From NCBI GenBank assembly GCA_964353135.1, contig CAYGTV010000001.1, positions 309,497 to 373,496 on the forward strand: a stretch of 64,000 nucleotides of DNA, in the 5' to 3' direction. The DNA comes from an uncultured Candidatus Saccharibacteria bacterium (GTDB lineage Bacteria > Patescibacteriota > Minisyncoccia > Phycocordibacterales > UBA918). The position numbers were made by a program, and so were the translations under genes. Positions 1 to 64,000 of the stretch are shown here, piece after piece; the first letter of the stretch is position 1, and every line of letters begins with the position of its first letter. The notes beneath the pieces are model-generated. The model was not told where the DNA came from. It saw only the letters and a list, made by a program, of their open reading frames with translations, and searched no databases.

Positions 1-2760
1 CGTAGCCATACTTATGTCATATGGACTGCCAGGACTACTCTCAGTGGCACTAAACGGACTGGTTGCAAACCCAAGACTTGACGTCGCTACCCACTGCACA
101 CCTGAACCAGTGGTTTGCATCACCATCCCTGCTGTACCACGTGACGCAGTGTTGTCGTAGATACCACCGGTGAGCGCAAGGTCACCAGCGACTGATAGTC
201 GAGCGTATGGTGAGGTGGTGCCGATGCCGACGTTGCCAAGACCTCCATCTAAACGCATAAGTTCTGCTCCGGCTACATCAAAAGTAATATCATCTTCGGT
301 TTTTATTTCAACATCTACGTTTGAACCAGTGGCTAGATTTTCAATCAGTAGCGTACGATTATTTAAAAAGCCTAAATTAGCATACTGCCCATTAGTGCTT
401 GTTCGCCATCTGATTGCACCCCCATGGGTGTCAGATGTGCCAGCATTATCAGAATCAGATAAGAATATATTTGGGGCAATATCACTTAAGTCGAGCAAGC
501 TGTTTGGAGAGTCTGTACCAATCCCAAACTCTCCAGTTTCGTTAAACCGAGCAACCTCTGTACCTGATGCCGAGAATGCAAGATTGCCGCCAGTTGGTGC
601 ATACATACCAGTATTGTTGTATCCTAAGCCACTCCCCGTCTCATAAAAAGAATAGGTCGGGACAGATTCGCTGCCAGCAGTGTTGTCACGACGGATTGCA
701 AATGCACCATTACTAATCCGGTTCGCAAAATACGTGCTATTAAAATATGTCCACATTCCACCAGCGGTAACTCCGATATCATCCGCTCCTTCCAGCCAGA
801 ATCCTGCATCTCGGTCACTAGCGAACGTGATTCCTGGAGCATCAAATGTACCATCACTCATAACAACTTGTTGAGCGGCGTTATCTACTAAGAGGGTTGC
901 AACACTACTCGTTCCCACTCTAAAGTTACCCCAAACGTCGAGTTTTGCTGATGGTGAAGTGGTGCCGATACCGACGTTGCCACTTGAAAGTGTGGTGCCG
1001 GTGCCGTCAATCCCTGTTCCAAAGATTAGGTTTCCGAGGTTAAGTTGGTTTGAACCAGTGTTTGATGGAGCTTCGATGTCATACCCGATGATGAGGTTGT
1101 TTGCACCGGTGGTAAGACTGTCCGCTGCTCGATATCCTATCAAAATGTTGTTAGTTCCAGTAGTTATGGTGTTTGCAGCTTGATAGCCTAATGCCACTGA
1201 CCTACTTCCACCAGTCGCGCCCACCTGACCGTTTAAAGCATTTGATCCAAGTGCTACGCTGTAGTTTGCTTGTTCAAGATTTAGCCCAGCATAATACCCA
1301 AGGAACGTGTTCGCATCTCCTGTGACGTTTTCTAATCCAGCTCTGAACCCTACATAAGTGTTGAAGCCACCGCTGATATTTGAACCTCCGGCATTATCAC
1401 CTATGAATACTTGTCTTCCACCAGTAGTATTGGCTGAACCTGCTGCTTCTCCTATCATTACAGACCTGTCACCACTTGTATTAGAGAGTCCAGCCAGGTT
1501 TCCAATGAAAATACTGTCATATCCACCCGTGGTACCAACCCCATTTGTGTAACCAGCTCTATAACCGATATAAATACCTGATTCATCAGAGAGTGCTCCG
1601 GCTTGGTTTCCAATTGCAACTGCATTATTTGAAAAAGTACCACTAGCATTTGCAAATGCTTGATATCCTAGTGCTACGACGTTGTCTACGGAAGGCCCAG
1701 CTAAATTGAGAGCTTGATATCCAATTGCAACGTTATTATTACTTGTGTTGGTCAGGTTTAATCCAGCTCCTTCACCTATAGCAATACTGTCATTGGTTGT
1801 CGAAGCATAAAACATTCGCACCCCCTGGAGTGCTAGTCCTGTGTTAGACCCAGCTAGATTCAAATCAGTCCCATCAAACGTCAAATCAGCACTGTCAGTC
1901 ACTGCATCACCCGTTCCATTGGTGAAAAACAGTCGGTTGGCGTTAAATGACCCGGGAGTATCGGTGAGAGAGAGGAAGTCAGTGGCACCAGTGTCGATAA
2001 ACCCAAGCGAACTTGTCGCCACGTTCACCCACTCCCCACCCACAAACGAAAACAAATCACCTTCGTTTGGACTCGTGAGGTTTGTGTCAGTCAGTCCAGC
2101 CAGGGTGAGGTTCAAAGATGATGATGATACTGACAGTGCATTGCCGGTGATGGTGAGTCCGACGCCGGTCAGGCTCGAGATAAAGTCAGAGCCAACCACT
2201 AGGTTAGTGGTGGTAGCAGTGCCGGTGACGATCAGGTCAGAGGTCTGTGCGCCGGCGGTGAGGGTGAGAAAGGCGTCCATTGAGTCTGGGACGTCAGAGC
2301 GTAGGAATGAGGTTGAAGCCACTCCACCGAGGGTTTGAGCGTTGTTGGCTTCTTCGGCTTGGAAGGCTGCTGGGACGGTGCCTAGTGGTTTTCTAGGGAG
2401 CATTTCCCCATCCCAGGTTGGTGTACCAGTGCCACCGATCTCGACCCCAAGATATAGGGGTTGATTGAAATCAACGCTGGTCAGGGGTGAGGTTGATCCG
2501 AGCATCACTGAGAAAAGACCGTTTACCACTGATACTTGGTTAGCTCCGGTGAGGGACTCAGTCCAGATGGCGCTCGTGGTTGCTTGAGCAGTGTTCTGGA
2601 ATAACCAGAAGCGAACGTTATAGTCACCATCGACGACTGCTGCTCCGGTGTTGTCTGAGAGTTTTCCTTGGTAGTTGACGGTGGGGGTTGGTTGGGCGTG
2701 GGTGGTAGCTGCGAACGAAAATAGTATGAAAACAAAGGCTAGAATAAGAATGAGAGACAT
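1..2760 (-). CDS. Secreted repeat protein, 5'-complete and running off the left edge (C-terminus missing). It has an N-terminal signal peptide, dozens of '(I/L)G(Y/N)xAG/AL' tail-fibre/YadA-head-like repeats and three 'G(N)VGIGTTSP..(K/R)L.V' motifs.
   Basis: Manual reverse-complement translation from the ATG at 2760..2758 gives MSLILILAFVFILFSFAATTHA|QPTPTVNYQGK... with no stop down to position 1. It is absent from the ORF track only because there is no in-window stop. Opposite-strand ORFs 170..646 and 1841..2338 are antisense artefacts. Confidence 0.6.
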   Translation of the reverse strand, partial: MSLILILAFVFILFSFAATTHAQPTPTVNYQGKLSDNTGAAVVDGDYNVRFWLFQNTAQATTSAIWTESLTGANQVSVVNGLFSVMLGSTSPLTSVDFNQPLYLGVEIGGTGTPTWDGEMLPRKPLGTVPAAFQAEEANNAQTLGGVASTSFLRSDVPDSMDAFLTLTAGAQTSDLIVTGTATTTNLVVGSDFISSLTGVGLTITGNALSVSSSSLNLTLAGLTDTNLTSPNEGDLFSFVGGEWVNVATSSLGFIDTGATDFLSLTDTPGSFNANRLFFTNGTGDAVTDSADLTFDGTDLNLAGSNTGLALQGVRMFYASTTNDSIAIGEGAGLNLTNTSNNNVAIGYQALNLAGPSVDNVVALGYQAFANASGTFSNNAVAIGNQAGALSDESGIYIGYRAGYTNGVGTTGGYDSIFIGNLAGLSNTSGDRSVMIGEAAGSANTTGGRQVFIGDNAGGSNISGGFNTYVGFRAGLENVTGDANTFLGYYAGLNLEQANYSVALGSNALNGQVGATGGSRSVALGYQAANTITTGTNNILIGYRAADSLTTGANNLIIGYDIEAPSNTGSNQLNLGNLIFGTGIDGTGTTLSSGNVGIGTTSPSAKLDVWGNFRVGTSSVATLLVDNAAQQVVMSDGTFDAPGITFASDRDAGFWLEGADDIGVTAGGMWTYFNSTYFANRISNGAFAIRRDNTAGSESVPTYSFYETGSGLGYNNTGMYAPTGGNLAFSASGTEVARFNETGEFGIGTDSPNSLLDLSDIAPNIFLSDSDNAGTSDTHGGAIRWRTSTNGQYANLGFLNNRTLLIENLATGSNVDVEIKTEDDITFDVAGAELMRLDGGLGNVGIGTTSPYARLSVAGDLALTGGIYDNTASRGTAGMVMQTTGSGVQWVATSSLGFATSPFSATESSPGSPYDISMAT

Positions 2761-2889
2761 CAAATATACCCTGCCAGGGTTCATCAAAAAAAACAGCAAA
2801 TTATCGAAAGTTTGCTTAAACAATGGTACGTTTATTACCTCGTATTTCGTCTCTTCCACAACCGCGAGAATGTCTCTTGGTGTAATTGT

Positions 2890-2920
2890 ATTATACAGGT
2901 TTTATAAGGCTATTTTTCAA
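2890..2920 (-). promoter_or_regulatory. Candidate sigma70-like promoter for the 1..2760 gene: TTGAAA, 19-nt spacer, TATAAT (read on the minus strand).
   Basis: The reverse complement of 2890-2920 reads TTGAAAaatagccttataaaacctgTATAAT, about 125 nt upstream of the ATG at 2760. The spacer is long, so the call is weak. Confidence 0.3.
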
Positions 2921-2960
2921 TAGTTATGCCCGTTTTTTTGTTGAAAAGCTACTGAGATCA

Positions 2961-5456
2961 CTAAATCCTCGTGCCTCCCCGCAACCGCACTCCACCGTTG
3001 AGACGATACGTTGGGAATGGTGGCTCAAATGAAATATTGGTGTTATTACCACCATCGACACAGTCAAACTCATAACAATTGATTGCCAGGGTATTGACGT
3101 TATTACCATCAGATACAGATATAAAATCAATCGTGCGGCTACCCTGGGGGTCAATCAACCACTGACTACTGCCAGTAGACGACTCGAGCGTGAGTCGGTT
3201 GCCGGCGTCGAGGCCAGTCAGGGTCAAGTTACCGCCGACCGTCTGTGTGTCGCCCGCTGCAAACGTGAGAGTCGAGGCAGCTGACGCTGTTTTTGCTAGG
3301 TTATAAAACGTATTGTCACCAGTGATAGTGTTGGCAGTACCAGAAAACGTAGTAGTCCCAGCGGTCTGATTAAAAACGGCACCAGTATTAGTAAAGTTTC
3401 GGGCTACAGCAATGTCAGCTGTCAGGTTATAGGTACCAGCACTAAAGGCGAGGTTGCTGTAGTTGTATGCACCGATAGTGGTATAGGAGCTAGGTCCGTA
3501 GTATTCAACGGTGGAGCCGACTTCGAGGGTTGGAGTGGTCAGAGTCTGTTCAGGATACACCGCCAACACACCGCCATCTTGCACGGTCACAAAGAACCCA
3601 ACTAACGGATTGCCGTCAGTCCGGAGGGTGCCAAATATTCTGATTTGTCCCAGGTTTCCAGTGGTGTCAGCGGTGAAAATAGTGGCGCCTGCTGCTAGGT
3701 TAAATCGACCATTGGCCCCGCTTTTATCTATATCGACGATGCCTGGAAACACTCCGCTGTAGGTAAAGGTTGTCAGATCATCAAAGGCACCACCATCAAA
3801 CACAAAGGTAATCCCGGTCTCGTCGAACGTTCCGCCGTTGTCGGTGTAGTTACCACCGGCAAATATCGTGGTGCCGTCAAAGTAAAACTCACCACCAGAG
3901 TTAAGTGTGAAGTCGCGACTTAAATCAATAGTGGTGCTCGCGTAGAGAGCGCCAGAAATGGTGAGTGCAAGAGCATCAAGGACGTTGTTGCCGACGTGCA
4001 TGGTGGTGCCAGCGTTGATGACCACAGAACCTTGATTGGTAGACATGTCAGCCATGGTACTAATGGTGCCAGCAGCTAGTGTAAACCGGCCGTTGGTTCC
4101 ACTTTTGTCGATATCAACTATACCTGGAAACACACCGTTGGTGTAGGTAAACGTTGTAAAGTCATCAAACGTACTACCATCAAATACAAAGGTAATCCCG
4201 GTTTCATCAAATGTCGCACCGGTATCGGTGTAGTTAGCACCAGTAAAGATGGTATTGCCGTCATAATAGACCTCTCCGGTTGGGTTCAAAGTAAGGTTAC
4301 GTCGTACGTCGATAGTTGAGCTGGCGTAGAGGGTGCCAGAAACATTAAAATCAAGCGCGTTAAGTGCATTATCAGCGACGTGCATGGTGGCACCAGCGTT
4401 GATGGTAATTGGACCTTGACTGGTCGACAGATCAACTATGCTAATGGTACCAGCGGCTAAGGTAAATGAAGAATTCACGTCAGTTTTCTCAATATCAACC
4501 GACCCCGGAAACACACCCGTAAAGGTAAAAATGGTGTCAGCGTCTGAATCAGCACCATCAAACACAAAGGTAATCCCGGTCTCGTCGAACGTTCCGCCGT
4601 TGTCGGTGTAGTTACCACCGGCAAATATCGTGGTGCCGTCAAAGTAAAACTCACCACCAGAGTTAAGGATGAAGCTGCGCCGTAAATCAATAGTGGTGCT
4701 CGCGTAGAGAGCGCCAGAAATAGTAAGATCAAGCCCATCAAGGACGTTATTGGCGACGTGCATGGTGGTGCCCGAGTTGATAGTTATACGACCCTGATTG
4801 GTGGAGAGGTCAGTTACGTTGTTTAGTATAGCAGTACCAGCCAACGTGAAGAGAGCATTGGCGTTTAATTTTGTGATACCCACCGTGCCGGGGAAGGCAC
4901 CGGTGTAGGTAAACGTTGTATCGTCAATCGCATCACCAAAAAATTCCCATACGCGAGTAGATGAACTAGTCAGACTAGCACTAGCCCCGATGTTGAAATT
5001 GCGCTCTATCCGGTTGTTTGACCCGGCAGCAGCAGTAAAAGAGCCGGCTGTCATCACAAAGGACGCGTCATTAATTTGAAAATTGGTGGTACCTTGAGAA
5101 TACGTCCCATCACCTTGGACAAACCCGGCAGTTCCAATTGTGATATCGCGCTGCTGAGTAATAGTGCCGGTGTAGCCAGAATCAATCTGGATCCCTTGCA
5201 CACTGCCGGCAAACAGTGAGTCGATAAAAGCATCATCGGTGGTGGCACTCGTAAACCGCGCAACATCCCCCGCTCCCGGGCAGATGTCAGACGACCAGTT
5301 GGTGCAGGTGCTCCAGAGGTTATCTGCCCCGCCATTGTCCCAGGTATAGACAGCGGCAGACGTCATTTGAGCGTAGATAATACCGAACAGCACAAAAGCT
5401 AACGCTAAAGAAACCAACCAACGTTTTCTGTTCGACTGTGATTGCAAAATACTCAT
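2961..5456 (-). CDS. Secreted 831-aa repeat protein. The N-terminus carries an autotransporter-passenger/PATR-like motif (YTWDNGGADNLWSTCTNWS), followed by four tandem ~125-aa repeats (TFTYTG.FPG...ITINSGTTMHVANNVLD...LYASTTIDLRR...GNYTDNGGTFDETGITFVFDG).
   Basis: Long ORF with a signal peptide (MSILQSQSNRKRWLVSLALAFVLFGIIYAQMTSAA). The internal protein repeats are evident in the translation. Confidence 0.8.
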   Translation of the reverse strand: MSILQSQSNRKRWLVSLALAFVLFGIIYAQMTSAAVYTWDNGGADNLWSTCTNWSSDICPGAGDVARFTSATTDDAFIDSLFAGSVQGIQIDSGYTGTITQQRDITIGTAGFVQGDGTYSQGTTNFQINDASFVMTAGSFTAAAGSNNRIERNFNIGASASLTSSSTRVWEFFGDAIDDTTFTYTGAFPGTVGITKLNANALFTLAGTAILNNVTDLSTNQGRITINSGTTMHVANNVLDGLDLTISGALYASTTIDLRRSFILNSGGEFYFDGTTIFAGGNYTDNGGTFDETGITFVFDGADSDADTIFTFTGVFPGSVDIEKTDVNSSFTLAAGTISIVDLSTSQGPITINAGATMHVADNALNALDFNVSGTLYASSTIDVRRNLTLNPTGEVYYDGNTIFTGANYTDTGATFDETGITFVFDGSTFDDFTTFTYTNGVFPGIVDIDKSGTNGRFTLAAGTISTMADMSTNQGSVVINAGTTMHVGNNVLDALALTISGALYASTTIDLSRDFTLNSGGEFYFDGTTIFAGGNYTDNGGTFDETGITFVFDGGAFDDLTTFTYSGVFPGIVDIDKSGANGRFNLAAGATIFTADTTGNLGQIRIFGTLRTDGNPLVGFFVTVQDGGVLAVYPEQTLTTPTLEVGSTVEYYGPSSYTTIGAYNYSNLAFSAGTYNLTADIAVARNFTNTGAVFNQTAGTTTFSGTANTITGDNTFYNLAKTASAASTLTFAAGDTQTVGGNLTLTGLDAGNRLTLESSTGSSQWLIDPQGSRTIDFISVSDGNNVNTLAINCYEFDCVDGGNNTNISFEPPFPTYRLNGGVRLRGGTRI
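3700..5000 (-). repeat. Intragenic tandem DNA repeats of about 380 bp, with alternate copies near-identical (about 760-bp periodicity).
   Basis: The 100-nt stretch ggtaatcccggtctcgtcgaacgttccgccgttgtcggtgtagttaccaccggcaaatatcgtggtgccgtcaaagtaaaactcaccaccagagttaag occurs identically at about 3810-3910 and 4570-4670. Diverged copies lie at about 4190-4300 and 4900-5000. Confidence 0.7.
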
Positions 5457-5491
5457 AACCGCAAGAAATTGATACCAATTTGTGCTCGCAT

Positions 5492-5500
5492 ATTATAGCA
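5492..5500 (-). promoter_or_regulatory. Candidate extended -10 element (TGcTATAAT on the minus strand) upstream of the 2961..5456 gene.
   Basis: The reverse complement of 5492-5500 is TGCTATAAT, about 35 nt upstream of the ATG at 5456. The -35 is weak (..AAAAAG..). Confidence 0.3.
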
Positions 5501-5528
5501 ATTTAAATTACCTACTTTTTTGCTGTAC

Positions 5529-6737
5529 CTAACTCAGCAAGATTTCTTCTCGTAAACGTTTGGTAAAATTCACGATGTAATACAGGTTATGTAGTGATGC
5601 TAGATGAGGACCAAGCATTTCTCCGGCGCGGAATAAGTGTGCTAGGTAGGCTTTAGTATAATTTTGACACACATAACAATCACATGACTCATCTGGTTTG
5701 CTGAAATCACGAGTGTACTTGGCGTTTTTGAGGTTGATGCGTTGGTGGCCGCTCTGGGTGCGCTCGTAGATCGTTCCAGTTCGGGCAATTCGGGTCGGCG
5801 CGACACAATCAAATGTGTCACAACCATGAGCGACGCCAGCCACGATGTCAGCCGGCTCACCGATCCCCAGCAAGTGTCGTGGTTTATCTTCCGGGAGGAT
5901 TTCGTTTACTACGCGCAGACTATCGCCCAAGTCTTCTTTAGTGAAACTACCACCAATTCCAAACCCGTCAAAATCCATATTTGACAGCGTGCGGGCACTT
6001 TCCTGTCGTAGGTCGAGGTGACGACCACCTTGCACCACACCATAAATTCCCTGTTTTTTTAACGCTTCGTAGTTTTGTTTATGCGCTAGAATACTTCGTT
6101 TGGCCCACCGGTGGGTGCGCTCCATCGCTTCGCGCTGGTAGGCTTTATCTGCGGTTGGGCTCGTGCACTCATCAAACGCGATGATGATGTCGGCTCCAAT
6201 GTTTTGCTGAATCTCAATAGATCGCTCGGCTGTAAAGCGGTGCATGCTGCCGTCAATATGAGACGTAAAGGTAACACCCTCCTCGTCGATCACACAAAGT
6301 TTGCCGTGCTCACTGGCTAGTTCTTTACTATAGACATTGAGACCGCTATTCTCTGCAGCCTTTTCCGCCTCTTCAGCATTTTGAGCAAATTTGGTCACCC
6401 CTTTTCCAAACGCAGCACCTAGTGAGAACACTTGAAACCCGCCACTGTCAGTGATTGTTGGCATGTCCCAGTTAGAGAACTTATGTAGTCCACCAGCTTC
6501 TTTTACTACGTCGTCTCCTGGTTGTAGAAACAGGTGATAGGTATTTGCTAGCGCTACTTGGTTCCCGACGTAGTCTCGCATGTCTTCTGGTTTGATACTC
6601 TTTACTGTGCCTTTAGTGCCCACCACTACAAACGCTGGTGTTTCAATATCACCATGCGGGGTATGTATAACACCAGCCCGACCTAGTGTGCCGGGCTGTC
6701 GTTTAACAATAGAGAATGTTACGGGCTTGTCTGACAT
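5529..6737 (-). CDS. tgt: Queuine tRNA-ribosyltransferase (tRNA-guanine transglycosylase).
   Basis: The translation has family-typical segments (TPAFVVVGTKGTVKS, ANTYHL, DSGGFQVFSL) and the C-terminal zinc site CDCYVCQNY...AHLF (CxCxxC...H). Confidence 0.9.
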   Translation of the reverse strand: MSDKPVTFSIVKRQPGTLGRAGVIHTPHGDIETPAFVVVGTKGTVKSIKPEDMRDYVGNQVALANTYHLFLQPGDDVVKEAGGLHKFSNWDMPTITDSGGFQVFSLGAAFGKGVTKFAQNAEEAEKAAENSGLNVYSKELASEHGKLCVIDEEGVTFTSHIDGSMHRFTAERSIEIQQNIGADIIIAFDECTSPTADKAYQREAMERTHRWAKRSILAHKQNYEALKKQGIYGVVQGGRHLDLRQESARTLSNMDFDGFGIGGSFTKEDLGDSLRVVNEILPEDKPRHLLGIGEPADIVAGVAHGCDTFDCVAPTRIARTGTIYERTQSGHQRINLKNAKYTRDFSKPDESCDCYVCQNYTKAYLAHLFRAGEMLGPHLASLHNLYYIVNFTKRLREEILLS

Positions 6738-6739
6738 TA

Positions 6740-7279
6740 CTAGTTGATTGCAACGAGTTCTATCGAGAAGATGAGTGTAGCACCGCCTGGAATCGGGCCG
6801 ATACCCTGATCACCATACGCCATCTCTGGTGGAATAACTAAAATTCGCTCTCCACCAACCTTCATACCAACCAGGCCTTCTTCCCAACCTTTAATAACTT
6901 GGCCGCCACCAACTTTAAATTCAAACGGCTCACCTCGCTTTTTAGAGTTATCAAATTCTGTACCGTCCTGCAGCCGACCAGCGTAATGAACACTTACTAC
7001 GTCGCCGTCTTGCACTGCAGCTCCTTCCCCTACTTTAATATCATCAATTACCATACGATTTAAATTACCTCGATTATCAGTCGCTTCTAGCAAAGCTGAT
7101 GTTTGAGCAGATCGCTCATCGCCTGCATCGGACACCACTACCGCACCAGACTCTATAACTGTTGCCGGCTGACCATCTGTTGCCGCATCAAAAGTTGTTT
7201 GAGCTTGTACAAGATAAATCGCACTTGCCATAAGCGCAACACATACCCCAGCTCCAATTAGTTCGAATTTACTAAACAT
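6740..7279 (-). CDS. FKBP-type peptidyl-prolyl cis-trans isomerase (secreted or membrane-anchored).
   Basis: N-terminal hydrophobic segment plus the canonical FKBP core: [80 protein letters not shown]. Confidence 0.85.
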
Positions 7280-7330
7280 AGATTAAAATTATCTGTTCAT
7301 GATAGTCATAAATGGTCGATGATGCAAGGT

Positions 7331-7741
7331 TTACTGGTACACGCTTGGATGAAAGATCCCTACACTGTTCATATGCATAAACAACAAAATTCCGATCAGT
7401 GCAAACACGAGTGAGAACAACCAGATGATTACAATCGTTGCTAACCCAATCCTTTGTTTCTCTGCTGACTCAGGAATAAACTGGTTAAGGTCGACATCAA
7501 TCCCTAGCAACTGTGAAATTTCTTTTGGTTGTAGCGAATCGTTGGTGCGAAAGACTTTATGGAGACCCTCAACTCGAATCTGTTTAGTTTCAGCATCTTC
7601 TCGCAGAATCATGAGCGCTGTATCAATCTCGTCTTTATCATACCTAGCACTTAGCAAAACAGAACGGATCATCTCATCAGGCTCAGCCGGTGACATGCCG
7701 TTTATTTTAAGGATTTTTTCGATGTGGTTACGATCTATCAT
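7331..7741 (-). CDS. Hypothetical small protein with a C-terminal TM helix.
   Basis: 136-aa ORF with a TM segment (LATIVIIWLFSLVFALIGILLF). It overlaps the stop of the upstream transporter gene by 14 nt; an alternative start at the internal Met (7696) is possible. Confidence 0.5.
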   Translation of the reverse strand: MIDRNHIEKILKINGMSPAEPDEMIRSVLLSARYDKDEIDTALMILREDAETKQIRVEGLHKVFRTNDSLQPKEISQLLGIDVDLNQFIPESAEKQRIGLATIVIIWLFSLVFALIGILLFMHMNSVGIFHPSVYQ

Positions 7742-8822
7742 TTGAATCTTCCATATCAGAAATTCTTTGTTCCTGAACTATGTAATGATTATATATCTCG
7801 AGTAACACCAAAAATAGAGTTACTACCACCGGCCCAATCAAAAAGCCGATTGGGCCAAACAATGCTAGTCCACCAAGTACTGAAATCAAGATTATGAATG
7901 GGTGCATATTATTACCCCTGCTCATAAGTTGCGGTCCGATGAAATTATCAACGAGACCGACAGCTAATACGGACCAGATTAGCAGACCTATCGCGGGAAT
8001 AACATTGCCGGTTAAAAAGAGTACAATGACCACCGGAAACATAACTACTCCAGTTCCAAGACCAGGGATCATGGCAGCTATTGCCACAATTCCCCCGATC
8101 AGAACAGCTCGGTCAACTCCTGCGACCGTCATACCAATTGTTGCGAGAACTGCTTGGATTATTGCCACCAGAAGCGTACCTGTAGCAACCGCACGCACCG
8201 CTCTAGCTAGGCGATCGAGGATTTCCTGATCTTCTTCGTCTGGTAGCGGACTAGCCTTAACTACGAGCTTTATCAGCTCTTTACCATCGCGGAAAAAGTA
8301 AAACGAAGCAATTAAAGCAATAAAAAATAGAAAAAACGTTGTAACCGTGCCCGTAAATATCGAGGCAAGATTCCCGGTGAACCATTCAGCACTCAGCTTG
8401 ATCTGATCCTCAACATTAATCTCAAAGCCAGGCACTACACGTTGCACTTGTGACTCAATGCTGTTTGTTACTGTGGTTATTGACAGACCTTCGGGTGAAT
8501 CCATATCCTGATAGAAATCGACAATTTCATTTACAACCAGAGTAGTCATCAAGACAATTGGTAAAATCCCGACCACAAACACAATCGCGGTCGAAAAGAA
8601 CGCCGCCAGAGATGGACTCTGCCTGGGCATGTACGGCACAATTGCTTTATATAGCGGACTAGAGATAGTCACTATCACAGCAGCTAGTGCCAAAGCACTC
8701 AAAAATGGCGACATAATCTGCCACACCATGTAACCTGATAATAAAAGCAGTCCAAAAAAGAAAACGTACTCAACTACTCGACTTAATGACATATAGTAAT
8801 AGTATACACAAAGGCCGCGCAA
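7728..8822 (-). CDS. AI-2E family transporter (UPF0118/PerM-like permease).
   Basis: Multi-TM protein with the family-typical C-terminal region (LIGGIVAIAAMIPGLGTGVVMFPVVIVLFLTG...GLVDNFIGPQLMSRGNNMHPFIILISVLGGLALFGPIGFLIGPVV). The true start may be one of the downstream Mets. Confidence 0.8.
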   Translation of the reverse strand: MRGLCVYYYYMSLSRVVEYVFFFGLLLLSGYMVWQIMSPFLSALALAAVIVTISSPLYKAIVPYMPRQSPSLAAFFSTAIVFVVGILPIVLMTTLVVNEIVDFYQDMDSPEGLSITTVTNSIESQVQRVVPGFEINVEDQIKLSAEWFTGNLASIFTGTVTTFFLFFIALIASFYFFRDGKELIKLVVKASPLPDEEDQEILDRLARAVRAVATGTLLVAIIQAVLATIGMTVAGVDRAVLIGGIVAIAAMIPGLGTGVVMFPVVIVLFLTGNVIPAIGLLIWSVLAVGLVDNFIGPQLMSRGNNMHPFIILISVLGGLALFGPIGFLIGPVVVTLFLVLLEIYNHYIVQEQRISDMEDSNDRS

Positions 8823-8842
8823 ATGCGTGGCCTAGTTTCGGA

Positions 8843-9007
8843 TTAGATGTTTTGCAATTGGATTTGGGATGTGATGGCGGCTGCTTCGATCGTTTTAAAC
8901 GATTGTGCTGCGGCGCTATCTAGTGCTTGAAATGAACTCGTAAAGAATTGCGACAAGCCCCAAAGAACAATTAAAAAACCAATACCTGATCTGATTCCTT
9001 TACGCAT
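8843..9007 (-). CDS. Possible small membrane protein (54 aa) missed by the >=60-aa ORF track.
   Basis: Manual translation from the ATG at 9007..9005: MRKGIRSGIGFLIVLWGLSQFFTSSFQALDSAAAQSFKTIEAAAITSQIQLQNI*, with one predicted TM. It sits in an otherwise empty 300-bp intergenic gap. Confidence 0.3.
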   Translation of the reverse strand: MRKGIRSGIGFLIVLWGLSQFFTSSFQALDSAAAQSFKTIEAAAITSQIQLQNI

Positions 9008-9035
9008 AAATTATTACGTTAATGTCCCGGCTGCT

Positions 9036-9097
9036 TTTCTTATAAAGAAAAGCCATAAAAAAGCACGGAACGTAGGAATCAGACGAATGTTCGTCTG
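9036..9097 (-). promoter_or_regulatory. Two hairpins in the intergenic region downstream of the thioredoxin-like gene.
   Basis: Hairpin 9080-9097: cagacgaa-tg-ttcgtctg. Hairpin 9036-9054: cttttct-tataa-agaaaag. On the minus transcript a U-rich stretch (gugcuuuuuuaug) lies between them. This could be a weak terminator or attenuator before the small ORF. Confidence 0.25.
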
Positions 9098-9128
9098 TAT
9101 ATACAGTAACACAAATTTATTAAACTGT

Positions 9129-9685
9129 CTAATCTACGTTAGACAAAGCTGTGTCGAGCACTTGTGTCAGCTCAGCTGAGGTAATAGCACCACGTTTATG
9201 GTGTATAACATCACCCTTTGTGTCATAGATAACTGTTTCAGGCATTGTGTACCCTTCGATTGCTTTATAGTAACGATCATCCTTATCAACAATCAAAAGG
9301 ACCTCATCTGTGAGACCAAGCGTAGACAAAAATGCCTCTGCTGTTGAACGTGGTTCAGCCCGATTGATGGCTATAACCACGACACCCTTGTCTCGGTAAT
9401 TTTTAGCAACGTTGGTTAATAATTGTAATTCAGAAACACTAGAGGGTGCCCAACTCGCCCAACTGTTAACTATCAGTGTCTGGCCCAGAAATTGTTCAAG
9501 ATCAGCTTCATTACCATCAAAATCTGTAAAATTGGCTGTTGTGGTGCTTGATTTCAATACAGTAGACGCTGGGCTTTGATCTAGACTACGTTCCGCTGAG
9601 CGTTTCTGAACAAGGTGTACCGTAAACGCGGCCACTGCCAGAACTACTACCAAAACAAACAAGGTGACGATTGAACTTTTTTTCA
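9129..9685 (-). CDS. Membrane-anchored TlpA/ResA-like thioredoxin-fold protein lacking the CxxC active site (WASWAPSS instead of WxxWCxPC); no cysteine anywhere in the protein.
   Basis: Start verified at the ATG 9685..9683 (MKKSSIVTLFVLVVVLAVAAF), 2 nt after the upstream gene's stop. The ORF track's 9851 start overlaps that upstream gene. Redoxin-like region: LGQTLIVNSWASWAPSSVSELQLL...GVVVIAINRAEP...TMPETVIYDTKGDVIHHKRGAITSAELTQVL. Confidence 0.75.
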
Positions 9686-9687
9686 TA

Positions 9688-11265
9688 CTAGTTGATTTGA
9701 TCAGTACCAAGATACACAGTGATTGGTGCTTCAGACGCGTCATCAGAAATAAAGGACGACAAGAGAGCATCAGCGAAATATTCTTGCAAACGGACTGCTG
9801 ATTCAGCGTAGCTTGGATTGTAAACAATAACAGTTCGATCCTCACTAACATCAGTGTCCGCGCGGTTCACCTGTACTTTGTATCCCTTACTCTCCAAATC
9901 TTGTGCTCGCAACTCATCAAGACCAGCGATTCCACTACGATTTACAATCGTAATCGCAGGCTGATCAATCACAGCTGTTGAATCTCCTTGCAACGGCGGT
10001 AGGTCGGCTTGATCAGGCAAAGCCACCATCGCTCCGTCTTGTTCGTAGCGCACTTCGTACCCATGCTCACTACTGAGAGCTAGTATCAAGTACCACGCAA
10101 ACAAACCAACAAAGATACATACTGCTAAAAGAACGATTAAAAATAGTCTATATTTCTGCACCAGGGGCAGAATACGCGAAATCAATGAACCTTCACCAGA
10201 GGTTAGTTCTGCTCGCAGATCCAAAATACCTTCTTCCAGAGGAGCGGTTACAGAGATAGTACGTTTTGAGCGATGATTCCCATTGTGTAATTCAGGAGTA
10301 ATTCCTGCCATCTGTAGCATTCTGCGAATATATAACTTAACTCCCCAAATGATAAGCCATAGTAGCCCACCAAAGACGAACATAAATAAGAGCAGCGTGC
10401 GCCAAGGAATAACCCAAAAAGAGGTCTCAGCGGTAACAAATTGTCTTGTTAAGTCACCGTAAGCGAGAGTTACTTCAGCTGTGTAGCGCCCCATATCAGC
10501 AAAAGACCAATCACCGACCCATTCGAAATTATATTTCCGGATACTGTTCGGAAGAACATTTCCGAATTGGGACGTTTGGTTAATTGGAATAGTGCCGCGC
10601 TCTCTACCCCACATATTTTTAATAGTAATATTTCCTTGGGGCTGAACGTGAACATTTCCTGCATTTTCAAACCTGATTGAGAATGCAGCTTTTGGTGATT
10701 CACTAACAAATTGTTCAGTAACGAAGTCACGAATCGAACCTCTTTCAACAATGTCACCGGCCACACTTAGAAACACCAATGCCGTCACAACTTGCGACGT
10801 TTCCACTTGCGCCGGCGTCTCTGAATTAGTTAGAGATCGTGTCCCTACAAGAATCGCTGAAAAATGACCACCTGGCGCCGCATCATCAGGAACATTGATT
10901 GAAAATGGTACCGAAACAGTCTGCTCAGCAGGAATAATAATTTCTTCTGTCGGTAACGTAAACCATTCGGCTAAGGTTGTGCCATTTGATTCAGTCTCTA
11001 AGACCGGAATCATAGTTCCCTGCCCAGACTCACCAGATGGTTCAAAATTGACCGCGTTAACATACACCTTCAAAGGGAATGGGTTGGTGTTGATGACTCG
11101 AACAGCACTAGACCAAGCCTGGCTTTTACTGGCAGACATTTCAAACAAAGTTGGTGATACACTCAGGGCAACCGAACCTTGCGCGACAGCAATAGTCGGA
11201 AACAGCCCAAGTAGTAATACCGCAGCCAGCGAAAGTCTTACTTTATTGAGTGAGGTCAATATCAT
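9688..11265 (-). CDS. Fusion protein: signal peptide + DUF916/DUF3324-like beta-rich surface domain + TM helix (KLYIRR) + second TM + C-terminal LytR_C (LCP C-terminal) domain.
   Basis: ATG verified at 11265..11263 (MILTSLNKVRLSLAAVLLLGLFPTIAVAQG). Family core: FSIRFENAGNVHVQPQGNITIKN...GRYTAEVTLAYGD...FWVIPWRTLLLFMFVFGGLLWLIIWGVKLYIRR. LytR_C-like tail: ITIVNRSGIAGLDELRAQDLESKGYKVQVNRADTDVSEDRTVIVYNPSYAESAVRLQEYFADAL...ITVYLGTDQIN. Overlaps the upstream gene by 23 nt. Confidence 0.7.
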   Translation of the reverse strand: MILTSLNKVRLSLAAVLLLGLFPTIAVAQGSVALSVSPTLFEMSASKSQAWSSAVRVINTNPFPLKVYVNAVNFEPSGESGQGTMIPVLETESNGTTLAEWFTLPTEEIIIPAEQTVSVPFSINVPDDAAPGGHFSAILVGTRSLTNSETPAQVETSQVVTALVFLSVAGDIVERGSIRDFVTEQFVSESPKAAFSIRFENAGNVHVQPQGNITIKNMWGRERGTIPINQTSQFGNVLPNSIRKYNFEWVGDWSFADMGRYTAEVTLAYGDLTRQFVTAETSFWVIPWRTLLLFMFVFGGLLWLIIWGVKLYIRRMLQMAGITPELHNGNHRSKRTISVTAPLEEGILDLRAELTSGEGSLISRILPLVQKYRLFLIVLLAVCIFVGLFAWYLILALSSEHGYEVRYEQDGAMVALPDQADLPPLQGDSTAVIDQPAITIVNRSGIAGLDELRAQDLESKGYKVQVNRADTDVSEDRTVIVYNPSYAESAVRLQEYFADALLSSFISDDASEAPITVYLGTDQIN

Positions 11266-12232
11266 GATCTTTTGGTTGAGGCTTATGGCCATCACGAATA
11301 AACAGCGGCACATCGTCGCCAGCTTCAGCAGATTGAACAAAGGTGCTACCGCGGCGCATGAGTAGAAACACTACTAACAACAGTACTGAGAGTAGTCCAA
11401 TAGCAATATAGAGATAGTACAGTGGGAGCATGTAAAATCCGGCAGAATCAAATAGATTAGCACGTTGGTTTGTGCCGTACACCAGGTTTGCGTTTGCCTT
11501 ATAACGTCCCACACTGGCACCCAGTGGAATGTTTGTTGTATATGTTTTAGTTTCAGAAGGTGCAATGGAAACACCTTCAGTGTTGAACGGTAGAGCTGAA
11601 ACTTCTTGACCACGATTATTATAAAAAATAATTTCGCCCGCGGGGGTAGACTCCAGTTCACCTGAATTTTCCACTGTAATTAGAAGCTGCTGCTGATCAC
11701 TGTTAGTAATAAATCGGTCTACAGTCATACTGCTAATTCGCATACTATCTACTCGCTCATCAGCAACAGTCACAGTAACAATAATCCCATCAGCTGCACC
11801 ACGCAGGGCCATCGCTTCTGCATCTTGACGTTTTTTCACTTCTGAAAATCCTACAAAAGCATGGTATACACCAGGCTCTGCGAAGGGGTGAATTTTGATG
11901 TTTAGGGGCAATTCAACCGTCTCATTGGCAGGCACTTCTATTCGTCCTCGAGTGATCTCTATCCAGCTGGTAATACTGTTGGTGCGATCTGACATTACTG
12001 ACGGAACAAACTCTAGAATCTCACCGGCGGTACCAACCGTGATTTCATTAACAGTAGCATATAAGATTGACGTCCTATCTGGATAGGTACTTTTTAAAAC
12101 TACCGTCTCGTCAGCTGCTTCTCGGGGAACCATCGTAACATCAATCAGGAACGGTCTAATGGTTACCTCGCTTGCTTGTGCAAAAGCGGGTAGAAAGAGT
12201 AACGTAAAAATGAGTGTCGATAGCAACTTCAT
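11243..12232 (-). CDS. DUF916/DUF3324-like surface protein: signal peptide, beta-rich ectodomain, single C-terminal TM helix followed by a basic tail. Paralog of 9688..11265, 27450..28394 and 63371..64000.
   Basis: MKLLSTLIFTLLFLPAFAQA signal. ...ITVENSGELESTPAGEIIFYNNRGQEV...GRYKANANLVYG...LPLYYLYIAIGLLSVLLLVVFLLMRRGS. Confidence 0.7.
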   Translation of the reverse strand: MKLLSTLIFTLLFLPAFAQASEVTIRPFLIDVTMVPREAADETVVLKSTYPDRTSILYATVNEITVGTAGEILEFVPSVMSDRTNSITSWIEITRGRIEVPANETVELPLNIKIHPFAEPGVYHAFVGFSEVKKRQDAEAMALRGAADGIIVTVTVADERVDSMRISSMTVDRFITNSDQQQLLITVENSGELESTPAGEIIFYNNRGQEVSALPFNTEGVSIAPSETKTYTTNIPLGASVGRYKANANLVYGTNQRANLFDSAGFYMLPLYYLYIAIGLLSVLLLVVFLLMRRGSTFVQSAEAGDDVPLFIRDGHKPQPKDHDIDLTQ

Positions 12233-12248
12233 ATAGTAATCATACCAT

Positions 12249-15200
12249 CTAAAAGACCGGTGTAGCGATGTACGTTATGTTGGCAATGTAATCACCTTGC
12301 GCCTGATCTTCGGTGACTTTAATTCTGTATACAACGTCGTGTGCCTCATCTACTGGTATAGAGCTATACATCACTTCTGACACGGTCGTATCAAACGCTG
12401 CATACGTGTCTGTAGCTGCAAACCGAGGTGAACCACCTGCTAACGTAGCGTCTGTCGTATGGTATCCAACGCAACTTGCAGCCAGTGCCGTGCAAACTGT
12501 CGACCAACCTCCTGGCGAGGCATTAGTAGAAGCAATGGGTAAAATTTCTGATCCACCACCGTTTGTCAGCTGCTGTCCAGCTAACTTCCATACCTGATAC
12601 CCTTCAACTGCGTTAGTGTCTACTGACAACCTCTGAGCTGCGATAACATCAGTTCCAAATGGAAGCACACCAAAATCCACTGAGGTAGCCGTGGTTGTGA
12701 CACCAGTTGTAACACCAGCTGTTGATGTGGCGGCTGGTAGACCCTCTATGGTAAATACCAAACGTGCACTTTCGGCGACTGCTGCTGGATAGCTTGCGGT
12801 GCTAAATAAAGCTACCGGCTTAGCAGACGCGACGTCAAACAAGCGGAAGTAATATACTGCACTGGATCGTAGCCTTTGGGACTGAATTGTAAATGAATAC
12901 TCTTGTGCAGCTAGAGCCGGGTGGTCATGACCTGCTACATAGTCAGCAGAGCTATTGTGGGTACCACAACCACCGCCACCAGCAGCCACACAAGTGTCCG
13001 AGATCCCTGTGATTGCTGTGGTAATAGTAGCGTTATTGGCACCACCACCGTCTATGTAGCACCACTCATTACTGATCGTACATGAAGATGAGGCTACAAC
13101 ATCTATCGGATTACTGAATGTAATCTCATCAGAAAACTGTAGTTTGAACTTAACGTTTTCGCCAGTCACACTTTTTTGTTCGTCTAGCACTACTCGTAAT
13201 GCCAATGTGTCTTGTGAGATGATCTCGGTCGGTGCTGAATTGAGCGCTTCTAGGGGTGTAGACGGAGTCTCATTTTGTATATCGTCGTACCATCTCCACC
13301 CAATCACTTCTGGTGTAAAATCAGCGGTGCGAAGTTGCGGGTATTGCAAATAGCCAGACAAAGCGCTACCGTCAGACTCAACAACCCGAAAACAATATAC
13401 GGTGTCTGCGGCGGCGCCATTGTGCTCTAGGTACCAGTCGTACTCAACATCCTCGCCATCAAAGGCAATATAGGTGTTTGTTGCTGACTGGTTTTGATGC
13501 TCGAGTGACCCAGCTACATCAGATACCGAGATCAACAGGTCACCTGGAGTCGGTGGATCACCAGAGAGCACGGTACCGTCAGTCGTACCAGTGGCAGCAT
13601 ACCCTCGCCAGATTTCACCAGATCCAGCCTGACCAACATCAGTCCATGAACCAATGGCTGTACAAGTGCTCACTCGCTCGGCATACTGCAGTTTAAACGC
13701 ATAAAAATCAGCTGGCCAGTTAGCGTTTTTTGCCCGTAGTGTCATTCGTAGACGCAGAATTTCACCTACTCCGGGTGGATCGTCAAACTCAGTGATGGAG
13801 GTGTTCTCTCCTAGATCCTCTAAGCCCGCTGGCCAGGCATCATCTGGAGTTAACTGGTTGTTGCCTGTATAAAACCGATAGTAATTTTGTCGGATCGCTA
13901 AATCAGCAACCGGCCACTGAACAATTTCTGCTCGATACTGCAATTGAGTTCCAGTATCACTTCGCCAAAGTTCGTACCGTAATGGATTAACGATCCGTAG
14001 ACCGGCAATTGCTCGCGGGTGAGCGTTGTTGTTTCCGTTGGCTGATGAGTTTCCAAAAATCGAACTGTTATTGATTGCGTCCAATGCATTGACAATTACC
14101 AAAGAGAGGGTTGTAGGTTCCGCCCCTCCTATAGTAGTTCCATTTTGCCTTTCAACCCGCATCGCACCAGCACCAGCCTGTAAATTTTCGATCACCCACG
14201 CAACAGACGTGTGGACTACTCCCATATTTGCAGCCGCGTTTAACTCAAAAGAAACTGCTCCGATACTTGATAAGTAAACTTGGTGACCAAGGGTAGCCAC
14301 TGTCGTTTGCGCTCCAACTCTTTTTTGAGAATGAATGAATGCCTGATCAAGTGAGGTGACCGGGGTTATAGTTTCGGTCTCTATGACGCCGGCTGCTGTG
14401 TATGTGTGCTCAACTCGTTGAATATTCCAGTTTATACCGGTGTATTCCACTACTGCATAGCTGATATTAATATTTGAACCTCCAGTAGCTTCTCGCGTAA
14501 ATACCGGTCGGTTATTAGCACCATCCCAATCCGCGGTAACTTGAGCCGCATAAAAATCGTTTGCAGCATCGTCTCCGGACACGCCAGTTACAAACACCAC
14601 AACATCGGCATCATCTGTAACTGAAACTGCGGGTCCTGAGATAGTCACTTGTCCAGTATTCATACTCACTGTATTGGCATCTCGAACCAACATTTCATTA
14701 TCTGTGTTTGGTTGGGCTATGAACTCTATAATCTCCCAGTCAACATACGTATCAGCAACAACAGCGTTACGAGCAAAGGTAATGCTGGATACAATATTGT
14801 CAGGATTCTGCACATAAGCAGTCACACCAAGCACGTCCTGGGATCCACCACCGGTAGTATTACCAGCCCCAGTATTGTTGGTATTTGTAATACGAATAAA
14901 CGCCAAACTCGAGGAAGCTGGGGCTGTATAATCCACTCCAGCTGTGATTGTTTGCGTAGTACCAGTTAGGACACTATTACCTTGCTGCACCTTGAAATCT
15001 CGCTTGGCTGCAATGCTAACCTCGGGATACTGATCATACTGATTGATGTCGATTCCTTGTCTTGATAGGCGAAAACAGTACGTAGTATTAAACGCAGACG
15101 CAACGGTAGAGGTGAGGCTAAACTCAAATTCAGCAAATTCTAACTCCGTGATAGTTGTGCTCGCTGTTGCACTACTGGTTTCCCGAATACCACTATTTGG

Positions 15201-18200
15201 ATTTATTAGCGATACATTCTCATCTGCAACTCCACCATCTACCTCTGGTATGTTTGTCACATCAGCACCGTGTACGAGGTTTGTTGAATCGTACATATCC
15301 CACGCATCACCGAGCTCCGCATTGACATCTGTCCACACGGCGATCGCCGAACAGCTTGTCACTCGTTCTGCGTATTCCAAATTAAACACCCGCTCAACTG
15401 ACGTTGTGGCGCCCTCGTTACTTACCTGCATGCGTAACCTGATAGGAGTTGCAATTTGGTGGTCGGGTAAGAGTGTGTCCTGTGAACCTGCAGTTGCAGA
15501 TGTGGCACCAGTTTCTGAACCATCATCGTTACGCCAGTGGTAGTGCGTCTGAGTAAGGATGGCACCCTGCAAGGTTGTGACGCCACCAAGCTCAACCGGT
15601 GTAGATGGTGAAACTGATGCTCCAGGGACAATAACGTCACTATTGGCTGACAGGATTGCGAAGCTCACTGTGTCACCATTTAGCGCCGCATCGGTAACAT
15701 CAGCTACTACATACACACACATGGCTTGGGTGGTTAGAATCGTGACACTACCACTAAACGTAGAGCTACCGTTTATATCGCTCATACCATCTGTATCAGT
15801 ACTACCAAACTGTGGCTCTAGTCCACTGTATGTTTCACTGACACAGTTATACGGAGCTGTAGTATCTAAGTCATACAACAGGCGGATATTAGTTAATCCA
15901 GTAGTTGCATCAATAGACCCAGATTCAGCAATAGTTATATCGGTAACGGTATTGCTAGCTGTGTTTTCTCGAATCACAAATGCCCCACCAAAATATAAAT
16001 CGGCTGAAGGAATATCCACTGTGGCTTGCTGTGTACCAGTCTGAGAGACTGTTACTTCTGCGTTGATTGTGGCTTGTGCATACACATCGTATGCATTAAG
16101 ATCAGCCCCACTATTTGAAAGTCTAAAGCAGTAAGTTGCTCCCTCTGTTGCACTAGTTGAAGCAACCAGCGAAAACTCTAGCTCAAGGAATTCGTTGGTT
16201 GCTAGTGTAATCGACCCTGTAGTGTCAGTTGAGTCTCGCACCCCTGCGTTTGGTGTTTTAAAAACGGCATTTTCATCTGTCACTCCTCCAATTCCGTTAG
16301 CGATGTTAGTTGTGTCAGAACCTTCGGTTAGGTTAACCGTTGGCTGCATGTTGAACTGATCATCGGCAGCTCCGACGGCTGTCCACACCGTCACATCAGT
16401 ACAGGTTGGAGCCGCTTCTGCGAACTCTAGTTGATAGATAATTGGGCTAGAACTGGTTGAACCCTCTACTGAGACACCCATCCTAAGTCTAGTAGTTTGC
16501 CCAATCGGTAACGCTCCACGCGGAGTATCTTGGTTTCCAGCCGTCGCTGAAGTAGCACCAGCTTCTGAACCATCGTCGTTTCGCCAGTGATAGTGAGTTT
16601 GGGTTACGTCGGGACTGATTACAGTGGTCGTGTCAGTCAGGGTAACCGGGAAATTTGGTGCAATGTCAGACCCAGTAACTACCACGTCATTTGGTGGGTC
16701 TGTGATTTCGATTTCGATAGTTTGACCATCCCCTGCACTGCTGGTGATATCGGTCACGACATAGAGACAAATTGCTTGGGTCGGACCGACACCGACTGAA
16801 CTACCAGTAAACAATATCTGACCATCTGCGGCATCAAATCCATCGGTATCGGTGCTGCCAAATTGTGATTCACCACCACTATAGGACTCACTAGCGCAAT
16901 TATATGGTGCAGATGAGTCCAAATCATACAGCAGCCGTACATTAGCAAACGCTGTCGAACCATCAACCGTTCCATTTTCACGTATTGTAATATCTGACAC
17001 AGTGTTTGATGTCAAACTGTTGATCACAAATTGTCCACCAATGTAGTTGTTAGTAGTTTCTGACCTCAGCGTTGCAACCTGAGTACCCAGCGTCGACAGG
17101 TTAGAATCAGGACCAATGTTAGCGAGAGTTTCTCCAAATCTGTCGCTGACAGACCCCTCCCACCAGGCTACATACAAACGGTCATAGTTACTAGGATCCA
17201 ACGCTGGTTTTCTGATGTCACCTGGCGTGGTATTTAACGGACCAGTTTCAGTTCCCCAACTTGTCATAGCATCAGTTGATTCCTTGAAATATATATTTCC
17301 CGTACCGGCAGAACCCGGTGTATCCTGTACTGCGTATGCAACATACACGTCACCATTATTTTGATCAATCGCTATGGCTGTATCTAAAATCCCCCGACCA
17401 GTAATGTTTGTTACGACATCAGTCATAAGCGTCCACACCGAGCCGTCGTAAATCGCTGTTCTGACGTCGTCGTTATTATCAGTCAACAAGTTGTTATCAG
17501 CAACATAGGCAAAGTAGATGTTGTTGGTACTTAGATCAACCGTAGCTGACATAGCACCATCGTATTCACTGTTTTCTGGAGCGTTGTTATCGATGGATGT
17601 CCAGGTACCAGACCAAGTGGAACCATTCCAGACTTTTGAGCGGACTTCATTAGCAGAAATGTCTTGGTTAATCAGTAGCACATTGCCACCAGCTAGCGGC
17701 ATAAGCAGGTTGTGGTCGTTTCGTGCATCCAAGGGTGAGGTTCCCACTTCGATCCAGTTAGTTCCAGTCCCACAGGAAGCAGCGCAAGACACGACGTACG
17801 AATCAGAGTTGTCGTTACTGGTCAGATAAATGTCACCATCGGTCGCTTTTGTGATTGCGTGCGTGTTGATTGCGTCAGTGAATGTTGGAGTTTGTCCCGA
17901 GCTTACGGTCGCATTTACTGGCGAACTACCAAGGAGTAATGTGTCAGTCGACGTATCAAGGGCATTATAAAATAAATCATCATCAGACGTATCCATTGTT
18001 GCGATATGAATTGTGGATCCACTGTCACCAGGGGTCCAACGGTCGTACCACACGACAATGCGGATACAGTCAGTTTGGGCGTCAATAGTAACTGCAGCTG
18101 TCCATGTGCTTCCGGCGTCGGTGGTTTTACTATAAACACACGAGCCAGGACTATCTTGGTAAAAGGTATACCCTACTGTGTCCGAAATAAATACAGTTTG

Positions 18201-18392
18201 CGCACCGGTATGGTTGTTTCCTCGAGCAGACCCGTTTGCTGTACTATCAATCACCACCACGGCAGCATCAGCTATTTGAGGTGAAAATAGTCGGGAAAAA
18301 GTTGTTACCCCAAGTAAATCAAACAACAAAACTATCAGCAGAAAACTACTGAGTAATGTGCGTACATGAGTAAAATTGCGCAGTTGTTTCAT
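12249..18392 (-). CDS. Giant secreted or surface protein (2047 aa). It carries two ~340-aa internal repeat modules containing 'THYHWRNDDGSE.GATSATAG.QDT', and a conserved C-terminal domain ending ...VVYRIKVTEDQAQGDYIANITYIATPVF.
   Basis: 6.1-kb ORF with an N-terminal hydrophobic segment (LLSSFLLIVLLFDLLGVTTF). The C-terminal ~180 aa are homologous to the C-terminus of the 24604..25743 protein. Confidence 0.85.
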   Translation of the reverse strand: MKQLRNFTHVRTLLSSFLLIVLLFDLLGVTTFSRLFSPQIADAAVVVIDSTANGSARGNNHTGAQTVFISDTVGYTFYQDSPGSCVYSKTTDAGSTWTAAVTIDAQTDCIRIVVWYDRWTPGDSGSTIHIATMDTSDDDLFYNALDTSTDTLLLGSSPVNATVSSGQTPTFTDAINTHAITKATDGDIYLTSNDNSDSYVVSCAASCGTGTNWIEVGTSPLDARNDHNLLMPLAGGNVLLINQDISANEVRSKVWNGSTWSGTWTSIDNNAPENSEYDGAMSATVDLSTNNIYFAYVADNNLLTDNNDDVRTAIYDGSVWTLMTDVVTNITGRGILDTAIAIDQNNGDVYVAYAVQDTPGSAGTGNIYFKESTDAMTSWGTETGPLNTTPGDIRKPALDPSNYDRLYVAWWEGSVSDRFGETLANIGPDSNLSTLGTQVATLRSETTNNYIGGQFVINSLTSNTVSDITIRENGTVDGSTAFANVRLLYDLDSSAPYNCASESYSGGESQFGSTDTDGFDAADGQILFTGSSVGVGPTQAICLYVVTDITSSAGDGQTIEIEITDPPNDVVVTGSDIAPNFPVTLTDTTTVISPDVTQTHYHWRNDDGSEAGATSATAGNQDTPRGALPIGQTTRLRMGVSVEGSTSSSPIIYQLEFAEAAPTCTDVTVWTAVGAADDQFNMQPTVNLTEGSDTTNIANGIGGVTDENAVFKTPNAGVRDSTDTTGSITLATNEFLELEFSLVASTSATEGATYCFRLSNSGADLNAYDVYAQATINAEVTVSQTGTQQATVDIPSADLYFGGAFVIRENTASNTVTDITIAESGSIDATTGLTNIRLLYDLDTTAPYNCVSETYSGLEPQFGSTDTDGMSDINGSSTFSGSVTILTTQAMCVYVVADVTDAALNGDTVSFAILSANSDVIVPGASVSPSTPVELGGVTTLQGAILTQTHYHWRNDDGSETGATSATAGSQDTLLPDHQIATPIRLRMQVSNEGATTSVERVFNLEYAERVTSCSAIAVWTDVNAELGDAWDMYDSTNLVHGADVTNIPEVDGGVADENVSLINPNSGIRETSSATASTTITELEFAEFEFSLTSTVASAFNTTYCFRLSRQGIDINQYDQYPEVSIAAKRDFKVQQGNSVLTGTTQTITAGVDYTAPASSSLAFIRITNTNNTGAGNTTGGGSQDVLGVTAYVQNPDNIVSSITFARNAVVADTYVDWEIIEFIAQPNTDNEMLVRDANTVSMNTGQVTISGPAVSVTDDADVVVFVTGVSGDDAANDFYAAQVTADWDGANNRPVFTREATGGSNINISYAVVEYTGINWNIQRVEHTYTAAGVIETETITPVTSLDQAFIHSQKRVGAQTTVATLGHQVYLSSIGAVSFELNAAANMGVVHTSVAWVIENLQAGAGAMRVERQNGTTIGGAEPTTLSLVIVNALDAINNSSIFGNSSANGNNNAHPRAIAGLRIVNPLRYELWRSDTGTQLQYRAEIVQWPVADLAIRQNYYRFYTGNNQLTPDDAWPAGLEDLGENTSITEFDDPPGVGEILRLRMTLRAKNANWPADFYAFKLQYAERVSTCTAIGSWTDVGQAGSGEIWRGYAATGTTDGTVLSGDPPTPGDLLISVSDVAGSLEHQNQSATNTYIAFDGEDVEYDWYLEHNGAAADTVYCFRVVESDGSALSGYLQYPQLRTADFTPEVIGWRWYDDIQNETPSTPLEALNSAPTEIISQDTLALRVVLDEQKSVTGENVKFKLQFSDEITFSNPIDVVASSSCTISNEWCYIDGGGANNATITTAITGISDTCVAAGGGGCGTHNSSADYVAGHDHPALAAQEYSFTIQSQRLRSSAVYYFRLFDVASAKPVALFSTASYPAAVAESARLVFTIEGLPAATSTAGVTTGVTTTATSVDFGVLPFGTDVIAAQRLSVDTNAVEGYQVWKLAGQQLTNGGGSEILPIASTNASPGGWSTVCTALAASCVGYHTTDATLAGGSPRFAATDTYAAFDTTVSEVMYSSIPVDEAHDVVYRIKVTEDQAQGDYIANITYIATPVF
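14950..17050 (-). repeat. Two diverged tandem ~1.05-kb intragenic repeat units inside the 2047-aa gene.
   Basis: Compare gcaccagcttctgaaccatcgtcgtttcgccagtgatagtg (~16557-16597) with gcaccagtttctgaaccatcatcgttacgccagtggtagtg (~15500-15545). Both encode ...DDGSEAGATS/THYHWR in the translation. Confidence 0.5.
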
Positions 18393-18433
18393 AACTCCGG
18401 TCTTCTTATAATACCTTACTCAGTATGGTTGAA

Positions 18434-20032
18434 TCACGAGTCCTGTGTACTGGATGCGGTAGCTTTAGCTGTTGTTTTCTCAAAGGCAGGGATCACAACA
18501 TCTGGTATGGTGGCTTGCTGCACGACGAGGTCCGAAGCAATCGCAACTGGGGTAGAAGTTGGGCGCAAATCGAGGTCTGCACTAACCTCTACTGTAGTGG
18601 TAGATACTACTGGGGTAGAGCTGGCAGTTGGTGTTGGAGGCTCGTCACCAACAGGCTTGGAATCTTGCTGTTCTAGATCGTCCTCATCCTGAAGACTGGT
18701 TGGGAGCGCTCTAGTTTCGCCTGTAGCATCTGGTTTAGGCAGCTCTGTAGGTAGCTCTCTTGGCAAGTGCTCTAGAGGGACAACTTCCCCGGTTATCAAG
18801 TCAAACCCCTTCATGACACTGTCACCATTTTGATACCGCGCTTCATATGTGACTAGCATACGAGGATTAACAACACTCACACCCTCTGTGTCAGCAATCA
18901 GGTTAAAGTTTTCAGTACTTATTTCGTATGTCATCAGAGACTGAGTGCCGTCGTTTGAACGGACATTCCAAATAATCATGTCGCCGTGAATGTGTGGTGC
19001 TATATCATGTTTTTGCGAAGTGGTTAGTTGCATCTCTGTTTCTCCATCAAACAGCACGATCTCCCAGTTATTTGTTACCCAGCGTTGCCAGACAGTATAA
19101 TCACCACTCCTGGTTGGTTCCATATTATTAACACGGGTATTTGTGAGCTGAACCTCCTTTCCTGAGTCGATATCGTACGACATAATCTGGTATCGGTCGT
19201 TGATTAAGCGATGCCAAACTATAGTGTTTGAACGTGAATCAAAGTACGGCGAAGCATCTTCCAACTCGTTGTCTGTAAGTTTTGACTCAACACCATTTTG
19301 AACTACATAGATTTCCATGTCACCGGTACTATCTGGAGCAGCAAATAATGCGTCATCAGGTAGATCATCCAGGTTCATCTTCTGACAATAGAAACTGCCA
19401 TCTGCTACTTCGGTACATTCATTGCGATTAAATGCGATGGCTTGATCAGAGTTCATAACGGTTATCTCTTGGACTACTCCTTGAACGTTAACCTCGTCTG
19501 TAGTGATCCCAGTATTATCAGTAGGCTGTAAATCTGGTTGCGGTTGAGCGTCGTCAGAAGTAGCAGAATTAGAATCAGTTTCAACCCCAGATTCTGTGCT
19601 GTCAACATCGTCTCCTGCCTCACCAGTGCCTGACTGACTAGCGGGCTCTTCTCCTGTTTGGCTGGTAGTTGTTGCAGTCGAAGAACTCACAACCTCACCT
19701 GTTGTAGTCTGCTCATTTTCAAACAGCTCGGTTGTTGTAGCGACCGCAGAAGAGTCGGCTAGATTGCTTTCATCTGTAGTATTTAAAATTTCCTCGGTCT
19801 CTATTGTGGTGTCTGACTGTACGTCTTCTTGAACATCATCAGGAACCTCGACCACCTCATCGTCCGCACTAGTGTTTATGGAGACGACCTCGGTAGTGCT
19901 TGGTACCGTGCTGACAGTTTCAGGTACTGGTTCCTGTGCATAGGCATTTGCAACCGGGTGCATAAGCAAACTGGTGCACAACATGAAAGCAGCGACCAGT
20001 GTCACCCTTGAAGTAAAGGTATATCGATACAT
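18434..20032 (-). CDS. Secreted protein: signal peptide, long acidic T/S/E/D-rich low-complexity stalk, then a beta-propeller-like (PD40/TolB-like) W-containing repeat domain.
   Basis: Signal-peptide-compatible start at the internal ATG 20032..20030 (MYRYTFTSRVTLVAAFMLCTSLLMHPVANAYAQ); the track's ATG at 20149 is an alternative. Repeats: ...TIVWHRLINDRYQIMSYDIDSGKEVQLT / YTVWQRWVTNNWEIVLFDGETEMQLT / MIIWNVRSNDGTQSLMTYEIST. Confidence 0.65.
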   Translation of the reverse strand: MYRYTFTSRVTLVAAFMLCTSLLMHPVANAYAQEPVPETVSTVPSTTEVVSINTSADDEVVEVPDDVQEDVQSDTTIETEEILNTTDESNLADSSAVATTTELFENEQTTTGEVVSSSTATTTSQTGEEPASQSGTGEAGDDVDSTESGVETDSNSATSDDAQPQPDLQPTDNTGITTDEVNVQGVVQEITVMNSDQAIAFNRNECTEVADGSFYCQKMNLDDLPDDALFAAPDSTGDMEIYVVQNGVESKLTDNELEDASPYFDSRSNTIVWHRLINDRYQIMSYDIDSGKEVQLTNTRVNNMEPTRSGDYTVWQRWVTNNWEIVLFDGETEMQLTTSQKHDIAPHIHGDMIIWNVRSNDGTQSLMTYEISTENFNLIADTEGVSVVNPRMLVTYEARYQNGDSVMKGFDLITGEVVPLEHLPRELPTELPKPDATGETRALPTSLQDEDDLEQQDSKPVGDEPPTPTASSTPVVSTTTVEVSADLDLRPTSTPVAIASDLVVQQATIPDVVIPAFEKTTAKATASSTQDS

Positions 20033-20255
20033 CAACGAATTAACATACAGCTCTGAGTCAGAACCCGAGCTATTGCTTGTTGTTTTTGGAGGTCTGTATG
20101 TCGAATATACGTTGTAATATAAGGTTTTTTGAGTGCTTCTACGTTTCATTTGTTGGCTTGACTTCGTTCAGTCAAAAAGCCTGTTATTCCCATCACAATA
20201 TAATTTTATCAATCTTTCAAGAGGTTTGAAGGTGTTATCAACACAAACAAGGGCA

Positions 20256-21011
20256 TTATTGGAGGAAGAAATCTGCCAGAATTATTGAAAAATCTTTAAA
20301 CGTCATGCGTCCGTCATTATCAAAATCGAATAGTTGCGCTTGATTCTGCCAAGCCCCCATAAAAGCACTGATGTCTTGGAGGGTGACTTTTCCATCTTTG
20401 TTTAAGTCAGTAGTAATCCCGCTTGCTATTGCAACCCTAATTTCTTCAGGTGAGGTGTTTTCGTCAAAGTTAAATAGGCTTACTTTGTTTGCATCGTTTG
20501 TTGAAGGGGTAATTTTTTTACCTGTTCCATCACCCGCAACCAAGGTAATATCTTGTGAGCGGATCTCGTACTGTCCGGCTTTGAGAGCTCTAAATTTTAT
20601 AGATGCTACTGGATGCTTTCCTATAAAACCACGACGAAATGTTCCGCCGGTTAATTGTACGTAATCATTGGCAATAATCGGGTCTTCGGTCCATAAGGTT
20701 AGTACTGATGTACCACGGTCAACACTAAACACCTCGACTTTATCAGGTGGAAACACGACTGTAATATCTACAGCATTGACTGGCGCATGTGCCGACACGC
20801 CAACTTGTAGAGTTAAAATTTGACCAACTTCGACCGTGCGCACATCTGGAGTTAGATAAACGTAAGATTTACTTGTACTAGTTATAGTTGTGGCTCCTAA
20901 CAACAATACAGTTCCAAGCACAGCTGGAAACATATATTTAACTGTCGCAGACGACACGCGCTTGCTGCGGTAGACTTTAACTGTAGTAATAATCCAAGTA
21001 AAAGCGCTCAT
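20256..21011 (-). CDS. Small secreted adaptor-like protein with a cohesin-like beta-sandwich domain and a C-terminal dockerin (two Ca-binding-type repeats).
   Basis: Dockerin repeats: DLNKDGKVTLQDISAFMGAW ... FDFDNDGRMTFKDFSIILADFF. Cohesin-like region: TVEVGQILTLQVGVSAHAPVNAVDITVVFPPDKVEVFSVD...IKFRALKAGQYEI. Confidence 0.65.
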   Translation of the reverse strand: MSAFTWIITTVKVYRSKRVSSATVKYMFPAVLGTVLLLGATTITSTSKSYVYLTPDVRTVEVGQILTLQVGVSAHAPVNAVDITVVFPPDKVEVFSVDRGTSVLTLWTEDPIIANDYVQLTGGTFRRGFIGKHPVASIKFRALKAGQYEIRSQDITLVAGDGTGKKITPSTNDANKVSLFNFDENTSPEEIRVAIASGITTDLNKDGKVTLQDISAFMGAWQNQAQLFDFDNDGRMTFKDFSIILADFFLQ

Positions 21012-21014
21012 TGT

Positions 21015-21695
21015 TTACAAAGACGTTACCGTGTTCCTGATTTGCTCTGCCTGTAGACGTGAGAATGCTAGTGCTTCTCGTGTTTCATTCACGTTTGTTA
21101 ATATTGACAAAATTTCTTCTGAACTCGCGGACTTTCCTGCAATAAGAGCGTCGATGATATTCTTTTGTGCTAAGACTAGCTCAGCAAATAATTCACTCTG
21201 TTTTTGCTCTTCGGTCGCTAGTGCTCGCCACTGCTCTACCTTAGCCTTCTCAAACTCATCGCCAGCAGTTAGCGTGTTGAGCAGAGCAACTTGCTCTTCG
21301 TAAGCTTCAATTTCTCGATTAAACCGAGCAGACATGAGCGATTTACGATCTGAATAGAAACTTGCGCATGAACGGAATAGAACATCGAGCTCACGCAGCT
21401 CGGCTTGAGCAAGTCCACTATCAAGACGTCCAAGTAAACTATCAAACCGCATTCGTTCAGACATAGGACAGTCCCTAATAACGGATTCGGTCACACTATC
21501 AGCTCCATTACGTGCGATTGTTTCAGCAATCGTATTTAGAACTGCCTCTTGTTCTGCAACCTGTACCCGTGAAGCGCTTGTAAAAGAATCAACTCGCTCA
21601 GAGGCGATATACATCCCGAGCAAGATAGACAGAATTAGCAGTCCTGCAACAATGATAAAATTTTCACTTTTTTTGAGTACTGGGATATTAGTCAT
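21015..21695 (-). CDS. Hypothetical N-terminally membrane-anchored, mostly alpha-helical protein.
   Basis: 226-aa ORF with an N-terminal TM (FIIVAGLLILSILLGMYIA). Stop and start abut the flanking genes. Confidence 0.55.
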   Translation of the reverse strand: MTNIPVLKKSENFIIVAGLLILSILLGMYIASERVDSFTSASRVQVAEQEAVLNTIAETIARNGADSVTESVIRDCPMSERMRFDSLLGRLDSGLAQAELRELDVLFRSCASFYSDRKSLMSARFNREIEAYEEQVALLNTLTAGDEFEKAKVEQWRALATEEQKQSELFAELVLAQKNIIDALIAGKSASSEEILSILTNVNETREALAFSRLQAEQIRNTVTSL

Positions 21696-21702
21696 AGGTA
21701 TA

Positions 21703-23454
21703 TTAGCTATCTTTGGTTAATGATGTGACGTCTTTGATTTCCTTCTCTACTGCCTTTTGTGAGGCTTCAAGTGAAGCACCAAACACTGCTAGTGTATCAG
21801 CTTCAGCTTTTGTAAGCTTGTTAGTTTTGCGTGATGCCATAAGCAGTGCTCGTTGTTCTGCAACTGTCTGGTGTAGTGAGGTGAATTCACGCTGCAGAAT
21901 AGTCAACGCTTCGTTTGATTCTACTCCTACCACACCTCTAAATCGACGGTATACAAATAGCATGTACCAGACACCAAACACCAACAATAGAGACAACAGT
22001 ATAAGAGGTACGATGACTGACATTGCATTTACAACTTGTGTTCCGATCCTAATGTAGCCAGGTTCTTGGACAGCGATCCGATACACCTCAGATATTTCTG
22101 ATTGGGCTCCAAACTGATCGGTTGCACGCGCTGATAATTCATATACCCCAGTATATAACGACCCATCGGGGATGAAGGTGAACGTTCCAATTTCGTCACT
22201 TACAGTCTCATATACGTTTTGCTCACTACCAACTCGATTAAAGAAAATTTGTACAGCGGAATTTGGTCTAGTTGAACCTGTAATTACTGGTACAACATTT
22301 ACACTCATGTCAGTTGGAACATCCACAAATACTGGTCGTTCAAAGGACTCAATTGTAAATGAGAAGGTCCCAATGACACTATTGCCAGCGCGATCAAATG
22401 CCTCTACGATCACTGTGTGATAGCCAGGTTCAAGAGCCTCGAGTGTATGCGTTGTTGCCCCAGCTTCGGGTACATACTCATAAGGCTCATTGGCATCAAC
22501 CTTGATTAAATACTTTTCGATACCAGAAGTTTCCTCATCAATTTCAAATTGCAGAGTTTTTGCTGGATTTGATGGATCCGAGCTAGTGGCCAAACTTATT
22601 TTAAAGTTTGTCGGCACTAGAGTATCTACCCCCAGTCGATAGTGCTGTACACCACCCCAACCGTCTGAGTTCTGGAATTGTAAATGGAAATACGACACCC
22701 CTTCCTCTAAATCAGCCAGAGTAATAGAGCTGATAGGGTTCTCATAAACGCGTGTTGGTATACTAGAAGGACTGCTGTTTAAAAGCGTACGCACTGAAGT
22801 GACACCAGCTGGCAGCGTCCACGATAGTTCTGCAGTAGTTTGGTTTGACCAACCATCTGGATTTGGGTGGGTTGTTGACTGAATGTTAGGTGTCGCAGGT
22901 GTATTTGCTGACGGCACATACTCTACAATTACTTCAGGTGCTGGAGCCTCTGTTGCCGCACTAACAGTATATGAACCACCATTCATAGAGGTGAGGATGT
23001 TAGTTCCTCTACCGTCATTAGCTAAAACGGAACCATTAGAAAAAGACACTTGTGATGCCCCAGCCCCTTTGGTTCTAAAAGTTACTGTCACAATTCGTCC
23101 AACTGAGCCTGCAAACCCACTTGGTACTCCGCCGCTAAACGTCACAGTTCCAGCTGAATTCGAAAAGGCCGGTTCAGCTGTCCAAAGATTAAAAATTGAG
23201 CTATTTCTATTGACTGCCACTACAGACAGTTGGTTTGGATTGAATTTAAGTGTACCCTCTGCAGCGTTAACCGACTCTCCGTTGGTGCGAATTTGTACAT
23301 CGACAGAAAATGTTGCTCCAGCTTGGTAGACACCAGTGCTTGGCGATACTTGCATGACCGCCGCTTGAGCAAAACCAACAAAGCACATCCACAGCGCTAG
23401 AACAAAAATGGTTTTAAACAATGTTTGTGGAGTAATAAAGCAAGATTTAGTCAT
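21703..23454 (-). CDS. Surface protein: signal peptide, cohesin-like N-terminal domain, Ig-like middle region, C-terminal TM helix and cytoplasmic coiled-coil tail.
   Basis: ATG verified at 23454..23452 (MTKSCFITPQTLFKTIFVLALWMCFVGFAQAA). Cohesin-like: VSPSTGVYQAGATFSVDVQIRTNGESVNAAEGTLKFNPNQLSVVAVNRNSSIFNLWTAEP...TVTFRTKGAGASQVSF. TM: VIVPLILLSLLLVFGVWYMLFVYRRF. Paralog of 58916..60448. Confidence 0.7.
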   Translation of the reverse strand: MTKSCFITPQTLFKTIFVLALWMCFVGFAQAAVMQVSPSTGVYQAGATFSVDVQIRTNGESVNAAEGTLKFNPNQLSVVAVNRNSSIFNLWTAEPAFSNSAGTVTFSGGVPSGFAGSVGRIVTVTFRTKGAGASQVSFSNGSVLANDGRGTNILTSMNGGSYTVSAATEAPAPEVIVEYVPSANTPATPNIQSTTHPNPDGWSNQTTAELSWTLPAGVTSVRTLLNSSPSSIPTRVYENPISSITLADLEEGVSYFHLQFQNSDGWGGVQHYRLGVDTLVPTNFKISLATSSDPSNPAKTLQFEIDEETSGIEKYLIKVDANEPYEYVPEAGATTHTLEALEPGYHTVIVEAFDRAGNSVIGTFSFTIESFERPVFVDVPTDMSVNVVPVITGSTRPNSAVQIFFNRVGSEQNVYETVSDEIGTFTFIPDGSLYTGVYELSARATDQFGAQSEISEVYRIAVQEPGYIRIGTQVVNAMSVIVPLILLSLLLVFGVWYMLFVYRRFRGVVGVESNEALTILQREFTSLHQTVAEQRALLMASRKTNKLTKAEADTLAVFGASLEASQKAVEKEIKDVTSLTKDS

Positions 23455-24499
23455 GATGAATTTGGGTGTAATTAGCCTCAATTGCCTCTATCTCTGCCTG
23501 ACGTTTTAGGATTGATCGTCGGCGCACAATGAACCACGCACCAACTGCAGCCAGCAGCACCAACATTACAAATAGGACATATGATAAGAATTGTTCAAAC
23601 GAAAGTGTGCGTAGTTCAGCGTCTGGAACCAGAGTTGCAATGTATTCATTACCAGCTTTATCAATCGCACGTACACGGATGATGCTGTTGAGGGACTGAT
23701 CCTCAAGCACATATGGGCTTCTGGCCTCTACCCATGATACGTTTGCTCGACCCCAGATAAACGCGTCAAATTGAGTGAGGGATTCTTCCCGTACTTCATA
23801 GCGATCAATTCCTGTTTGCTTGTCAGTTGTAGTAAACGCTATGTAGTATTTACCAGCAAAGGCTAAGGCGTCCTTTTCCAACTGCAAGCTAAACGGCTGA
23901 GGTGGGACGGTATCAGCATCGATTTCTTCAGTCCATGGATCCTGGGTAATTGCTCCTAACTCTGGTAGAACTGTTATTTTGTTTGGAAACAATTCTAGGT
24001 CGGCTTCTGTTCCAAAACCGTCGTTTAGGTATGCTACGGTTTGCGAAGTAAATTGAACTGAGGCTTCGACAGTTTGACCGTCTTGTGCCAGTACAGAATC
24101 AGCCCTTATAATGACATCAAACAAGTTATTGGTCAGACGTGGATCACCTTCAATCCGTCCACAGTATCCATTTGGAATCCCACCGGCAAACGTGACCTGG
24201 GTTTTATCCTCGTTCAAAGCGGGTGTTTCAACCCAAATGCTAAAAATAGAGTCACCAAGCGACACATCGACAGGCTCAATCGGTCCACTAAAGGTTAAGA
24301 CCCCTTGGACAGCATTAACGCACTCCTCTAACTCTTCGTTTGTGTCTAGTCTAACACTTACCTTGAGGGCATCTCCGCGGGCAATTGTAGTTACACCCGG
24401 ATCAAGGTACAACGAGGCTGCTTGGCCGGCACTAGGAAAAAGTAAAACCAGAAGAAAAAATATCCCCACGGAACGTTTCATATAAATGTAGTATATCAA
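23447..24499 (-). CDS. Surface protein: signal peptide, cohesin-like domain, C-terminal TM anchor + basic tail.
   Basis: MKRSVGIFFLLVLLFPSAGQAASLYLDPGVTTIARGDALKVSVRLDTNEELEECVNAVQGVLTFSGP... C-terminal LSYVLFVMLVLLAAVGAWFIVRRRS. Its last 8 nt overlap the downstream gene's start. Confidence 0.7.
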   Translation of the reverse strand: MIYYIYMKRSVGIFFLLVLLFPSAGQAASLYLDPGVTTIARGDALKVSVRLDTNEELEECVNAVQGVLTFSGPIEPVDVSLGDSIFSIWVETPALNEDKTQVTFAGGIPNGYCGRIEGDPRLTNNLFDVIIRADSVLAQDGQTVEASVQFTSQTVAYLNDGFGTEADLELFPNKITVLPELGAITQDPWTEEIDADTVPPQPFSLQLEKDALAFAGKYYIAFTTTDKQTGIDRYEVREESLTQFDAFIWGRANVSWVEARSPYVLEDQSLNSIIRVRAIDKAGNEYIATLVPDAELRTLSFEQFLSYVLFVMLVLLAAVGAWFIVRRRSILKRQAEIEAIEANYTQIHHD

Positions 24500-24530
24500 C
24501 CGATTTCAGTTGATACCGACTATATACACA

Positions 24531-24555
24531 AACAAAAAACCCACCTCGTGGTGGG
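24531..24555 (-). terminator. Rho-independent terminator downstream of the 24604..25743 gene.
   Basis: Minus-strand transcript: hairpin CCCACC-ACGA-GGUGGG (24555-24540) followed immediately by UUUUUUGUUUGUGU (24539-24526). Confidence 0.5.
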
Positions 24556-24603
24556 AGATAGGGTCTTTTGTGTTATAACTCCAAGCTTAGAGTCCAGTTT
24601 CGA

Positions 24604-25743
24604 TTAGAAAACTGGGGTTGCTACGTATGTCAGCGTAGCAGTGTAATCGTCAGCAGCTTCCTGAAGAGAAGTCACTTCGATTTTGTACAGCACCTCAGCA
24701 GTTCCTTCTCCAGGATTGGTCGCATCTGCTGGACCATCATGTCGAAAGACTTCTACTGGTGTAGTTGAGGCAGAAACAAAGTTTACTCCCCCACTGTACA
24801 GATCTGACAGACCAGCTGTCAGCGTATCATCACTAGATGTTAGTGCCCAGTGACCAGCTTCATTTTCAGCTCCAAGAGAACCACTAGGTGATGCCCAAGG
24901 TGCAGGTGTCGATGTAAAGTCACCGTCGGCGAATCCATCGATATCTGCTCCGTTTGAAGATGTTAGCTGTTGATCTGCAGCAACTGTTACAACAAAGCCG
25001 TTTGCGGCGTTAGTTGAAACTGTTAGTGATTGCGCTGCAGTTGTTGCGTTGTCTGCTACCAGTTCACCGAAAGGAATTTCAGTGGCTGTAGACGTTTTAC
25101 CAACTGGATCTGATCCAATGGTTGTCACATCACCTCCAGCAATACCAGATACCGTAAAGGTAAAGATGGTATCAACTGTGGCAGTGACGGTAACAGCGTC
25201 AACGATTGCTACTCGAGTTTCACCAGAGTCAACTGATCCCGCAGTAACATTGATTTCGTAAGAAATCCCGGCTGTTGCTGGATTAGTGATCTGGTTTACA
25301 CCACTATCAGCGTTTAGACCGATCTGGATGATAACTTCCTGTCCTGCTCCAACTGTACCTGTACCGGAGGTAAAGGTAATGCCGGTTGCAGAGGTTGTTG
25401 CTCCCCAGGTTGCACCAGACGGTGCAGCTGCCAGAGTTACATCTGACCCATTGATGTTGAGATCGAGATCTCCTTCATCTAGAGCAGCGATTCCTGTGAA
25501 AGCGGCATCAAACGTAAGTGTGATGGTTTCACCAGCAGCTACTCCGGTTGGAGTAACAAATTCGATTGTGTGATCTGACACAACACTCGGTGCTGAGTCA
25601 GTCAACGTGTTGCTAAAAGTAGTGACATTTGCCGCCTGCGCGAATTGCAGGGTTGGAAAGCCAAGTGACCACATAATGATCGCAAGACTTGCAACTAAGG
25701 CGGTTGCTTGGAGTACAGAGAACGCATAGTTATTGCGTGACAT
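24604..25743 (-). CDS. Secreted 379-aa T/S/G-rich surface protein whose C-terminal ~180 aa are homologous to the C-terminus of the 2047-aa protein (ends ...VLYKIEVTSLQEAADDYTATLTYVATPVF).
   Basis: Signal anchor: MSRNNYAFSVLQATALVASLAIIMWSLGFPTLQFAQAA. Its N-terminal region (TFSNTLTDSAPSVVSDHTIEF) resembles the N-terminus of the 60993..62885 protein (QFSDTLSDSGPNEQSNHTMRF). Confidence 0.75.
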   Translation of the reverse strand: MSRNNYAFSVLQATALVASLAIIMWSLGFPTLQFAQAANVTTFSNTLTDSAPSVVSDHTIEFVTPTGVAAGETITLTFDAAFTGIAALDEGDLDLNINGSDVTLAAAPSGATWGATTSATGITFTSGTGTVGAGQEVIIQIGLNADSGVNQITNPATAGISYEINVTAGSVDSGETRVAIVDAVTVTATVDTIFTFTVSGIAGGDVTTIGSDPVGKTSTATEIPFGELVADNATTAAQSLTVSTNAANGFVVTVAADQQLTSSNGADIDGFADGDFTSTPAPWASPSGSLGAENEAGHWALTSSDDTLTAGLSDLYSGGVNFVSASTTPVEVFRHDGPADATNPGEGTAEVLYKIEVTSLQEAADDYTATLTYVATPVF

Positions 25744-25978
25744 ATACTCTACGTTGTATTAGCTTACAGTGCCCTTTAGCGTGGTGTGCCTCAGGGATGC
25801 GCCATATTGCTACAGCACATTGTAGTTGAGTCTCCACACTCTATCTACAAAAGATCTACTGTAAACATACCCGCTCTGACACAGGCGGCTGACCTGTATG
25901 CGTACACAAAAAACTGCGTACACTCGGCAATTACTAACTGAATTACCTCCATTGCGGATACTCTACCATTGTACTCTG

Positions 25979-26001
25979 CTCGGCTAGCCGAGATTTTGTT
26001 T
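25979..26001 (+). promoter_or_regulatory. GC hairpin plus T-run (plus-strand terminator-like) inside a 600-bp non-coding gap.
   Basis: ctcggc-ta-gccgag (25979-25992) followed by attttgttta. There is no plus-strand gene to terminate, so it could end an antisense or small RNA. Confidence 0.25.
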
Positions 26002-26300
26002 ATACACAAAAATAAAATTTTTTACCAAAATACACTCTCGCTACTGTTGAAATTTCCAAACTTTGGGTAGGAACTGGTAACAAGTGCTACAGCTAACCTA
26101 GCAAGTGAGTCACACAAAGCTGAACCTTTTGAGCTAAGTCCCACCTCGCTCTGCTTTCGTTTCGCTACAGATCGGGTGTTCTCACTTTCGTTCGAAACGG
26201 ATAAAACCTAGCGGACATCATCCATTACTTACTCAACCAACATGCCTGAAGTACAAACCTGAGCCCCACCTATTTTCTTGCCTAGACGGCATAGAAAATT

Positions 26301-26351
26301 CTGGACTCTCGTCCAGAACGGCTAAAAAGCAAAGCCTTTTGCTTTTTAGCC
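26301..26351 (-). terminator. Probable terminator region of the 26346..27446 gene: two hairpins followed on the minus transcript by AAUUUUCUAU.
   Basis: 14-bp A/T-tract stem ggctaaaaagcaaa-gcct-tttgctttttagcc (26320-26351, overlapping the TAA stop). Then ctggac-tctc-gtccag (26301-26316). Confidence 0.35.
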
Positions 26352-27446
26352 AGTCCAGTTAAAGAGTAGGATCGAGAAATCTTCTAGTCCTACATTCCCA
26401 TTTTGATTAATGTCAGCTGGCGGATCAGAATCGCCACCATTTGTTTGCCACCAAAAAATAAGGATTGAAAAGTCGATCAAGTTCACTGACCCATCTCGGT
26501 TCAAGTCAGACGGCTGGCTGGCAGAACCATCCACTCCAACAAACAACTGGAGGGTAGAGCTAAAATTACTTTCTGTAGTGAGCGGTGAGCGTCCGACGAC
26601 CGCTCGCGCTCGTAGTGTATGCTCTGCTACACTCAGAGTGGCTGTATTAAGCTGGTAAGACCACTGTCCATCGCCACCAGCAGTAACCACCTCCACCCGA
26701 GAACTGTTGTCGATATGCAACTCTACTCGTGCCCCAGCTGCTGCTTGTCCTGATACGGTAATAACATCTCCAGGATCAACCCTCTGGTTAACAACACTAA
26801 TAGTTGGAGGGATAATGATACCTGTAACATTCGTAATAGCTCCCTGAGTTACATCGAACGTGTTGTTGATGGTGATAGATCGGTTACCTCTACTGTCAGT
26901 TGTCCAAATACCCATGGTTGCAGTACCAGGATCTGCATCAACTGAGAATTGGAAATCACCATCATTGTCCGCTAAAACTGAACCGACTGAAACTGCATCA
27001 AGCAAAAAGTTTATACGACGACCAGGATAACCCTGACCGCGTACACTAATTAGAGTGTCACCCAACTCTGTGTTACTTCCCCCTCCTCCACCTGAACCAC
27101 CTCCGGAGGAACCACCTCCGCCTGAACCGGCTGGCTCAATGACACAGATCGCCGAACAAAAGTCTCCATCGTCGTTATTTCCGTCGTCGCACTGCTCACC
27201 AAATGCAGTCTGGAGAATACCATCACCACAATACGGACCAAAAAAGCATGACACATTACACTGTCGCCCCGCTATTGTCTGACTGTAGACCCCTGTCTCT
27301 CCAGGCACATCACAGTCTTCATTACCGTCAACAATACTATTGCCGCAGATGCTGAGTTCGAGAGTAGTTGTCGCAACCTGTTGCGCATCAGAAAAGGAAG
27401 GAATTACTATAGCGAATAGGCATAACAAAGCTAGTAAGAACCGCAT
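26346..27446 (-). CDS. Secreted modular protein: signal peptide, myxococcus-type cysteine-rich repeat (CGDG...GEQCDDGN.DDGD.CS..C), Gly/Ser linker, Ig-like domains, C-terminal dockerin.
   Basis: MRFLLALLCLFAIVIPSFSDA. ICGNSIVDGNEDCD...YCGDGILQTAFGEQCDDGNNDDGDFCSAIC. GSGGGGSSGGGSGGGGGS. C-terminal DLNRDGSVNLIDFSILIFWWQTNGGDSDPPADINQNGNVGLEDFSILLFNWTG, nearly identical to the C-terminus of 60993..62885. Confidence 0.75.
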   Translation of the reverse strand: MRFLLALLCLFAIVIPSFSDAQQVATTTLELSICGNSIVDGNEDCDVPGETGVYSQTIAGRQCNVSCFFGPYCGDGILQTAFGEQCDDGNNDDGDFCSAICVIEPAGSGGGGSSGGGSGGGGGSNTELGDTLISVRGQGYPGRRINFLLDAVSVGSVLADNDGDFQFSVDADPGTATMGIWTTDSRGNRSITINNTFDVTQGAITNVTGIIIPPTISVVNQRVDPGDVITVSGQAAAGARVELHIDNSSRVEVVTAGGDGQWSYQLNTATLSVAEHTLRARAVVGRSPLTTESNFSSTLQLFVGVDGSASQPSDLNRDGSVNLIDFSILIFWWQTNGGDSDPPADINQNGNVGLEDFSILLFNWTG

Positions 27447-27449
27447 AGA

Positions 27450-28394
27450 TTACCCTAACCGCTTACGTCTCATAAAGAGGAAGTACAGCACAGCAATCAA
27501 CAATGCAAAGATCGGTAGAAGTAGCGAGACCTTGTGAGCTATAGACAACCCTGCAAAGCCAAATCCTGCAGCTTGGACGGTACCATATGGCTGCACACTA
27601 AGAGTAAGGTCGCCTTCTTGCTTTAAATCGTCACCGTTAAACACACGATAGCGTGCAATGTAGCTTCCAGCCGGCAGCCTAGTTGGCAGTTCAGCAGTTA
27701 CTGTATCTGTATCGTATGGTGAGACTTTTGCTATTTTACCTATGTTTTGCACTTCTTCGAGCAGAGCTTGGCCTGAGCGATCAAATATCCTAAATTCAAC
27801 TCGTGACGGAGAAATGTCAACGTTACCAGTATTTTCAATCAGCATATCAAACCGGATTTTACCTGGGAAAAACAACCAACCAAATTTAGTTCCTTCATTG
27901 AGTTCAGCAACCGAGATTTTTCTAACCCTGAAGTCTTCTATCTGCCTATCAATAACAGTCAAGGCAATGTCTACACGAGCACCAAGCGAGATGTTAACTG
28001 AACCACGAGCGATGTCTTCATTCGCTGGCAGAGTTCTAATACGGATCGAACCAGTATATTCTTTGAATTCAGCGTCAGCTGGTACAAGCACACGTACGGT
28101 CATAGGAACTTTCTGTAGTCCTGAGGGTAGCTGTATCGGTGTTCCTTCAACAATCTCAAGCCATCCAGCTAGCTCCGGAGCGTCGATGACTATCTCCGCT
28201 TGCTGAGGAGCGGTTGGATCGCTACGAACCAAAAGAATCTGTTGTTCGTAGATTGAATTTCGTGTAAGGCTAGTATTCTTTACGTAGGGCGGTGTAATAC
28301 CAAATCCGGCGTGCACCTTAGCTACCCCCAGGCTCGCAAAGAGAACAGGTACAAGACAAAAAAGCACTAGGAACGTACGGAGTAACCCATTCAT
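27450..28394 (-). CDS. DUF916/DUF3324-like surface protein paralog: signal peptide, beta-rich ectodomain, C-terminal TM + RRKR tail.
   Basis: MNGLLRTFLVLFCLVPVLFASLGVAKVHA. ...FDMLIENTGNVDISPSRVEFRIFDRSG...GSYIARYRVFNGD...VSLLLPIFALLIAVLYFLFMRRKRLG. Its stop lies 3 nt before the next gene's start. Confidence 0.7.
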   Translation of the reverse strand: MNGLLRTFLVLFCLVPVLFASLGVAKVHAGFGITPPYVKNTSLTRNSIYEQQILLVRSDPTAPQQAEIVIDAPELAGWLEIVEGTPIQLPSGLQKVPMTVRVLVPADAEFKEYTGSIRIRTLPANEDIARGSVNISLGARVDIALTVIDRQIEDFRVRKISVAELNEGTKFGWLFFPGKIRFDMLIENTGNVDISPSRVEFRIFDRSGQALLEEVQNIGKIAKVSPYDTDTVTAELPTRLPAGSYIARYRVFNGDDLKQEGDLTLSVQPYGTVQAAGFGFAGLSIAHKVSLLLPIFALLIAVLYFLFMRRKRLG

Positions 28395-28432
28395 ATCAGT
28401 CCTACCATTATCCGCAAAAAAACCTTAAATAG

Positions 28433-28481
28433 CAACAACCTCCGTTGGGATAACGGAGGTTGTTTTTCTGCTTTTTTGTTG
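28433..28481. terminator. Strong 13-bp hairpin between two minus-strand genes. The T-tract is on the plus-strand side, so it could be an antisense-blocking terminator or a leaky attenuator.
   Basis: caacaacctccgtt-gggat-aacggaggttgtt (28433-28464) followed on the plus strand by tttctgcttttttgttgc. On the minus transcript the hairpin is preceded by an A-tract and followed after 11 nt by GGUUUUUUUGCGG. Confidence 0.4.
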
Positions 28482-28485
28482 CTTA

Positions 28486-30420
28486 TTATTGCCAGTCGAC
28501 TGCTTCAGCTGTCACACCAAAGAATGTGTTGAGTCCTGTATAGGCCCCGGCCACATTAATCGCACTCGGTACCGCGATACCCCAGAATGTTTCATCTGTC
28601 TCTGGTGTTGTCGTACTAGTAGACTTGATTACGTTAAGTTCTAGCTCGGCTGGTAGAGCAACCGTTGTGGTTGGTAGGGTTTGAGCAAACGGACTGATGT
28701 AGGATACGGCTGTTGTGGCAAATTTTTGGTTTGAAGTAAAGATAGTCGACGTACCATTCAAAGAACAGTCAGACGATGAGGATACAAAACCTGGACACAT
28801 CGCTGAACCATCCAACAATTGGTCAATCCCGGTGTTACCAATGTTGATGATTGTTGTAGAGGTACTTAATGTTCCTGTGTTATCACCTGGAGCTAGTGCT
28901 CCATATGGGATAACCGCTGTTAGCAAATCAATATACGGTGCACTAGTTAAATCTACCGGGAAATCAGTAGCCACTTGAGAACTTGTTGCAAAGTTATCAT
29001 CTGCGCCTGCAACAGCTGCGATCCATGCGTCTCCAGCAAACGAAGCGGGGGTATTTGGCCCAGCGTCTGTTGGATCAGCCAAGAACCAAAGTGGGAACGT
29101 ACAGTTAAATACTTGGGTCTCATCTGTTGGACCGGTACAACTTGTGCTAGATGCTGTACACGATAGCTGCCAGACATCAAACGGTACTCCGTTAGTGTAA
29201 CAACCGTTTGGGTTGTAATCAGCATTTTGCGGATTACAGTTAGTTGATGTTGAGTAAGCACCAGATGGACCAGAGCGTAATACAGATACCTCAAACCCTA
29301 CAATTTCATCACCCGCAGAGGCATTTTCACAACTGTTCGCGTCTGAGACTGTAAAGTCTAATCTAAAGCCAGTCGTTGTACCTCCTGGTGACGTTAATGT
29401 TAGATCACCAACTCCATCAGTGTCTGCAAGGAAGATGTCACTACCCTGGAGCGTCGGTGCGACGTTTGCTACTTCAAAGTTGGCTTGAATTGGGTTTGCT
29501 GCAGCTTCATGTCCATGCTCATCAAGTAGGAATACAAATGCGTCATACACACGGTCACGAACTGGAATTGCTATGGTTGTTGTAGCGGTAACGTTAGGGT
29601 TTGCTGGTACAGAAGTTGAGGCAATAAAGTTAGCATCACAGTCGTTTGTCACAGGATTATAGTCGATAGCGGCACCACAAACTACGATTGTCATAGTGTC
29701 TGTTCCACCAACAGTGTCAGGATCCGATGAGGTTGAGAGGAATGTTAGAAGTGCACCAGGATCTACTGGTCCATCGTTGTACGCGTTAGTTAGTACCGGA
29801 CGGCTGTTTACGTTAAATGGTGAAGAACTTGATGCTCCAGGTCCAAATAGCCCTTGTGATGGCGTTGGGTTACATTCAGCTTGTACCGGATCGTCATCAC
29901 ATACCCACGCGTACCATTCGTTACTTTCAGCAAACAGTGACGCTGTGGCAGCATCAACTGTAGTTGTTGCAGCAAAGGCAGCTTGCAGGTTAGTGGTTGA
30001 GGCAGATACGGCCCATTGAATTGCTCCTACCCCACATTCAGGAGGTGCAGTTCCAAGAGAGCTTGGGTTAGCAGCTTCATTTGCAGTAGGTGTCGCGTTT
30101 GTACTACACACCAAGAGGAAGTATGGTGCGCCGTTACTGTCGTTGCCTACTGCTGTCCACTGAATCACATCACCAGAGTTAGTTGGACTTGTCGTCGAAG
30201 AAGGTATTACCTCTGTTGGAAGAGTATCAAACGTTGGAGGTGTGTTTAGCACAGTCAAACTGGTGGTTGCAGTCTGTGCGGATACTCGTTGGAATTCTTG
30301 TTGACCAACATCCACCATAAAGGCAAATAGAAAGACAGCTAGACCAGCGACGGCTGCTAGGACTGATATTTTACCGGCTGTTTTCATATAATGTGGGAAG
30401 GCTTCTTTGTTGTACGACAT
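28486..30420 (-). CDS. 644-aa Cys-containing surface protein with an N-terminal signal anchor. Its C-terminal ~250 aa are homologous to the C-terminus of the 8058-aa giant (ends ...TFWGIAVPSAINVAGAYTGLNTFFGVTAEAVDWQ).
   Basis: TM: ISVLAAVAGLAVFLFAFMV. Shared blocks with the giant's C-terminus: ADPTD.., LD(V/L)..AI.YG.., (Y/F)WGI(E/A)VP...TG.N.FF. Possible alternative start at the internal Met (30387). Confidence 0.75.
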   Translation of the reverse strand: MSYNKEAFPHYMKTAGKISVLAAVAGLAVFLFAFMVDVGQQEFQRVSAQTATTSLTVLNTPPTFDTLPTEVIPSSTTSPTNSGDVIQWTAVGNDSNGAPYFLLVCSTNATPTANEAANPSSLGTAPPECGVGAIQWAVSASTTNLQAAFAATTTVDAATASLFAESNEWYAWVCDDDPVQAECNPTPSQGLFGPGASSSSPFNVNSRPVLTNAYNDGPVDPGALLTFLSTSSDPDTVGGTDTMTIVVCGAAIDYNPVTNDCDANFIASTSVPANPNVTATTTIAIPVRDRVYDAFVFLLDEHGHEAAANPIQANFEVANVAPTLQGSDIFLADTDGVGDLTLTSPGGTTTGFRLDFTVSDANSCENASAGDEIVGFEVSVLRSGPSGAYSTSTNCNPQNADYNPNGCYTNGVPFDVWQLSCTASSTSCTGPTDETQVFNCTFPLWFLADPTDAGPNTPASFAGDAWIAAVAGADDNFATSSQVATDFPVDLTSAPYIDLLTAVIPYGALAPGDNTGTLSTSTTIINIGNTGIDQLLDGSAMCPGFVSSSSDCSLNGTSTIFTSNQKFATTAVSYISPFAQTLPTTTVALPAELELNVIKSTSTTTPETDETFWGIAVPSAINVAGAYTGLNTFFGVTAEAVDWQ

Positions 30421-30513
30421 ATAATAAATATTACTAATTTCCTACTAATTGTACCGTTACTTTTGTGTACTGCTAGTGGTTATACACACGTTGTACACAG
30501 TACATAACAGCGA

Positions 30514-31728
30514 TTACTCATACCGGATTGCGTCGAGCGGGTTGAGAGTGGAAGCTCGCCTAGCGGGGAAAATTCCGGTTAAATACCCAACCCCGGCCGA
30601 GAAAATAGCAATAAATGCTAGGAAGTCTAGTGGAAATGAGAATAAACTCACGGCCTGACCCCCAAATTGACTTGCGACAATATTAAGGAATATATTTATA
30701 GCTAATCCGAACCCAACCCCCATGAGTATCCCTGTCACGCCCCCTAAGAACCCCACCACAACTGATTCAGACACAAACAGGTATTTAACATCATTTGGTG
30801 ATGCACCAATTGTCCTCATGATTCCGATCTCTTTGGTTCGCTCAAGCAACGTCACCGTCATGGTGTTAAACATTCCAATAGCAGACACAACTAAAGCAAT
30901 ACCTCCGAACGTGGCCAGAACTGCCTGCACCCCCTGAAAGATTTTTGAGGCTTGTTCAACAGTTTTAGAAAGTGCCGTAACGCGGAACCCTTGCTCTACC
31001 AATGCAGCTTCAACTAAGGGAAGACTCTCATTGTCTATGACATTAACCTGGACTCGTTCATATTCATCGATACCAACGTAGTTACGCAGTTCTGGAAGCA
31101 TCATCATAGCGTTAAGTGTTCCAGCTTCTTTGGTAATACCACGTACGATATATTCTTTCTCAAGGATAATCTCATTCACATCGTCACTACCATCATCAGC
31201 TGGTACCAACAATCTGAACGCTACCCGCTCTCCGATAAATGCCTCTGCGTCCTCGTCGGCAATCCCAAACAATTTGAGTGTAGCCGGAGAGAGCATCACT
31301 GAGGTGGTATCCTCAATATCCTCTTCTTCAAACACCTCACCATAACTTGCAGTAATACCGGCATACCTCAGGTACGGTGGCTCTACTCCCTGAATAAACA
31401 CATTACCAGTTAAGCCTTTGTAGGTTACTAGGGCTGGGAAACGTGCCAACGGTGCGGCGTCAACCACAGCCTCATTGTCTTCAAATCGACGCACCACGTC
31501 TGGTGTCAACGCTAAACCTTGAGCACCGGTTGCTGATACACCTAAAGACAACAATGAATCTCCAAACACGATCTGCTCTAGAATAATCTGCTGCAAACCA
31601 AAGCCAAGTCCTACTAAAATTACTACCGCAGCAGTTCCCACCCCCATACCTAAAATCGTTAACCACGTACGAAGTGGGTTAGTTTTAAACATTCGGGTAG
31701 ACAATTGTGCTAAATCTTGAACTCTCAT
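30514..31728 (-). CDS. ABC transporter permease, MacB/FtsX-like (N-terminal TM, large extracytoplasmic domain, three C-terminal TMs).
   Basis: LRTWLTILGMGVGTAAVVILVGLGFG ... C-terminal FtsX region: ALSKTVEQASKIFQGVQAVLATFGGIALVVSAIGMFNTMTVTLLERTKEIGIMRTIGASPNDV...YLTGIFPARRASTLNPLDAIRYE. Confidence 0.85.
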   Translation of the reverse strand: MRVQDLAQLSTRMFKTNPLRTWLTILGMGVGTAAVVILVGLGFGLQQIILEQIVFGDSLLSLGVSATGAQGLALTPDVVRRFEDNEAVVDAAPLARFPALVTYKGLTGNVFIQGVEPPYLRYAGITASYGEVFEEEDIEDTTSVMLSPATLKLFGIADEDAEAFIGERVAFRLLVPADDGSDDVNEIILEKEYIVRGITKEAGTLNAMMMLPELRNYVGIDEYERVQVNVIDNESLPLVEAALVEQGFRVTALSKTVEQASKIFQGVQAVLATFGGIALVVSAIGMFNTMTVTLLERTKEIGIMRTIGASPNDVKYLFVSESVVVGFLGGVTGILMGVGFGLAINIFLNIVASQFGGQAVSLFSFPLDFLAFIAIFSAGVGYLTGIFPARRASTLNPLDAIRYE

Positions 31729-31729
31729 A

Positions 31730-33052
31730 TTATCCTTTGTAACTTACGTCTACTCCCTGGGCAATAATTTTTTCAAAGTAACGAGTCATATCGTCTGCTT
31801 CGGACTCACTGAGGCCTAAACCTTTTGACCTAACCCCTTTCATCAACCTCTCGTTTAATTCAGATTCATCAGCCACACCAGTCACGCGGTCAGCGATTAG
31901 TTCGGTCATATTGTCTTGTTGCTGCTTACTCATCTTGATTCGATGTTCCTGAGCCAAATGTTCTTGCATTCGTTCGGCTAGTTTATCCTGGGTAAAGAAT
32001 ACTGCGTCGTTATCTTTTTTAGCCCGGAATCGGCGGATATCATCAGCAGTATGAATCACTTTCTCTACCACGCCGGCCATGTGTCGCGCCTCTTTTTCAG
32101 ACACCTCTACCCCGCCACGCTCCATTGGTAGGATGAGGCTCTTGATGAAGTGTTCGCGATCAATTCGACCCTGCAAAAAGAGATCAACTGCGTGTTCAAG
32201 TCGACCAATTTGGTCAAAACTATAGTCCTGAGTCAAGAAATTGACCATACTTTTCACCCGCCAGGTTTCTACCGAGTCATACGGATATAACCGTGCAAGT
32301 TGTTCTAGTTCAGTGACAATCGTTTCGCCTTCGCGGACTGGTTTAATTTGCTTTCGCTGCGGGTTCACCACCTCGCGCAAAATTCGGCCGTCTTTTAGGT
32401 AGTACACCCGGTGAGCGTAACTGAGGTGAGCAGCGTTGTGAGACACCATAATAATCGTTCGCTTATCAAACGTATTAATCTCGTCAATCTTGTCCATCAC
32501 CTGCTGAGTAGATACTGAGTCAAGGTTACCGGTAGGTTCGTCTGCTAAGAGAATTTTAGGGTCATTAACCATTGACCTGGCTACCGATACACGCTGTTGC
32601 TGCCCCCCTGACAGCATCGCTGGGATCTTGTGGGAGACGTGCCCTACACCAAAGCGGTCGAGTAGTGATTGAGCTCGACGCTCTCGTGTCGCTCGGTCGG
32701 CATTACAAAAAATCATCGGCAGCGCTACGTTGTCGAGCACTGACAAAGACATAATCAGGTTGAAAGACTGGAAAATAATACCCATCACGTGACGCTGGAA
32801 ATATACCCGCTCTGAAGGTGGATAAGAATACACGTCATCTCCTTTCACGAGCAGAGTCCCCTCACCTGGCGGCAATGATCCCTGGATCGAATACATGAGT
32901 GTGGATTTACCACAACCAGACGGCCCAAACAAAATAATGTACTCACCCTCAAAAATATCAGTGTTAACCCCAGTAAGAGCCTTGAATTCATTGGACTTTC
33001 CTTGGTTATAAATGATCGAAAGATCACGTGCTACGATGAAAGGTTTTGCCAT
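31730..33052 (-). CDS. ABC transporter ATP-binding protein (MacB-type partner) with an unusual ~210-aa C-terminal helical extension.
   Basis: Walker A: [14 protein letters not shown]. Signature: [14 protein letters not shown]. Walker B: [13 protein letters not shown]-loop: [10 protein letters not shown] verified at 33052..33050 ([15 protein letters not shown]), 1 nt after the upstream stop. The extension from ~aa 245 to the end has no recognisable motif. Confidence 0.85.
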
Positions 33053-33053
33053 A

Positions 33054-34652
33054 CTACGCGCCGATGTTTTGAACCCATCCGAAGGTCGCTTCGAAGTTTT
33101 CAAGGATTAAGTCAATAATGTTTTTTTCCTGTATTGGTGTAAACAACACAAAGTTCTCAGACTGAATACTATTGCCAGCCTCATCGCTACATGTGATGTA
33201 GAACTGGTATACAGTGGCCGGTCCAAAATCAACTACTACTTCCACGTGTGACGTACTGTATTGAATCAATTCCTTCTCAACCGTAAACGGTTCGGTACCG
33301 CCAGCTACACCCTCCTGGTATGTCAGCAGACAGGACGATGGTTCATCGGTATCCCACTCTATAATGGTCTGAATGCGAGACTCACTACCAGGAAATAGAG
33401 TCGATTCGTTAGTCACATTAGTAATAATAGGCGCCGCAATGTCACGCACTGTAATAAACTGAATTGGCTGACTTTTTACTCGGTCACCACCTGAGTTTTC
33501 AGACGTAACAAATGCTACGTACCGCGTTCCCAGAGTCAGGTCAGCCAGCCGCATTTGGTGAGTCGTAGCGAGCGTTGGGCGACCAACCGAGTTCTGAGCA
33601 CCAGTGGTTAAATCCTGGAATTCCACGAGTGCCTTGGCTGGTACAGTGGTTTCCCACGCTAGGGTGGCAGCGTCTTCTTCAACTTTGACTACTCGTAGGT
33701 TTCGAATATCAGGAGCGGTGGCTTTGGTTTGAAAGGTAAAGTTTCGACTTTCCCCGGTTATGCCCACTTCGTCAGTAGAAATGACCTTGAAGCTGTAGTC
33801 AGTAAAGGGATCTAGTCCAATGAGGCGAATTTCGTGCTCAGTTGTATTCCCGCCGGTAGATGACTGAGAAAATTCATAATTTACACCATCAAACCCATTG
33901 GAGGCTGAAAAGCGCACTTCTGAGCTGGCTGCGCGGTCAGTCGTCCATTTGACTAGCGCCGAAGTAGTTTCAGGAATAACAGTTGGTGGACCGACGATCG
34001 TCAGGTCTTCGGTAATTCCTTGGATGGCTTTGACTGTTTCATTTATAATTTCTTGTAACTTTTGTGGGTCTGTAATTTGGTTAATTTGTTCGATAATCCG
34101 TAGTGTTGCCAAAGAGTCATTATTGAGCTCTTCGGTAGTAATTTGTGACTCTGGATCAGGTCGATTACCATCACCCTGCCCAGTACCATCATTTGGACCA
34201 TTTCCATTATTTTCTCCGGTTCCAGCTTGTGGTGGACCACTGGTTTCAATTCTGTAGTCAGCTGAGATTCCTTGGTTTCCGTTTTCGTCTGCCGAGACAA
34301 CCCGAAAATAGTAGGTTCGACCAGCCTCTAGTCCGTCGAGAGTGACTGAGTGTTCTGTTCGGTCAGTTTCGGGAATACGGACAATACCGTAGTTTGGCTG
34401 CAAGCCATAGTTAACAGCTGAGTCAGCCTCTTCATCAGTTTCCCAGGTAATAGTGACGCTCGTTTCGGTAACGTTTGTAATTTGCAGGTTGTCAATTTCA
34501 GGAGCTTCTCGATCGTTTGACTGAGCAATTACAAATTGCGGCATTAAACTCGCCATCAGCAATGTGACACAGAGAAGAGGTGTGATTAAAGATCGAGTTT
34601 GCATTACTGTAATCGTATCACGGACAGCTCGTTGTTTAGTTGAGTAATTCAT
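33054..34652 (-). CDS. Secreted protein with four fibronectin type III (FN3) domains and a Gly/Asn/Thr linker.
   Basis: Signal: MQTRSLITPLLCVTLLMASLMPQFVIAQS (alternative start at 34604). FN3 units: ITNVTETSVTITWETDEEADSAVNYGL...TYYFRVVSAD; ...ALVKWTTDRAASSEVRF...YSFKVISTD; ...ATLAWETTVPAKALVEF...RYVAFVTSE; ...IIEWDTDEPSSCLLTY...YQFYITCSD. Confidence 0.75.
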   Translation of the reverse strand: MNYSTKQRAVRDTITVMQTRSLITPLLCVTLLMASLMPQFVIAQSNDREAPEIDNLQITNVTETSVTITWETDEEADSAVNYGLQPNYGIVRIPETDRTEHSVTLDGLEAGRTYYFRVVSADENGNQGISADYRIETSGPPQAGTGENNGNGPNDGTGQGDGNRPDPESQITTEELNNDSLATLRIIEQINQITDPQKLQEIINETVKAIQGITEDLTIVGPPTVIPETTSALVKWTTDRAASSEVRFSASNGFDGVNYEFSQSSTGGNTTEHEIRLIGLDPFTDYSFKVISTDEVGITGESRNFTFQTKATAPDIRNLRVVKVEEDAATLAWETTVPAKALVEFQDLTTGAQNSVGRPTLATTHQMRLADLTLGTRYVAFVTSENSGGDRVKSQPIQFITVRDIAAPIITNVTNESTLFPGSESRIQTIIEWDTDEPSSCLLTYQEGVAGGTEPFTVEKELIQYSTSHVEVVVDFGPATVYQFYITCSDEAGNSIQSENFVLFTPIQEKNIIDLILENFEATFGWVQNIGA

Positions 34653-34655
34653 AGG

Positions 34656-37600
34656 TTAATCAGTGATAGCCATAAAGAAGTTGGTTCCTGTATGTGGTGA
34701 ACTTGCTGTACCAAACGGAACCTCAATCCCCCAGTAAATTTGATCACTAACAACCGGAGTGCTGGCTACAGGTTTTTGTAGGTCAACTTCTAAATCAGCC
34801 CCTGTCACAGCTAGTGTTGAGCATCCGATACACGCAGCATAGTCAAACGTTGAGGTTGAGTAGCGCTGTTGAGCTGCTGGGATAACCGAGGTAATACCAT
34901 CAGTCATGTCGGTTCCAGCAACCTGTACGTCAAGTGATTCGTTACCCAGGTTGACTAGCGTCACAAATGGATTGAACGCTCCCGTGTTCTGGTTGATGTC
35001 TACAGTCCCATAAGCAATGGCATTTTGAACATCGAGAGCTCGAAGTGTTAGGACATCAACCCCAACTGAACTACCAAAGGTATTTGCTCCAGAAAGATCT
35101 TCAACCTCCATAAATGCAAACCACTCTTGAGCACCATCCTCATCTGTAGGGTCTGCGTGGTAAGCAAACGGCGCTTCACAGATCAGTGAACATGAGTTGC
35201 CAGAACAATTAACGTAGCTACATGAGCTGGTGGCGATATAACAGTTGTTGTCATCGGGTGTACAGGCTGCCCCAACAGATGTCTTGTAGAAGGTAGTGGT
35301 GGCTGAACCAAGATCGGCAAATCCGTTAAAGTCAGTCACTGTACTTGAAGCTATAATCGTGGTTGTGGCACCTGGAGTCAGACTGATGTCAAATCCATCA
35401 TTGAGTGTTACGGCTGAAATAATTGGATCAAATGCCAGCGTTAACTCTGGGAGATTGCTGTATGAATCCAGGGTAGAGCCATCATCAGTCACCCGGAAGC
35501 AGTATGCGTCATTGCTGGCATTAGCAGTCAGTTGCAAGGCGTATTCTAGCTCTGTGTATCGGTTTTGATCGAGGTCATAGAGAGATGTTTGGTTACTTGG
35601 ACTAGTTACAATTTCTCCAGCTGCAAAATCACCAGCATCAGTGACTAGGTGGTCTGTGGTCGGGTCACCGTTGGTGACGTTTGGCGAAGTAGCCATACAA
35701 ATTGCGCTACTTCCACAGCTTGCAATGTTAGGAACTTCTATGTAATTAGCCGGATTAACTGCTTCACAGGTTGGAGCGGTCAGCTTAGGAGCGAATTCTA
35801 GCTGGAACCGTTGGTTTTCAATCGGCAGTCCTGAGTTTTCAATCGCAAGTCGCAAACGGGCAGTCTCTCCAATCAAGTACCCCCCAGTTGGAGTGTTTTG
35901 AGGATTTGCCCATGTAGCACCTCCATCAACTTGTTTATCTCCCACATATACCCGCGGCCTGGTTTCGGTACGAGGATACGCTACATAGCTATCCCAACCA
36001 CCATTTTGGAACCAGTATGCAAATCCGATGCCACCAGATGTATATGTACTGTCAGTTGCAGTTGTGGTTGCAACCAATTGCCCGGTTGATTCAAAGTACA
36101 CTGCGACGTCGATTGTGTCGTCAGTTTCCCAATCAACGTAGAACTCATACCAACCAGATCCAAACGATCCACTGGTAAAGTTTGCTGGTGATGTGCCTAG
36201 AATTGTTCCAGAGAACTCTGTATTGGCTACGTTACGTACTATAGAGATTCGGTCAGTTCCGATCTGATCAGTACAAATTGCATAGTTTTGATTACTTGCA
36301 ACGGATCCATTTGATGCAAAGATAGTACAAACTTCATCTCCGGTTCCAGAAACAGTATCGATATACTGCATAAATCTAATCGTTTGACCTTGTGAGACAG
36401 TTACATCACTTCGTGCGATTCCGTCAGTTGTTCGATCACCAGTGTTCACAGCTCGCAATGCAAACCCTCCACCATAGGCAGGAGCACCGTTATCAAGCGC
36501 ACTTTCAGTCTCAAAACGAGCAATGTCTCCAGTACCACCGGTGTATTCAGCAATATCATTGTCTTCAAAATCTTCTATCACATCAAAGACGTTTGCACCA
36601 TTACTAGTTGAGGTTGCAGAAACATTTCCGAAATACATGTAGAACTCTGACACACTGTCAGCAGGAAGAGTTGGAGCTTTGATCCAAACAACTGCGTCAG
36701 TGCCGCTGTTGAATGCTTCAATCCAATGGTCAACCAAGGTTACTCCATCCGCAGCTGTAAACCGCAGATCTTCAAAGTCTGACTGCATATCTGCATCATA
36801 TGCTACCGGAATTTTTACAGCGGTGTTTGTGTAAGTCGCAGGATCATCGTTTACGACTCGCACTCGTTGACGAGCTGACCAGTCAGTATCAAACCACTCA
36901 CTATCTAGAGCACCTTCACCTCCGTCATCGTTGCGCCAACGGTAGTTTGTTTGTTCAGTTAGTAGACATTCACTGTCGTCCCAACGGATTGAACTACAAT
37001 CATCCACCCCGTCAACATCAAACGCCTCACCCCAAAGGTTACCGAGCGAACCAGTAAAGCTCCAACTGTTAGTAGTAGTTGCATCAAGCGAAACGTTTAC
37101 TCCGCCAGTGAAGCCACCAGTAGCAAATCCGGTGTTGGCTACCACTACCGAAGCATTGTTATTGATAACACCTGAGACGAGTGTAATGAGGTTTGTGTTA
37201 TTAGCCGCCTGCGTAAAGTAGCCGTTACTGAGTGAAGTAACATTGGTCGTACCAGATATATCTAGTCCGTTTGCAGTTAAATCAGTGATGTTATAGAAGT
37301 TCGCGTTGAGTGTTCCGCTAGTAGCTATCAGATCATATGCGCCGACTCCCTGGTTTTGTACTGACGTGCTAGCCGTTAGAGTACCAACTATCTGCAGACT
37401 GCCACCAGCTAGAGTCACCGCTGAACTACTTGCAATGTACACATTGGCTTGTCGTGGTGACCCGATCACAGCACCGTCAAAGTCAGTAGCAGCGCTCCAG
37501 TATTCGGTTGTGGTTCCAATACGGTAATCGCCATAAATGTAGAGATCGCCATCAACCCCTGCATGATCCTGAGAGTAGAACGACGAAGTTACTGGCACAT

Positions 37601-40600
37601 TGAGCGTAGTTGCACTAGTGTTCCAACTACTGACATCGGTATTCTCGCCCAACGTTAGGATATCGTATGACTCGGTGGCTGTAACTTTGACGTTTGTTTC
37701 GTACTGATTGCCCCCATCAAGCACCAAGGTTGTCCCGGTCCAGGTAGTAGCAGCACCGCCAACCGTGTTTGTAAATACATTCCCTACGTATACCCGTGAC
37801 CCTGGATTTACCGTAAATGTCCCGGCATTTGTGATTGCAAAGTTATTGGTGGTAGTTGCATTGTCGATCAGTGTCCAACCACCAGCCCCAGCAATCACTA
37901 GGTTGTAGAGGTCGTTTGCGCCTGGGTCGATAAACTCACCACCATCGGCTGAGTTAAACAACAGTGTACCCAAACCGTTGTTGTATACCCCACCAGACAC
38001 ATCAAACGACCCGCCAATTGACACGGTTCCAGTACCGACAGTAAGTGCACCGTCAGAAAGAGTGAGGTTGCCAAGTAATGCGGCAGAAGGATCGGTCAGG
38101 GTGTAATCGCCACCAGTAGCAGTAACAGTCAGGTTTGTCAGGTCGTTGCCGCTCAGAGTAATGATATTTCCGCCAGTGGTACCAACCACTTGAACTGTAC
38201 CGCCATTGTGTGTGATCGTGTCAGTAACCACAAAGTCTTCTCCCACAATCAGCGTACCGCTAGGCAACGTTACAGTCCCGGTTGCAACGGTAAATGATTG
38301 CGTGGTAGTCGCAACAACGTCTGCAAAACTCCACGCACCGACGCCTGAGAATAGAACCGTATCTGCGGTTGACCCCCCAAATCGAACGACGTTACCAAGG
38401 TCAGTCGCAGTAAAGTACAGCACACCACCATTAGCATCAAATGACCCACCAGTGTTTTCAAACGATCCGGCTACCGTTGAAGTTCCAGTTGGTAAAGTCA
38501 GATCACCATTACTAATGACAACATCATTACCGGCAGTAAAGGTTGGATCGGTAATTGTCCAATCACCCGAACCAGAGAAAGTAACATCGAACAGTACCGC
38601 TTCGTTAAAGTCTAGGGTTCGGCCAGCACCGGCAGCTGTAAAGTCAAAGGCTGATTGAGCTGGGGCCAACAGTGATCCGGCTGCGGTAACAATGTCTCCA
38701 CCAACACTATGAGTTTCTCCATTTGCAGCTATGTAATCAGCGCCTGTTAGCAACTCGAGCGAGCCATCATACGACGAACCACTTCCCCCACCACTAATGG
38801 TTACATCACCACCTGGCTGGAAATTTTTGTTTGCCCACACCAAGAGAGTAAAGTCAGCTGGCAAAGTCAATGTATCGGTTCCAGCGTCAACCGCAGTAAA
38901 CGGAATATCAGCATCGTCACTACTGTCGTAGACCGACATAGCTGCAATCGTTTGCGCCCCTGCACTCTCATGTCGAACAATCACGTGATTTTCGTACAAA
39001 TCCATGTCACCAATCAGTGAGATCGGGTCTTTGGAAACTGTTGCCGCCTGAATCGCCTCACCATCAATGTACACAGTTAGAGTGTCACTTGGACCAAAAC
39101 CAATATCGGTAAAGGTGTAATCCCCTGTACCGACCGCACAAGAAGTTGAAGCAAAGGTTAGACCTTGGATACTCAATCGTAGATTGTTAGTAACACCATC
39201 ACAGATAGTTGAAATGGCTGATCGATCGTTTTGGTACACCGTACCTGAGATATCAATAATAGCGGCTGAGTCTGTCCACACAAGATATCCTGGATCTCCT
39301 CCTGGGTCGACGTCTTTTGCTTCACCATCAAGGTTACCGTCAACGTTTACAAACCGCCACGAACTGATACTGGTTCCTGTTGCCGTCACGTTGAAGGCGT
39401 TAATGGTAGTGGTTGTCGCAAACCGGTTATTAGTAAAGTTTTTAGCTGGATTTGCCCCAATCACACTACCACCAACCGTCATCGCAGACCCACCTGCAAA
39501 TGCGACCTCAAAGTCTCCCCGTGAGAGATCAACGACGTTTGGTGTCCCGGTAAGAACCAGTCCGTCAGACACAATGTCGCGTACTGTGTAGTACTGCATA
39601 TCGACAGTTGCGGTTCCTCCAATAGTCATACTGTATGGACCAGCACCTTGAGCCATAATTGTTGTACTGGCGGTTGAAGTACCAAGCACCGTCAATGATC
39701 CGCCGGTATACAGCACACTACCCCCATCCTCAATGCGAACATCTGCTATACGAGGTACCCCGAGAGTTGCTCCATCAAAGTCAGTCGCATAACTCCAATG
39801 ATCAGCTCCAGCAGCACTAATGAAATCACCATAAATAAGCAGATTTCCATCAACCCTTTGATGATCCATTGAATACAATGAACTGTTTGGTGCCGTAGTT
39901 ACTACAGTTGTAGTTGAGTTCCAGAGTCTTGGGTGTGTACCCGCCTCAGTCACGATAGTGTCATAGGTATCACCAGTTGCTTTTGTGTTGATTGTAAACG
40001 CAGTGCCACTGGTTAGTTTAAGGGTAGATCCAGTCCAAGTTGTAGCTGCGTCAGGCATCAAGTTACTAAAGTTACCGGCAACAGATAGAGTCAGACCAGG
40101 GTTCAAGGTAAACCCAGTCACAGAAGCACCAAGTGAGGTGCGTCCAGTGGTAGTAGCACTTTCAACAATTGAGTAATTTGCAGCACCAGTGATGTTGAGC
40201 TTTCCAAATGGTGAATTTCCGGCAGCAATAGTAGCGCTTCCACTAGTGCGCGCAAAGGTGGTGGTTCCGTTATTTGCAGTAAATACACCGTCATTATTCC
40301 AACTTCCATTAACTGTCATTGTTCGGATATCACTAGCAATCAACGTACCAAGCGTTCCAATTGACACATTTGCACCCACCGACACGGCTGGATCATTGAT
40401 CGTTGCATTCAAGGTAGATGTACCAAGCACACCAACCCTCAAGTTATTGAGTACCTGTAGTCCGGTAATTGGTGCCGTAGCATTAACGACACCACCCCGA
40501 TCAGTATCAATCACTAAGTTGTAATAAGGAGTTTGGCGTACATTTGGAGTTGCTCCACTGTAACGGATGGTACTGATGTCTTCGAGAAACGAACCAGTTT

Positions 40601-43600
40601 CAACCAGCACGTTACCGTTTCCTTGCAGATCAAACACACTATTATTAGCATCAAGGAAGTGACCTGCGGCAATAGTCAGCACACTTCGCACTGAAGTTGT
40701 GGCAGTTCCAGCTGGAGTTGTGATTCCTGCTGCAACTCCATTTCCGAGCGTGAGACTGTTAAATGTCCACGGTCGCACTCCACCCAACGTGTTGGTACTG
40801 AGAATACGAGTTAACCCACCAGTCAGGTTCACAGTTCCGTCACCACCAAATGAACCACTATTTACTGTTATATTGGCCACTCCACTCACGGTACCAGTCG
40901 CAACTGTGATGCCGGTTTGTGAGATAATCGGTGTTTGCACAGCCCATCCACCATTTGTACCAGTAAAGGTCAAACTGTTGAATGTAATAGTTGAACTTGC
41001 GGCTGAGCCAATTTGCTGCCCTGGGTTGTTTGCGGTAAAGGTAATTGGGCTCGTAGCTCCAGAGAACGTTGCTCCGGTTTCGAGATAGAGTGAACCACCA
41101 ACTGTAATCGGGTCTGAGCCATTAGCCTGCAGCACAGAACCAGCCTTTTGTAGGATTGAGCCATCAGCTGCAGTTGTACCCGAGCCGAGCAAGTCAATCA
41201 CTCCACCTGGTGCAAAAGTCCGGTTATTCCAAACCACTAGCCCTGACCCGTCAGCTACAGTCAATGTATCTGGCGCACCAAGGGTGGCGGTGAACGGTAG
41301 ATCACTTTCGGTAGTCGAGTCAAAGATACTCATGTCGAAAATAGTCAGCGGATCGATATTTGAGTGTCGCACGACTACTCGATCCTGGTAGAGATCCATG
41401 TCATTGATAGCGTTTGCTACTGAAACAGCTGCTGGTCGCAACGCAAACTGACCAACGTTAACATCATCAGTACTACCACCAGTGAGCGTCGCAGCACCGG
41501 TAGCACCGGCAGTCACCATTGATCGTCCAGAGACAGCGAGCAGCCGGTTGTTTGTCACAATATCTTGTCCAAGCGTTTTCCATGGTGCTGCTGGCATATC
41601 CATTGCTCCATCGTCGATTACATACCAACCAGCCAAAACATAGGCGCCTGGCGTCAGTGTAGTGACACTTGGTGCTGCTGGTGTAGAAGTATTTTGTAGG
41701 TTACTCCATACCGGAGCAACGTCAAATACGTTCGTTGCGTCTACGCCATCAAACGAACCAATCCAGTATGAATACTCTTCGGAATTGGTATCGTTACTTG
41801 TAAACGGATAGGTAGTCGGCTCAGCTCCAGCATTAGTGACAACCTTGTACCACAAACTGGTATACATCTGGTTTCCAATCACTTGTAGCTGTTCAGCTGC
41901 AGCAATCCAACCACTTGGCGGTGTGAAATTGAAATCATCTTCTTTTGCTAGCATCATCACCAACACATCACCATTTTCAACTGCAGGACGTTCCACGTTC
42001 ACATCAGCTGCATTGAGTACGTTACCGGTCTCAACTCGATAGTCTCGGAGTGACACTTGCTCAAACGGTGAACCATTATTCCCTAGTGGTGTCTTGGTGA
42101 CTGCGGCTGCCACAATTGAACTCGTTGCAGTTGGGCTGCTAGCTGGACGGAAAGCAAACTGACCAGCGTGAGGATCACGGCTTGAAATCACACCGGTCAT
42201 AGTTGAGCTACCGGTTGGACCTGCAGTTTTCATCAAGCGTGACGCGACACTTAGGTTGTTGTTAGCAGCACTGACGATATTGTCTGCTCGAACGTCCCAG
42301 TTATAGCTTGGCACTACAGTCGTATCGTCATTATCGACATACCACGCAGACAGGACAAGTGATCCGTTAGTGACAGTTGTTAGTTGAGGTGCGTTCGGCG
42401 CCTGTTCATTTTGATACTTAGTCCACACACTCGCCACATCAATCGGCGTAACCGGGTCAACATTAGTAAGTGCACCCATCCAGTAACTAAAGTTTTCACC
42501 GTTATCGTTAAGTGGGAAATCGTAAGTTGCTGGCTCACCCGCGGCAGTAGCTACTCGTCGATACCAAATACCAGTACCAATCTGATCACCGGTTGCGTTA
42601 CCAAGGATATCAACCGCAGTCCAACCAGCTGGTACTGCTCCAAACGCAGTATCATCGTCCTTCCCAACGATCAACACGAGCGTTGTATCATCAATCAAAG
42701 CCGGACGATTTACGGTCAAAAGGTTGCTTGCTACTGATCCGATCCCAGTTGTTTCAGCATAGATACCCACATTAGTTTGAGGTGTAAGTGCACTACTCTC
42801 GATATAGGTCGTAATTTGTGGTTCACCGGTATAGGCAATTCCTGTCACTTCATACGATCCATCTGCAGCACTACATGCAGCCGTGTAACTAGTAACGCCA
42901 TCGAGCACTACAGTAACCACTTCGGTAGAATCGTTACAGACTGGCGCACCCATTGGGGTCACGCCGTCATCTTGGTATACCACCCCTGAAATGGTTACAG
43001 CGAAGTTACTGTCATCCCACTGGACTGACCCCGGATCACCATCATCGTTATCAAACGCTTCTCCATACAAATTACCTGAACCTGCTGAGAAGAGCCAGAA
43101 GGTGCTTGGCACTCCATCTGCGGTCACGTTGTACGTCACCGTCTCAGCTGAAGTTGTGGCATACAGACTAGTTGGATCAGTGAGGTTTTTATACTCGGTA
43201 TCAATCCAGTTCGTACTAGGAATCACGGTGGTGAATCGAAGTTCATCAACATCTATGTCCATATAAGTGCCGCCACCATAGCGTCCAATTTGCAATCCAG
43301 TTTGCGATGGATTCTCACCGGTAGGAGTTTGAGTGTACGAATCACGTAACTGATTATCTTCATAGATCTCAACTGTCTCTCCGTCAATTGCTCGACCTAA
43401 CGTTGTAAAGTGGTGCCAGATTGCTGGGTTTCGGGTGAAGTTGTAGTCATTACCAGATGATTCACCAAACCGGTGATACCCCCGGGTTGCGTTGTCGTAC
43501 CACGGCATAAACGCCAGACAGTTATCATTCACACAGCCAGGGCCAAACTGCCAGAGTGCACCAGTATCAAAAGCAGACTGAAAGTAGAGCCCAGAAGATA

Positions 43601-46600
43601 CTAAGTCGTCGCCAGCTTCCCAAGTCCAACCGCTGTTGGCTAACATCACGTTTGTTGCCGTAGTATCAAGTGCAGTACCGAGCTGACCTGACGTGGTCGC
43701 TGGCGTTCCAACTGTCGGGAAGAGGTCTCGCTGATTTCCTGAAACGTCAGTAATGCGTACCGTTGGATCCTCGTTAAAGTGATACACCGCTTCGTAGTTG
43801 ACCCACACTGCCTGCGCGCCAAATTCATCAGTCGGTGCGTACGCCACCGCTGCTGGGTTAGCAAAGTGAATGTAAAATGCTGTATTTTCAACCGACGACA
43901 ACGTAGGTGCCAAGAGATGTAACTCTCCAGTTTGATTAGCGGTGTTGATTTCAACTAGGTCAAATGGCAGTTCAACTCCGTTACTTGTAGTGACTCTGAT
44001 ATCTCGTCCATCACTTTGTACACCAGCCCAGAAGCCAGCCCCTAGAGTCGACAGGTCTACGTATAGCGGGAACTGCTCGAGCGTTTCATTAATTTCAGAC
44101 GCCAGAACTGTCACCACTACTTGATCAGCCCAGGCTGGTTCATAGATACTATTTGCAGAAGAAGTACTAAAGACCATATTGGTGTACTCAGCAGACGGCT
44201 GCAGATTAATAGTTGCAGCATCAGCTGTGATACCTGTTCTACCTCCCGCAACTGCAAACGCACTGTTTGCAAGGGTGTCAATTGTAGTTCCACTACGCAA
44301 CTCTAACCCTGCAGGACCAATGTTACTGAACGAAGCGTAGTCAATTGCAACTGTACCAGCAGTAACACCGAGCGTATAAATACCAGAGAGAGATGACACC
44401 GTAGTTTCATTGCCACTAACGCCTACCACATTAAGTGTCGTGCTCGTTCCAAATGAAAGCTCTGCACCACGACCCATTTGCACAGTAACCGCTCGCTCAA
44501 CACCAGTTAAATCTGTTCCGTCGAAATCAGTGGCGTAGCTCCAGTGTTCAGTACCAGTTGTACGCTCATATTGACCGTAGATCTGCAACGTACCGTCAAT
44601 ATCCGCGTAATCAGGCATATAGAGTGACGATGTATCACGTACCGTAGAGGTACTCACTGTTGAGTTCCATAACACAAGATCAGAGTCGTTTGACACAATC
44701 ATTCGGGCATAGTCATCCCCTTCATCAAGCCGACCAGTAATCGTGTAATCTCCTCCAGTTAGTACGAGTGTACTGCCGGCCCATGTGGTCGCCGCTGATG
44801 CAAAAGTGTTGGTAAACTGACCACCTACTGTCATTGTGTTGCCTGATTGCAGTGTGAAATCAGCTCCAGTTACAAGTGACGCATTATTAGTTACGGTAGT
44901 AGTAGCAATACTCCACCCACCACCTACACCATTAAAGCTGAGGTTATAAAAAGCACCTTTTCCAAACTCTACCGTTTCTCCTGTATCAGTACTGTTAAAA
45001 GTAGTAGTAGCACTGTTTGGATCAAACGTTCCGCCAGTGTTAAGGGCTGAACCACCAATCAAAAGATTACTAGTTGGTGCAACCAGGTTGGCAAAATTAA
45101 CTGTCAAATCACCAAGTACCGTCGTTACTGACTCATCGAGTGTGAATGATGAGGCAACATCTAGGTAACTTTCTGAACTCGTACTGTAGAAGTTAACCGC
45201 ATTGGTGAAGTTCTCAAACTCTGTAGTGATCCACTCATTAGAACGAGTAGTAGTCGCGAATCGAAGCTCATCAATTAGAATTTGACCATAGTTTCCAGTG
45301 TTGTACCGTCCAATCTGCAATCCTGTCTGAGATGGATTTTGACCCGTAGCAGTCTGGGCGTAGAAGTCTCGGATAACACCGTCCTCGTAGATTTCTACCT
45401 GTGCACCGTCAGTTGCTCGTCCAAGGGTCGTGAAGTGGTGCCAGTTTAGTGAATCACGAGTAAAGCGGTAATCGTTACCAGAAGTCTCACCAAAGCGATT
45501 ATATCCCCGATCAACACTATCGTACCAAGGTAAAAATGCTAGACAGTTATCTCCAGTACAGGTGGTACCAAACTGCCACAGAGCGACGTCGTCAACGGTA
45601 GACATGAAATAGAGCCCTGAAGACACCAAGTCTTCACCAGCAGTCCAAGTCCAATCAGCATCACCTACCATGACGTTACCAGTGGTTGTATCAAGCGCTG
45701 TACCCATCAGACCAGTTGCCTGATCTGCCAGACCAACCAGTGGCGCTAGATCCTTACCATTACCAGTCACATCGACAAACCCAACCGCTGGGTCACGCAC
45801 AAAGTGGTATACAGCCTCATACTCTCGCCAAACTGCATTACGTCCATATGGATCAGTCACATCATACGCAACGGCGTCCGGGTTGTTGTAATACACATAG
45901 AAGGTTGTGTCTGCAAAACTACTCACAGCTGGTGCCAAGAAGTGGATTTCTCCGCTATCATCACCCGTACTAACATCAACCACTTCAACTGGTACTTCAG
46001 TTACACCATCAGCTGTTGTCACTCTGATATCGTTTCCACTGTTACCTACTCCAGACCAGAACGTAGATCCAAGATGAGCCAAGTTCACATAGACCGGATA
46101 ATTAGTGAGGTCAGCATCGACCATACCCGCATCAATAGTCACCTCGATCCGATTATTCCAATCAGTGTTGTACCATCCAGAACCAGCAGACAGATCGCCA
46201 AAGATAACGTTATTAAATGTCGATCCATTAGTAGAAATTAACTCACTTTCTGACGAAGTAAAGGTAACCGTTCCACCATTGGCGTTAAATCCTCCTCCAT
46301 TAACATCAAGCCTTCCACCGATGGTCAACCCATCACTCGGGAACACAACCGAACCAGCATTAATAATCATGTTATTAGAGGTGGTTGCATTTACTTCAGT
46401 AAAGGTATACGTCCCTACACCATTAAACGTCACATTATTGAATGCGTTGAGGAATTCTGTTCCACTTAGAGTGATACTTTCTGGACCAGTACTTGAGAAT
46501 CGCACTTCACCATTATTGTGCATAAAGACACCTGTATTAGTAAACGATCCACCAATGGTCAGCGTTCCAGTTGGTAGAGCAATGGTACCTGTAGCCACAG

Positions 46601-49600
46601 TGAAGTCGTTATTGACTGACACAGATGTGCTTAAAAAGGCTGCTGTGGTGACCGAGTCATCCATTGTGAAGTTGTAGAAGCTCGCACCACCGGCAGTAAT
46701 GTTATGAGTTGCTTCATCTAGCAGCACGTCAGGCTGATACGTCTGTGGTGAAGTTGTACTGTAAAACAGATTCGGTCGGAACTGATTGAGATACTCTGCC
46801 TCTATCCAGGCTTGCGACCGAGTTTCTGTTGTTACCCGGAATTCATCCAAAATGGCGTTGATTGAACCACCAGTTCCCTCTCGCCCGACCTTTAATCCAG
46901 TGAGGGTGTTTTGTGGGTTTGCGACTGACTGCGCTACTCGTTCAACTTCGATTGCATTTTGATACACAAGGTTATCAGCCGAGGTTGAAGTAGCACCAAG
47001 AGTTGTAAAGTGATACCAACGAGTAGTGTCACGTGGGTTAATTGAGTAGGTTGCACCTCCGGTTTGACCAAAGTAATGGAGACCGTTAGTAGTTTGGTAC
47101 CAAGGACGGAACTCAATATTGTCCGGCTGTGCGTTGTCTCCCCACTCCCAGTATGCCTCGTTGCTGGCGGCACTCATGAAGTACCACCCAGAAGTTGTCA
47201 GTGGATCACCAGCCGTCCAGAAGAAGTCAGGGTCACTGAGGTACCCAGTTGAACCGTTAAAGTCAAAAGCAGTACCCAACTGACCGGTTGAGGTAGCTAG
47301 ACCTTCAATTAACACAGTCAGGTTAAAGCCATTTCCAGTAGCGTCGACTATGGTGTTAGAAACAGCTGTTGGATCATCGGCAAAGTGATACACCGCTTTG
47401 TAGTCGACCCACACATTGTCACGTCCGTAGGTGGCCGCATTAGCGTAGCGATTGGCAGCTGGGTTGTCAAAGTAAATATAAAACGTAGTATCAGCAATAT
47501 CACTAACACTATCAGCTAGGAAGTGAAGCTCACCGGTTTGTGCTGTTGTATCAATTGCAACTAGATCAATTGGCAACTCGGTCTGACCATCACTTGCAGT
47601 CACGCGAATGTCCCCACCATCACTTTTCACATCACTCCAAAATGCTGCACCCAGTGTACTAAGGTCAACAAACATCGGGAAATTAGTCAAAGGCGCGTTA
47701 ACCTCAGCACTATCAACCACTACTGCTACTCGTTTATCAAACGCATTGTCGCCATACCAGTCAGATGAGCCTGGGATAATTGGTGGGTAGACGCGGTCGT
47801 CTGCCACTAATCGTACGGTACTGGTCTGTGCCGAGAAGTTACCTTGATTCAACCAATCACCTCCTACGTTAATAGTGTTCCCAGTCCCACCAACCAACGT
47901 ATCATTAGCACCAATTCGGATATCGTACGCCGACACGTCTGTGGTGACACTGAGCACTGTACTTGGACCATCAATGACCACATTTCCGATATTTTGTAGT
48001 CCAGCAGACCGATCAGTCCAGCTGCGTGCACCGGCTCCGTCAAACGTAGTAGTACCAGTACCAAACCACACCCCACCAAACTCAGTGACGAGACTGCCAG
48101 CGATAGAAATATCAAAACCTGTGCGATCCAGCGTACCAGTAGCCACCGTCAAACTACCAGACAAATCGAGTCCAACACTTGGGGTAAAGGTAGCAGTCCC
48201 AAACCCACCAAAACCAAGGTTATGGAACCGCAAAGGACTTTCAGTTGAAGATATTGTCTCAGCGCCGGTTGATGCGATCAGGTTAACGGTTGAGGTATCA
48301 GCTGATGATGTAGCATTGTTCGTCCATGATCCGGTCAAATTAAACGTATTGGCATCAAGCTCAATCGTCCCATCATTCACAAAATCGTGAGTATTGATAG
48401 TTACTGTCGTAGACGTCGCAGGAATGTAGGTTTGACCTGGCCCAACATACAGATTTGAGTTATCACACGTTCCTACCGCACAGATTGTTAGATTATTTGA
48501 CCCATCAACATCAAAGAAGATATCTTCATCACCAGAGACACTGTTGTCATATAGCCCAAATTGTAGGTTAGATAGTGTACCGATCTCGTTGGCGTCAATT
48601 GCAACATGCTGTTCATGTAGTTTTACACCAGTAATATCACCCAAACCATCATAGCGAAACACTGTTACTGCTTCTTTATCGTCTGCTGCATCATCAATCC
48701 AAACAGTGATCGTATCGCCAGCAAAGGCTGTAACGTTTGTTAGATTCCAAGTACCATCAATAGCAATAGTACCCACACTAGCCAGCGGTACTGCATTAAC
48801 CGCTGCCCTAATCTGACCAACAATTAATGATGCAGCTGAACTGGTCGCATAGAAAGTAGTCGGATCAAGCTGATTGGCGTACTCAGTAGTAATCCATCCA
48901 TCACTACGCTTTACGTTTGCAAATCGGAGTTCATCAAGATCACCTTGGAAGCCTTGTGATGTTTGCCCACCAAAGTTCTCCCAGGTTGAATTTCCAACCT
49001 GAGCCGCATCAGAAAACATTCGAGTCCTGGTGCCATCAATATAGACATCAACTTTGTTTGCACTATCGCGGGTTAGTACCACATGTGACCACGTACCATC
49101 AGTTGGACTATTGACTGACGTATCGCTTGCGCCACCTGCAATCACTCGGGCAAAATTTCGACCAGCTGGACTACTCCATGGACCAAACTTCTCATCAGCA
49201 CCAGCGTTTTTTGATATAGCAAATCCATCTCCAGTCGATCGCCACCACATCGATGCTGAAAATTCGCCAGAGTATGTGAGTGCACTACCAAAGATACCTC
49301 CATCATTACCATCATGGTTTATAGCTTGACCGATTTGCCCAGTGACCACGTCACCTGCAGTCATACCGGTGTAAGAAACGGCGTCGTTTCCATTATCGGT
49401 ACTATCTAGCTGCAACCCACTTGAAGTTGGATCATCATCAAGAGCGTAGCGAAGGTCATAGCCGTTGACCCATACATTCTCTGAACCATACGTACTTGCG
49501 GCAGCATATGCTGTGGCGGTGGCGTTATTGTAATAAATATAAAATGTATTATCTGTCACGCTGCTCAAGGTTGGAGCCAAGAAGTGCAACTCACCAGTAT

Positions 49601-52600
49601 CAGTAGCCGTATTTATAGACACCAAATCAAATGGTGTTTCAGTACTCCCATCACCAAGAGTCACCCGTATATCACGACCATCACTTTGTACACCAGACCA
49701 GAAATCAGGCCCCAGGTCAGCCAGATCAACATAGATCGGGTAATCAGTCAGAGTCTCATCGACGTTCGCTGCTGGTATTACAAGCTCAAGACTACCAAGC
49801 CAAGCTGGATCATACAGCGATGCACCAGAAAGTGGAGTCTGGCGATTGGGTTGGAAGATGCGCCCAGACATGTTTACACCTTCACTCCACTCAACCTGCC
49901 ACTCATTAATCTGTGGACAGTTACCACTTGCACATTCAAGGGTCGCAAATGGTCGAATTTGGTCATACACATCGATATCGATTGTAGTGAGGTCAATTGG
50001 ACTCGAAGTAAAGCCAGTACTGTTACCTGGTAGAGCAACGTCTGGGATCAGAGCGTACTCGCCTTCACTAACTCGATACTGCATTTGATACGTAATCTCA
50101 CTCGCACCAGGAGTAGTATCAACCCATGAGAAGTTTTCAAATTTTGGTCCAGCACCATCGCTAAAGATGATGTCTTCCCCAGCTATGGTACTCACGAGTC
50201 CACCAGTTGTAATGTCCCGTTTAATCAAACCTGAAGCATCTTCAAAGGCAACGATCGATATGATGTTGGCAGCATGGTTGTCTGCCGTTGGTCCCATTTC
50301 TGAAATACTTGTAAATAGGTTGACGTTAGTACTAGCGGTACCCAAGTCTTTTTGAGCGAACCCTCCTTCTGCTCCGTCATCTCCGTTGTTGTGCACCACT
50401 GTAACCGCTGGTGCGGTAGTAAACCCAGTAAGTGCAGTTGCTGATTCAATATGAGTGATGGCATCAGCCGAATTACGAGCCTGGAATCTTGTACCATCAA
50501 CCACACCGGTAGCAACCTCAAATAGCATATAGTCAATGTCTTCGGCCCCGATATGCGTACTGCCAGTAAACTTACTGATAGCGAGCGAGAGACGTAACTG
50601 CGATGTGGTCACCTCACTTTGGAATGAACCGCCACCGTCGACGTGACTGGCGACCCAGTCACTATCATTATCACTCGCAACTGTTGCTAGTACAGTAGGT
50701 GGAGCAGAAAAGGCTGGTGAAATTGGCACCACAGTACCAACCACATCAGAATACGCATTTACTTGCTTATCAGTTACTGACTCTTGGGTTGCTGCAACTA
50801 CACGAAAACCGCCAGCCCCATTATTGATTACCCAGTCCCCCGCTTCCATTACAATGTAATCAACTTCCGTACTACCAGTAAATGAATTGAGATAGTTGTC
50901 GACTTTAATCTCGAAACTATTCTCAGTTTTATTTCGAATACGAGCCGTTCGAGAGTTATCCGTGGTATTAAAGTTAAACTCTGGTGAGGCAACCACAACC
51001 ATGTCGGTATAATCAAGCGATGTCACAACTGTTTGCCACTCGTTGTTAGTAGCGGTTACTCGGCCGTATTCTCCGATATCCTCACTCACCACCACCGAAC
51101 CACCTGAAACAGCAGTTGTTCCGTCCAGGAACCCTTGATTGAACTGGTCACGAGTAGTTTGGAACCAGGTTGAAAGCGTGACACCGGTGTCAACAGTAAA
51201 GGAATCAGGTACTGACCACGGACTCCAAGCGTCTCCACCGGCCGGGTCTTTGGCCCGTACTCGCCACCAGTAAGTAGTCCCGTCTGCAAACGGTGATCCA
51301 GCTTGAGTGGTGTAAGTCAATCGATCGCCGGAAACAAATGGACTCGTGTCTGCACCATTGGCGGTATTAGCAAAGCCAGCGTCAACTCCTGAATTGAAGG
51401 TTGAGGTTGCAGCGGTGAAGTTAAAGCTAGTACTAAAGGAAATTTCATATTCCAGATCGTCACCCTGAGGATCTGATGATACAAAATCAAACACAGGCAA
51501 TGTATTGGCTGTTTTTTGGTTATCAAACGGATCACCAAGGTCTGGTGTTTCAACACGCTGACCCCAAGTCACCTTCCAGTCTTGTAGTGACACAGTAGTC
51601 CCGGTCAAAGTAGCGACCAGTCTGATTTCGTTATAGATACTAGTGTCCAAACCAAGAATACTCACTGGAGATGAGGCGATACCTATATCGTTACCTGGAA
51701 TCAGGGTCGCTGGAACCAGGGTCCATGTTCCATTATTGTTGTATTCAATTTGCACCGACAAACTACCCGATGTTTCAGTCTCATTCCAAGACACTTCTCC
51801 CCAAGCATTACCAACTGTCGCGTCATCAAAGTCTATTGGAGTACTAGTAATGATTCCGGTACCACCTGAAAGATTAGCCTGTCCAGCCGCTACAGTAATA
51901 TTACTTAGACCATTAGTAGCAAACTGATCTCCAGTGGTTTGTAGCCATTCGCTAACAGTCACGTTTGTATCGATTGTAAAGCTATACGGTGTTGACCAGT
52001 CACTACTTGTTGCAGAACCTTCGGGATCACTAGCTCGGACTCGCCACCAGTAGGTAGTGGTTGCAGGTAGGGGTGTTGCCGCAGTAAATCGAATAACCTC
52101 ACCAGATACAAACGGAGATTTATCCGCTCCACCATCTGCTTCTTCAAACAAAAGGAAGTTAGTCTCAGAGTCTCGCTGTAGTTCTACTGAGCTAAAATCA
52201 GCGTCATTATCAATCTGTATTTCGTAGTTCACATCATCACCAGCGATATCACTGGCAACAAAGGTTAACGTTGGGATGATCGCCGGAGTGTTTTCATTAT
52301 CGAAAAATGAAATCGGTAATGGTGTATTTGGTGGCCCCACAGTCTCTAACTCTGGATACACTGTGTAGTTCGTAAAATCACCTTCTTCGACCCGCACCAT
52401 TCGGAAACAGTAATTTGTGTTTACTTCTATATTACTTGCAGTAATCACCCAATCCCATTCAGCCACTTGCCCGGTGCCGATATCAACCGGAACAAAGTCC
52501 GAGAAGTTACGTTCTTCATAGGTTGCTAGCACTGTCGTAGAAGCCAGGAGACTTGTTGGAATCTGTGAACCATCAGCAACAGTAGTGTTATTAAAACCTG

Positions 52601-55600
52601 AAAACGCTGCGGTAGTACTACCGACCTGACCAACTTCATACCACTCAGGTGCAAGAGAACACTGCCCAGCCAAAGCACTGGTGTACTCTAACGTGAACGC
52701 GTCTGTCCCCGCAGTTGAGGTAGCATTTAGCAATCTAGCATTCATGCGCAGTCGTAGAACATCACCCTCGGTAACAGCGGCGGCTCCAGTAATGGGCTGC
52801 CCTTCTACAGTTGACTCACTATCACCAACAGACCACGTTGAGGTTGGGGTAAGACTAAGGGCATTTTGATACCACCAGTATGATAACTGCTCATACTCAA
52901 GACCATTGGCTTCTTCCTGTTCTCCAAAAACAGCCGTGACTGCACCACTACCAAATTTACGAGCCTGGACTGCAGTTTGAATATTCTTCTCATCTTGATC
53001 ATCAGCAACATCTTCAAAAATTGCGTAAAATGGTACACCATTGGTGGACACCACCATTGTCCCAGGATCAAAGTTTACAGTATCACCATCACCTGTCCCA
53101 TTTGTAAAGTAAGCCTTACCCGGAGTTAACGCTCCCGGAGTACATGTGCCCGACTCGATCGTTATTCCTAGCGGACTGACCATCTCTAAATCAACTGAAC
53201 CATTATCAGGAGAGCAAACTACTGCTACATAAGCGGCCGAACGAGTGACCGCATAGCGAGTACCAAACTCTTTTTTTGGCCAATAAACCGTCGATTCATT
53301 TCCGTCAGCATCAGCCTGCTGGATAGCTGCAATTGGACCAGTTGCGGCACTCAAACGTACTGCACTACCTGCACCTTCTGCTACCGCAGTACATGAGGTA
53401 TCAACCTCATGATCTCCTCTGGTAATACCAGTGATAGACGCTCCAGATCCAGCCGAACAGGTCATGGTGAGATTTGTACTAGGATCAACCCCACTCATGA
53501 TCATATTGTTCGAAACAATTCCATAAAGTGGGTCTGTAGTTGGAGGGTACGCAACTAAACCGTCTCCTGGATTGGAGCTGCGATGCGAAACTAAGATTGG
53601 AGACGTTGCTTCTACCACTATTCCGTCACCATCAACAATACTAGTGTCTGATCCCCCAGGATTTGTTGTGGAAGTTTCTGAACCATTTTCCAAAATATTA
53701 AATGTTTGATCAGCGACTCCTGAAGCACCAATATATGTACGCACAGTTGTACTCGCAAACGGTGCATACAAATAGGTAATATTATTGGACCGTCTAGTTG
53801 GAAGGGTAAAAGTAGTTGTCGCAAAACTAATCGGTGCCAACATATCGCTACTGTCTGTACCTGCTCCATTAACCGTTGCGGATACTGGTCCGAGGATAGA
53901 CAGTACGCTAGTACCAATCGGACTTGGGCTTGTGATGGTAGTAGTCTCTCCTTGATTAAGATCGATCACTGAACCACCAGACAGCTGCACTTGATTATTA
54001 TCAACGAGACTGGTGACTGAAATAGAATCAGCACCATGATCATCAACTACATAATAGATCTCTGTCAGTTCACTGTAACTAAAGGTCGCTAGTTCGTCAC
54101 TGGTTGATTCAGCCGAACTATTGCCGTAGTACATGTAGATAGTTGTGGTACCAGACGCTGGCAGATCTTTAATCTGCACCCACACCTCTGCCTCTTCTGC
54201 GCCCGAGTCCCAACTAGTAAACCAGTGATCGAGCTCGACTGAATCAATTGGAGCCAATGACTCAACCGTAGAGGTCGCAAAAAACGTAGCTACGTTCGCC
54301 ATGTTTTCATACTCAGTTTCAGCCCACGCCGCTGATCGAACAACGCTGGCAATACGCAACTCATCCAACAACCCTTCAAAGTTCTCACCAGTACTAAAGT
54401 TTCCACCGACAGTATCTTGATCTTGTCCAACCACTAAACCACCAGATGAAATATCGAGCGCGGTGATAGCTTGCGGGTCTGGGTTTTCATTATCTCCGAC
54501 ACCGTTTATATAAATGTTCATCTCATCAATATCATCTTGGGATGTGGTGATGTAATGCTGCCACGTATTGTTAGCATAATTAACAACTGAATCTGACAGG
54601 TTAAATTCTTCAGCGCTACCTTGTGAGTACAAGTACATTCGAATGTTGTTGTCGAAACGAACCCAGAATTCATTAGCCTGAGAAGCATTTGCACCGCTTA
54701 AAATTGTCATGTCATCAGTTGTAGATGCGATGTGCCACCAAGACACACTGTTGTCAGTGAGTCCATCCATCACTTCCGACGGCAAACTAATATAGTCGAT
54801 TGAGTTTAAACCAAACTCCTGCCCAGCTCCAAACAAACCAGTTTTGCCAGTAGCACTAATCTCATCGTTTCCGTGATACCGATTACTAGTTGAGTCGATG
54901 TACGCATTGAGATTACCAGTACCGGCCAGATTCTCCTCTAAGTGATATACCGCCTGGAAGCCATTGGTCCAAACATTTTCGGAGCCAAAGGTATCGTCAC
55001 GATCGTATGCAATTGCATCTTGGTTATCAAAATAAATATAAAACTCATTATCTTCACCGTCAGTTAGATCAGTTTTGAAATACAGCTCACCGGTTTGAGC
55101 TCCCGTATTAATATTTACTAGTTCGTGCGGAACTTCTGTAAAACCATTCCCAAGCGTCACCCGAATATCACGTCCGTCAGTTGCTACACGATTAAAGAAG
55201 TCAGCACCAAGGAGTGACAAATCAAGGTATACCGGGAAATCTGCAATTGAAGCCGTGATATCTGCGTCAGCGATCGTAAACAGTTGTCTGCCATCCCAAC
55301 TAGTACTGTACCAGCGTAAATCATCACCAAGGATGGTGGTAGAAATCAAAGCTGTCGAAGTTGCGTAAAATGTATTAGGGGTGTTTTGGTTATCAAATTC
55401 AGTTGCAATCCACGAACTACTGCGAACCACGTTAGAGAAGCGGATCTCATCAATTAACCCATCATAGTGCTGGTTAGCTGCTCCAGAGTTCAGACAGCTG
55501 GTATCTTGTTCAAGCCCTGCCAACGTACAGTTGGCTGGTACAGATAGAGCACTCATGGTTTCTGGTAATGGGTTTTGATTATCAGCCACACCGTCAATAT

Positions 55601-58600
55601 ATAGTCGCCACCCATCAGTGACAGCATCTCGAATTACTGTCATGTGCTTCCAGCCAGCACCTACTACTGCACTATCCAAGGCAAATGTATCGCTTGTACC
55701 TCCGTTAAATAGCGTCAGGTTGTTGTTCTGTAAAAATACAATCAATTCATTATTGGCGCCGGCGTTCAAAATCGCCTGATCTCCAGTCTGTGACGTATTG
55801 ATCCAGAATGACATCGACAACTCATCATGAGCATTGACCACTGCACTCGGGAATAAAATATAATCGTCAAGGGTGGCTTCGCGTGCTCGAATTTCTTGCC
55901 CACTACCCACCTTACCAGTTTTACCTGTTGAGTTAATTTCGTCATCTGCATCGTAATTATTACTAGTGGAGTCAACATATAGTCCAGCATTACCTAGACC
56001 AGCCGCATCCTCTTCTAAGTGGTAAGTAGCCACAAAGTTGTTGGTCCACACATTTTGTGCACCATAGGTATCAGTGTCAACATACGCCGTTGCAGCTGCA
56101 TTATTATAATAAATATGGAACGTATTATCAGATGACGCACTCAACGAAGGTGCCAAGAAGTGCAATTCCCCAGTATCACTACCGGTATCGATAGATACTA
56201 AATCAAATGGTGTTTCGGTAGCCCCATCAGCTAGAGTAACGCGGATATCTCGCCCATCTGACTGTACGCCAGCCCAGAAATCAGGCCCCAGGTCAGCGAG
56301 ATCAACAAAGACCGGGAAGTCAGTCAGGGTTGAATCAACGCTACTGGCTGGGATCGTCACAGCTACTCGGCCAAGCCAGCTTGGGTCATAGTTGTTATCA
56401 ACATCAGCTATAGAGTTGCCTTCAGCAAAGAGGTTTCCAGCATTTATCTCCTGGATAAACCGCACGTCTCCCCCGTCTGCCTTAACATTAGCCCAGAAAT
56501 CTGTCATTGTACTGTCAAGCTGAAGCTGTACTTGGAACTCGGTTTGATCAGCGCCGGTCGGGTTAGTGATTTCAATTGGCATTTTATACTGCCACTGTGA
56601 TGACCAAAATGGATCAAGTAGTCCGTACTCATTATCTCCAATTGCTTCAATCCAATACTCTCCAGTTGAAAAGGCTGGGAAGCTGATATCCATTTTGAAA
56701 TACACTGTTTCACCCGGATCAATAGTAAACTCTTGATCAGCGTGCACTCGGCCTTCAAAATTATCAGGAATCTCTTTGCGATCCGGTCCAAAACCAAGAA
56801 GGGCTGCCGCTCGCCTAAAGATACTGCCACGACTAATCGTACCATCATTGATTTCAACCGGATCCCAACCTCGAGCATAGCGAGTCACCTCGTGATCTTT
56901 GACTTTCTGAGTGACAACACAGGCTGTACCATCACCTTCGATTGATTCACAAGCACGGACCACACTTGTCTGACTACAGCTAAATGTTTCTGTCGCTACT
57001 TCAACCTGCTCCTCGGCTGTAGTTGTGGCAAGCCCTGTAGTCGTCGAAGCAGCCGTAGTGCTACTAGATGCCAGGTCGGCTGAAAGTGTCTCAATTGTGT
57101 CAGCTGTAGGAGCTGTAACCTCACTTGGACTCCACCCAGCTTCACAGTGGTACACGTATGGTCGGTACTCTGGAATGACAGCTTGGCGAGGCTTGTTAAG
57201 ATTAAACACTTCAAGGTTAGTTACCTCTCCTAAATCATTAGGGAAATAGGTTTGTACCGAGAAATCATCTTGCTGGCCACTAGTGTTTGTGACACTAAAA
57301 TAGGTAGTTGCCTCAGATAGACCTTCGTATGTTTTTTGATCAGACTTTATGATCAGTGTCTCGTCTGTGTTGTTATCAGTAAAGGTGAATTCAATCTCAG
57401 TACCGTCTCCAAGAACCAAAATATCACCAGACAAGTTTGACGCTTCGAATCCGTCGTCTGCCAGCAACTCTTCAAATAGTGGATCAACTGGATCAACTGG
57501 TGGTTCAAGCACAAACAGCTCTAACCAGACACTTTCAACAAACAGGTCGGCCAACAAGTCAGGATCAGCATCGTACCGAAGTTCTACTTGCAAATTGCCT
57601 AATGTAGCAGGATCAGTAATAGTTGGTAGTGCAAACAAGAAATACCCACCATTGATACTGTTTGAAACCTCGTCTTCAATTACAATCGATCCACCAGTAC
57701 TCCATGACTCTCCTCCATCAAACGAGTAATTCATTGTGAATGACGGGATCAGTTCACGAGTTTCGCGCTGCTTGGCTGCAAATGACATCCGTAGCTGGGC
57801 TCCTGAAAGTTCCGAACCTTCTTCGATCGGGTAACCAAAATTTCCAACCCGCAGAACATACCCTTCGCAATCGGTATCGCAGTTTACTGCCGCTGCCTCC
57901 ACCACTTCCACTTCGGTTGATGTGGCTGCGTTGTCACTCATTCCTGTTTCTGCCGTAGTGGTCGAGGGAGAGCTGGTCGCTGTTGATTCTGGTTCAGCAA
58001 CCACCTCAGGTACAACTTCAAGTGAATCCTGTGTCGTACTGGTCATATCAAGTACCTGCTCTGGTGTATTTGTTGCGACTTCACTATCAGCCGTAAATCC
58101 AAACACAACTTCTGCTTCTGACTGTACATCATCAACTGGTGGAAGATCATTCGCCTCCGAGACATCTTCTTCTGGCTCAGCATTTGATGTTGCAGATGTA
58201 CTTGAGAACGTCTGCGTAAGAGTATCAATTGCAAGCCTGAAAAGACCTCGCACTTCTTTTAGTACGGTGGTGGTTGCAGATTCTTGTGACTCATCGGCGC
58301 CCACTTCCTCTTCGCCTACCACTTCAGGTTCAGCGGTTTCAGCCGACTGCACAGGAGCTTCAGTTGAAGTTACCTCTTCTGATGACTGCCCAGTAGTAGT
58401 TGTTGCTACTGCTTCTGGCGCAAGAGTCTCGACTGTTGATGAAGGAGTCGAAGAAGCTGGCTGTGAATTATCTGGAGTCACTTGTCTATCGACGCCAAAC
58501 TCACTTTCAACGTCAGAAGATTCATCTGGGGTTTGATTGTTTGTATCTCCAGCGATGGTTCGCAGTTTGCCAAGTGTGGCAGAGTTGATTGCATTAAAAT

Positions 58601-58832
58601 CTTGTAACAGCGCGTACTCGTCCAAGTTTTGAAAGTTTAGAGTTTCAACGTTCTCCCAGCCATTTGAACTGATTTCGCTTGGGAAAATATGAACAGTTCG
58701 AACCACATACGCGTCGTTTGAAAGTTGTGCATACGACGAAATACCCACCCCAAAGATAAGGGCGCTAACAACAGCATAAAGCATTGTTTTTTTGCGCTGT
58801 TTTAGTAGCTGTAACATTCGTAATATCCACAA
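34656..58832 (-). CDS. Giant surface protein (8058 aa; 24.2 kb). Signal peptide, acidic S/T/E-rich stalk, about nine DUF2341-like modules each followed by a LamG/ConA-like lectin-fold domain, beta-helix-like G/T-rich repeat tracts, one 'YRWRNDDGGEG' module, and a Cys-rich conserved C-terminal domain shared with the 644-aa protein.
   Basis: Uninterrupted ORF. Example DUF2341-like module: WLGRVAVTIPASSVDSTLTDFPVFVDLADLGPDFWAGVQSDGRDIRVTLADGATETPFDLVSIDTGSDTGELHFLAPSLSASSDNTFHIYYNN. Another: DLRFTAADGVTLVDHWIEAFNSGTDAVVWIKAPTLPADSVSEFYMYFGN. LamG-like module ends: LDELRFSNVVRSSSWIATEFDNQ, LDELRIASVVRSAAWAETEYEN. The start is 83 nt downstream of the previous gene; the stop is 4 nt before the FN3 gene. 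Confidence 0.85.
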   Translation of the reverse strand: MWILRMLQLLKQRKKTMLYAVVSALIFGVGISSYAQLSNDAYVVRTVHIFPSEISSNGWENVETLNFQNLDEYALLQDFNAINSATLGKLRTIAGDTNNQTPDESSDVESEFGVDRQVTPDNSQPASSTPSSTVETLAPEAVATTTTGQSSEEVTSTEAPVQSAETAEPEVVGEEEVGADESQESATTTVLKEVRGLFRLAIDTLTQTFSSTSATSNAEPEEDVSEANDLPPVDDVQSEAEVVFGFTADSEVATNTPEQVLDMTSTTQDSLEVVPEVVAEPESTATSSPSTTTAETGMSDNAATSTEVEVVEAAAVNCDTDCEGYVLRVGNFGYPIEEGSELSGAQLRMSFAAKQRETRELIPSFTMNYSFDGGESWSTGGSIVIEDEVSNSINGGYFLFALPTITDPATLGNLQVELRYDADPDLLADLFVESVWLELFVLEPPVDPVDPLFEELLADDGFEASNLSGDILVLGDGTEIEFTFTDNNTDETLIIKSDQKTYEGLSEATTYFSVTNTSGQQDDFSVQTYFPNDLGEVTNLEVFNLNKPRQAVIPEYRPYVYHCEAGWSPSEVTAPTADTIETLSADLASSSTTAASTTTGLATTTAEEQVEVATETFSCSQTSVVRACESIEGDGTACVVTQKVKDHEVTRYARGWDPVEINDGTISRGSIFRRAAALLGFGPDRKEIPDNFEGRVHADQEFTIDPGETVYFKMDISFPAFSTGEYWIEAIGDNEYGLLDPFWSSQWQYKMPIEITNPTGADQTEFQVQLQLDSTMTDFWANVKADGGDVRFIQEINAGNLFAEGNSIADVDNNYDPSWLGRVAVTIPASSVDSTLTDFPVFVDLADLGPDFWAGVQSDGRDIRVTLADGATETPFDLVSIDTGSDTGELHFLAPSLSASSDNTFHIYYNNAAATAYVDTDTYGAQNVWTNNFVATYHLEEDAAGLGNAGLYVDSTSNNYDADDEINSTGKTGKVGSGQEIRAREATLDDYILFPSAVVNAHDELSMSFWINTSQTGDQAILNAGANNELIVFLQNNNLTLFNGGTSDTFALDSAVVGAGWKHMTVIRDAVTDGWRLYIDGVADNQNPLPETMSALSVPANCTLAGLEQDTSCLNSGAANQHYDGLIDEIRFSNVVRSSSWIATEFDNQNTPNTFYATSTALISTTILGDDLRWYSTSWDGRQLFTIADADITASIADFPVYLDLSLLGADFFNRVATDGRDIRVTLGNGFTEVPHELVNINTGAQTGELYFKTDLTDGEDNEFYIYFDNQDAIAYDRDDTFGSENVWTNGFQAVYHLEENLAGTGNLNAYIDSTSNRYHGNDEISATGKTGLFGAGQEFGLNSIDYISLPSEVMDGLTDNSVSWWHIASTTDDMTILSGANASQANEFWVRFDNNIRMYLYSQGSAEEFNLSDSVVNYANNTWQHYITTSQDDIDEMNIYINGVGDNENPDPQAITALDISSGGLVVGQDQDTVGGNFSTGENFEGLLDELRIASVVRSAAWAETEYENMANVATFFATSTVESLAPIDSVELDHWFTSWDSGAEEAEVWVQIKDLPASGTTTIYMYYGNSSAESTSDELATFSYSELTEIYYVVDDHGADSISVTSLVDNNQVQLSGGSVIDLNQGETTTITSPSPIGTSVLSILGPVSATVNGAGTDSSDMLAPISFATTTFTLPTRRSNNITYLYAPFASTTVRTYIGASGVADQTFNILENGSETSTTNPGGSDTSIVDGDGIVVEATSPILVSHRSSNPGDGLVAYPPTTDPLYGIVSNNMIMSGVDPSTNLTMTCSAGSGASITGITRGDHEVDTSCTAVAEGAGSAVRLSAATGPIAAIQQADADGNESTVYWPKKEFGTRYAVTRSAAYVAVVCSPDNGSVDLEMVSPLGITIESGTCTPGALTPGKAYFTNGTGDGDTVNFDPGTMVVSTNGVPFYAIFEDVADDQDEKNIQTAVQARKFGSGAVTAVFGEQEEANGLEYEQLSYWWYQNALSLTPTSTWSVGDSESTVEGQPITGAAAVTEGDVLRLRMNARLLNATSTAGTDAFTLEYTSALAGQCSLAPEWYEVGQVGSTTAAFSGFNNTTVADGSQIPTSLLASTTVLATYEERNFSDFVPVDIGTGQVAEWDWVITASNIEVNTNYCFRMVRVEEGDFTNYTVYPELETVGPPNTPLPISFFDNENTPAIIPTLTFVASDIAGDDVNYEIQIDNDADFSSVELQRDSETNFLLFEEADGGADKSPFVSGEVIRFTAATPLPATTTYWWRVRASDPEGSATSSDWSTPYSFTIDTNVTVSEWLQTTGDQFATNGLSNITVAAGQANLSGGTGIITSTPIDFDDATVGNAWGEVSWNETETSGSLSVQIEYNNNGTWTLVPATLIPGNDIGIASSPVSILGLDTSIYNEIRLVATLTGTTVSLQDWKVTWGQRVETPDLGDPFDNQKTANTLPVFDFVSSDPQGDDLEYEISFSTSFNFTAATSTFNSGVDAGFANTANGADTSPFVSGDRLTYTTQAGSPFADGTTYWWRVRAKDPAGGDAWSPWSVPDSFTVDTGVTLSTWFQTTRDQFNQGFLDGTTAVSGGSVVVSEDIGEYGRVTATNNEWQTVVTSLDYTDMVVVASPEFNFNTTDNSRTARIRNKTENSFEIKVDNYLNSFTGSTEVDYIVMEAGDWVINNGAGGFRVVAATQESVTDKQVNAYSDVVGTVVPISPAFSAPPTVLATVASDNDSDWVASHVDGGGSFQSEVTTSQLRLSLAISKFTGSTHIGAEDIDYMLFEVATGVVDGTRFQARNSADAITHIESATALTGFTTAPAVTVVHNNGDDGAEGGFAQKDLGTASTNVNLFTSISEMGPTADNHAANIISIVAFEDASGLIKRDITTGGLVSTIAGEDIIFSDGAGPKFENFSWVDTTPGASEITYQMQYRVSEGEYALIPDVALPGNSTGFTSSPIDLTTIDIDVYDQIRPFATLECASGNCPQINEWQVEWSEGVNMSGRIFQPNRQTPLSGASLYDPAWLGSLELVIPAANVDETLTDYPIYVDLADLGPDFWSGVQSDGRDIRVTLGDGSTETPFDLVSINTATDTGELHFLAPTLSSVTDNTFYIYYNNATATAYAAASTYGSENVWVNGYDLRYALDDDPTSSGLQLDSTDNGNDAVSYTGMTAGDVVTGQIGQAINHDGNDGGIFGSALTYSGEFSASMWWRSTGDGFAISKNAGADEKFGPWSSPAGRNFARVIAGGASDTSVNSPTDGTWSHVVLTRDSANKVDVYIDGTRTRMFSDAAQVGNSTWENFGGQTSQGFQGDLDELRFANVKRSDGWITTEYANQLDPTTFYATSSAASLIVGQIRAAVNAVPLASVGTIAIDGTWNLTNVTAFAGDTITVWIDDAADDKEAVTVFRYDGLGDITGVKLHEQHVAIDANEIGTLSNLQFGLYDNSVSGDEDIFFDVDGSNNLTICAVGTCDNSNLYVGPGQTYIPATSTTVTINTHDFVNDGTIELDANTFNLTGSWTNNATSSADTSTVNLIASTGAETISSTESPLRFHNLGFGGFGTATFTPSVGLDLSGSLTVATGTLDRTGFDISIAGSLVTEFGGVWFGTGTTTFDGAGARSWTDRSAGLQNIGNVVIDGPSTVLSVTTDVSAYDIRIGANDTLVGGTGNTINVGGDWLNQGNFSAQTSTVRLVADDRVYPPIIPGSSDWYGDNAFDKRVAVVVDSAEVNAPLTNFPMFVDLSTLGAAFWSDVKSDGGDIRVTASDGQTELPIDLVAIDTTAQTGELHFLADSVSDIADTTFYIYFDNPAANRYANAATYGRDNVWVDYKAVYHFADDPTAVSNTIVDATGNGFNLTVLIEGLATSTGQLGTAFDFNGSTGYLSDPDFFWTAGDPLTTSGWYFMSAASNEAYWEWGDNAQPDNIEFRPWYQTTNGLHYFGQTGGATYSINPRDTTRWYHFTTLGATSTSADNLVYQNAIEVERVAQSVANPQNTLTGLKVGREGTGGSINAILDEFRVTTETRSQAWIEAEYLNQFRPNLFYSTTSPQTYQPDVLLDEATHNITAGGASFYNFTMDDSVTTAAFLSTSVSVNNDFTVATGTIALPTGTLTIGGSFTNTGVFMHNNGEVRFSSTGPESITLSGTEFLNAFNNVTFNGVGTYTFTEVNATTSNNMIINAGSVVFPSDGLTIGGRLDVNGGGFNANGGTVTFTSSESELISTNGSTFNNVIFGDLSAGSGWYNTDWNNRIEVTIDAGMVDADLTNYPVYVNLAHLGSTFWSGVGNSGNDIRVTTADGVTEVPVEVVDVSTGDDSGEIHFLAPAVSSFADTTFYVYYNNPDAVAYDVTDPYGRNAVWREYEAVYHFVRDPAVGFVDVTGNGKDLAPLVGLADQATGLMGTALDTTTGNVMVGDADWTWTAGEDLVSSGLYFMSTVDDVALWQFGTTCTGDNCLAFLPWYDSVDRGYNRFGETSGNDYRFTRDSLNWHHFTTLGRATDGAQVEIYEDGVIRDFYAQTATGQNPSQTGLQIGRYNTGNYGQILIDELRFATTTRSNEWITTEFENFTNAVNFYSTSSESYLDVASSFTLDESVTTVLGDLTVNFANLVAPTSNLLIGGSALNTGGTFDPNSATTTFNSTDTGETVEFGKGAFYNLSFNGVGGGWSIATTTVTNNASLVTGADFTLQSGNTMTVGGQFTNTFASAATTWAGSTLVLTGGDYTITGRLDEGDDYARMIVSNDSDLVLWNSTVSTSTVRDTSSLYMPDYADIDGTLQIYGQYERTTGTEHWSYATDFDGTDLTGVERAVTVQMGRGAELSFGTSTTLNVVGVSGNETTVSSLSGIYTLGVTAGTVAIDYASFSNIGPAGLELRSGTTIDTLANSAFAVAGGRTGITADAATINLQPSAEYTNMVFSTSSANSIYEPAWADQVVVTVLASEINETLEQFPLYVDLSTLGAGFWAGVQSDGRDIRVTTSNGVELPFDLVEINTANQTGELHLLAPTLSSVENTAFYIHFANPAAVAYAPTDEFGAQAVWVNYEAVYHFNEDPTVRITDVSGNQRDLFPTVGTPATTSGQLGTALDTTATNVMLANSGWTWEAGDDLVSSGLYFQSAFDTGALWQFGPGCVNDNCLAFMPWYDNATRGYHRFGESSGNDYNFTRNPAIWHHFTTLGRAIDGETVEIYEDNQLRDSYTQTPTGENPSQTGLQIGRYGGGTYMDIDVDELRFTTVIPSTNWIDTEYKNLTDPTSLYATTSAETVTYNVTADGVPSTFWLFSAGSGNLYGEAFDNDDGDPGSVQWDDSNFAVTISGVVYQDDGVTPMGAPVCNDSTEVVTVVLDGVTSYTAACSAADGSYEVTGIAYTGEPQITTYIESSALTPQTNVGIYAETTGIGSVASNLLTVNRPALIDDTTLVLIVGKDDDTAFGAVPAGWTAVDILGNATGDQIGTGIWYRRVATAAGEPATYDFPLNDNGENFSYWMGALTNVDPVTPIDVASVWTKYQNEQAPNAPQLTTVTNGSLVLSAWYVDNDDTTVVPSYNWDVRADNIVSAANNNLSVASRLMKTAGPTGSSTMTGVISSRDPHAGQFAFRPASSPTATSSIVAAAVTKTPLGNNGSPFEQVSLRDYRVETGNVLNAADVNVERPAVENGDVLVMMLAKEDDFNFTPPSGWIAAAEQLQVIGNQMYTSLWYKVVTNAGAEPTTYPFTSNDTNSEEYSYWIGSFDGVDATNVFDVAPVWSNLQNTSTPAAPSVTTLTPGAYVLAGWYVIDDGAMDMPAAPWKTLGQDIVTNNRLLAVSGRSMVTAGATGAATLTGGSTDDVNVGQFALRPAAVSVANAINDMDLYQDRVVVRHSNIDPLTIFDMSIFDSTTESDLPFTATLGAPDTLTVADGSGLVVWNNRTFAPGGVIDLLGSGTTAADGSILQKAGSVLQANGSDPITVGGSLYLETGATFSGATSPITFTANNPGQQIGSAASSTITFNSLTFTGTNGGWAVQTPIISQTGITVATGTVSGVANITVNSGSFGGDGTVNLTGGLTRILSTNTLGGVRPWTFNSLTLGNGVAAGITTPAGTATTSVRSVLTIAAGHFLDANNSVFDLQGNGNVLVETGSFLEDISTIRYSGATPNVRQTPYYNLVIDTDRGGVVNATAPITGLQVLNNLRVGVLGTSTLNATINDPAVSVGANVSIGTLGTLIASDIRTMTVNGSWNNDGVFTANNGTTTFARTSGSATIAAGNSPFGKLNITGAANYSIVESATTTGRTSLGASVTGFTLNPGLTLSVAGNFSNLMPDAATTWTGSTLKLTSGTAFTINTKATGDTYDTIVTEAGTHPRLWNSTTTVVTTAPNSSLYSMDHQRVDGNLLIYGDFISAAGADHWSYATDFDGATLGVPRIADVRIEDGGSVLYTGGSLTVLGTSTASTTIMAQGAGPYSMTIGGTATVDMQYYTVRDIVSDGLVLTGTPNVVDLSRGDFEVAFAGGSAMTVGGSVIGANPAKNFTNNRFATTTTINAFNVTATGTSISSWRFVNVDGNLDGEAKDVDPGGDPGYLVWTDSAAIIDISGTVYQNDRSAISTICDGVTNNLRLSIQGLTFASTSCAVGTGDYTFTDIGFGPSDTLTVYIDGEAIQAATVSKDPISLIGDMDLYENHVIVRHESAGAQTIAAMSVYDSSDDADIPFTAVDAGTDTLTLPADFTLLVWANKNFQPGGDVTISGGGSGSSYDGSLELLTGADYIAANGETHSVGGDIVTAAGSLLAPAQSAFDFTAAGAGRTLDFNEAVLFDVTFSGSGDWTITDPTFTAGNDVVISNGDLTLPTGTSTVAGSFENTGGSFDANGGVLYFTATDLGNVVRFGGSTADTVLFSGVGAWSFADVVATTTQSFTVATGTVTLPSGTLIVGEDFVVTDTITHNGGTVQVVGTTGGNIITLSGNDLTNLTVTATGGDYTLTDPSAALLGNLTLSDGALTVGTGTVSIGGSFDVSGGVYNNGLGTLLFNSADGGEFIDPGANDLYNLVIAGAGGWTLIDNATTTNNFAITNAGTFTVNPGSRVYVGNVFTNTVGGAATTWTGTTLVLDGGNQYETNVKVTATESYDILTLGENTDVSSWNTSATTLNVPVTSSFYSQDHAGVDGDLYIYGDYRIGTTTEYWSAATDFDGAVIGSPRQANVYIASSSAVTLAGGSLQIVGTLTASTSVQNQGVGAYDLIATSGTLNANFYNITDLTANGLDISGTTNVTSLSNGYFTQAANNTNLITLVSGVINNNASVVVANTGFATGGFTGGVNVSLDATTTNSWSFTGSLGNLWGEAFDVDGVDDCSSIRWDDSECLLTEQTNYRWRNDDGGEGALDSEWFDTDWSARQRVRVVNDDPATYTNTAVKIPVAYDADMQSDFEDLRFTAADGVTLVDHWIEAFNSGTDAVVWIKAPTLPADSVSEFYMYFGNVSATSTSNGANVFDVIEDFEDNDIAEYTGGTGDIARFETESALDNGAPAYGGGFALRAVNTGDRTTDGIARSDVTVSQGQTIRFMQYIDTVSGTGDEVCTIFASNGSVASNQNYAICTDQIGTDRISIVRNVANTEFSGTILGTSPANFTSGSFGSGWYEFYVDWETDDTIDVAVYFESTGQLVATTTATDSTYTSGGIGFAYWFQNGGWDSYVAYPRTETRPRVYVGDKQVDGGATWANPQNTPTGGYLIGETARLRLAIENSGLPIENQRFQLEFAPKLTAPTCEAVNPANYIEVPNIASCGSSAICMATSPNVTNGDPTTDHLVTDAGDFAAGEIVTSPSNQTSLYDLDQNRYTELEYALQLTANASNDAYCFRVTDDGSTLDSYSNLPELTLAFDPIISAVTLNDGFDISLTPGATTTIIASSTVTDFNGFADLGSATTTFYKTSVGAACTPDDNNCYIATSSCSYVNCSGNSCSLICEAPFAYHADPTDEDGAQEWFAFMEVEDLSGANTFGSSVGVDVLTLRALDVQNAIAYGTVDINQNTGAFNPFVTLVNLGNESLDVQVAGTDMTDGITSVIPAAQQRYSTSTFDYAACIGCSTLAVTGADLEVDLQKPVASTPVVSDQIYWGIEVPFGTASSPHTGTNFFMAITD

Positions 58833-58863
58833 CTCAACAAGAGCTTGCGGCGTAGCTAAAGTA

Positions 58864-58918
58864 TAACGCGCGCCCCCTTGCGGAAGCGCGCGTTATCCTC
58901 TATTTTCTGTTGTTTTTA
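58864..58918. promoter_or_regulatory. GC-rich hairpin with a plus-side T-tract between the cohesin-like gene and the giant gene.
   Basis: taacgcgcgc-(12-nt loop)-gcgcgcgtta (58864-58895), then atcctctattttctgttgttttt on the plus strand. There is no U-tract on the minus transcript, so it is not a canonical terminator for the flanking genes. Confidence 0.3.
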
Positions 58919-60448
58919 ACGAAGAATTGACTTTACATCACTGATTTCTTTCTCTATCAAGGTCTCTGATACTTCAAGAGCTTGAGTGAGACTTTCAACC
59001 GCCTCTTTTTCTTTAGCTGACATTCGTTTTCGTTTAGTTATGTGGTTGATTTGGTCATAGATTTCATCTCGGAGGGCCGAGAAAATCTTTTCCATTTGGT
59101 CCTGAATTTCGCGTGTCTCACGTCGAAGTTTTTCCTCTTTGTCCTTCAACACTCTCTTCTCGTACCAGATGTACACCAACATCAGAGCAATCAGTAATGA
59201 TAGGAAGAAGATGAGAATGTTAGTACCAGTGAAGAAATCCCAGAAACTACCTTCTTCGAGGTTCTCTACCGGCTTGGTCCAACCGGCAGTGATCAACACG
59301 GCCGCACTTGATTCACGAGTATTGCCGGCCATATCATGCGCAATGACACTCACAGTGTACGTTCCATCCTCTAACTCACCAAGTAGATAGCCAAGCGCAG
59401 CCTCGTCAGGGGTAACTGTAAATGGTTCCTTATCTGCAATAGTCATTTCATAGAAATCGATTCCTGACGTGACATCATTGGCTGCAAAATTGAGTAACGG
59501 AAAGGCGTTAGCAGATGACCCCGGGGTAACATTTATTTTGAATGGTTCTGGAGCTGTCGTGTCGATCTTTAGTTGTCGATTCAGTACGGCACCCCAGCCA
59601 ACCTGGTTCTCAAAGTTAATACTGATGTACTGTATTCCGTCGGACACATTTTCTGCAGTGATAGCAAACTCTTCACCTGGCGGTTCAACAATCGCATCAG
59701 GATTATCTTGCGGTACGTTTTCTGGATCGTCAGTCACTTCGACTGCTACTGCGGTTACATCAAATGGAAGTGTCCAGGTAAAAAATCCGTTAACTGCGTT
59801 ATACCAGACGGCAGGGTCAAGAAACACCTGCGAACCAATCTCGGGTGCCCGAGGTGGGTCACCAAAAATAATTGCTTCTTCACCGTTATTTCCACTTTCC
59901 TCGGGTTGCGGAGTTGGGGTCGGAGTGGGGGTTGGGGTTGGAGTAGGTGCTGTGGATGCTGCAACGGTGTAGGTTGCACCCGTTCCATTGTTGTAAACAT
60001 CCGTCCCACGGCCATCAGCAGCTAAAACAGATGCGCGTGTAAAGTTAACAGAACCATCGCCATCACCAACGGTTCTAAAAGTAACGGTAAGCAGGTTGGA
60101 CGTCGTAGTAAAAGGAGTGGGGCTTCCTCCACCAAAAGAAATGGTTCCAGCGGCATTTGAAAAGGTCGGTTCAGTGGTCCAAAGAGAGAAAACGGAACCA
60201 GTTTTACTGACACTTACTACAGCCAGGTTATCTGCATCAAAGCCAAGTGTGGCCTCAACTGCGTTCACGCTATCACTACCTGGAACCGCTCGTATGGTTG
60301 CTGTAAATGTCTGCCCAGCCGAGAAACTTCCAGTAGCCGGGGAAATGACTAGGTCAGCGGCGTAGGTATATGCAAATGAGCCGATAAACAACCCTGTAAC
60401 AACTAGGGCTTTTGTGAGGAACTGAAGGTACTGTTTGTGTGTAGTCAT
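58916..60448 (-). CDS. Surface protein: signal peptide, cohesin-like domain, (TP)7 linker, Ig-like region, C-terminal TM helix and cytoplasmic coiled-coil. Paralog of 21703..23454.
   Basis: ISPATGSFSAGQTFTATIRAVPGSDSVNAVEATLGFDADNLAVVSVSKTGSVFSLWTTEP...TVTFRTVGDGDGSVNF. TPTPTPTPTPTPTPQPEE. TM: ILIFFLSLLIALMLVYIWY. KE-rich tail. Confidence 0.75.
   Translation of the reverse strand: MTTHKQYLQFLTKALVVTGLFIGSFAYTYAADLVISPATGSFSAGQTFTATIRAVPGSDSVNAVEATLGFDADNLAVVSVSKTGSVFSLWTTEPTFSNAAGTISFGGGSPTPFTTTSNLLTVTFRTVGDGDGSVNFTRASVLAADGRGTDVYNNGTGATYTVAASTAPTPTPTPTPTPTPQPEESGNNGEEAIIFGDPPRAPEIGSQVFLDPAVWYNAVNGFFTWTLPFDVTAVAVEVTDDPENVPQDNPDAIVEPPGEEFAITAENVSDGIQYISINFENQVGWGAVLNRQLKIDTTAPEPFKINVTPGSSANAFPLLNFAANDVTSGIDFYEMTIADKEPFTVTPDEAALGYLLGELEDGTYTVSVIAHDMAGNTRESSAAVLITAGWTKPVENLEEGSFWDFFTGTNILIFFLSLLIALMLVYIWYEKRVLKDKEEKLRRETREIQDQMEKIFSALRDEIYDQINHITKRKRMSAKEKEAVESLTQALEVSETLIEKEISDVKSILR
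59905..59950 (-). repeat. In-frame (ACN-CCN)n microsatellite-like tract encoding the (TP)7 linker.
   Basis: Plus strand: gggttgcggagttggggtcggagtgggggttggggttggagtaggtg. Confidence 0.5.
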
Positions 60449-60450
60449 AA

Positions 60451-60942
60451 TTACGAACTTTTTCTACGTGATACTGGTTTTGATGTTGTCTTTCTTCCTC
60501 CTTTTATCTGCAACGTTACTTTCTCTTTTTCATTAGGTTTAAGTAGCGGGAGTATGAGTATGAGTACACCATTTTTTATTTTTGCATCAGCCTCTTGGAT
60601 ATTGACACTTTCGGGTAAGATTATCCGCCGGTAAAAATCACCCCACACGCACTCCTCGGCGACGTAGGAGCCGGCTACTTTTTTTCTTGGGAATGCTATA
60701 TATTCTGGACGGATTCGTTTACCTTCTATGAGTACAATATCGGCGTCACCTTCGATGGATACATGCACATCATTCATATCTGCCCCAGCAGACTGCGCGT
60801 ACACAACGATCATACGCTCGGTTTGATATACGTCTACGTGCAGTTGCGCAATCCTGTCTGCGGCCGTCTCTTCAGCTTCAGACAGTAGCCCCGAATCTTC
60901 GTTGCGAACACCTCGCGTTTTGAGTCTTTGGAGAAAGGCCAT
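60451..60942 (-). CDS. Hsp20/alpha-crystallin family small heat-shock protein.
   Basis: VDVYQTERMIVVYAQSAGADMNDVHVSIEGDADIVLIEGKRIRPEY...YVAEECVWGDFYRRIILPESVNIQEADAKIKNGVLILILPLL matches the ACD core (VDVYE..LPG...I.V....L.I.GER; G.F.R...LP..VD....A...NGVL.I.LPK). Confidence 0.85.
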   Translation of the reverse strand: MAFLQRLKTRGVRNEDSGLLSEAEETAADRIAQLHVDVYQTERMIVVYAQSAGADMNDVHVSIEGDADIVLIEGKRIRPEYIAFPRKKVAGSYVAEECVWGDFYRRIILPESVNIQEADAKIKNGVLILILPLLKPNEKEKVTLQIKGGRKTTSKPVSRRKSS

Positions 60943-60992
60943 ACATTAATATTATACGTAGCTCAACTGTTAAAAACCATCATTACCCACAG

Positions 60993-62885
60993 CTACCCAG
61001 TCCAGTTAAATAACAAGATCGAAAAATCTGTCAAACTAACATTTCCATCTTGGTTAATGTCTGCTGGTGGATCTGAATCACCACCATTGGTCTGCCACCA
61101 AAACAGCATGATAGAAAAGTCGATCAGGTTGACAGAACCGTCTCGGTTCAAATCCGGTGCCAAGGGTGTGTCTGCATCTTGGCCAATACCATAAAACTCG
61201 TAGTCCGAGAATCCTGACTTTCGACCACCAGCTTGCTCAGCGTTTGCGCGCACACGGTATGTGTCGCGACCAAGACCAGCTGTGTTATATGTAACTCGCC
61301 ACTCGCCATCGCCATCAGAAAACGCAGTCAACACCTCTGTACCAGTGCCGTCAGCCCGACCGGTCTGGATATTCACCGTCGCATCAGGCAGTGCGTACCC
61401 AGAAAACGTAATGATTTCTCCCGGCTCTGCTGGGTTTGGCGACACTAAAATAGATGGGGCTATATTGATGTTAGATAGCCGTGAAGCTCTAGCTCCACTC
61501 ACTGTAAAAGAAGTGCTAAAGGTACTGGAACGCTCCCCTTCTAAGTCCTCTGCATACACACCAAACGTATAGGCTCCTCGAGCAATCTGATCAAGCAAGA
61601 CTGAATATGCACCATCATTATTAGCACTTCGGGTAGCAGCGATTTGTCCGTCAACCATAATGGTTACTCTCGCCCCCGGGTAGGCATACCCAGAAATTGT
61701 TACCTGACCATCACCACTTTCATATGGCCCGTCAGATGACTCAAATCCGCCACCGCTGGTATCACCGTTATCTCTACCACCACCACCACCACCTCCTCCT
61801 CCAGAACCACCGGAACCGCTAGTGCTTCCTTCAAGCGGTTCTTCTCCGTCAGAATCACCAGCCGTTCCTCCACCACCGGACCCTGAACCAGTACCACTAT
61901 CCCCAGATCCGGTTCCATCTCCACTGTTATCCCCCTCCTCGTTAGCTGTACCAGTTGGTGTGTCGTTTACCGTGAACTGAATTAGGTAGTCATCAATGTT
62001 AAAGTTTCCTTCATCATCGACGCAGCGTACATAATATGAAGCCACCGTACCAGGTGTAACAGCTACAATGGTTGAATGTTGCAAAAAACCAGTATTACTA
62101 AAGAAATTTGGTTGCGCTAAATAGTCAGTATCAGGGACGGTATCAAACCGACAGATTGCCAACTCGTCAGTTTCTAGTGAGATCTCTACATTTAGTGTCG
62201 TTCCACCTACCGTACTAGTTGGTGATCCGTTAAACCGAACTGGCGGAATTTCCTCCGTAGTGTCAACTGGACCAATGGTGACTTTTTCATTTATAAAAAT
62301 GACAAAATCTGTGTTCGCGACCAATACTCCATCGATGACTACTAAAGGTATCTCGTGCACACCAAGTGTGCCAGGATTGCTGACTGGCTCTATGTCTGCC
62401 GGGAGCGTTGTGGTTCCAGTAGTTGTGCTGAACTCAAAGCGTGTTCCAAATGAACCCGTCGTATGGTTCCCAACCCTCAGTTCTAGCTCACTCTCTGGTG
62501 CAATTGTCACATCCGGACCTAGTGCATACCGCACAGTTCCCCCGCTACCGCGGGTAATAGAAACTGCATCCACACCAACAGCAGTCGTAGTTCCAGCAGT
62601 CCTTGGGACCCCATCTATCCTCAGTTCAACATTGCGCTCAGAAAACGTGGAGGTAGCACTAGTAACAATGAAGTCAGCTGGGAATCGCACCTCCAGATAC
62701 GCCCCTGGATCAATTGTCACTTTGGGCGTAAAGCGCATCGTGTGGTTTGACTGCTCGTTGGGACCCGAATCACTAAGTGTATCGCTAAACTGACCAATAT
62801 TGATTGCTTGGGTTGTGTTCGGATACACATACCCCACAAACAAGACAACAAAACATATCAGCAGCCAGTTACGCAAAGCGGTCAT
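60993..62885 (-). CDS. Secreted modular protein: signal anchor, N-terminal domain related to that of 24604..25743, Ig-like domains, long Gly/Ser/Asp linker, C-terminal dockerin. Domain paralog of 26346..27446.
   Basis: ATG verified at 62885..62883 (MTALRNWLLICFVVLFVGYVYPNTTQA). GSGSGGGGTAGDSDGEEPLEGSTSGSGGSGGGGGGGGG. C-terminal DLNRDGSVNLIDFSIMLFWWQTNGGDSDPPADINQDGNVSLTDFSILLFNWTG. Confidence 0.75.
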   Translation of the reverse strand: MTALRNWLLICFVVLFVGYVYPNTTQAINIGQFSDTLSDSGPNEQSNHTMRFTPKVTIDPGAYLEVRFPADFIVTSATSTFSERNVELRIDGVPRTAGTTTAVGVDAVSITRGSGGTVRYALGPDVTIAPESELELRVGNHTTGSFGTRFEFSTTTGTTTLPADIEPVSNPGTLGVHEIPLVVIDGVLVANTDFVIFINEKVTIGPVDTTEEIPPVRFNGSPTSTVGGTTLNVEISLETDELAICRFDTVPDTDYLAQPNFFSNTGFLQHSTIVAVTPGTVASYYVRCVDDEGNFNIDDYLIQFTVNDTPTGTANEEGDNSGDGTGSGDSGTGSGSGGGGTAGDSDGEEPLEGSTSGSGGSGGGGGGGGGRDNGDTSGGGFESSDGPYESGDGQVTISGYAYPGARVTIMVDGQIAATRSANNDGAYSVLLDQIARGAYTFGVYAEDLEGERSSTFSTSFTVSGARASRLSNINIAPSILVSPNPAEPGEIITFSGYALPDATVNIQTGRADGTGTEVLTAFSDGDGEWRVTYNTAGLGRDTYRVRANAEQAGGRKSGFSDYEFYGIGQDADTPLAPDLNRDGSVNLIDFSIMLFWWQTNGGDSDPPADINQDGNVSLTDFSILLFNWTG

Positions 62886-62934
62886 AGCACTATTGTACTG
62901 CACAGTCTGGATGTTTTTTGCTTGATTCCACGGT

Positions 62935-63378
62935 TTACACTGGGAGACCTTGTCGTTCTTTTGTACGGAGATAATCCAGCACGTAGTTAAGCACAAGCAA
63001 TATCAGCTGTATCAATAGGATTGCCGCCAACAGGTAGGTGGTTGCTTGGTTGCTAGACTGAGTCGAGCCTTGCGCCAGACCTAGTTCTATCTCTCTTTCA
63101 GCAACCACCTGTTCTCTTGACGCCAACAACTGCTGCTGCTTGGTTAGTTCGGCTGTGATTTGATTAATCTCGGTGGGACGAACTGACGCTGATGCCCCAA
63201 CTACTGTCGCGTAGAGACTATCAGTCGCTTCGGTAAACACCACCGCTGTCCGCTCATCAACCAAGCCACTTTGAAACACGAGAATACAAGCTGTTACTAC
63301 AACTGATACTCTCAGCACACTTCTGTACAATAACGACTGGTCCATGGTCCACTGATTATACCAAATATTTCTAGGCAA
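62935..63378 (-). CDS. Hypothetical membrane protein (two TM segments; QQ/coiled-coil central region).
   Basis: 147-aa ORF. The likely true start is the internal Met (MDQSLLYRSVLRVSVVVTACILVF). C-terminal TM: TYLLAAILLIQLILLVLNYVL. Confidence 0.5.
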   Translation of the reverse strand: MPRNIWYNQWTMDQSLLYRSVLRVSVVVTACILVFQSGLVDERTAVVFTEATDSLYATVVGASASVRPTEINQITAELTKQQQLLASREQVVAEREIELGLAQGSTQSSNQATTYLLAAILLIQLILLVLNYVLDYLRTKERQGLPV

Positions 63379-64000
63379 ACAGAACTAGCATGACCAGCAT
63401 AAACAGAGCAAGTACAGTCAGTACAGCAACAACCAGTAGTAGTGTGTTTGACGAACTTGGCTGCCGTCGGCGGTTCAATCGGCGGCCGGTTGTCATTTGT
63501 GCCAAAGTTCGACGAATGTAAATCTTGACACCAATGATTGTAGACACCAGGAGCACTCCAAGGACTGCAGCGGCTGGACCAATGATGTTTAGTGGTAACA
63601 CCCAAAACGTAACAGTACTACTCATAGTTTTACGCGCGCCTTCCTCGCCATAGACAGGAGTCACTCTTGCCTCATATCGACCAAAACCAACACCATCGCC
63701 AAGCCAATTTACTTCACCAAACTCTCTTGTTTCACCAGGAAAGATGCCCGCCCGTTCTGCGTTAAAATTAATCGTGCCTACAGTCCGCCCAAGTGAGTTA
63801 GTGATCTCTAGCGGTCCAGTTGGTCGCACGAGCACATCCCCATTGTTTTCGATTCGCACATTGAAATCGACGTTTTGTGAACCATACAGGAACTTGCCGG
63901 TTGAGAACTGGCGAATGCTGGCTGACTCTTCACAATCCCCATTAATTCTGATACTGACAATGTTTGCGACTTGGTAACCTATCGCCGCTCCACTTCTTTC
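63371..64000 (-). CDS. DUF916/DUF3324-like surface protein paralog, 5'-truncated by the window edge. C-terminal TM + RRTLAQM...RRRQ tail.
   Basis: The track 'M' at 63859 is a GTG. I translated the frame by hand and it stays open to position 64000 (...ERSGAAIGYQVANIVSIRINGDCEESASIRQFSTGKFLYGSQNVDFN-V-RIENNGDVLVRPTGP...). Homologous to the other three paralogs (NVRIENNGDV.., GRYEARVTPVYGEE.., FWVLPLNIIGPAAAVLGVLLVSTIIGVKIYIRR). Confidence 0.65.
   Translation of the reverse strand, partial: ERSGAAIGYQVANIVSIRINGDCEESASIRQFSTGKFLYGSQNVDFNVRIENNGDVLVRPTGPLEITNSLGRTVGTINFNAERAGIFPGETREFGEVNWLGDGVGFGRYEARVTPVYGEEGARKTMSSTVTFWVLPLNIIGPAAAVLGVLLVSTIIGVKIYIRRTLAQMTTGRRLNRRRQPSSSNTLLLVVAVLTVLALFMLVMLVLFA

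Follow-up and report, generated by a model that had tools for sequence, protein, structure and literature searches.

A candidate donor-strand surface-fibre locus of a CPR bacterium related to Pam pili and WxL clusters

Four paralogous membrane anchors interleaved with large secreted proteins that share C-terminal domains raise the question of whether such anchors merely hold cargo at the cell surface or assemble it into a fibre. The DNA analyzed here (the window, 64,000 nucleotides, with all genes on the minus strand) derives from an uncultured, ultra-small CPR bacterium of the class Paceibacteria, as judged from the relatives of the locus genes and as the initial annotation had anticipated in proposing a CPR/Patescibacteria-like host. 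The locus appears to encode a conserved kit for a surface fibre: giant adhesins, a pilin, and four chaperone-like proteins anchored in the membrane. At a probability of roughly 0.6, we favor reading it as the source of a cell-surface fibre of the donor-strand type, assembled with chaperones on a CPR bacterium that has a single membrane; the system would be a Pam pilus variant that is homologous to the WxL/WxLIP clusters. The computations show that the anchors are homologous to WxLIP and that the type-1 domain is homologous to the C-terminal domain of Pam pilins; they also show how the domains are arranged and that synteny is conserved.

Four paralogous anchors

The anchors, named A1 to A4, and an adjoining gene are:
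9129-9686, minus: TlpA/Redoxin-like membrane-tethered thiol-disulfide oxidoreductase (Pfam: Redoxin E 1e-12, AhpC-TSA 2e-10)
9688-11265, minus: anchor/chaperone A2, 525 aa (Pfam: LytR_C 3e-8, PF06030 E 0.008)
11243-12232, minus: anchor/chaperone A1, 329 aa (BLASTP to A2, E 6e-18)
27450-28394, minus: anchor/chaperone A3, 314 aa, more divergent than the other three (BLASTP to A1, 1e-6)
63371->64000, minus: anchor/chaperone A4, cut by the window end with its C-terminal part inside (BLASTP to A2, E 1e-24)

Each anchor consists of a signal peptide, two beta-sandwich domains, a C-terminal membrane helix, and an RR tail. The paralogy of the four, proposed earlier from the letters alone, is borne out by BLASTP (A1 against A4, 1e-13), by alignment, and by hhalign of independent subfamily profiles: the A3-type profile matches the A2-type (96% probability, P 3e-9) and the A4-type (P 2e-11) at 96-97% probability, and the A4-type matches the A2-type at P 2.5e-53. 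Pairwise identity is low (21-28%), the sole point in favor of chance similarity or a gene-calling artefact, an explanation of negligible probability that is refuted by BLASTP E-values as low as 1e-24, by homologues numbering in the hundreds to thousands, and by conserved synteny. The ENxGNV and GRY.A blocks, transmembrane segment, and basic tail that had been noted reappear in the alignment as common EN.G and GRY.A blocks and a hydrophobic C-terminal helix followed by an invariant RR. The description of this helix as the single transmembrane segment fails for two anchors: A2 continues past the RR with a cytoplasmic loop, a second membrane helix, and LytR_C, and A4 has a second hydrophobic segment. 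A1 starts 16 nt past the stop of the gene for a 2047-aa secreted protein and overlaps the start of A2; the redoxin start codon lies 1 nt beyond the A2 stop codon. The 9129-9686 gene, being a TlpA-like redoxin gene, falls outside the paralog set; the related locus L001 has a redoxin and a DsbA-like gene at the equivalent position.

PF06030 (WxLIP_PGBD, DUF916) matches 50 of 67 A2-type family members (best 2.3e-9); among the anchors of other types it matches 20 of 47 (best 1.8e-9). A2 of the window scores 16.6, under the cutoff of 27.3; A1 and A4 have no PF06030 match in the Pfam search, nor does any of 23 A3 orthologues, and these anchors are linked to WxLIP by paralogy. The AF2 model of A2 (pLDDT 86.5) contains two beta-sandwiches and the membrane helix. 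Its top Foldseek matches in the PDB are the E. faecium WxLIP structures 9i1y and 9i25 (E 6e-11, TM up to 0.51), the latter a WxLIP-WxL complex; the chaperone-usher chaperones CfaA, CsuC, Caf1M, and DraB follow (TM 0.5-0.57), and RbmA and transglutaminase domains were also matched. Because PF06030 matches across the family and the top PDB folds are E. faecium WxLIP, sequence profiles and the predicted fold support the ~300-aa paralogs as homologues of DUF916-type WxL-interacting proteins. The DUF916 half of the initial analogy is therefore upheld; its DUF3324 half is not, as Pfam profile searches gave no PF11797 signal in the anchors. PapD_N and PapD_C likewise have no Pfam match there.

The pilin and the type-1 C-terminal domain

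The secreted proteins with the first type of C-terminal domain, and a neighbor, are:
12249-18392, minus: 2047-aa secreted protein, proposed tip adhesin, with a type-1 C-terminal domain at 12252-12821
18434-20149, minus: 571-aa secreted protein, upstream of the 2047-aa gene in a conserved position
24604-25743, minus: pilin, 379 aa (two-domain layout in the AF2 model; family matches NF058581)
25219-25623, minus: pilin N-terminal beta-sandwich domain (AF2 model)
25150-25218, minus: pilin linker, residues 176-198, alternating-hydrophobic and conserved, a putative donor strand
24607-25149, minus: pilin type-1 C-terminal domain (BLASTP to the 2047-aa protein)

The 379-aa protein begins with a signal peptide and is modeled by AF2 (pLDDT 83) as a sandwich at the N-terminus that a linker joins to the C-terminal domain. 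The final ~170-190 aa match those of the 2047-aa protein (BLASTP E 6e-15), as had been proposed for this pair. The only family matched is NF058581 (CPR_Pam_pilin_C, "Pam pilus system pilin subunit"), which detects 48 of 54 pilin family members; the C-terminus of the 2047-aa protein aligns with positions 2-148 of its 148 at E 1.1e-8. On this profile similarity the type-1 domain is a homologue of the Pam pilin C-terminal domain. All matches fall under the curated cutoff (35 bits, for the 2047-aa protein, and 18 bits versus 55), so that the NCBI pipeline would leave the proteins unnamed. Given the match to CPR_Pam_pilin_C and a 2026 preprint on Pam pili (10.64898/2026.03.03.709456), the system does not qualify as previously undescribed, as it had been called.

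A second explanation, static display of the WxL/Csc kind, holds that WxLIP-like permanent anchors retain cargo one to one through the C-terminal domains, with no polymer. It gains from the homology of the anchors to WxLIP, from the solved complex of WxLIP with a long WxL protein (9i25), and from the pairing of small and large subunits as in WxL clusters, an arrangement that had been predicted and is mirrored at the locus; four anchors also face four cargo proteins, and the A2-LytR_C fusion suggests a structural role in the envelope. The type-1 domain, however, matches the Pam pilin model and not WxL. Profile searches found no sequence similarity to the WxL domain (PF13731) in type-1 or type-2 proteins, and the dual Trp-x-Leu motif is absent from the C-terminal domains, so the WxL-like character once ascribed to them was not detected by sequence. 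Among the W/Y-x-(L/I) motifs quoted in its support, WGI of type 2 alone shows conservation across its family, with W and G nearly invariant; YQVWK of the 2047-aa protein was rejected as a conserved W-x-L motif because it aligns to GFVVTV in the family.

Mere cargo would also have no need of a highly conserved alternating linker, and the 379-aa protein is laid out like a Pam pilin, its conservation being 0.77 in the linker, 0.66 in the C-terminal domain, and 0.59 in the N-terminal domain. The protein has 1652 homologues and is present in at least 204 species-level genomes. It is strongly conserved, and its gene appears to be monocistronic, with promoter-like and terminator-like sites on either side; these are features typical of a structural subunit made in abundance. 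Static display thus appears rather unlikely to us, and donor-strand fibre assembly is the likelier mechanism than mere cargo docking.

The expected pairing of anchors with proteins bearing conserved C-terminal modules extends to relatives: of 80 Paceibacteria loci at species level, 71 have an anchor adjoining the pilin, and most of the other nine are on contigs that are short or cut. Three arrangements recur, and they correspond to the three anchor neighborhoods of the window. The order 2047-aa gene/A1/A2 is kept in the related loci L001, L002, and L078, and a 517-535-aa gene takes the place of the 571-aa gene in the first two; the 571-aa protein has no Pfam match, and the passenger region of the 2047-aa protein contains no Pfam domain. 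Relatives have a second pilin gene directly upstream of the A4-type anchor.

Type-2 proteins and cohesin-dockerin genes

The remaining genes discussed here are:
20256-21011, minus: cohesin and dockerin protein (Pfam)
21015-21695, minus: membrane protein within the cohesin/dockerin block 20256-24499
21703-23481, minus: cohesin, Big_13, and membrane helix (Pfam, BLASTP paralogy)
23447-24499, minus: cohesin-like protein with membrane helix, within the same block
26346-27446, minus: DUF4215/Big_6/Big_7 secreted protein with terminal dockerin (Pfam)
28486-30420, minus: 644-aa secreted protein with type-2 domain at 28489-29133 (BLASTP to the C-terminus of the 8058-aa protein)
30514-31728, minus: MacB/FtsX-type ABC permease (Pfam: FtsX 4e-17, MacB_PCD 8e-17)
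31730-33103, minus: ABC ATPase (Pfam: ABC_tran 2.5e-32)
33054-34652, minus: FN3-repeat secreted protein (Pfam: fn3 1e-22)
34656-58832, minus: giant protein of 8058 aa, secreted, with lectin-like domains and a type-2 domain at 34659-35303
58916-60448, minus: 510-aa paralog of the 21703 protein (BLASTP E 7e-65), with a cohesin-like N-terminus, Big_13 (Pfam), and a membrane helix
60993-62996, minus: 667-aa protein, pilin-like in its N-terminal domain, with Big_6/Big_13 and a dockerin at the C-terminus

The 644-aa and 8058-aa proteins share their final ~200 aa (BLASTP E 3e-11), and the second predicted domain pair is thereby confirmed. This type-2 module recurs in 1714 clusters, strictly C-terminal, and on proteins of any size, as static display would expect of a sorting or anchoring tag. 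It has no Pfam, NCBIfam, or PDB match, and no link to type 1 was detected by hhalign (P 0.0055, reversed control score 13.2). The 8058-aa protein contains Laminin_G_3 (1e-31), DUF2341, Pentaxin, and Ig_Rha78A_N (Pfam). The ABC permease, ATPase, and FN3 genes (30514-34652) stand between the two type-2 genes, a spacing of ~4 kb that recurs in related loci. The smaller type-2 protein is always paired with A3: in 44 loci the A3-type anchor lies directly downstream of a ~625-aa type-2 gene.

The predicted cohesins and dockerins are present above Pfam cutoffs (in block 20256-24499: Cohesin 6e-7 and 4e-6, Dockerin_1, Big_13 9e-13), with paralogy by BLASTP. Three membrane-helix cohesin proteins and three dockerin proteins are interleaved with the locus, which could indicate that membrane cohesins holding dockerin proteins are the real display system and that the four paralogs are unrelated Ig-like surface proteins or adhesins; two-domain Ig-like folds are common, as the matches to RbmA and transglutaminase domains illustrate. 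We regard this as very improbable: no type-1 or type-2 protein carries a dockerin, the anchors specifically adjoin type-1/type-2 proteins across 71 genomes and match WxLIP by sequence and fold, and both systems can coexist. The first two thirds of the 667-aa protein are pilin-like (pilin N-terminal domain HMM, E 1e-17), with no type-1 domain; its C-terminal half is paralogous to the 26346 protein (BLASTP E 4e-54), and a ~640-aa orthologue comes after the pilin and anchor in 27 loci.

Proposed assembly and comparison with known systems

For the donor-strand fibre, we propose the following route. Sec signal peptides, present in the sequences, would export all components. A1-A4 would be held in the cell's own membrane by the C-terminal helix and cytoplasmic RR tail, with the two Ig-like domains facing outward, a topology drawn from sequence and model. 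By analogy with WxLIP-WxL and PapD-type complexes, a strand of domain 1 would fill the incomplete beta-sandwich of the subunit C-terminal domain and keep the subunit assembly-competent. The 379-aa protein would be the shaft pilin: as suggested by PamA/PamB, its linker (residues 176-198) would take the place of the chaperone strand, completing the C-terminal domain of the subunit assembled before. Strand donation and polymerization are thus both postulated by analogy. In the 2047-aa protein the acceptor domain is preceded by a segment that differs from the conserved linker, and this protein would therefore sit at the fibre tip as an adhesin. The type-2 module of the 644-aa and 8058-aa proteins may serve as an alternative attachment or assembly module, as synteny suggests.

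Pam pili: described in the CPR bacterium Ca. Mycosynbacter amalyticus, these combine PamC/PamD, PapD-like chaperones anchored by a membrane helix at the C-terminus, and the pilins PamA/PamB, which have an N-terminal sandwich, linker, and C-terminal domain (10.64898/2026.03.03.709456). Both hosts belong to the same superphylum, the type-1 domain significantly matches NF058581, and the 379-aa protein has the published pilin layout. Beside the pilins lie chaperone-like proteins of two domains that have a membrane helix at the C-terminus, PamC/PamD being matched by description. The linker and C-terminal domain are the best-conserved pilin parts in both systems, as reported for Pam (10.64898/2026.03.03.709456), and a redoxin gene adjoins the window locus; Pam pilins have paired cysteines. 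In contrast to Pam pilins, found mainly in Saccharimonadia and Microgenomatia and not in Paceibacteria (10.64898/2026.03.03.709456), the window comes from Paceibacteria/Parcubacteria, and its type-1 scores fall under the curated cutoff. It differs further in having four anchor paralogs, of which one carries a LytR_C fusion, a Pam-type domain also on the 2047-aa protein, the extra type-2 C-terminal module on the 644-aa and 8058-aa proteins, and interleaved cohesin/dockerin and MacB-type ABC genes; an ATP synthase neighborhood is absent, and an RbmA-like PamR was not identified in the window.

Chaperone-usher pili: after WxLIP, the two-domain fold of PapD, FimC, Caf1M, CsuC, and CfaA matches best in structure, the principle proposed for the window is that of donor-strand complementation and exchange, and a tip adhesin likewise joins a passenger region to a pilin domain. 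Unlike these pili, the window system has neither usher nor outer membrane, its chaperones are membrane-anchored without Pfam PapD matches, and the donor strand would be an internal linker rather than an N-terminal extension.

WxL/Csc clusters: in Firmicutes, WxLIP (DUF916, DUF3324, and a membrane helix) accompanies small and large WxL proteins (Hassan et al. 2023, PMC10599100), and in AF2 predictions from the literature the beta-sandwich of WxL is completed by a strand of WxLIP. The window differs in its CPR host, in lacking PF13731 and PF11797 signals and the paired Trp-x-Leu motif, as well as in a small subunit with an added N-terminal domain and linker, as in Pam pilins. It shares anchors that match PF06030 and have WxLIP (9i1y, 9i25) as best solved-structure match, built of a signal peptide, two Ig-like domains, and a C-terminal membrane helix; small and large proteins with a common C-terminal domain beside them; and an anchor strand proposed to complete the beta-sandwich of its partner.

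Gene content and recurrence of the locus

Every long ORF in the window is on the minus strand. The initial annotation had singled out four C-terminally anchored paralogs, and their kinship (A1 to A4 below) is borne out by BLASTP (A1-A2, E = 6e-18; A2-A4, 1e-24; A1-A4, 1e-13; A1-A3, 1e-6), by independent profiles each built on the orthologues of one type (A3 versus A2, 96% probability, P = 3e-9; A4 versus A2, P = 2.5e-53; A3 versus A4, P = 2e-11), and by a four-way alignment with common EN.G and GRY.A blocks and a C-terminal hydrophobic helix followed by an invariant RR. Beyond its anchor part, A2 has another membrane helix and then a LytR_C domain. The two protein pairs proposed to have conserved C-terminal domains were also recovered: the type-1 pair, 12249 (2047 aa) and 24604 (379 aa), at E = 6e-15, and the type-2 pair, 28486 (644 aa) and 34656 (8058 aa), at E = 3e-11. 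The segment 9129-9686 is no paralog but the gene of a TlpA-like redoxin that starts 1 nt past the A2 stop codon. The equivalent site of the related locus L001 holds a DsbA-like gene and a redoxin gene, and these neighbours may serve the disulfide handling of exported subunits.

Features of the window
9129-9686, minus strand, TlpA-like redoxin gene
9688-11265, minus strand, anchor A2, 525 aa
11243-12232, minus strand, anchor A1, 329 aa
20256-24499, minus strand, cohesin-dockerin set, interleaved with the locus
26346-27446, minus strand, cohesin-dockerin set, interleaved with the locus
27450-28394, minus strand, anchor A3, 314 aa
28489-29133, minus strand, type-2 C-terminal domain
34659-35303, minus strand, type-2 C-terminal domain
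58916-60448, minus strand, cohesin-dockerin set, interleaved with the locus
60993-62996, minus strand, cohesin-dockerin set, interleaved with the locus
63371 to window end, minus strand, anchor A4, cut

In a distribution scan with one genome per species, the pilin 24604 is encoded in at least 204 species-level genomes. Eighty loci were kept for synteny, from Paceibacteria-type MAGs (Kaiserbacteria, Nomurabacteria, Pacebacteria, Parcubacteria). The pairing of anchor and cargo expected in relatives is found there: by HMM annotation an anchor adjoins the pilin in 71 of the 80 loci, the other nine being mostly short or cut contigs, and three arrangements recur. Arrangement I (44 loci) consists of a giant type-2 protein, ~4 kb, a ~625-aa type-2 protein, a ~320-aa anchor, ~1.4 kb and the pilin, and equals the window from 34656 through 24604. 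Arrangement II (27 loci) consists of the pilin, a ~360-aa anchor and mostly then a protein of ~640 aa whose N-terminal domain is pilin-like; it matches A4 and the dockerin protein 60993, which makes a further pilin gene probable just past position 64000. Arrangement III, a ~2050-aa type-1 protein followed by an anchor and a LytR_C anchor, equals 12249, A1 and A2, and was found in L001, L002, L078 and a 52%-identical orthologous locus. The system is real and strongly conserved.

Several genomes have two pilin loci, one each of arrangements I and II (L051/L052, L029/L053), and L078 has a tandem pair of pilin genes beside its 2075-aa/anchor/anchor block. A 4.8-kb contig binned as 'Balneolia' (L076, PXDL01000553.1) displays the Paceibacteria-type order of type-2 protein, anchor and pilin, and is probably mis-binned. 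Within the window, a small Hsp20/alpha-crystallin gene (60451-60942) sits inside the surface-protein locus. The secreted protein of 571 aa encoded at 18434-20149 combines an N-terminal part that is acidic and of low complexity with W-rich repeats; it has no family match, and in relatives it is kept directly upstream of the 2047-aa gene. No RNA genes came out of Rfam and tRNA scans of the window.

The type-1 domain and the pilin-like subunits

In the 2047-aa protein, the C-terminal 147 residues align with the whole of NF058581 (CPR_Pam_pilin_C, "Pam pilus system pilin subunit") at 35.3 bits (E = 1.1e-8), and 24604 matches it weakly at 18.4 bits. NF058581 is the sole family match in the 379-aa protein family, where it recovers 48 of the 54 members at E<=0.01 (best E = 2.4e-9). 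At the profile level the likeness of the type-1 domain to Pam pilins is significant, yet both window proteins score below the curated cutoff of 55 bits.

The AlphaFold2 model of 24604 (pLDDT 83) predicts a beta-sandwich at residues 41-180 (pLDDT 90-97), a low-confidence linker at 181-193 and a C-terminal domain at 194-379. As modelled, the layout is that of the Pam pilins: a signal peptide, a beta-sandwich N-terminal domain, a single linker strand, then an Ig-like domain at the C-terminus. The linker is an alternating hydrophobic stretch, VAIVDAVTVTATVDTIFTFTV, of V/I/A/T/F (residues 178-198 in the gene's own numbering). Across 82 species-level pilin sequences, conservation is 0.77 in the linker, 0.66 in the C-terminal domain and 0.59 in the N-terminal domain. 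The 2047-aa protein also has the type-1 domain, but the stretch preceding it differs from the conserved pilin linker. A subunit with the domain and without the linker fits a tip position, where it would accept a strand and donate none.

Fold searches of the pilin model gave unspecific matches, PDB sequence and profile searches with the pilin and both C-terminal domains returned nothing relevant, and the PamA/PamB structures (25PZ/25QA) were not among the PDB matches returned by the sequence and fold searches. The pilin gene is apparently its own transcription unit, with a 600-bp upstream spacer (region 24540-26319), promoter-like sites at 25865-25819 in the spacer, and terminator-like hairpins on both sides of the gene (before it at 26319-26298, after it at 24562-24540); the numbers of such promoter- and terminator-like sites are not above shuffled expectation, and Rfam holds no family matching the spacer.

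The 667-aa protein 60993 (60993-62996) resembles the pilin in its signal peptide, in a conserved mature N-terminus of the form SDTLSDS.P..SNHT and in about two thirds of the N-terminal domain; it has neither the pilin linker nor the C-terminal domain. Its orthologue follows the pilin and anchor in 27 related loci. We considered 60993 as a donor-strand terminator and dropped the idea, as the match spans no more than the initial two thirds of the N-terminal domain of the pilin, with no linker similarity. The cohesin-dockerin set comprises three cohesin-like proteins with C-terminal membrane helices, one cohesin-plus-dockerin protein, and two secreted Ig-repeat proteins with a terminal dockerin (Pfam Cohesin, 30.1 and 27.4 bits, cutoff 24.1; Dockerin_1, 26.9 and 28.5 bits, cutoff 22.9). 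As in cellulosome-type assemblies, cohesin and dockerin modules occur here on separate proteins; they belong to accompanying genes, and neither to the anchors nor to the proteins with the conserved C-terminal domains. With this set the same surface structure could have an independent second means of tethering, and candidates for the part that PamR plays as an anchor in Pam pili include the cohesin-like proteins with membrane helices.

The anchors and the type-2 domain

A WxL analogy had been proposed for the anchors, and the results favour it. A2 matches PF06030, the DUF916 domain of WxL-interacting proteins (WxLIPs), at 16.6 bits, under the cutoff of 27.3; across the family, the model matches 50 of 67 A2-type members (best E = 2.3e-9) and 20 of 47 anchors of other types (best E = 1.8e-9) at E<=0.01, and none of 23 in the divergent A3 subfamily. 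Judged by these profile matches, the PF06030 signal across the anchor family is systematic. The accompanying DUF3324 likeness (PF11797) did not materialize: no match appeared among 137 anchor entries (three overlapping alignments). AlphaFold2 predicts two beta-sandwich domains and then a long helix for A2 residues 1-330 (mean pLDDT 86.5). In a Foldseek search of the PDB, this model finds the WxLIP of E. faecium first (9i1y and 9i25 at E = 6e-11, with a long WxL protein bound in 9i25), with an alignment that covers both domains (270 columns), and next the chaperones CfaA, CsuC, Caf1M and DraB of chaperone-usher pili (target-normalised TM 0.5-0.57). A low-confidence loop at 142-158 directly precedes the last domain-1 strand (159-168), and we infer from the model that region 142-168 would be the site of the WxLIP hairpin and of the PapD-type F1-G1 loop and G1 donor strand. 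The anchor profile reaches EfmWxLIP1 among PDB sequences weakly (E = 0.31), and NCBIfam models run over 45 anchors yielded neither a Pam chaperone model nor a consistent family.

The type-2 domain was followed with a full HMMER search using a 15-sequence profile, with matches clustered at 50% identity, which yielded 1714 clusters at E<=1e-3 and 468 at E<=1e-30. Of the 140 full-length matches among the 147 newly listed representatives, 137 have the domain's end no further than 10 residues from the C-terminus. Its carriers range from about 200 to 8058 aa, with N-terminal regions as varied as DUF2341, FN3, propellers and lectin-type domains. The domain has conserved cysteines and the motif WGI.VP...G.Y.G, and no match in Pfam, NCBIfam or the PDB; it is a large unannotated family marking surface proteins of these organisms. 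Compared by hhalign at three alignment depths, types 1 and 2 show no significant similarity (best P = 0.0055); their alignment is collinear over 159 columns and scores 24.6 against 13 for a reversed control. Position and synteny suggest a role of type 2 in attachment. The ~4 kb spacing between the two type-2 genes recurs in related loci; in the window, the interval (30514-34652) contains an ABC transporter pair of the MacB/FtsX type and a secreted FN3-repeat protein.

Reading of the locus and comparison with known systems

The best-supported reading of the locus is a Pam-like fibre system, with a mechanism drawn by homology. A1-A4 would be its membrane-anchored chaperone-like proteins, 24604 its shaft pilin and 12249 its tip adhesin; 28486 and 34656 would attach by their type-2 module and form a further class of large surface proteins. 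A static display complex of the WxL type, in which no polymer forms, is a fair rival: it draws on the WxLIP likeness of the anchors, while the predicted pilin layout and the conserved linker of 24604 favour the Pam-like fibre. CPR bacteria are believed to spend their lives attached to host cells; we know of no established mode of attachment for most of them. A Pam-like fibre kit is widespread in Paceibacteria, where current curated models leave its proteins unnamed, and it is coupled to giant lectin-bearing proteins that are obvious candidates for host recognition.

With chaperone-usher pili, the likeness of the anchors is at fold level only; no scanned locus protein matches an usher or PapD_N/PapD_C in Pfam. 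With WxL (Csc) clusters, the locus has in common at least one WxLIP-like anchor together with small and large proteins that end in a common domain, so the proposed logic of anchors plus cargo stands, with two small/large pairs (379 and 2047 aa for type 1, 644 and 8058 aa for type 2) and four anchors. The suggested WxL-type C-terminal domain was not found: PF13731, with its dual Trp-x-Leu, matches no window protein, none of 54 type-1 members (E<=1) and none of 49 type-2 members (E<=0.01); type 1 ends in ..TLTYVATPVF, without Trp, and type 2 has a single conserved WGI.

In published AlphaFold2 models of WxLIP-WxL complexes, a WxLIP strand completes the WxL beta-sandwich (PMC10599100), the same principle as in chaperone-pilin complexes. 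The sequence-level tie between anchors and WxLIPs suggests that Pam pili share their origin with the WxL clusters that serve adhesion in enterococci, listeriae and lactobacilli; if true, both systems would be read as chaperone-type strand donation rather than simple docking. We tentatively extend this to a proposal against which the odds still lean: the WxL/WxLIP clusters of Firmicutes and CPR Pam pili could be one and the same ancient system of bacteria with a single membrane, resting on membrane-anchored chaperones and donor-strand complementation, with the Paceibacteria locus as a bridging form (WxLIP-like anchors, Pam-pilin subunits) and the type-2 domain, with its 1714 clusters, as another acceptor module through which adhesins of up to 8000 aa join the shared machinery. 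The link may be new because the Pam preprint does not mention WxL (10.64898/2026.03.03.709456); our literature searches brought up no paper connecting the two.

The system had been called previously undescribed, which the same preprint and NF058581 contradict. Cryo-EM of filaments of Ca. Mycosynbacter amalyticus, a CPR bacterium, identified two pilins, PamA and PamB, in which a subunit's linker completes the C-terminal domain of the one that follows; linker and C-terminal domain are more conserved than the N-terminal domain, and the operon's PamC and PamD (WP_260763277.1 and WP_260763284.1) are two-domain chaperones of the PapD/FimC kind that bear a membrane helix at the C-terminus (10.64898/2026.03.03.709456). 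The system further includes an RbmA-like terminator/anchor, PamR, and a single-domain tip pilin, PamT. The locus has the same conservation pattern, a pilin whose predicted layout is common to PamA and PamB, and, beside the pilins, two-domain anchors with a C-terminal membrane helix that resemble PamC and PamD by description. No protein made of the C-terminal domain alone, as in PamT, occurs in the window; in L004 a 168-aa ORF (4999-5502) beside an anchor consists of type-1 domain sequence only and is a possible PamT-like or small-WxL-like subunit. The locus differs from Pam in belonging to another CPR class, in scores under the curated thresholds, in its four anchors with one LytR_C fusion, in its giant subunits, and in its extra unannotated C-terminal module and interleaved cohesin/dockerin and MacB-type ABC genes.

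Follow-up and report, generated by a model that had tools for sequence, protein, structure and literature searches.

A WxLIP-like membrane protein ending in a LytR_C domain closes a conserved Patescibacteria gene cassette and is a candidate surface-display anchor

Four closely spaced genes on the minus strand of the 64,000-nucleotide stretch analysed here (the window) form a cassette of conserved order, composed of a protein of about 570 aa, a giant protein of about 2050 aa, a single-helix WxLIP-like paralog and, last, a protein in which a WxLIP-like ectodomain and two transmembrane (TM) helices are fused to a LytR_C domain. At this locus the open reading frames encode a first protein of 571 aa (18434..20149) and a giant surface protein of 2047 aa (12249..18392), neither of which matches a Pfam family, followed by an upstream paralog of 329 aa (11243..12232), related to the fusion protein by BLASTP (E 1e-14 to 1e-17), in which the WxLIP-like ectodomain is followed by a single C-terminal TM helix with a short tail, and from which LytR_C is absent. 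The fusion gene itself (9688..11265) encodes 525 aa plus a stop codon. Gaps of 41 and 16 nt separate the first three genes, and the start of the fusion gene overlaps the end of the paralog gene (at 11243) by 23 nt. The order is unchanged in contigs at 46-56% identity: among 59 loci with enough upstream DNA, orthologs of the 571-aa protein lie upstream in 55 and those of the giant protein (about 2050 aa) in 56, and an ortholog of the 329-aa paralog directly precedes the fusion gene in 77 of 80 loci. Downstream, also on the minus strand, is a gene for a membrane-anchored Redoxin/AhpC-TSA (TlpA-like) protein (9129..9686; PF08534, PF00578), whose start is likely the ATG at 9686, one base past the stop of the fusion gene; a 184-188-aa ortholog is kept a few genes downstream in loci L001-L006. 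A scan of 8700..21900 for promoters and terminators gave counts at or below those of shuffled sequence and does not inform the operon limits.

The frame of the fusion gene is open up to a TTG at 11340, giving a continuous minus-strand ORF of 550 aa (9688..11340), and translation probably starts at the ATG at 11265, which yields a 525-aa form identical to the public protein P0001. All of its parts described here are read on the minus strand. A hydrophobic N-terminus, helical in the model, constitutes a signal peptide (11179..11265; MILTSLNKVRLSLAAVLLLGLFPTIAVA followed by QG) that is probably cleaved at AVA-Q, as read off the sequence. Two Ig-like domains follow, and then TM helix 1 (10330..10404; residues 288-319 in the model), running from outside to inside, a loop (10150..10329), and TM helix 2 (10078..10149; residues 373-396), running from inside to outside. 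Beyond it come a short external beta-hairpin (ERxYEV..., with model strands at 403-409 and 412-415) and a poorly conserved linker (together 9958..10077), in which residues 420-433 have pLDDT below 50, and finally the LytR_C domain (9700..9957). Hydropathy and the AlphaFold2 model agree on two TM helices with the ectodomain before and LytR_C after them, as the initial annotation had proposed in describing a DUF916-like paralog ectodomain and two TM helices upstream of LytR_C. The predicted topology after signal-peptide cleavage puts the Ig pair outside, the loop in the cytoplasm and LytR_C outside, and it agrees with the positive-inside rule, since the loop is basic (pI 9.7) and both outer parts are acidic (pI 4.6 for the ectodomain, 4.2 for LytR_C). 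Within the loop lies a conserved motif, (S/T)APxExGxLDLR (10210..10260), identified by alignment, with P342, L348, D349 and L350 invariant and a conservation of 0.76 as against 0.54 for the entire loop. The conserved core of the protein comprises the ectodomain together with the TM hairpin and the motif in its cytoplasmic loop. A third paralog also has a two-TM hairpin, whose loop is unrelated and much shorter.

LytR_C is regarded as a largely actinobacterial domain of unknown function. In the fusion protein it is recognized by a PF13399 match of 34.8-34.9 bits (E=3.3e-8; gathering cut-off 22.2 bits) that spans profile positions 3-85 of 86 and residues 462-547 in the 550-aa numbering, and PF13399 is likewise matched by 59 of 59 aligned relatives. 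The model shows a beta-alpha-beta-beta-alpha-beta-beta unit after TM2 with pLDDT 80-89, predicted from the charge distribution to lie outside the membrane. These results bear out the earlier assignment of a LytR_C domain to the C-terminal end; the interval then given for it, 9688..10250, does contain the domain but takes in the end of the loop, TM2 and the linker as well. Foldseek matches to the whole-protein model are dominated by the N-terminal domains, and the sole PDB sequence neighbour of LytR_C is of marginal similarity (2m5y, E 0.43), an entry deposited as 'Putative tuberculin related peptide', which we take to be VirR/Rv0431 of M. tuberculosis. The absence of an LCP catalytic domain, also part of the initial annotation, holds: PF03816 gives no match in the fusion protein at E<=1 nor in the 59 relatives at E<=0.01, and hence no phosphotransferase activity can be claimed for the protein. 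It was overstated, on the other hand, that LCP phosphotransferases are the normal carriers of LytR_C, as solo proteins consisting of a TM helix and LytR_C are well documented in Actinomycetota, including M. tuberculosis VirR/Rv0431 and Cei/Rv2700 and S. venezuelae Vnz_18655 (PMC11832169, PMC11481543, PMC7831098). The lack of LCP is therefore unremarkable alone; the unusual features are the partner to which LytR_C is fused and the phylum in which the fusion occurs.

These solo proteins, with a TM helix, an external LytR_C and no LCP, are laid out exactly like the C-terminal third of the fusion protein (TM2, linker, LytR_C) but have only a short cytoplasmic N-terminus, where the fusion protein adds a WxLIP-like ectodomain and a second TM helix. 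Their known roles, in envelope integrity, vesiculation and the MmpL3-TtfA complex, belong to the mycobacterial envelope and are not transferable. With LCP ligases that carry LytR_C (Lcp1/Rv3267, C. glutamicum LcpA, S. venezuelae CglA) the protein has in common only LytR_C and the extracytoplasmic location, their LCP catalytic domain being absent from it. The biochemical function of LytR_C is unknown and no ligand is known for any LytR_C domain (PMC11481543); LytR_C-LytR_C protein contacts are reported, and VirR makes LytR_C-dependent protein contacts and localizes at the nascent wall (PMC11832169). Structurally the domain resembles SPOR domains, a SPOR-like role in peptidoglycan binding being speculative, and M. 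smegmatis MSMEG0834 can do without it in its essential function (bioRxiv 10.1101/2025.11.14.688347). A part for LytR_C in envelope polymer binding or in positioning a surface complex, as first suggested for this gene, is plausible.

The ectodomain is WxLIP/DUF916-like and comprises two tandem beta-sandwiches. Ig-like domain 1 (10756..11178) resembles the WxLIP PGBD (DUF916); PF06030 is sub-threshold in the fusion protein itself (16.5-17.2 bits, cut-off 27.3) and is matched by 50 of 59 relatives at E<=0.01 (best E 2.3e-9), with a precomputed match in 12 of 120. Ig-like domain 2 (10405..10755), the most conserved region of the protein, stands at the position of the WxLIP HBD/DUF3324 in the model and the Foldseek alignment, and the Pfam family of HBD/DUF3324 matches it in neither the fusion protein nor the 59 relatives. 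A PDB sequence search with the ectodomain found no match, and the best PDB folds for the model are the E. faecium WxLIP crystal structures 9i1y_A and 9i25_C (entry title 'WxLIP ... bound to long WxL'; Foldseek E 2.4e-11), aligned over 264-266 columns that cover both Ig domains at 17% identity and a target-normalised TM of 0.48-0.51, followed by the chaperones CfaA, CsuC and DraB. Domain 1 contains a low-confidence loop (10792..10839; residues 143-158 of the 525-aa form; pLDDT 62-66, below 50 at 147-149) leading into an invariant VETSQV, T156 and Q158 being invariant in the family alignment. In WxLIP a hairpin loop is predicted to complete the WxL sandwich (PMC10599100), and by that analogy loop 143-158 is a candidate strand for donation to a partner protein.

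WxLIP of Firmicute WxL clusters (DUF916/PF06030, DUF3324 and a TM helix) and the fusion protein both have a signal peptide, tandem Ig-like sandwiches and then a membrane helix, are joined by a family-level PF06030 match and the best PDB fold match, have a similar disordered domain-1 loop, and are encoded beside secreted surface proteins that they are thought to hold. They differ in that the fusion protein is sub-threshold for PF06030 and has neither a DUF3324 HMM match nor the NQIDKxxxYFDLK motif of WxLIP (PMC10599100), its mature N-terminus reading QGSVALSVSPTLFEMSASKSQ and the family consensus LSVSPTLFEMSA; in that WxLIP has a single C-terminal TM helix, where the fusion protein has two, joined by a conserved cytoplasmic loop, and then LytR_C outside the cell; and in the presence of two WxLIP-like genes per cassette. 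WxL clusters, moreover, encode at least two WxL-domain (PF13731) proteins, whereas the neighbours of the fusion gene have no such domain and a single giant has a different, pilin/TasA-like C-terminal domain instead, and WxLIP, familiar from Gram-positive bacteria of the gut, belongs to Bacillota, the fusion protein to Patescibacteria. Chaperone-usher chaperones (CfaA, CsuC, PapD/DraB) resemble the ectodomain in the fold, a pair of Ig-like domains (Foldseek E 1e-9 to 1e-7), in the pilin-like nature of the presumed client domain, and in strand complementation, the mechanism proposed here too. They are, however, soluble periplasmic proteins that work with an outer-membrane usher, whereas the fusion protein is membrane-anchored in a monoderm-type envelope and its cassette has no usher-like protein. 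No sequence-level relationship to them was detected, and the likeness may come down to shared Ig-pair geometry alone.

The presumed docking domain of the giant protein is its conserved C-terminal domain of about 170 aa (12252..12761, minus strand, defined by alignment and model), ending in DYIANITYIATPVF. Its model is confidently folded (pLDDT 85, with values above 90 over this part) and its fold matches are weak (Foldseek E about 1e-3, TM 0.3-0.5), the best being the chaperone-usher pilins CfaB, FimA and CsuA/B and the TasA fibre. The same domain closes a 379-aa protein at 24604..25743, one of several small proteins of about 380 aa that lie beside other WxLIP-like paralogs (24604..25743 and 27450..28394 in the window; loci L083 and L085). 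In Firmicute clusters small-WxL, large-WxL and WxLIP genes occur together (PMC10599100), and the small and giant proteins near WxLIP-like genes parallel this arrangement. That the domain is itself a WxL domain was suspected from the motif pair NAxEGYQV and TYxATPxF and is unsupported: PF13731 was found neither in the window neighbours nor in 23 proteins with the domain at E<=5-10, a PDB profile search returned spurious scFv matches only, and the WxL chain of 9i25 is absent among the best 50 Foldseek matches listed.

The fusion architecture defines a large family, with 290 species genomes and 1254 clusters at E<=1e-30, which is confined to Patescibacteria and has relatives in Candidatus Pacebacteria, Parcubacteria, Nomurabacteria and Kaiserbacteria. 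The architecture is complete in 67 of 80 species-level loci. In nine of the 80, complete orthologs end about 30 residues past TM2, just beyond the external beta-hairpin, and so have no LytR_C, with the whole cassette still present; they make up one nested clade that lost the domain, and no separate LytR_C gene was found within 10 kb of them. As this clade dispenses with LytR_C yet keeps the cassette, the domain is accessory and cannot be essential to the cassette.

With moderate confidence, we read the fusion protein as the membrane-embedded anchor subunit of a Patescibacteria-specific surface-display cassette, which holds the giant protein and uses LytR_C as an accessory wall tether. The Ig pair would grip the C-terminal domain of the giant protein, much as Firmicute WxLIP grips WxL and chaperone-usher chaperones grip pilins, with loop 143-158 perhaps donated as a strand that completes the beta-sandwich of the partner, and the giant protein would thereby be held on the cell, possibly jointly with the 329-aa paralog. 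We count in favour of this reading that the pilin/TasA-like folds of the partner domain are the client class of the very chaperones to which the ectodomain is similar in fold. LytR_C, lying on that same outer side of the membrane, could provide a second attachment by binding peptidoglycan in a SPOR-like manner or by associating with other LytR_C domains, and might so fix or position the complex in the wall. A pure anchor leaves the conserved cytoplasmic motif without explanation.

A more ambitious version of the anchor reading, which we regard as doubtful, is that of an undescribed, phylum-wide display system of Patescibacteria (class Paceibacteria), in which membrane-anchored, chaperone-like Ig pairs would hold giant adhesins by donor-strand complementation of their pilin/TasA-like C-terminal domain and LytR_C would be a peptidoglycan-binding, SPOR-like tether, the whole linking Gram-negative chaperone-usher pili and Firmicute WxL/WxLIP in evolution. 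Were it true, LytR_C would have its first defined ligand outside Actinomycetota, and a defined apparatus for attachment to the host would be known in symbiotic ultra-small bacteria.

Of the alternatives to an anchor, the one that survives best, unlikely as we think it, makes the fusion protein a membrane-tethered folding or assembly chaperone in place of a permanent holder, the two WxLIP-like proteins transiently capping the pilin-like domains of giant and small proteins as they leave the Sec channel and passing them on for strand-exchange polymerisation or wall insertion, and LytR_C placing the machine at sites of wall growth. The fit of CfaA, CsuC and DraB to the ectodomain is indeed nearly as good as that of WxLIP, at a slightly higher target-normalised TM (0.51-0.59), the best folds of the client domain are polymerising subunits, small proteins with that domain exist, and the localization of VirR at the nascent cell wall (PMC11832169) suits such a placement. 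Yet neither an usher-like protein nor any other assembly platform was found in the cassette, the family-level sequence homology points to WxLIP and not to PapD-like chaperones, one client of about 2050 aa per cassette suits display better than a polymer, and the fold matches of the client domain are, as stated, weak.

We give little credence to the idea that LytR_C works by LytR_C-LytR_C contacts as an adaptor, bringing in a separate LCP-LytR_C ligase, so that a glycopolymer or the giant protein is covalently attached to peptidoglycan beside the complex. Precedents are split-GFP assays in mycobacteria, in which the solo LytR_C protein VirR interacts with the LytR_C parts of LCP enzymes (PMC11832169), and the oligomerisation of C. 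glutamicum LcpA, whose function requires its LytR_C domain (PMC7831098); against them stand the absence of any other LytR_C-bearing ORF within 10 kb in 86 related loci, the absence of an LCP domain among 23 window ORFs scanned, and the retention of the cassette with orthologs devoid of LytR_C.

It is equally improbable, in our judgement, that coupling or signalling across the membrane is the main role of the protein, with the loop motif binding a cytoplasmic partner to report on or control the external complex and with LytR_C as a wall sensor. Such a role would account for a motif conserved as strongly as the ectodomain, with its four invariant residues, and for a hairpin and loop kept even in the clade that lost LytR_C, but the loop has only about 60 residues and no recognisable signalling domain, no regulator is a constant neighbour in the cassette, and in the third paralog the loop of the hairpin is not the same. 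That the architecture is an artefact, either a chance Pfam match or two genes fused by an assembly or frameshift error, has a negligible probability, with no supporting point found: the PF13399 score above the cut-off and its recurrence in every aligned relative reject the former, and the latter is excluded because colinearity extends over 94-100% of the length in relatives that are 44-76% identical, more than 100 full-length colinear homologs occurring in independent assemblies, so that the survey of public genomes, with its many complete loci, upholds the fusion as genuine.

Patescibacteria are mostly uncultured, very small, and thought to live attached to other cells. To our knowledge, the mode in which they display giant surface proteins has not been described, and we know of no WxLIP-type holder outside Bacillota; a literature search on Patescibacteria together with WxL or LytR found nothing relevant. 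The family considered here ties together a WxLIP-type holder, LytR_C and an adjoining giant secreted protein across hundreds of genomes. Should the anchor reading be right, the docking domain, holder and wall tether of a conserved attachment apparatus would thereby be identified; should it be wrong, there still stands a well-defined, widespread family whose hypothetical proteins have a clear topology. Either way, comparison of the clade that lost LytR_C with the relatives that keep it amounts to a natural experiment on the role of the domain. The cassette also turns up in records titled 'Saccharibacteria', 'Acidimicrobiales', 'Patiriisocius' and 'Azotimanducaceae', which appear to be generic or mis-binned labels.

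The minus-strand open reading frame (ORF) at 9688..11340, at whose 3' end (9688-10250) the initial annotation had placed a LytR_C domain fused to a DUF916-like anchor, encodes 550 aa from a TTG, with a probable start at ATG 11265 that yields a 525-aa form identical in length and sequence to a public protein, P0001, found by word-indexed protein search. The protein belongs to the LytR_C domain family, as annotated, its Pfam match to PF13399 (nt 9700..9957, ORF residues 462-547) covering the profile almost from end to end and scoring 34.8 bits (E=3.3e-8; gathering threshold 22.2). Nor does it belong to the LCP enzymes: the LCP catalytic domain, absent from the initial annotation too, is not found in the ORF by Pfam even at E<=1, and an NCBIfam scan added nothing to the Pfam assignments.

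The two transmembrane (TM) helices initially noted are borne out by hydropathy, with a signal-peptide-like N-terminus followed by two strong hydrophobic segments, and by an AlphaFold2 model built from 59 homologs (mean pLDDT 79). In the model, numbered on the 525-aa form, an N-terminal helix corresponding to the signal peptide (cleavage, read from the sequence, likely at AVA|QG) precedes two beta-sandwich domains (34-285), two TM helices (TM1, 288-319; TM2, 373-396) joined by a helical loop, and then a short beta-hairpin that a disordered linker connects to an alpha/beta domain (438-524). The predicted topology would be out-in-out, with both the Ig pair and LytR_C facing the wall, and the charge pattern fits this, the loop being basic (computed pI 9.7) and the ectodomain (4.6) and LytR_C (4.2) both acidic.

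For the ectodomain, the DUF916-like assignment held at the level of the family and of the fold; the window protein's own match to WxLIP_PGBD (PF06030, formerly DUF916) is sub-threshold (16.5 bits versus 27.3). PF06030 is matched at E<=0.01 by 50 of 59 relatives (best 2.3e-9), a real sequence link at family level, and a Foldseek search of the PDB with the model ranks 'WxLIP from Enterococcus faecium' first (9i1y_A, E 2.4e-11; about 265 aligned columns, 17% identity), with WxLIP bound to a long WxL (9i25_C) at E 3.9e-11 and the chaperone-usher chaperones CfaA, CsuC and DraB close behind. Model and alignment also place in domain 1, ahead of an invariant VETSQV, a loop of low confidence (residues 143-158); the equivalent unstructured hairpin of Firmicute WxLIPs is predicted to become a strand completing the WxL beta-sandwich (PMC10599100). 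The protein is nonetheless a divergent rather than canonical WxLIP relative, since it lacks a match to the DUF3324/HBD model (0 of 59 relatives), the N-terminal motif and WxL neighbours, and differs in its membrane and C-terminal architecture.

The gene closes a tight four-gene minus-strand cassette comprising a 571-aa protein (18434..20149), a giant surface protein of 2047 aa (12249..18392) and a 329-aa paralog (11243..12232) that shares the ectodomain and has a single TM helix with a short tail, spaced in order by gaps of 41 and 16 nt and an overlap of 23 nt. This order is kept in contigs whose fusion-protein ortholog is only 46-56% identical, and linkage to the giant protein and the paralog is strict, the paralog lying directly upstream in 77 of 80 fetched loci and, among the 59 with 9.5 kb or more of sequence upstream, the giant and 571-aa proteins being present in 56 and 55, respectively. 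The giant protein has a conserved C-terminus of ~170 residues, which ends in ...DYxxxITYIATPVF and also closes small proteins of ~380 aa (for example, 24604..25743). Modelling of the C-terminal part was confident (pLDDT 85, above 90 over the domain); no Pfam family matched, WxL included, no meaningful match came from a profile search of the PDB, and Foldseek returned only weak matches (E ~1e-3, TM 0.3-0.5), consistently to chaperone-usher pilins (CfaB, FimA, CsuA/B, the PapG pilin domain) and the TasA fibre. With an ectodomain resembling chaperones and WxLIP, and a partner domain resembling their clients, the models are suggestive, though not proof, of a holder-client pair.

Word-indexed searching yielded 486 relatives, the best 120 of which are, with few exceptions, colinear and 510-560 aa long; the few names among these 120 are Candidatus Parcubacteria or Pacebacteria. 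One relative is already called 'LytR C-terminal domain-containing protein', the family being otherwise hypothetical in the database. An exhaustive profile search (E<=1e-30) gave 1254 clusters at 50% identity, comprising ~540-aa forms and ~420-470-aa forms ending after TM2, and 290 genomes of a species-level set encode a relative, those meaningfully labelled being Patescibacteria of the Parcubacteria group (Nomurabacteria, Kaiserbacteria, Paceibacteria). HMMs for separate parts of the alignment were used to scan the ORFs of the 80 loci: 67 had ectodomain, TM hairpin and LytR_C, three genes were cut by contig ends, and ten complete genes at first scored no LytR_C. One of these (locus L080) carries a diverged LytR_C, and nine end ~30 residues after TM2, with no separate LytR_C gene within 10 kb. 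When ectodomain and hairpin were used for a neighbour-joining tree, with the paralog as root and without bootstrap values, eight of these and L080 formed one clade, which keeps the whole cassette, and L036 is an independent case. Loss of LytR_C is clade-specific and, as the clade is nested among LytR_C-bearing lineages, we read it as secondary, with the domain ancestral to the family yet dispensable.

The mechanism we favour, at slightly better than even odds as a whole, is that strand complementation would let the Ig pair, probably jointly with the paralog, hold the C-terminal domain of the giant protein; LytR_C would position or stabilise the complex through an added contact with the wall or within an oligomer, and the cytoplasmic motif would bind some partner. 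A transient assembly chaperone would accord with the chaperone-usher chaperones in the Foldseek ranking, and seems unlikely. LytR_C, a domain of unknown function found mainly in Actinomycetota and often after LCP domains (PMC11481543), also occurs in solo TM+LytR_C proteins such as M. tuberculosis VirR and Cei and S. venezuelae Vnz_18655 (PMC11832169, PMC11481543, PMC7831098), so the missing LCP domain is not anomalous. VirR, which is found at nascent wall, makes contact with the LytR_C portions of LCP enzymes (PMC11832169), and our protein might be an adaptor recruiting an LCP ligase; with LytR_C lost from a clade that retains the cassette, we regard this as improbable. LcpA requires the domain to function, and its oligomerisation may be driven by it (PMC7831098); a recent preprint reports that LytR_C is weakly similar in structure to peptidoglycan-binding SPOR domains and dispensable in MSMEG0834 (bioRxiv 10.1101/2025.11.14.688347). 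A wall-binding or self-associating role is, by this analogy, a reasonable if unproven inference.

Within the cytoplasmic loop, the motif (S/T)APxExGxLDLR (10210..10260, minus strand) is nearly invariant, with P342, L348, D349 and L350 the same in all aligned homologs, and orthologs without LytR_C also keep it. A transmembrane coupling device centred on it is, like the ligase-recruiting adaptor, improbable, and every reading considered leaves the motif unexplained. An artefact, for an architecture recurring across loci, has negligible probability. If the holding mechanism is right, the family may define the apparatus by which a major uncultured lineage anchors its giant surface proteins, and may offer a natural handle on LytR_C function; the literature searched held no description of WxL/WxLIP-like or LytR_C systems in Patescibacteria.

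A smaller minus-strand cassette (23447..28394) encodes a 350-aa C-terminally anchored protein (23447..24499), a 379-aa protein with the giant-type domain, ending ...TYVATPVF (24604..25743), a Big_6/DUF4215/dockerin protein (26346..27446) and a 314-aa single-TM WxLIP-like paralog (27450..28394). In two loci, two ~380-aa giant-type-domain proteins and one 382-404-aa WxLIP-like protein directly follow the fusion gene (L083, 11850..15574; L085, 11795..15543), echoing the two WxL plus one WxLIP rule of Firmicute clusters (PMC10599100). A further minus-strand WxLIP-like paralog runs off the right end (63371..64000), with 38% identity to the 550-aa ORF over residues 222-342 of the latter. It has Ig domain 2 and a two-helix hairpin, in which a short Arg-rich loop (KIYIRRTL...RRLNRRRQ) links TM1 to the second TM helix, and then stops, so that this genome also encodes a hairpin paralog lacking LytR_C.

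A membrane-anchored Redoxin/AhpC-TSA (TlpA-like) gene (9129..9686, minus strand) likely starts at an ATG one base past the fusion stop and is elsewhere conserved a few genes downstream of fusion-gene relatives; given conserved cysteines in the giant protein's C-terminal domain (C...GC.GYHT), a role in disulfide handling of surface proteins is conceivable. Secreted proteins with cohesin and/or dockerin/EF-hand modules and bacterial Ig domains (20256..21011, 21703..23481, 26346..27446 and 60993..62996, minus strand) suggest, from sequence, a cohesin-dockerin layer within the same surface assembly. A 226-aa and ~250-aa gene pair upstream of the cassette recurs in loci L001, L003 and L005, with weak or faint dockerin/EF-hand matches in the L001 and L005 copies only. 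The window also holds a single 8058-aa ORF (24 kb; 34656..58832, minus strand), followed by an fn3/purple-acid-phosphatase-N-like gene (33054..34652), an ABC ATPase (31730..33103) and an FtsX/MacB-type permease (30514..31728).

What the first reader, a model, noticed from the sequence alone, without database searches (positions are those of the whole stretch)
12249..12850. Conserved C-terminal domain type 2 shared by the 2047-aa and 379-aa proteins, ending in an invariant ...TY(I/V)ATPVF
The last ~180 aa of 12249-18392 and of 24604-25743 align throughout (FTI.G...TS..FG.L......AAQ.L.V.TNA..G..V....QQLT..GG... ; VVYRIKVTEDQAQGDYIANITYIATPVF vs VLYKIEVTSLQEAADDYTATLTYVATPVF). The proteins are otherwise unrelated in size and repeat content. 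This pattern is expected for a sorting or docking module.
Basis: seen in the sequence. Interest (0 to 1): 0.6.

Follow-up and report, generated by a model that had tools for sequence, protein, structure and literature searches.

The report
Pilus-subunit joining domain on two proteins
The shared C-terminal domain is most likely the joining module of a recently described pilus of ultra-small (CPR) bacteria, carried here by a small shaft subunit and a giant adhesin-like protein, so it is a divergent variant of a known system rather than a new kind of signal.

Summary
The last ~170-186 aa of the 2047-aa and 379-aa proteins align at 34% identity (BLASTP E=1e-16). Both end in ATPVF, and nothing else in the two proteins, or in their DNA, is similar.

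The domain is not private to this pair. A profile finds 2101 cluster representatives. It lies within 4 residues of the C-terminus in all but one listed hit, on proteins of 146 to 5226 aa.

Its only family match is NCBIfam NF058581, the Pam pilus pilin C-terminal domain (E=2.2e-9, full model length). The score of 37.5 bits is below the 55-bit naming cut-off. A confident AlphaFold model (pLDDT 92) has chaperone-usher pilins as most of its top matches among solved structures, at weak scores.

The 379-aa protein models as a two-domain pilin. Its gene lay near a membrane-anchored two-domain partner gene in 54 of 54 related genomes with enough flank.

I read the domain as a donor-strand polymerisation and docking module. 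The 379-aa protein would be the major pilin. The 2047-aa protein would be a pilin orthologue with a hugely expanded N-terminus. The partner proteins are distantly DUF916/WxLIP-like.

A weak, colinear profile similarity to WxL domains (P=0.0055) is suggestive, not proven.

The parts
12252..12761 (-). C-terminal domain (aa 1878-2047) of the 2047-aa protein. Pam-type pilin C-terminal domain, 'big-type', with a conserved Cys pair and a GYH motif.
   Evidence: BLASTP against the small protein. NF058581 E=2.2e-9 over profile positions 2-148 of 148. AF2 pLDDT 92.3. Foldseek matches to chaperone-usher pilins.
12249..18392 (-). Whole 2047-aa gene. Signal-peptide-like N-terminus; a region with an Asp-box-like motif (aa ~45-435); duplicated A/B beta modules (436-598, 599-785, 786-944, 949-1129, 1539-1687); then the C-terminal domain. 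Candidate giant adhesin subunit.
   Evidence: No Pfam family matches. Same length and position in a Nomurabacteria genome. Its C-terminal domain type sits on 441-466-aa proteins in compact loci.
24607..25164 (-). C-terminal domain (aa 194-379) of the 379-aa protein, 'small-type', with a GHW motif and no Cys.
   Evidence: 41 of 48 family members hit NF058581.
25144..25218 (-). Linker (aa 176-200, TRVAIVDAVTVTATVDTIFTFTVSG). An alternating-hydrophobic strand that is highly conserved; candidate donor strand.
   Evidence: Invariant I180, V184, V186, A188, V190, F196. Conservation 0.83 against 0.69 for the N-terminal domain. Residues 186-189 have pLDDT below 50 in the monomer model.
24604..25743 (-). 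Whole 379-aa gene: candidate major pilin. Signal peptide aa 1-37, N-terminal beta-sandwich aa 38-175, linker, then C-terminal domain.
   Evidence: AF2 model, pLDDT 82. More than 1652 homologues at 59-86% identity among those listed. 78 species-representative genomes.
11243..12232 (-). 329-aa protein with a signal peptide, about 245 aa of beta-rich ectodomain, a C-terminal TM helix and a short tail. Candidate membrane-anchored chaperone (PamC/D-like, DUF916/WxLIP-like).
   Evidence: Its family lies next to the pilin gene in 54 of 54 loci.
9688..11265 (-). Paralogue of the 329-aa protein (525 aa from the ATG at 11265), with a second TM segment and a C-terminal LytR_C domain.
   Evidence: BLASTP E=3e-19 against the 329-aa protein. 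LytR_C and a weak WxLIP_PGBD hit. tblastn hits to DUF916 proteins.
27450..28394 (-). 314-aa third paralogue (signal peptide, beta-rich ectodomain, C-terminal TM), upstream of the pilin gene.
   Evidence: BLASTP E=2e-8 against the 329-aa protein. Equivalent 317-aa gene in L001.
23447..24499 (-). 350-aa protein with a signal peptide, beta domains and a C-terminal TM, directly downstream of the pilin gene. A speculative candidate for a membrane anchor or terminator.
   Evidence: Conserved position in L001 and L002. No direct evidence of the role.
24540..24562 (-). Terminator-like hairpin plus T-run just after the pilin stop codon. A second lies at 26298-26319 upstream, and promoter-like hexamers at 25819-25865.
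   Evidence: Counts are not above the shuffled expectation, so this is only consistent with a separate, strongly expressed pilin transcript.

Best explanation
The shared C-terminal ~170-185 aa is a divergent member of the Pam-pilus pilin C-terminal domain. This is an incomplete Ig-like, open-barrel fold of the kind found in chaperone-usher pilins.

Proposed mechanism:
- Both proteins are exported by Sec.
- Their C-terminal domains are held by membrane-anchored two-domain partner proteins (the 329-, 550- and 314-aa paralogues).
- The domains are then joined head-to-tail when a strand from the next subunit fills the domain's groove (donor-strand exchange).
- The 379-aa protein is the major two-domain shaft pilin.
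- The 2047-aa protein is the orthologue of a second pilin class. Its N-terminal part has been expanded into a giant adhesin-like array, and the same domain plugs it into the filament.

Shown here:
- Homology of the two domains to each other.
- Significant similarity to the Pam pilin C-terminal profile.
- A pilin-like predicted fold.
- C-terminal position of the domain in nearly all listed relatives.
- Tight genetic linkage to the partner family.

Inferred, not shown:
- Donor-strand exchange itself.
- The chaperone role of the partners.
- The position of the 2047-aa protein in the filament (tip or shaft).
For: Pairwise homology at E=1e-16.

NF058581 'Pam pilus system pilin subunit' is the only family hit:
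- Big domain E=2.2e-9 over profile positions 2-148 of 148.
- 26 of 26 big-type relatives, best 6.6e-11.
- 41 of 48 small-type relatives.
- Full-length matches in divergent loci.
- About 25 other window proteins gave no such hit.

The AF2 model of the domain has pLDDT 92.3 and pTM 0.81. Most of its top 50 Foldseek PDB matches are chaperone-usher pilins (CfaB, FimA, FimG, the PapG pilin domain, PapA, CsuA/B), with the donor-strand TasA fibre among them. Unrelated glycoside hydrolase, adhesin and lectin chains also appear in the list. The Pam paper reports the same resemblance for PamA/B.

The 379-aa model has an N-terminal beta-sandwich of about nine to ten strands, a low-confidence conserved linker, and the C-terminal domain. 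That matches the PamB layout and size.

The C-terminal strand (0.99) and the linker (0.87) are among the most conserved blocks.

Of the 150 listed profile hits, all but one end within 4 residues of the C-terminus. Among the 148 whose sequences were held, 48 are of pilin size (330-480 aa) and 65 are at least 1000 aa.

A partner-family gene lies on the same strand near the pilin in 54 of 54 loci. Compact operons read C-terminal-domain protein, partner, partner, pilin, partner.

The big-type domain is carried by 441-466-aa proteins in some genomes and by proteins of 853, at least 1655, and 2047 aa in others.
Against: All NF058581 scores (18-37 bits here, at most ~38 in relatives) are below NCBI's 55-bit cut-off.

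The solved PamA/B structures and sequences were not in the libraries I could search, so no direct comparison was possible.

Foldseek E-values are weak (2e-3 to 7e-2, TM 0.3-0.5).

The partner proteins hit no Pam, PapD or other chaperone model, and their structure was not predicted.

No multimer prediction was possible, so strand exchange is untested.

It is unclear whether the conserved LxFTVxG strand is the donated strand folded back on itself in the monomer models, or an integral strand of the domain.

The Pam paper places Pam pilins mainly in Saccharimonadia and Microgenomatia, not in Paceibacteria.
Confidence: 0.68

Rival explanations
1. The domain is a WxL-type cell-wall docking domain. 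It binds peptidoglycan non-covalently, and a membrane-anchored WxLIP-like partner (DUF916-type) stabilises it. A small and a large surface protein are thereby displayed as a complex, without polymerising into a pilus.
For: The cluster layout matches published WxL clusters: a small and a large protein sharing a C-terminal domain, plus a partner with a signal peptide, two Ig-like domains and a TM helix.

Partner-level evidence:
- The 550-aa partner finds DUF916-annotated proteins by tblastn, 8 of 14 hits.
- WxLIP_PGBD is hit below threshold by 10 of 38 family members.
- The partner-family HMM scores a Streptomyces DUF916 protein at 20.3 bits.

Domain-level evidence:
- hhalign of the domain profile against 11 WxL domains gives a colinear, near full-length alignment, P=0.0055.
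- That score (24.6) is above 60 of 60 block-shuffled controls, whose maximum was 23.2.
- It is also above 60 of 60 column-shuffled controls.
Against: No Pfam WxL hit in any of 44 members. The two Trp-x-Leu motifs are absent; the aligned positions read G-[YF]-x-V and T-Y-[IV]-A. hhalign probability is only 6.6%. Pairwise alignment is no better than shuffles. The partner-family HMM does not detect Firmicute WxLIPs directly. The only significant family hit of the domain is to a pilin whose filament structure is solved. The two readings may also not be exclusive, since WxL proteins could themselves work by strand insertion.
Confidence: 0.17
2. The domain is a C-terminal sorting or secretion signal, in the manner of T9SS C-terminal domains or PEP-CTERM/LPXTG tags. 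A dedicated export or attachment machine, perhaps the neighbouring MacB-type ABC transporter, recognises it and may remove it.
For: The domain is at or within a few residues of the C-terminus on cargo of very different size. A MacB-like ABC transporter is conserved in the same cluster.
Against: At about 170 aa the domain is far larger than known sorting tags. It has no terminal TM helix or basic tail and no LPXTG or PEP motif. It makes up half of the highly conserved, abundant-type 379-aa protein, which would leave little cargo. Both proteins already carry Sec-type signal peptides. Its only family match is a structural pilin domain.
Confidence: 0.05
3. The similarity is a recent partial gene duplication, or compositional chance between two Thr/Ser/Ala-rich beta proteins, with no modular function.
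For: Both proteins are rich in T, S, A and G, and both lie in one gene cluster.
Against: BLASTP with composition adjustment gives E=1e-16. The DNA is not similar. The two domain subtypes are each conserved as separate orthologous lines across divergent genomes. The profile finds 2101 representatives.
Confidence: 0.01

Closest known systems
Pam pili of CPR bacteria (PamA/PamB pilins of Ca. Mycosynbacter amalyticus; bioRxiv 10.64898/2026.03.03.709456; NCBIfam NF058581 CPR_Pam_pilin_C)
   Same: The domain's only significant family match. The 379-aa protein has the same layout (signal peptide, N-terminal beta-sandwich, linker strand, C-terminal pilin-like domain) and a size close to PamB. There are two pilin classes per locus. 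Genes for membrane-anchored two-domain partners are interleaved with the pilin genes. The host is a CPR bacterium.
   Different: Scores are below the curated cut-off. The lineage is Paceibacteria (Kaiserbacteria/Nomurabacteria-type), not Saccharimonadia or Microgenomatia. The small pilin has no cysteines, whereas PamA/B have 2-3 pairs. One 'pilin' has about 1830 extra N-terminal residues, and relatives reach 5226 aa. No PamT- or PamR-like protein was recognised. The neighbourhood holds cohesin/dockerin proteins and a MacB-type transporter rather than ATP synthase genes. Partner proteins gave no Pam or PapD signal by sequence.
WxL gene clusters of Firmicutes (small WxL, large WxL and WxLIP = DUF916 + DUF3324 + TM helix; PMC9772566, PMC10599100)
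   Same: Same cluster layout and partner architecture and size (WxLIP 337-365 aa against 314-329 aa here). In both, the shared domain sits at the C-terminus of a small and a large protein. A partner strand is predicted to insert into the WxL domain. There are distant sequence links at the partner level, and a weak colinear profile similarity at the domain level.
   Different: No Pfam WxL match and no Trp-x-Leu pair. The small protein here has an extra N-terminal domain, whereas mature small WxL proteins are the domain alone. WxL proteins are described as peptidoglycan-bound, not filamentous. The phylum differs.
Chaperone-usher pili and their two-domain adhesins (FimH, PapG, CupB6)
   Same: Closest solved folds for the domain. 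The design principle is shared: a receptor-binding N-terminal part fused to a C-terminal pilin domain that plugs into the fibre. Both have a conserved amphipathic C-terminal strand that ends the protein.
   Different: No outer membrane and no usher. The presumed donor strand would be internal (a linker), not an N-terminal extension. The partner proteins are membrane-anchored. The adhesin part is about ten times larger.
TasA fibres of Bacillus subtilis
   Same: A monoderm, usher-less fibre built by donor-strand complementation. It ranks sixth in the Foldseek list.
   Different: A single-domain subunit with an N-terminal donor strand. No sequence relationship was detected.

Membership tests
Pam pilus pilin C-terminal domain (NCBIfam NF058581) | Score at or above the curated cut-off (55 bits) | tested here: not met
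   37.5 bits for the 2047-aa domain and 18.4-25.2 bits for the 379-aa protein. Divergent loci score 27-34 bits.
Pam pilus pilin C-terminal domain (NCBIfam NF058581) | Statistically significant, full-length similarity to the profile | tested here: met
   E=2.2e-9 over positions 2-148 of 148. 26 of 26 big-type relatives, best 6.6e-11, and 41 of 48 small-type relatives. Other window proteins give no hit.
Pam pilus pilins (PamA/PamB type) | [quoted passage not shown] | tested here: met
   The AF2 model of the 379-aa protein has strands 43-180, a low-confidence linker 181-193, and the C-terminal domain 194-379. The signal peptide was read from the sequence. The 2047-aa protein meets only the signal-peptide and C-terminal-domain parts.
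Pam pilus pilins (PamA/PamB type) | C-terminal domain fold like chaperone-usher pilin domains | tested here: met
Pam pilus system | Subunits joined by donor-strand exchange (linker of one pilin in the C-terminal groove of the next) | not testable with these tools
   Only single-chain prediction was offered and no coordinates are returned. PDB 25PZ and 25QA were not in the held libraries.
Pam pilus system | Operon encodes PapD/FimC-like chaperones with a C-terminal TM helix (PamC/PamD) | tested here: inconclusive
   Three paralogues have a signal peptide, a beta-rich ectodomain and a C-terminal TM, linked to the pilin in 54 of 54 loci.
Pam pilus system | Restricted to CPR/Patescibacteria | tested here: met
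   The 78 genome loci are almost all Patescibacteria MAGs. Two carry other titles on short contigs.
WxL domain (Pfam PF13731) | Match to the Pfam WxL model | tested here: not met
   No hit at E<=10 for either window domain or for any of 44 family members.
WxL domain | Two conserved Trp-x-Leu motifs | tested here: not met
   In the hhalign alignment the motif positions are G-[YF]-x-V and T-Y-[IV]-A. The small family has one unrelated W-[AG]-L in its GHW motif.
WxL domain | Profile-profile homology to WxL domains | tested here: inconclusive
   hhalign P=0.0055, probability 6.6%, colinear over almost the full length. The score of 24.6 compares with block-shuffled 17.8+-1.8 (0 of 60 reach it) and reversed 10.2. 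Pairwise alignment is not above shuffles.
WxL gene cluster | Adjacent genes for at least two proteins with the shared C-terminal domain (small and large) and at least one WxLIP (DUF916 + DUF3324 + TM) | tested here: inconclusive
   The layout is met. The partner's DUF916 relationship is only sub-threshold: WxLIP_PGBD 16.6 bits against a 27.3 cut-off, in 10 of 38 members; tblastn hits to DUF916 proteins; 20.3 bits to a Streptomyces DUF916 protein.
Classical chaperone-usher pilus | Outer-membrane usher and periplasmic PapD-family chaperone | tested here: not met
   No Usher or PapD Pfam hit among the window proteins scanned. The partners are membrane-anchored.
C-terminal sorting tags (LPXTG, PEP-CTERM, T9SS CTD) | Terminal motif followed by a TM helix and basic tail, or an ~80-aa T9SS domain | tested here: not met
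   Both proteins end ...TYIATPVF or ...TYVATPVF with no hydrophobic tail. No NCBIfam sorting-domain hit.

The most novel reading that the evidence does not exclude
Pam pili of CPR bacteria and the WxL surface-protein clusters of Firmicutes and Actinobacteria would be one ancient monoderm system. On this reading:
- The C-terminal domain studied here bridges the two. The two WxL motifs correspond to its G[YF]xV and TY[IV]A strands.
- The DUF916/WxLIP-type membrane proteins are the strand-donating chaperones.
- The domain serves as a universal plug that loads interchangeable adhesins, from about 0.4 to more than 5 thousand residues, onto an usher-less fibre.

If so, WxL proteins of Enterococcus, Listeria and Lactobacillus are assembled by strand complementation and may form fibres, rather than simply sticking to peptidoglycan.
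Probability: 0.25. Interest if true: 0.8.

Novelty: new variant of a known kind. Interest (0 to 1): 0.55.

Why it matters
Most CPR bacteria are thought to live attached to host cells, and how they find and hold a host is largely unknown.

If this reading is right, the Pam pilus described in 2026 in one cultured Saccharibacterium has a divergent counterpart in Paceibacteria. The small pilin was found in 78 species-representative genomes, and the domain in about 2100 protein clusters. All listed relatives that carry a name in public sources are called 'hypothetical protein'.

The same joining domain also carries giant, fast-varying N-terminal arrays. These are the obvious candidates for host-recognition adhesins, so the finding gives a concrete list of proteins to test for host specificity.

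The possible link to WxL clusters would also give a structural model for a poorly understood family of Gram-positive adhesion and virulence proteins.

Tried and rejected
Sequence searches that found nothing useful:
- Searches of the PDB with both proteins and with the family profiles gave only chance hits.
- Pfam has no family for the domain.
- tblastn of the 379-aa protein against plasmids found nothing.

Structure searches:
- Foldseek with the whole 379-aa model gave only generic two-Ig-domain adhesins at TM ~0.2, so I searched with the domain alone.
- I prepared a fused two-copy pilin construct to probe strand exchange but did not submit it. The tool returns no contacts and accepts only native sequences, so I used the last job on the 2047-aa domain instead.

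Locus and context searches:
- The mixed alignment was too divergent for the genome scan, so I used the small-pilin alignment.
- P0001, the exact window protein, is not on record in the contig index, so the source genome was not identified beyond Paceibacteria-type relatives.

Partner proteins:
- NCBIfam scans of the window's partner-like proteins and of ten from divergent loci found no Pam, PapD or chaperone model.

WxL comparison:
- Direct HMM and pairwise comparison of the domain with a Pontibacillus WxL protein was not significant.
- Comparison with the Deinococcus neighbours of the partner homologue was not significant.

Promoter and terminator counts around the pilin gene are not above shuffled expectation.

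A recent duplication was rejected.
Full report
**1. The observation**

The window carries a long run of minus-strand genes. ORF 12249-18392 encodes 2047 aa and ORF 24604-25743 encodes 379 aa.

- BLASTP aligns aa 1878-2047 of the large protein with aa 194-379 of the small one. Identity is 34% over 186 columns, E=1e-16 with composition adjustment. Every other segment pair is at chance level.
- In window coordinates the domain is 12252-12761 and 24607-25164.
- The two coding regions and their 300-nt downstream flanks share no significant DNA similarity (best E=0.34).
- Profile searches of all six-frame ORFs find the domain in these two proteins only. The neighbouring 8058-aa ORF does not carry it.

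**2. The domain is a widespread C-terminal module, not a private duplication**

The 379-aa protein has more than 1652 relatives in the word-indexed search. The best 120 are 58-86% identical over the full length. The few named ones come from Kaiserbacteria and Nomurabacteria MAGs.

I built a profile from both subfamilies (alignment A3) and searched it against 1.84 billion cluster representatives. It found 2101 proteins at E<=1e-3 and 1295 at E<=1e-10.

- In all but one of the 150 listed hits the match ends within 4 residues of the protein's C-terminus.
- Of the 148 whose sequences were held, 48 are of pilin size (330-480 aa), 65 are at least 1000 aa, and the longest is 5226 aa.
- The terminal motif generalises to [TVI]-P-x-[FYH] at the C-terminus.

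**3. What the domain is related to**

Pfam (2025 copy) has no family for it, in the two window proteins or in any of 44 relatives. The only family match in any library is NCBIfam NF058581, 'CPR_Pam_pilin_C, Pam pilus system pilin subunit'.

- The large protein's domain matches at E=2.2e-9 and 37.5 bits over profile positions 2-148 of 148.
- All 26 relatives of the large-protein domain match, best 6.6e-11.
- 41 of 48 relatives of the small protein match, best 1.1e-7.
- Proteins from divergent loci match over the full model at 27-34 bits.
- None reaches NCBI's 55-bit naming cut-off. This is a distant sister group, not something PGAP would name.
- About 25 other window proteins, several equally Thr/Ser-rich, gave no such hit. 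Composition is therefore not the cause.

The family comes from a 2026 preprint.

- Cryo-EM of filaments from Ca. Mycosynbacter amalyticus identified two pilins, PamA (55 kDa) and PamB (38.7 kDa).
[quoted passage not shown] That barrel resembles the truncated Ig domain of chaperone-usher pilins and accepts the neighbour's linker strand.
- The operon also encodes PapD-like chaperones with a C-terminal transmembrane helix (PamC, PamD), a domain-only tip subunit (PamT), and a membrane anchor (PamR).

**4. Structure**

The domain of the large protein, modelled with alignment A3, gives pLDDT 92.3 and pTM 0.81. Most of its top Foldseek matches among solved structures are chaperone-usher pilins. They include CfaB, FimA, FimG, the pilin domain of PapG, PapA, CsuA/B and CS20. 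The donor-strand TasA fibre is also there. Unrelated glycoside hydrolase, adhesin and lectin chains also appear. Probabilities reach 0.99, but E-values are weak (2e-3 to 7e-2) and TM is 0.3-0.5. This is the resemblance reported for the Pam C-terminal domain.

The 379-aa protein models at pLDDT 82 with these parts:
- a signal peptide;
- a beta-sandwich over residues 43-180;
- a stretch 181-193 of low confidence;
- a C-terminal domain from 194.

Residues 184-198 (VTVTATVDTIFTFTV) place a hydrophobic residue at every second position, and many are invariant. The most conserved blocks of the family are the terminal strand (0.99), two core strands, the mature N-terminus, and this linker (0.87). The N-terminal domain averages 0.69. 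This parallels the Pam paper's statement that the donated linker and its binding site are the most conserved parts.

**5. Gene context**

Three paralogous proteins lie in the cluster: 329 aa (11243-12232), about 525 aa (9688-11265) and 314 aa (27450-28394). Each has a signal peptide, about 250 aa of beta-rich ectodomain and a C-terminal transmembrane helix. This is the PamC/PamD architecture.

In 78 species-representative genomes that carry the small pilin, a member of this partner family lies on the same strand near the pilin gene. This holds in all 54 loci with enough flank.

- The whole 13-gene order of the window recurs in a Nomurabacteria genome, including a protein of exactly 2047 aa.
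- In more divergent genomes the operon is compact: big-type domain protein, partner, partner, small-type pilin, partner.
- In those compact loci the big-type domain (Cys pair, GYH motif) sits on proteins of only 441-466 aa. In others it sits on proteins of 853, at least 1655, or 2047 aa.

The two domain subtypes are therefore two old orthologous pilin classes, as with PamA and PamB. The 2047-aa protein is the big-type pilin with a massively expanded N-terminus. That N-terminus holds an Asp-box-like motif near aa 88-97 and duplicated modules at 436-598/786-944 and at 599-785/949-1129/1539-1687. It also has 20 cysteines.

The pilin gene sits behind a 600-bp spacer and is bracketed by terminator-like hairpins. 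This fits a separately and strongly expressed subunit, but the counts are not above shuffled expectation.

**6. Most likely mechanism**

*Shown:* the two domains are homologous. They are significantly similar to the Pam pilin C-terminal profile. They are predicted to adopt a pilin-type fold. In nearly all listed relatives they end the protein. They are genetically tied to a membrane-anchored two-domain partner family.

*Inferred:*
- After Sec export the partner proteins cap the open domain.
- Subunits are then joined by strand exchange into a surface fibre.
- The 379-aa protein forms the shaft.
- The 2047-aa protein is inserted through the same domain and presents a large binding surface.

A strictly terminal, highly conserved amphipathic last strand also recalls the C-terminal strand of chaperone-usher subunits, which is needed for chaperone binding. 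That last point is established knowledge of Pap/Fim systems, not tested here.

*Unresolved:* the strand LxFTVxG is shared by both subtypes and modelled with high confidence against the domain. It could be the donated strand folded back on itself in monomer models, or an integral strand. In the first case the 2047-aa protein can both accept and donate, and could sit within the shaft. In the second case only the small pilin's upstream VTVTATV segment is the donor, and the giant protein is a tip-type acceptor like FimH, PapG or PamT. The big-type family does not conserve the alternating pattern upstream of LxFTVxG; a conserved Glu interrupts it. That mildly favours the tip reading.

**7. The WxL lead**

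By the formal tests the domain is not a WxL domain: there is no Pfam WxL hit and no Trp-x-Leu pair. The systems are nonetheless strikingly parallel.

Published WxL clusters hold a small and a large protein sharing a C-terminal WxL domain. They also hold WxLIP, which is DUF916 plus DUF3324, two Ig-like domains and a C-terminal TM helix. AlphaFold predicts that a WxLIP hairpin inserts into the WxL domain.

Evidence at the partner level:
- The 550-aa partner here gives a sub-threshold WxLIP_PGBD hit, as do 10 of 38 family members.
- By tblastn against 72,556 plasmids it finds 14 places. Eight are annotated DUF916 (Streptomyces, Clavibacter, Cellulosimicrobium, Pontibacillus). The best are Deinococcus proteins at E=3e-7.
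- The partner-family HMM scores the Deinococcus protein at 50.3 bits and a Streptomyces DUF916 protein of identical architecture at 20.3 bits. It does not detect Firmicute WxLIPs.

Evidence at the domain level:
- Pairwise alignment to a WxL protein is no better than shuffles.
- hhalign of the domain profile against 8 Firmicute WxL domains gives P=0.019.
- Against 11 WxL domains, including three actinobacterial ones, it gives P=0.0055 (probability 6.6%). The actinobacterial set itself links to the Firmicute set at 86% probability.
- That alignment is colinear over nearly the full length. The two WxL motifs fall on G[YF]xV and on the terminal TY[IV]A.
- The score of 24.6 exceeds the reversed control (10.2), 60 of 60 column-shuffled controls (11.4+-2.0), and 60 of 60 block-shuffled controls (17.8+-1.8, maximum 23.2).

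I regard this as suggestive, not established. The Pam preprint never mentions WxL. No paper in the searched library holds both 'WxL domain' and 'donor strand'. If the link is real, it appears not to have been reported in that library.

**8. Verdict**

The finding is real, and its interpretation as a docking module is right in substance. The domain is best filed as a divergent relative of the Pam pilin C-terminal domain, below the curated threshold.

It occurs in a Paceibacteria-type locus that differs from the described pam operon in four ways:
- a giant adhesin-sized subunit;
- partners that look DUF916-like;
- a cohesin/dockerin and MacB-transporter neighbourhood;
- no recognisable tip (PamT) or anchor (PamR) protein.

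It is a new variant of a known kind, of moderate interest. The higher-interest possibility that it bridges Pam pili and WxL systems remains open.

Noticed in passing
window 34656-58832 (-): A single 8058-aa ORF lies upstream in the same gene run. It does not carry the shared C-terminal domain.
   Followed up: partly
window 20256-21011, 21703-23481, 26346-27446, 58916-60448, 60993-62996 (all -): A cohesin/dockerin set is interleaved with the pilus genes. Cohesin hits fall on the 251-aa and 592-aa proteins, and the 592-aa protein is membrane-anchored with a coiled-coil tail. Dockerin hits fall on the 251-, 366- and 667-aa proteins. The 510-aa protein looks like the 592-aa one. This suggests a second, cellulosome-like docking system on the same surface.
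   Followed up: partly
window 30514-33103 (-); L001 2246-5065: A MacB/LolCE-type ABC transporter (ATPase plus permease) and an fn3-rich 532-aa protein are conserved in the same order next to the pilin cluster in a Nomurabacteria genome. Their role, if any, in export or assembly is unknown.
   Followed up: no
window 9129-9686 (-): A membrane-anchored ResA/TlpA-like thiol-disulfide oxidoreductase gene starts right after the stop codon of the 550-aa partner gene. The 2047-aa protein has 20 cysteines, including a conserved pair in the C-terminal domain. This hints at coupled disulfide formation.
   Followed up: no
window 9688-11265 (-): One of the three partner paralogues has a second TM segment and a C-terminal LytR_C domain (E=3e-8), which could tether it to the cell wall.
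   Followed up: no
L081 (Deinococcus sp. D7000 plasmid CP058536.1) 5978-11580: The closest non-CPR homologue of the partner family (50 bits) lacks a TM helix. It sits between two small secreted proteins and a 1018-aa protein, all annotated hypothetical. The layout resembles a chaperone-usher operon in a diderm. The small proteins end in ATLTYTL- and SYLFDVAFT-type strands, but no significant similarity to the domain was found.
   Followed up: partly
L082 (Streptomyces plasmid NZ_CP033582.1) 4777-6807; L088 6932-7576; L089 6990-7616: Actinobacterial DUF916 genes are flanked by proteins with a WxL-like C-terminal domain ending GDYxxTLTLTL. One is a 677-aa ORF with a C-terminal WxL-like domain that is missing from the PLSDB gene table. 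The others are 208-214-aa 'hypothetical' proteins. This set links to Firmicute WxL at hhalign probability 86%.
   Followed up: partly
window 18434-20149 (-): A 571-aa protein has an acidic low-complexity N-terminal half and a TolB-like beta-propeller. It lies directly upstream of the 2047-aa gene, and a 626-aa gene holds the same position in L001 and L002.
   Followed up: no
L053, L061: Two of the 78 genome loci carrying the small pilin come from MAGs titled Balneolia and Azotimanducaceae, on contigs of 4.8 and 14.9 kb. This is most likely binning contamination rather than occurrence outside CPR. Many other loci are titled 'uncultured Candidatus Saccharibacteria', and I did not verify those labels.
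   Followed up: no
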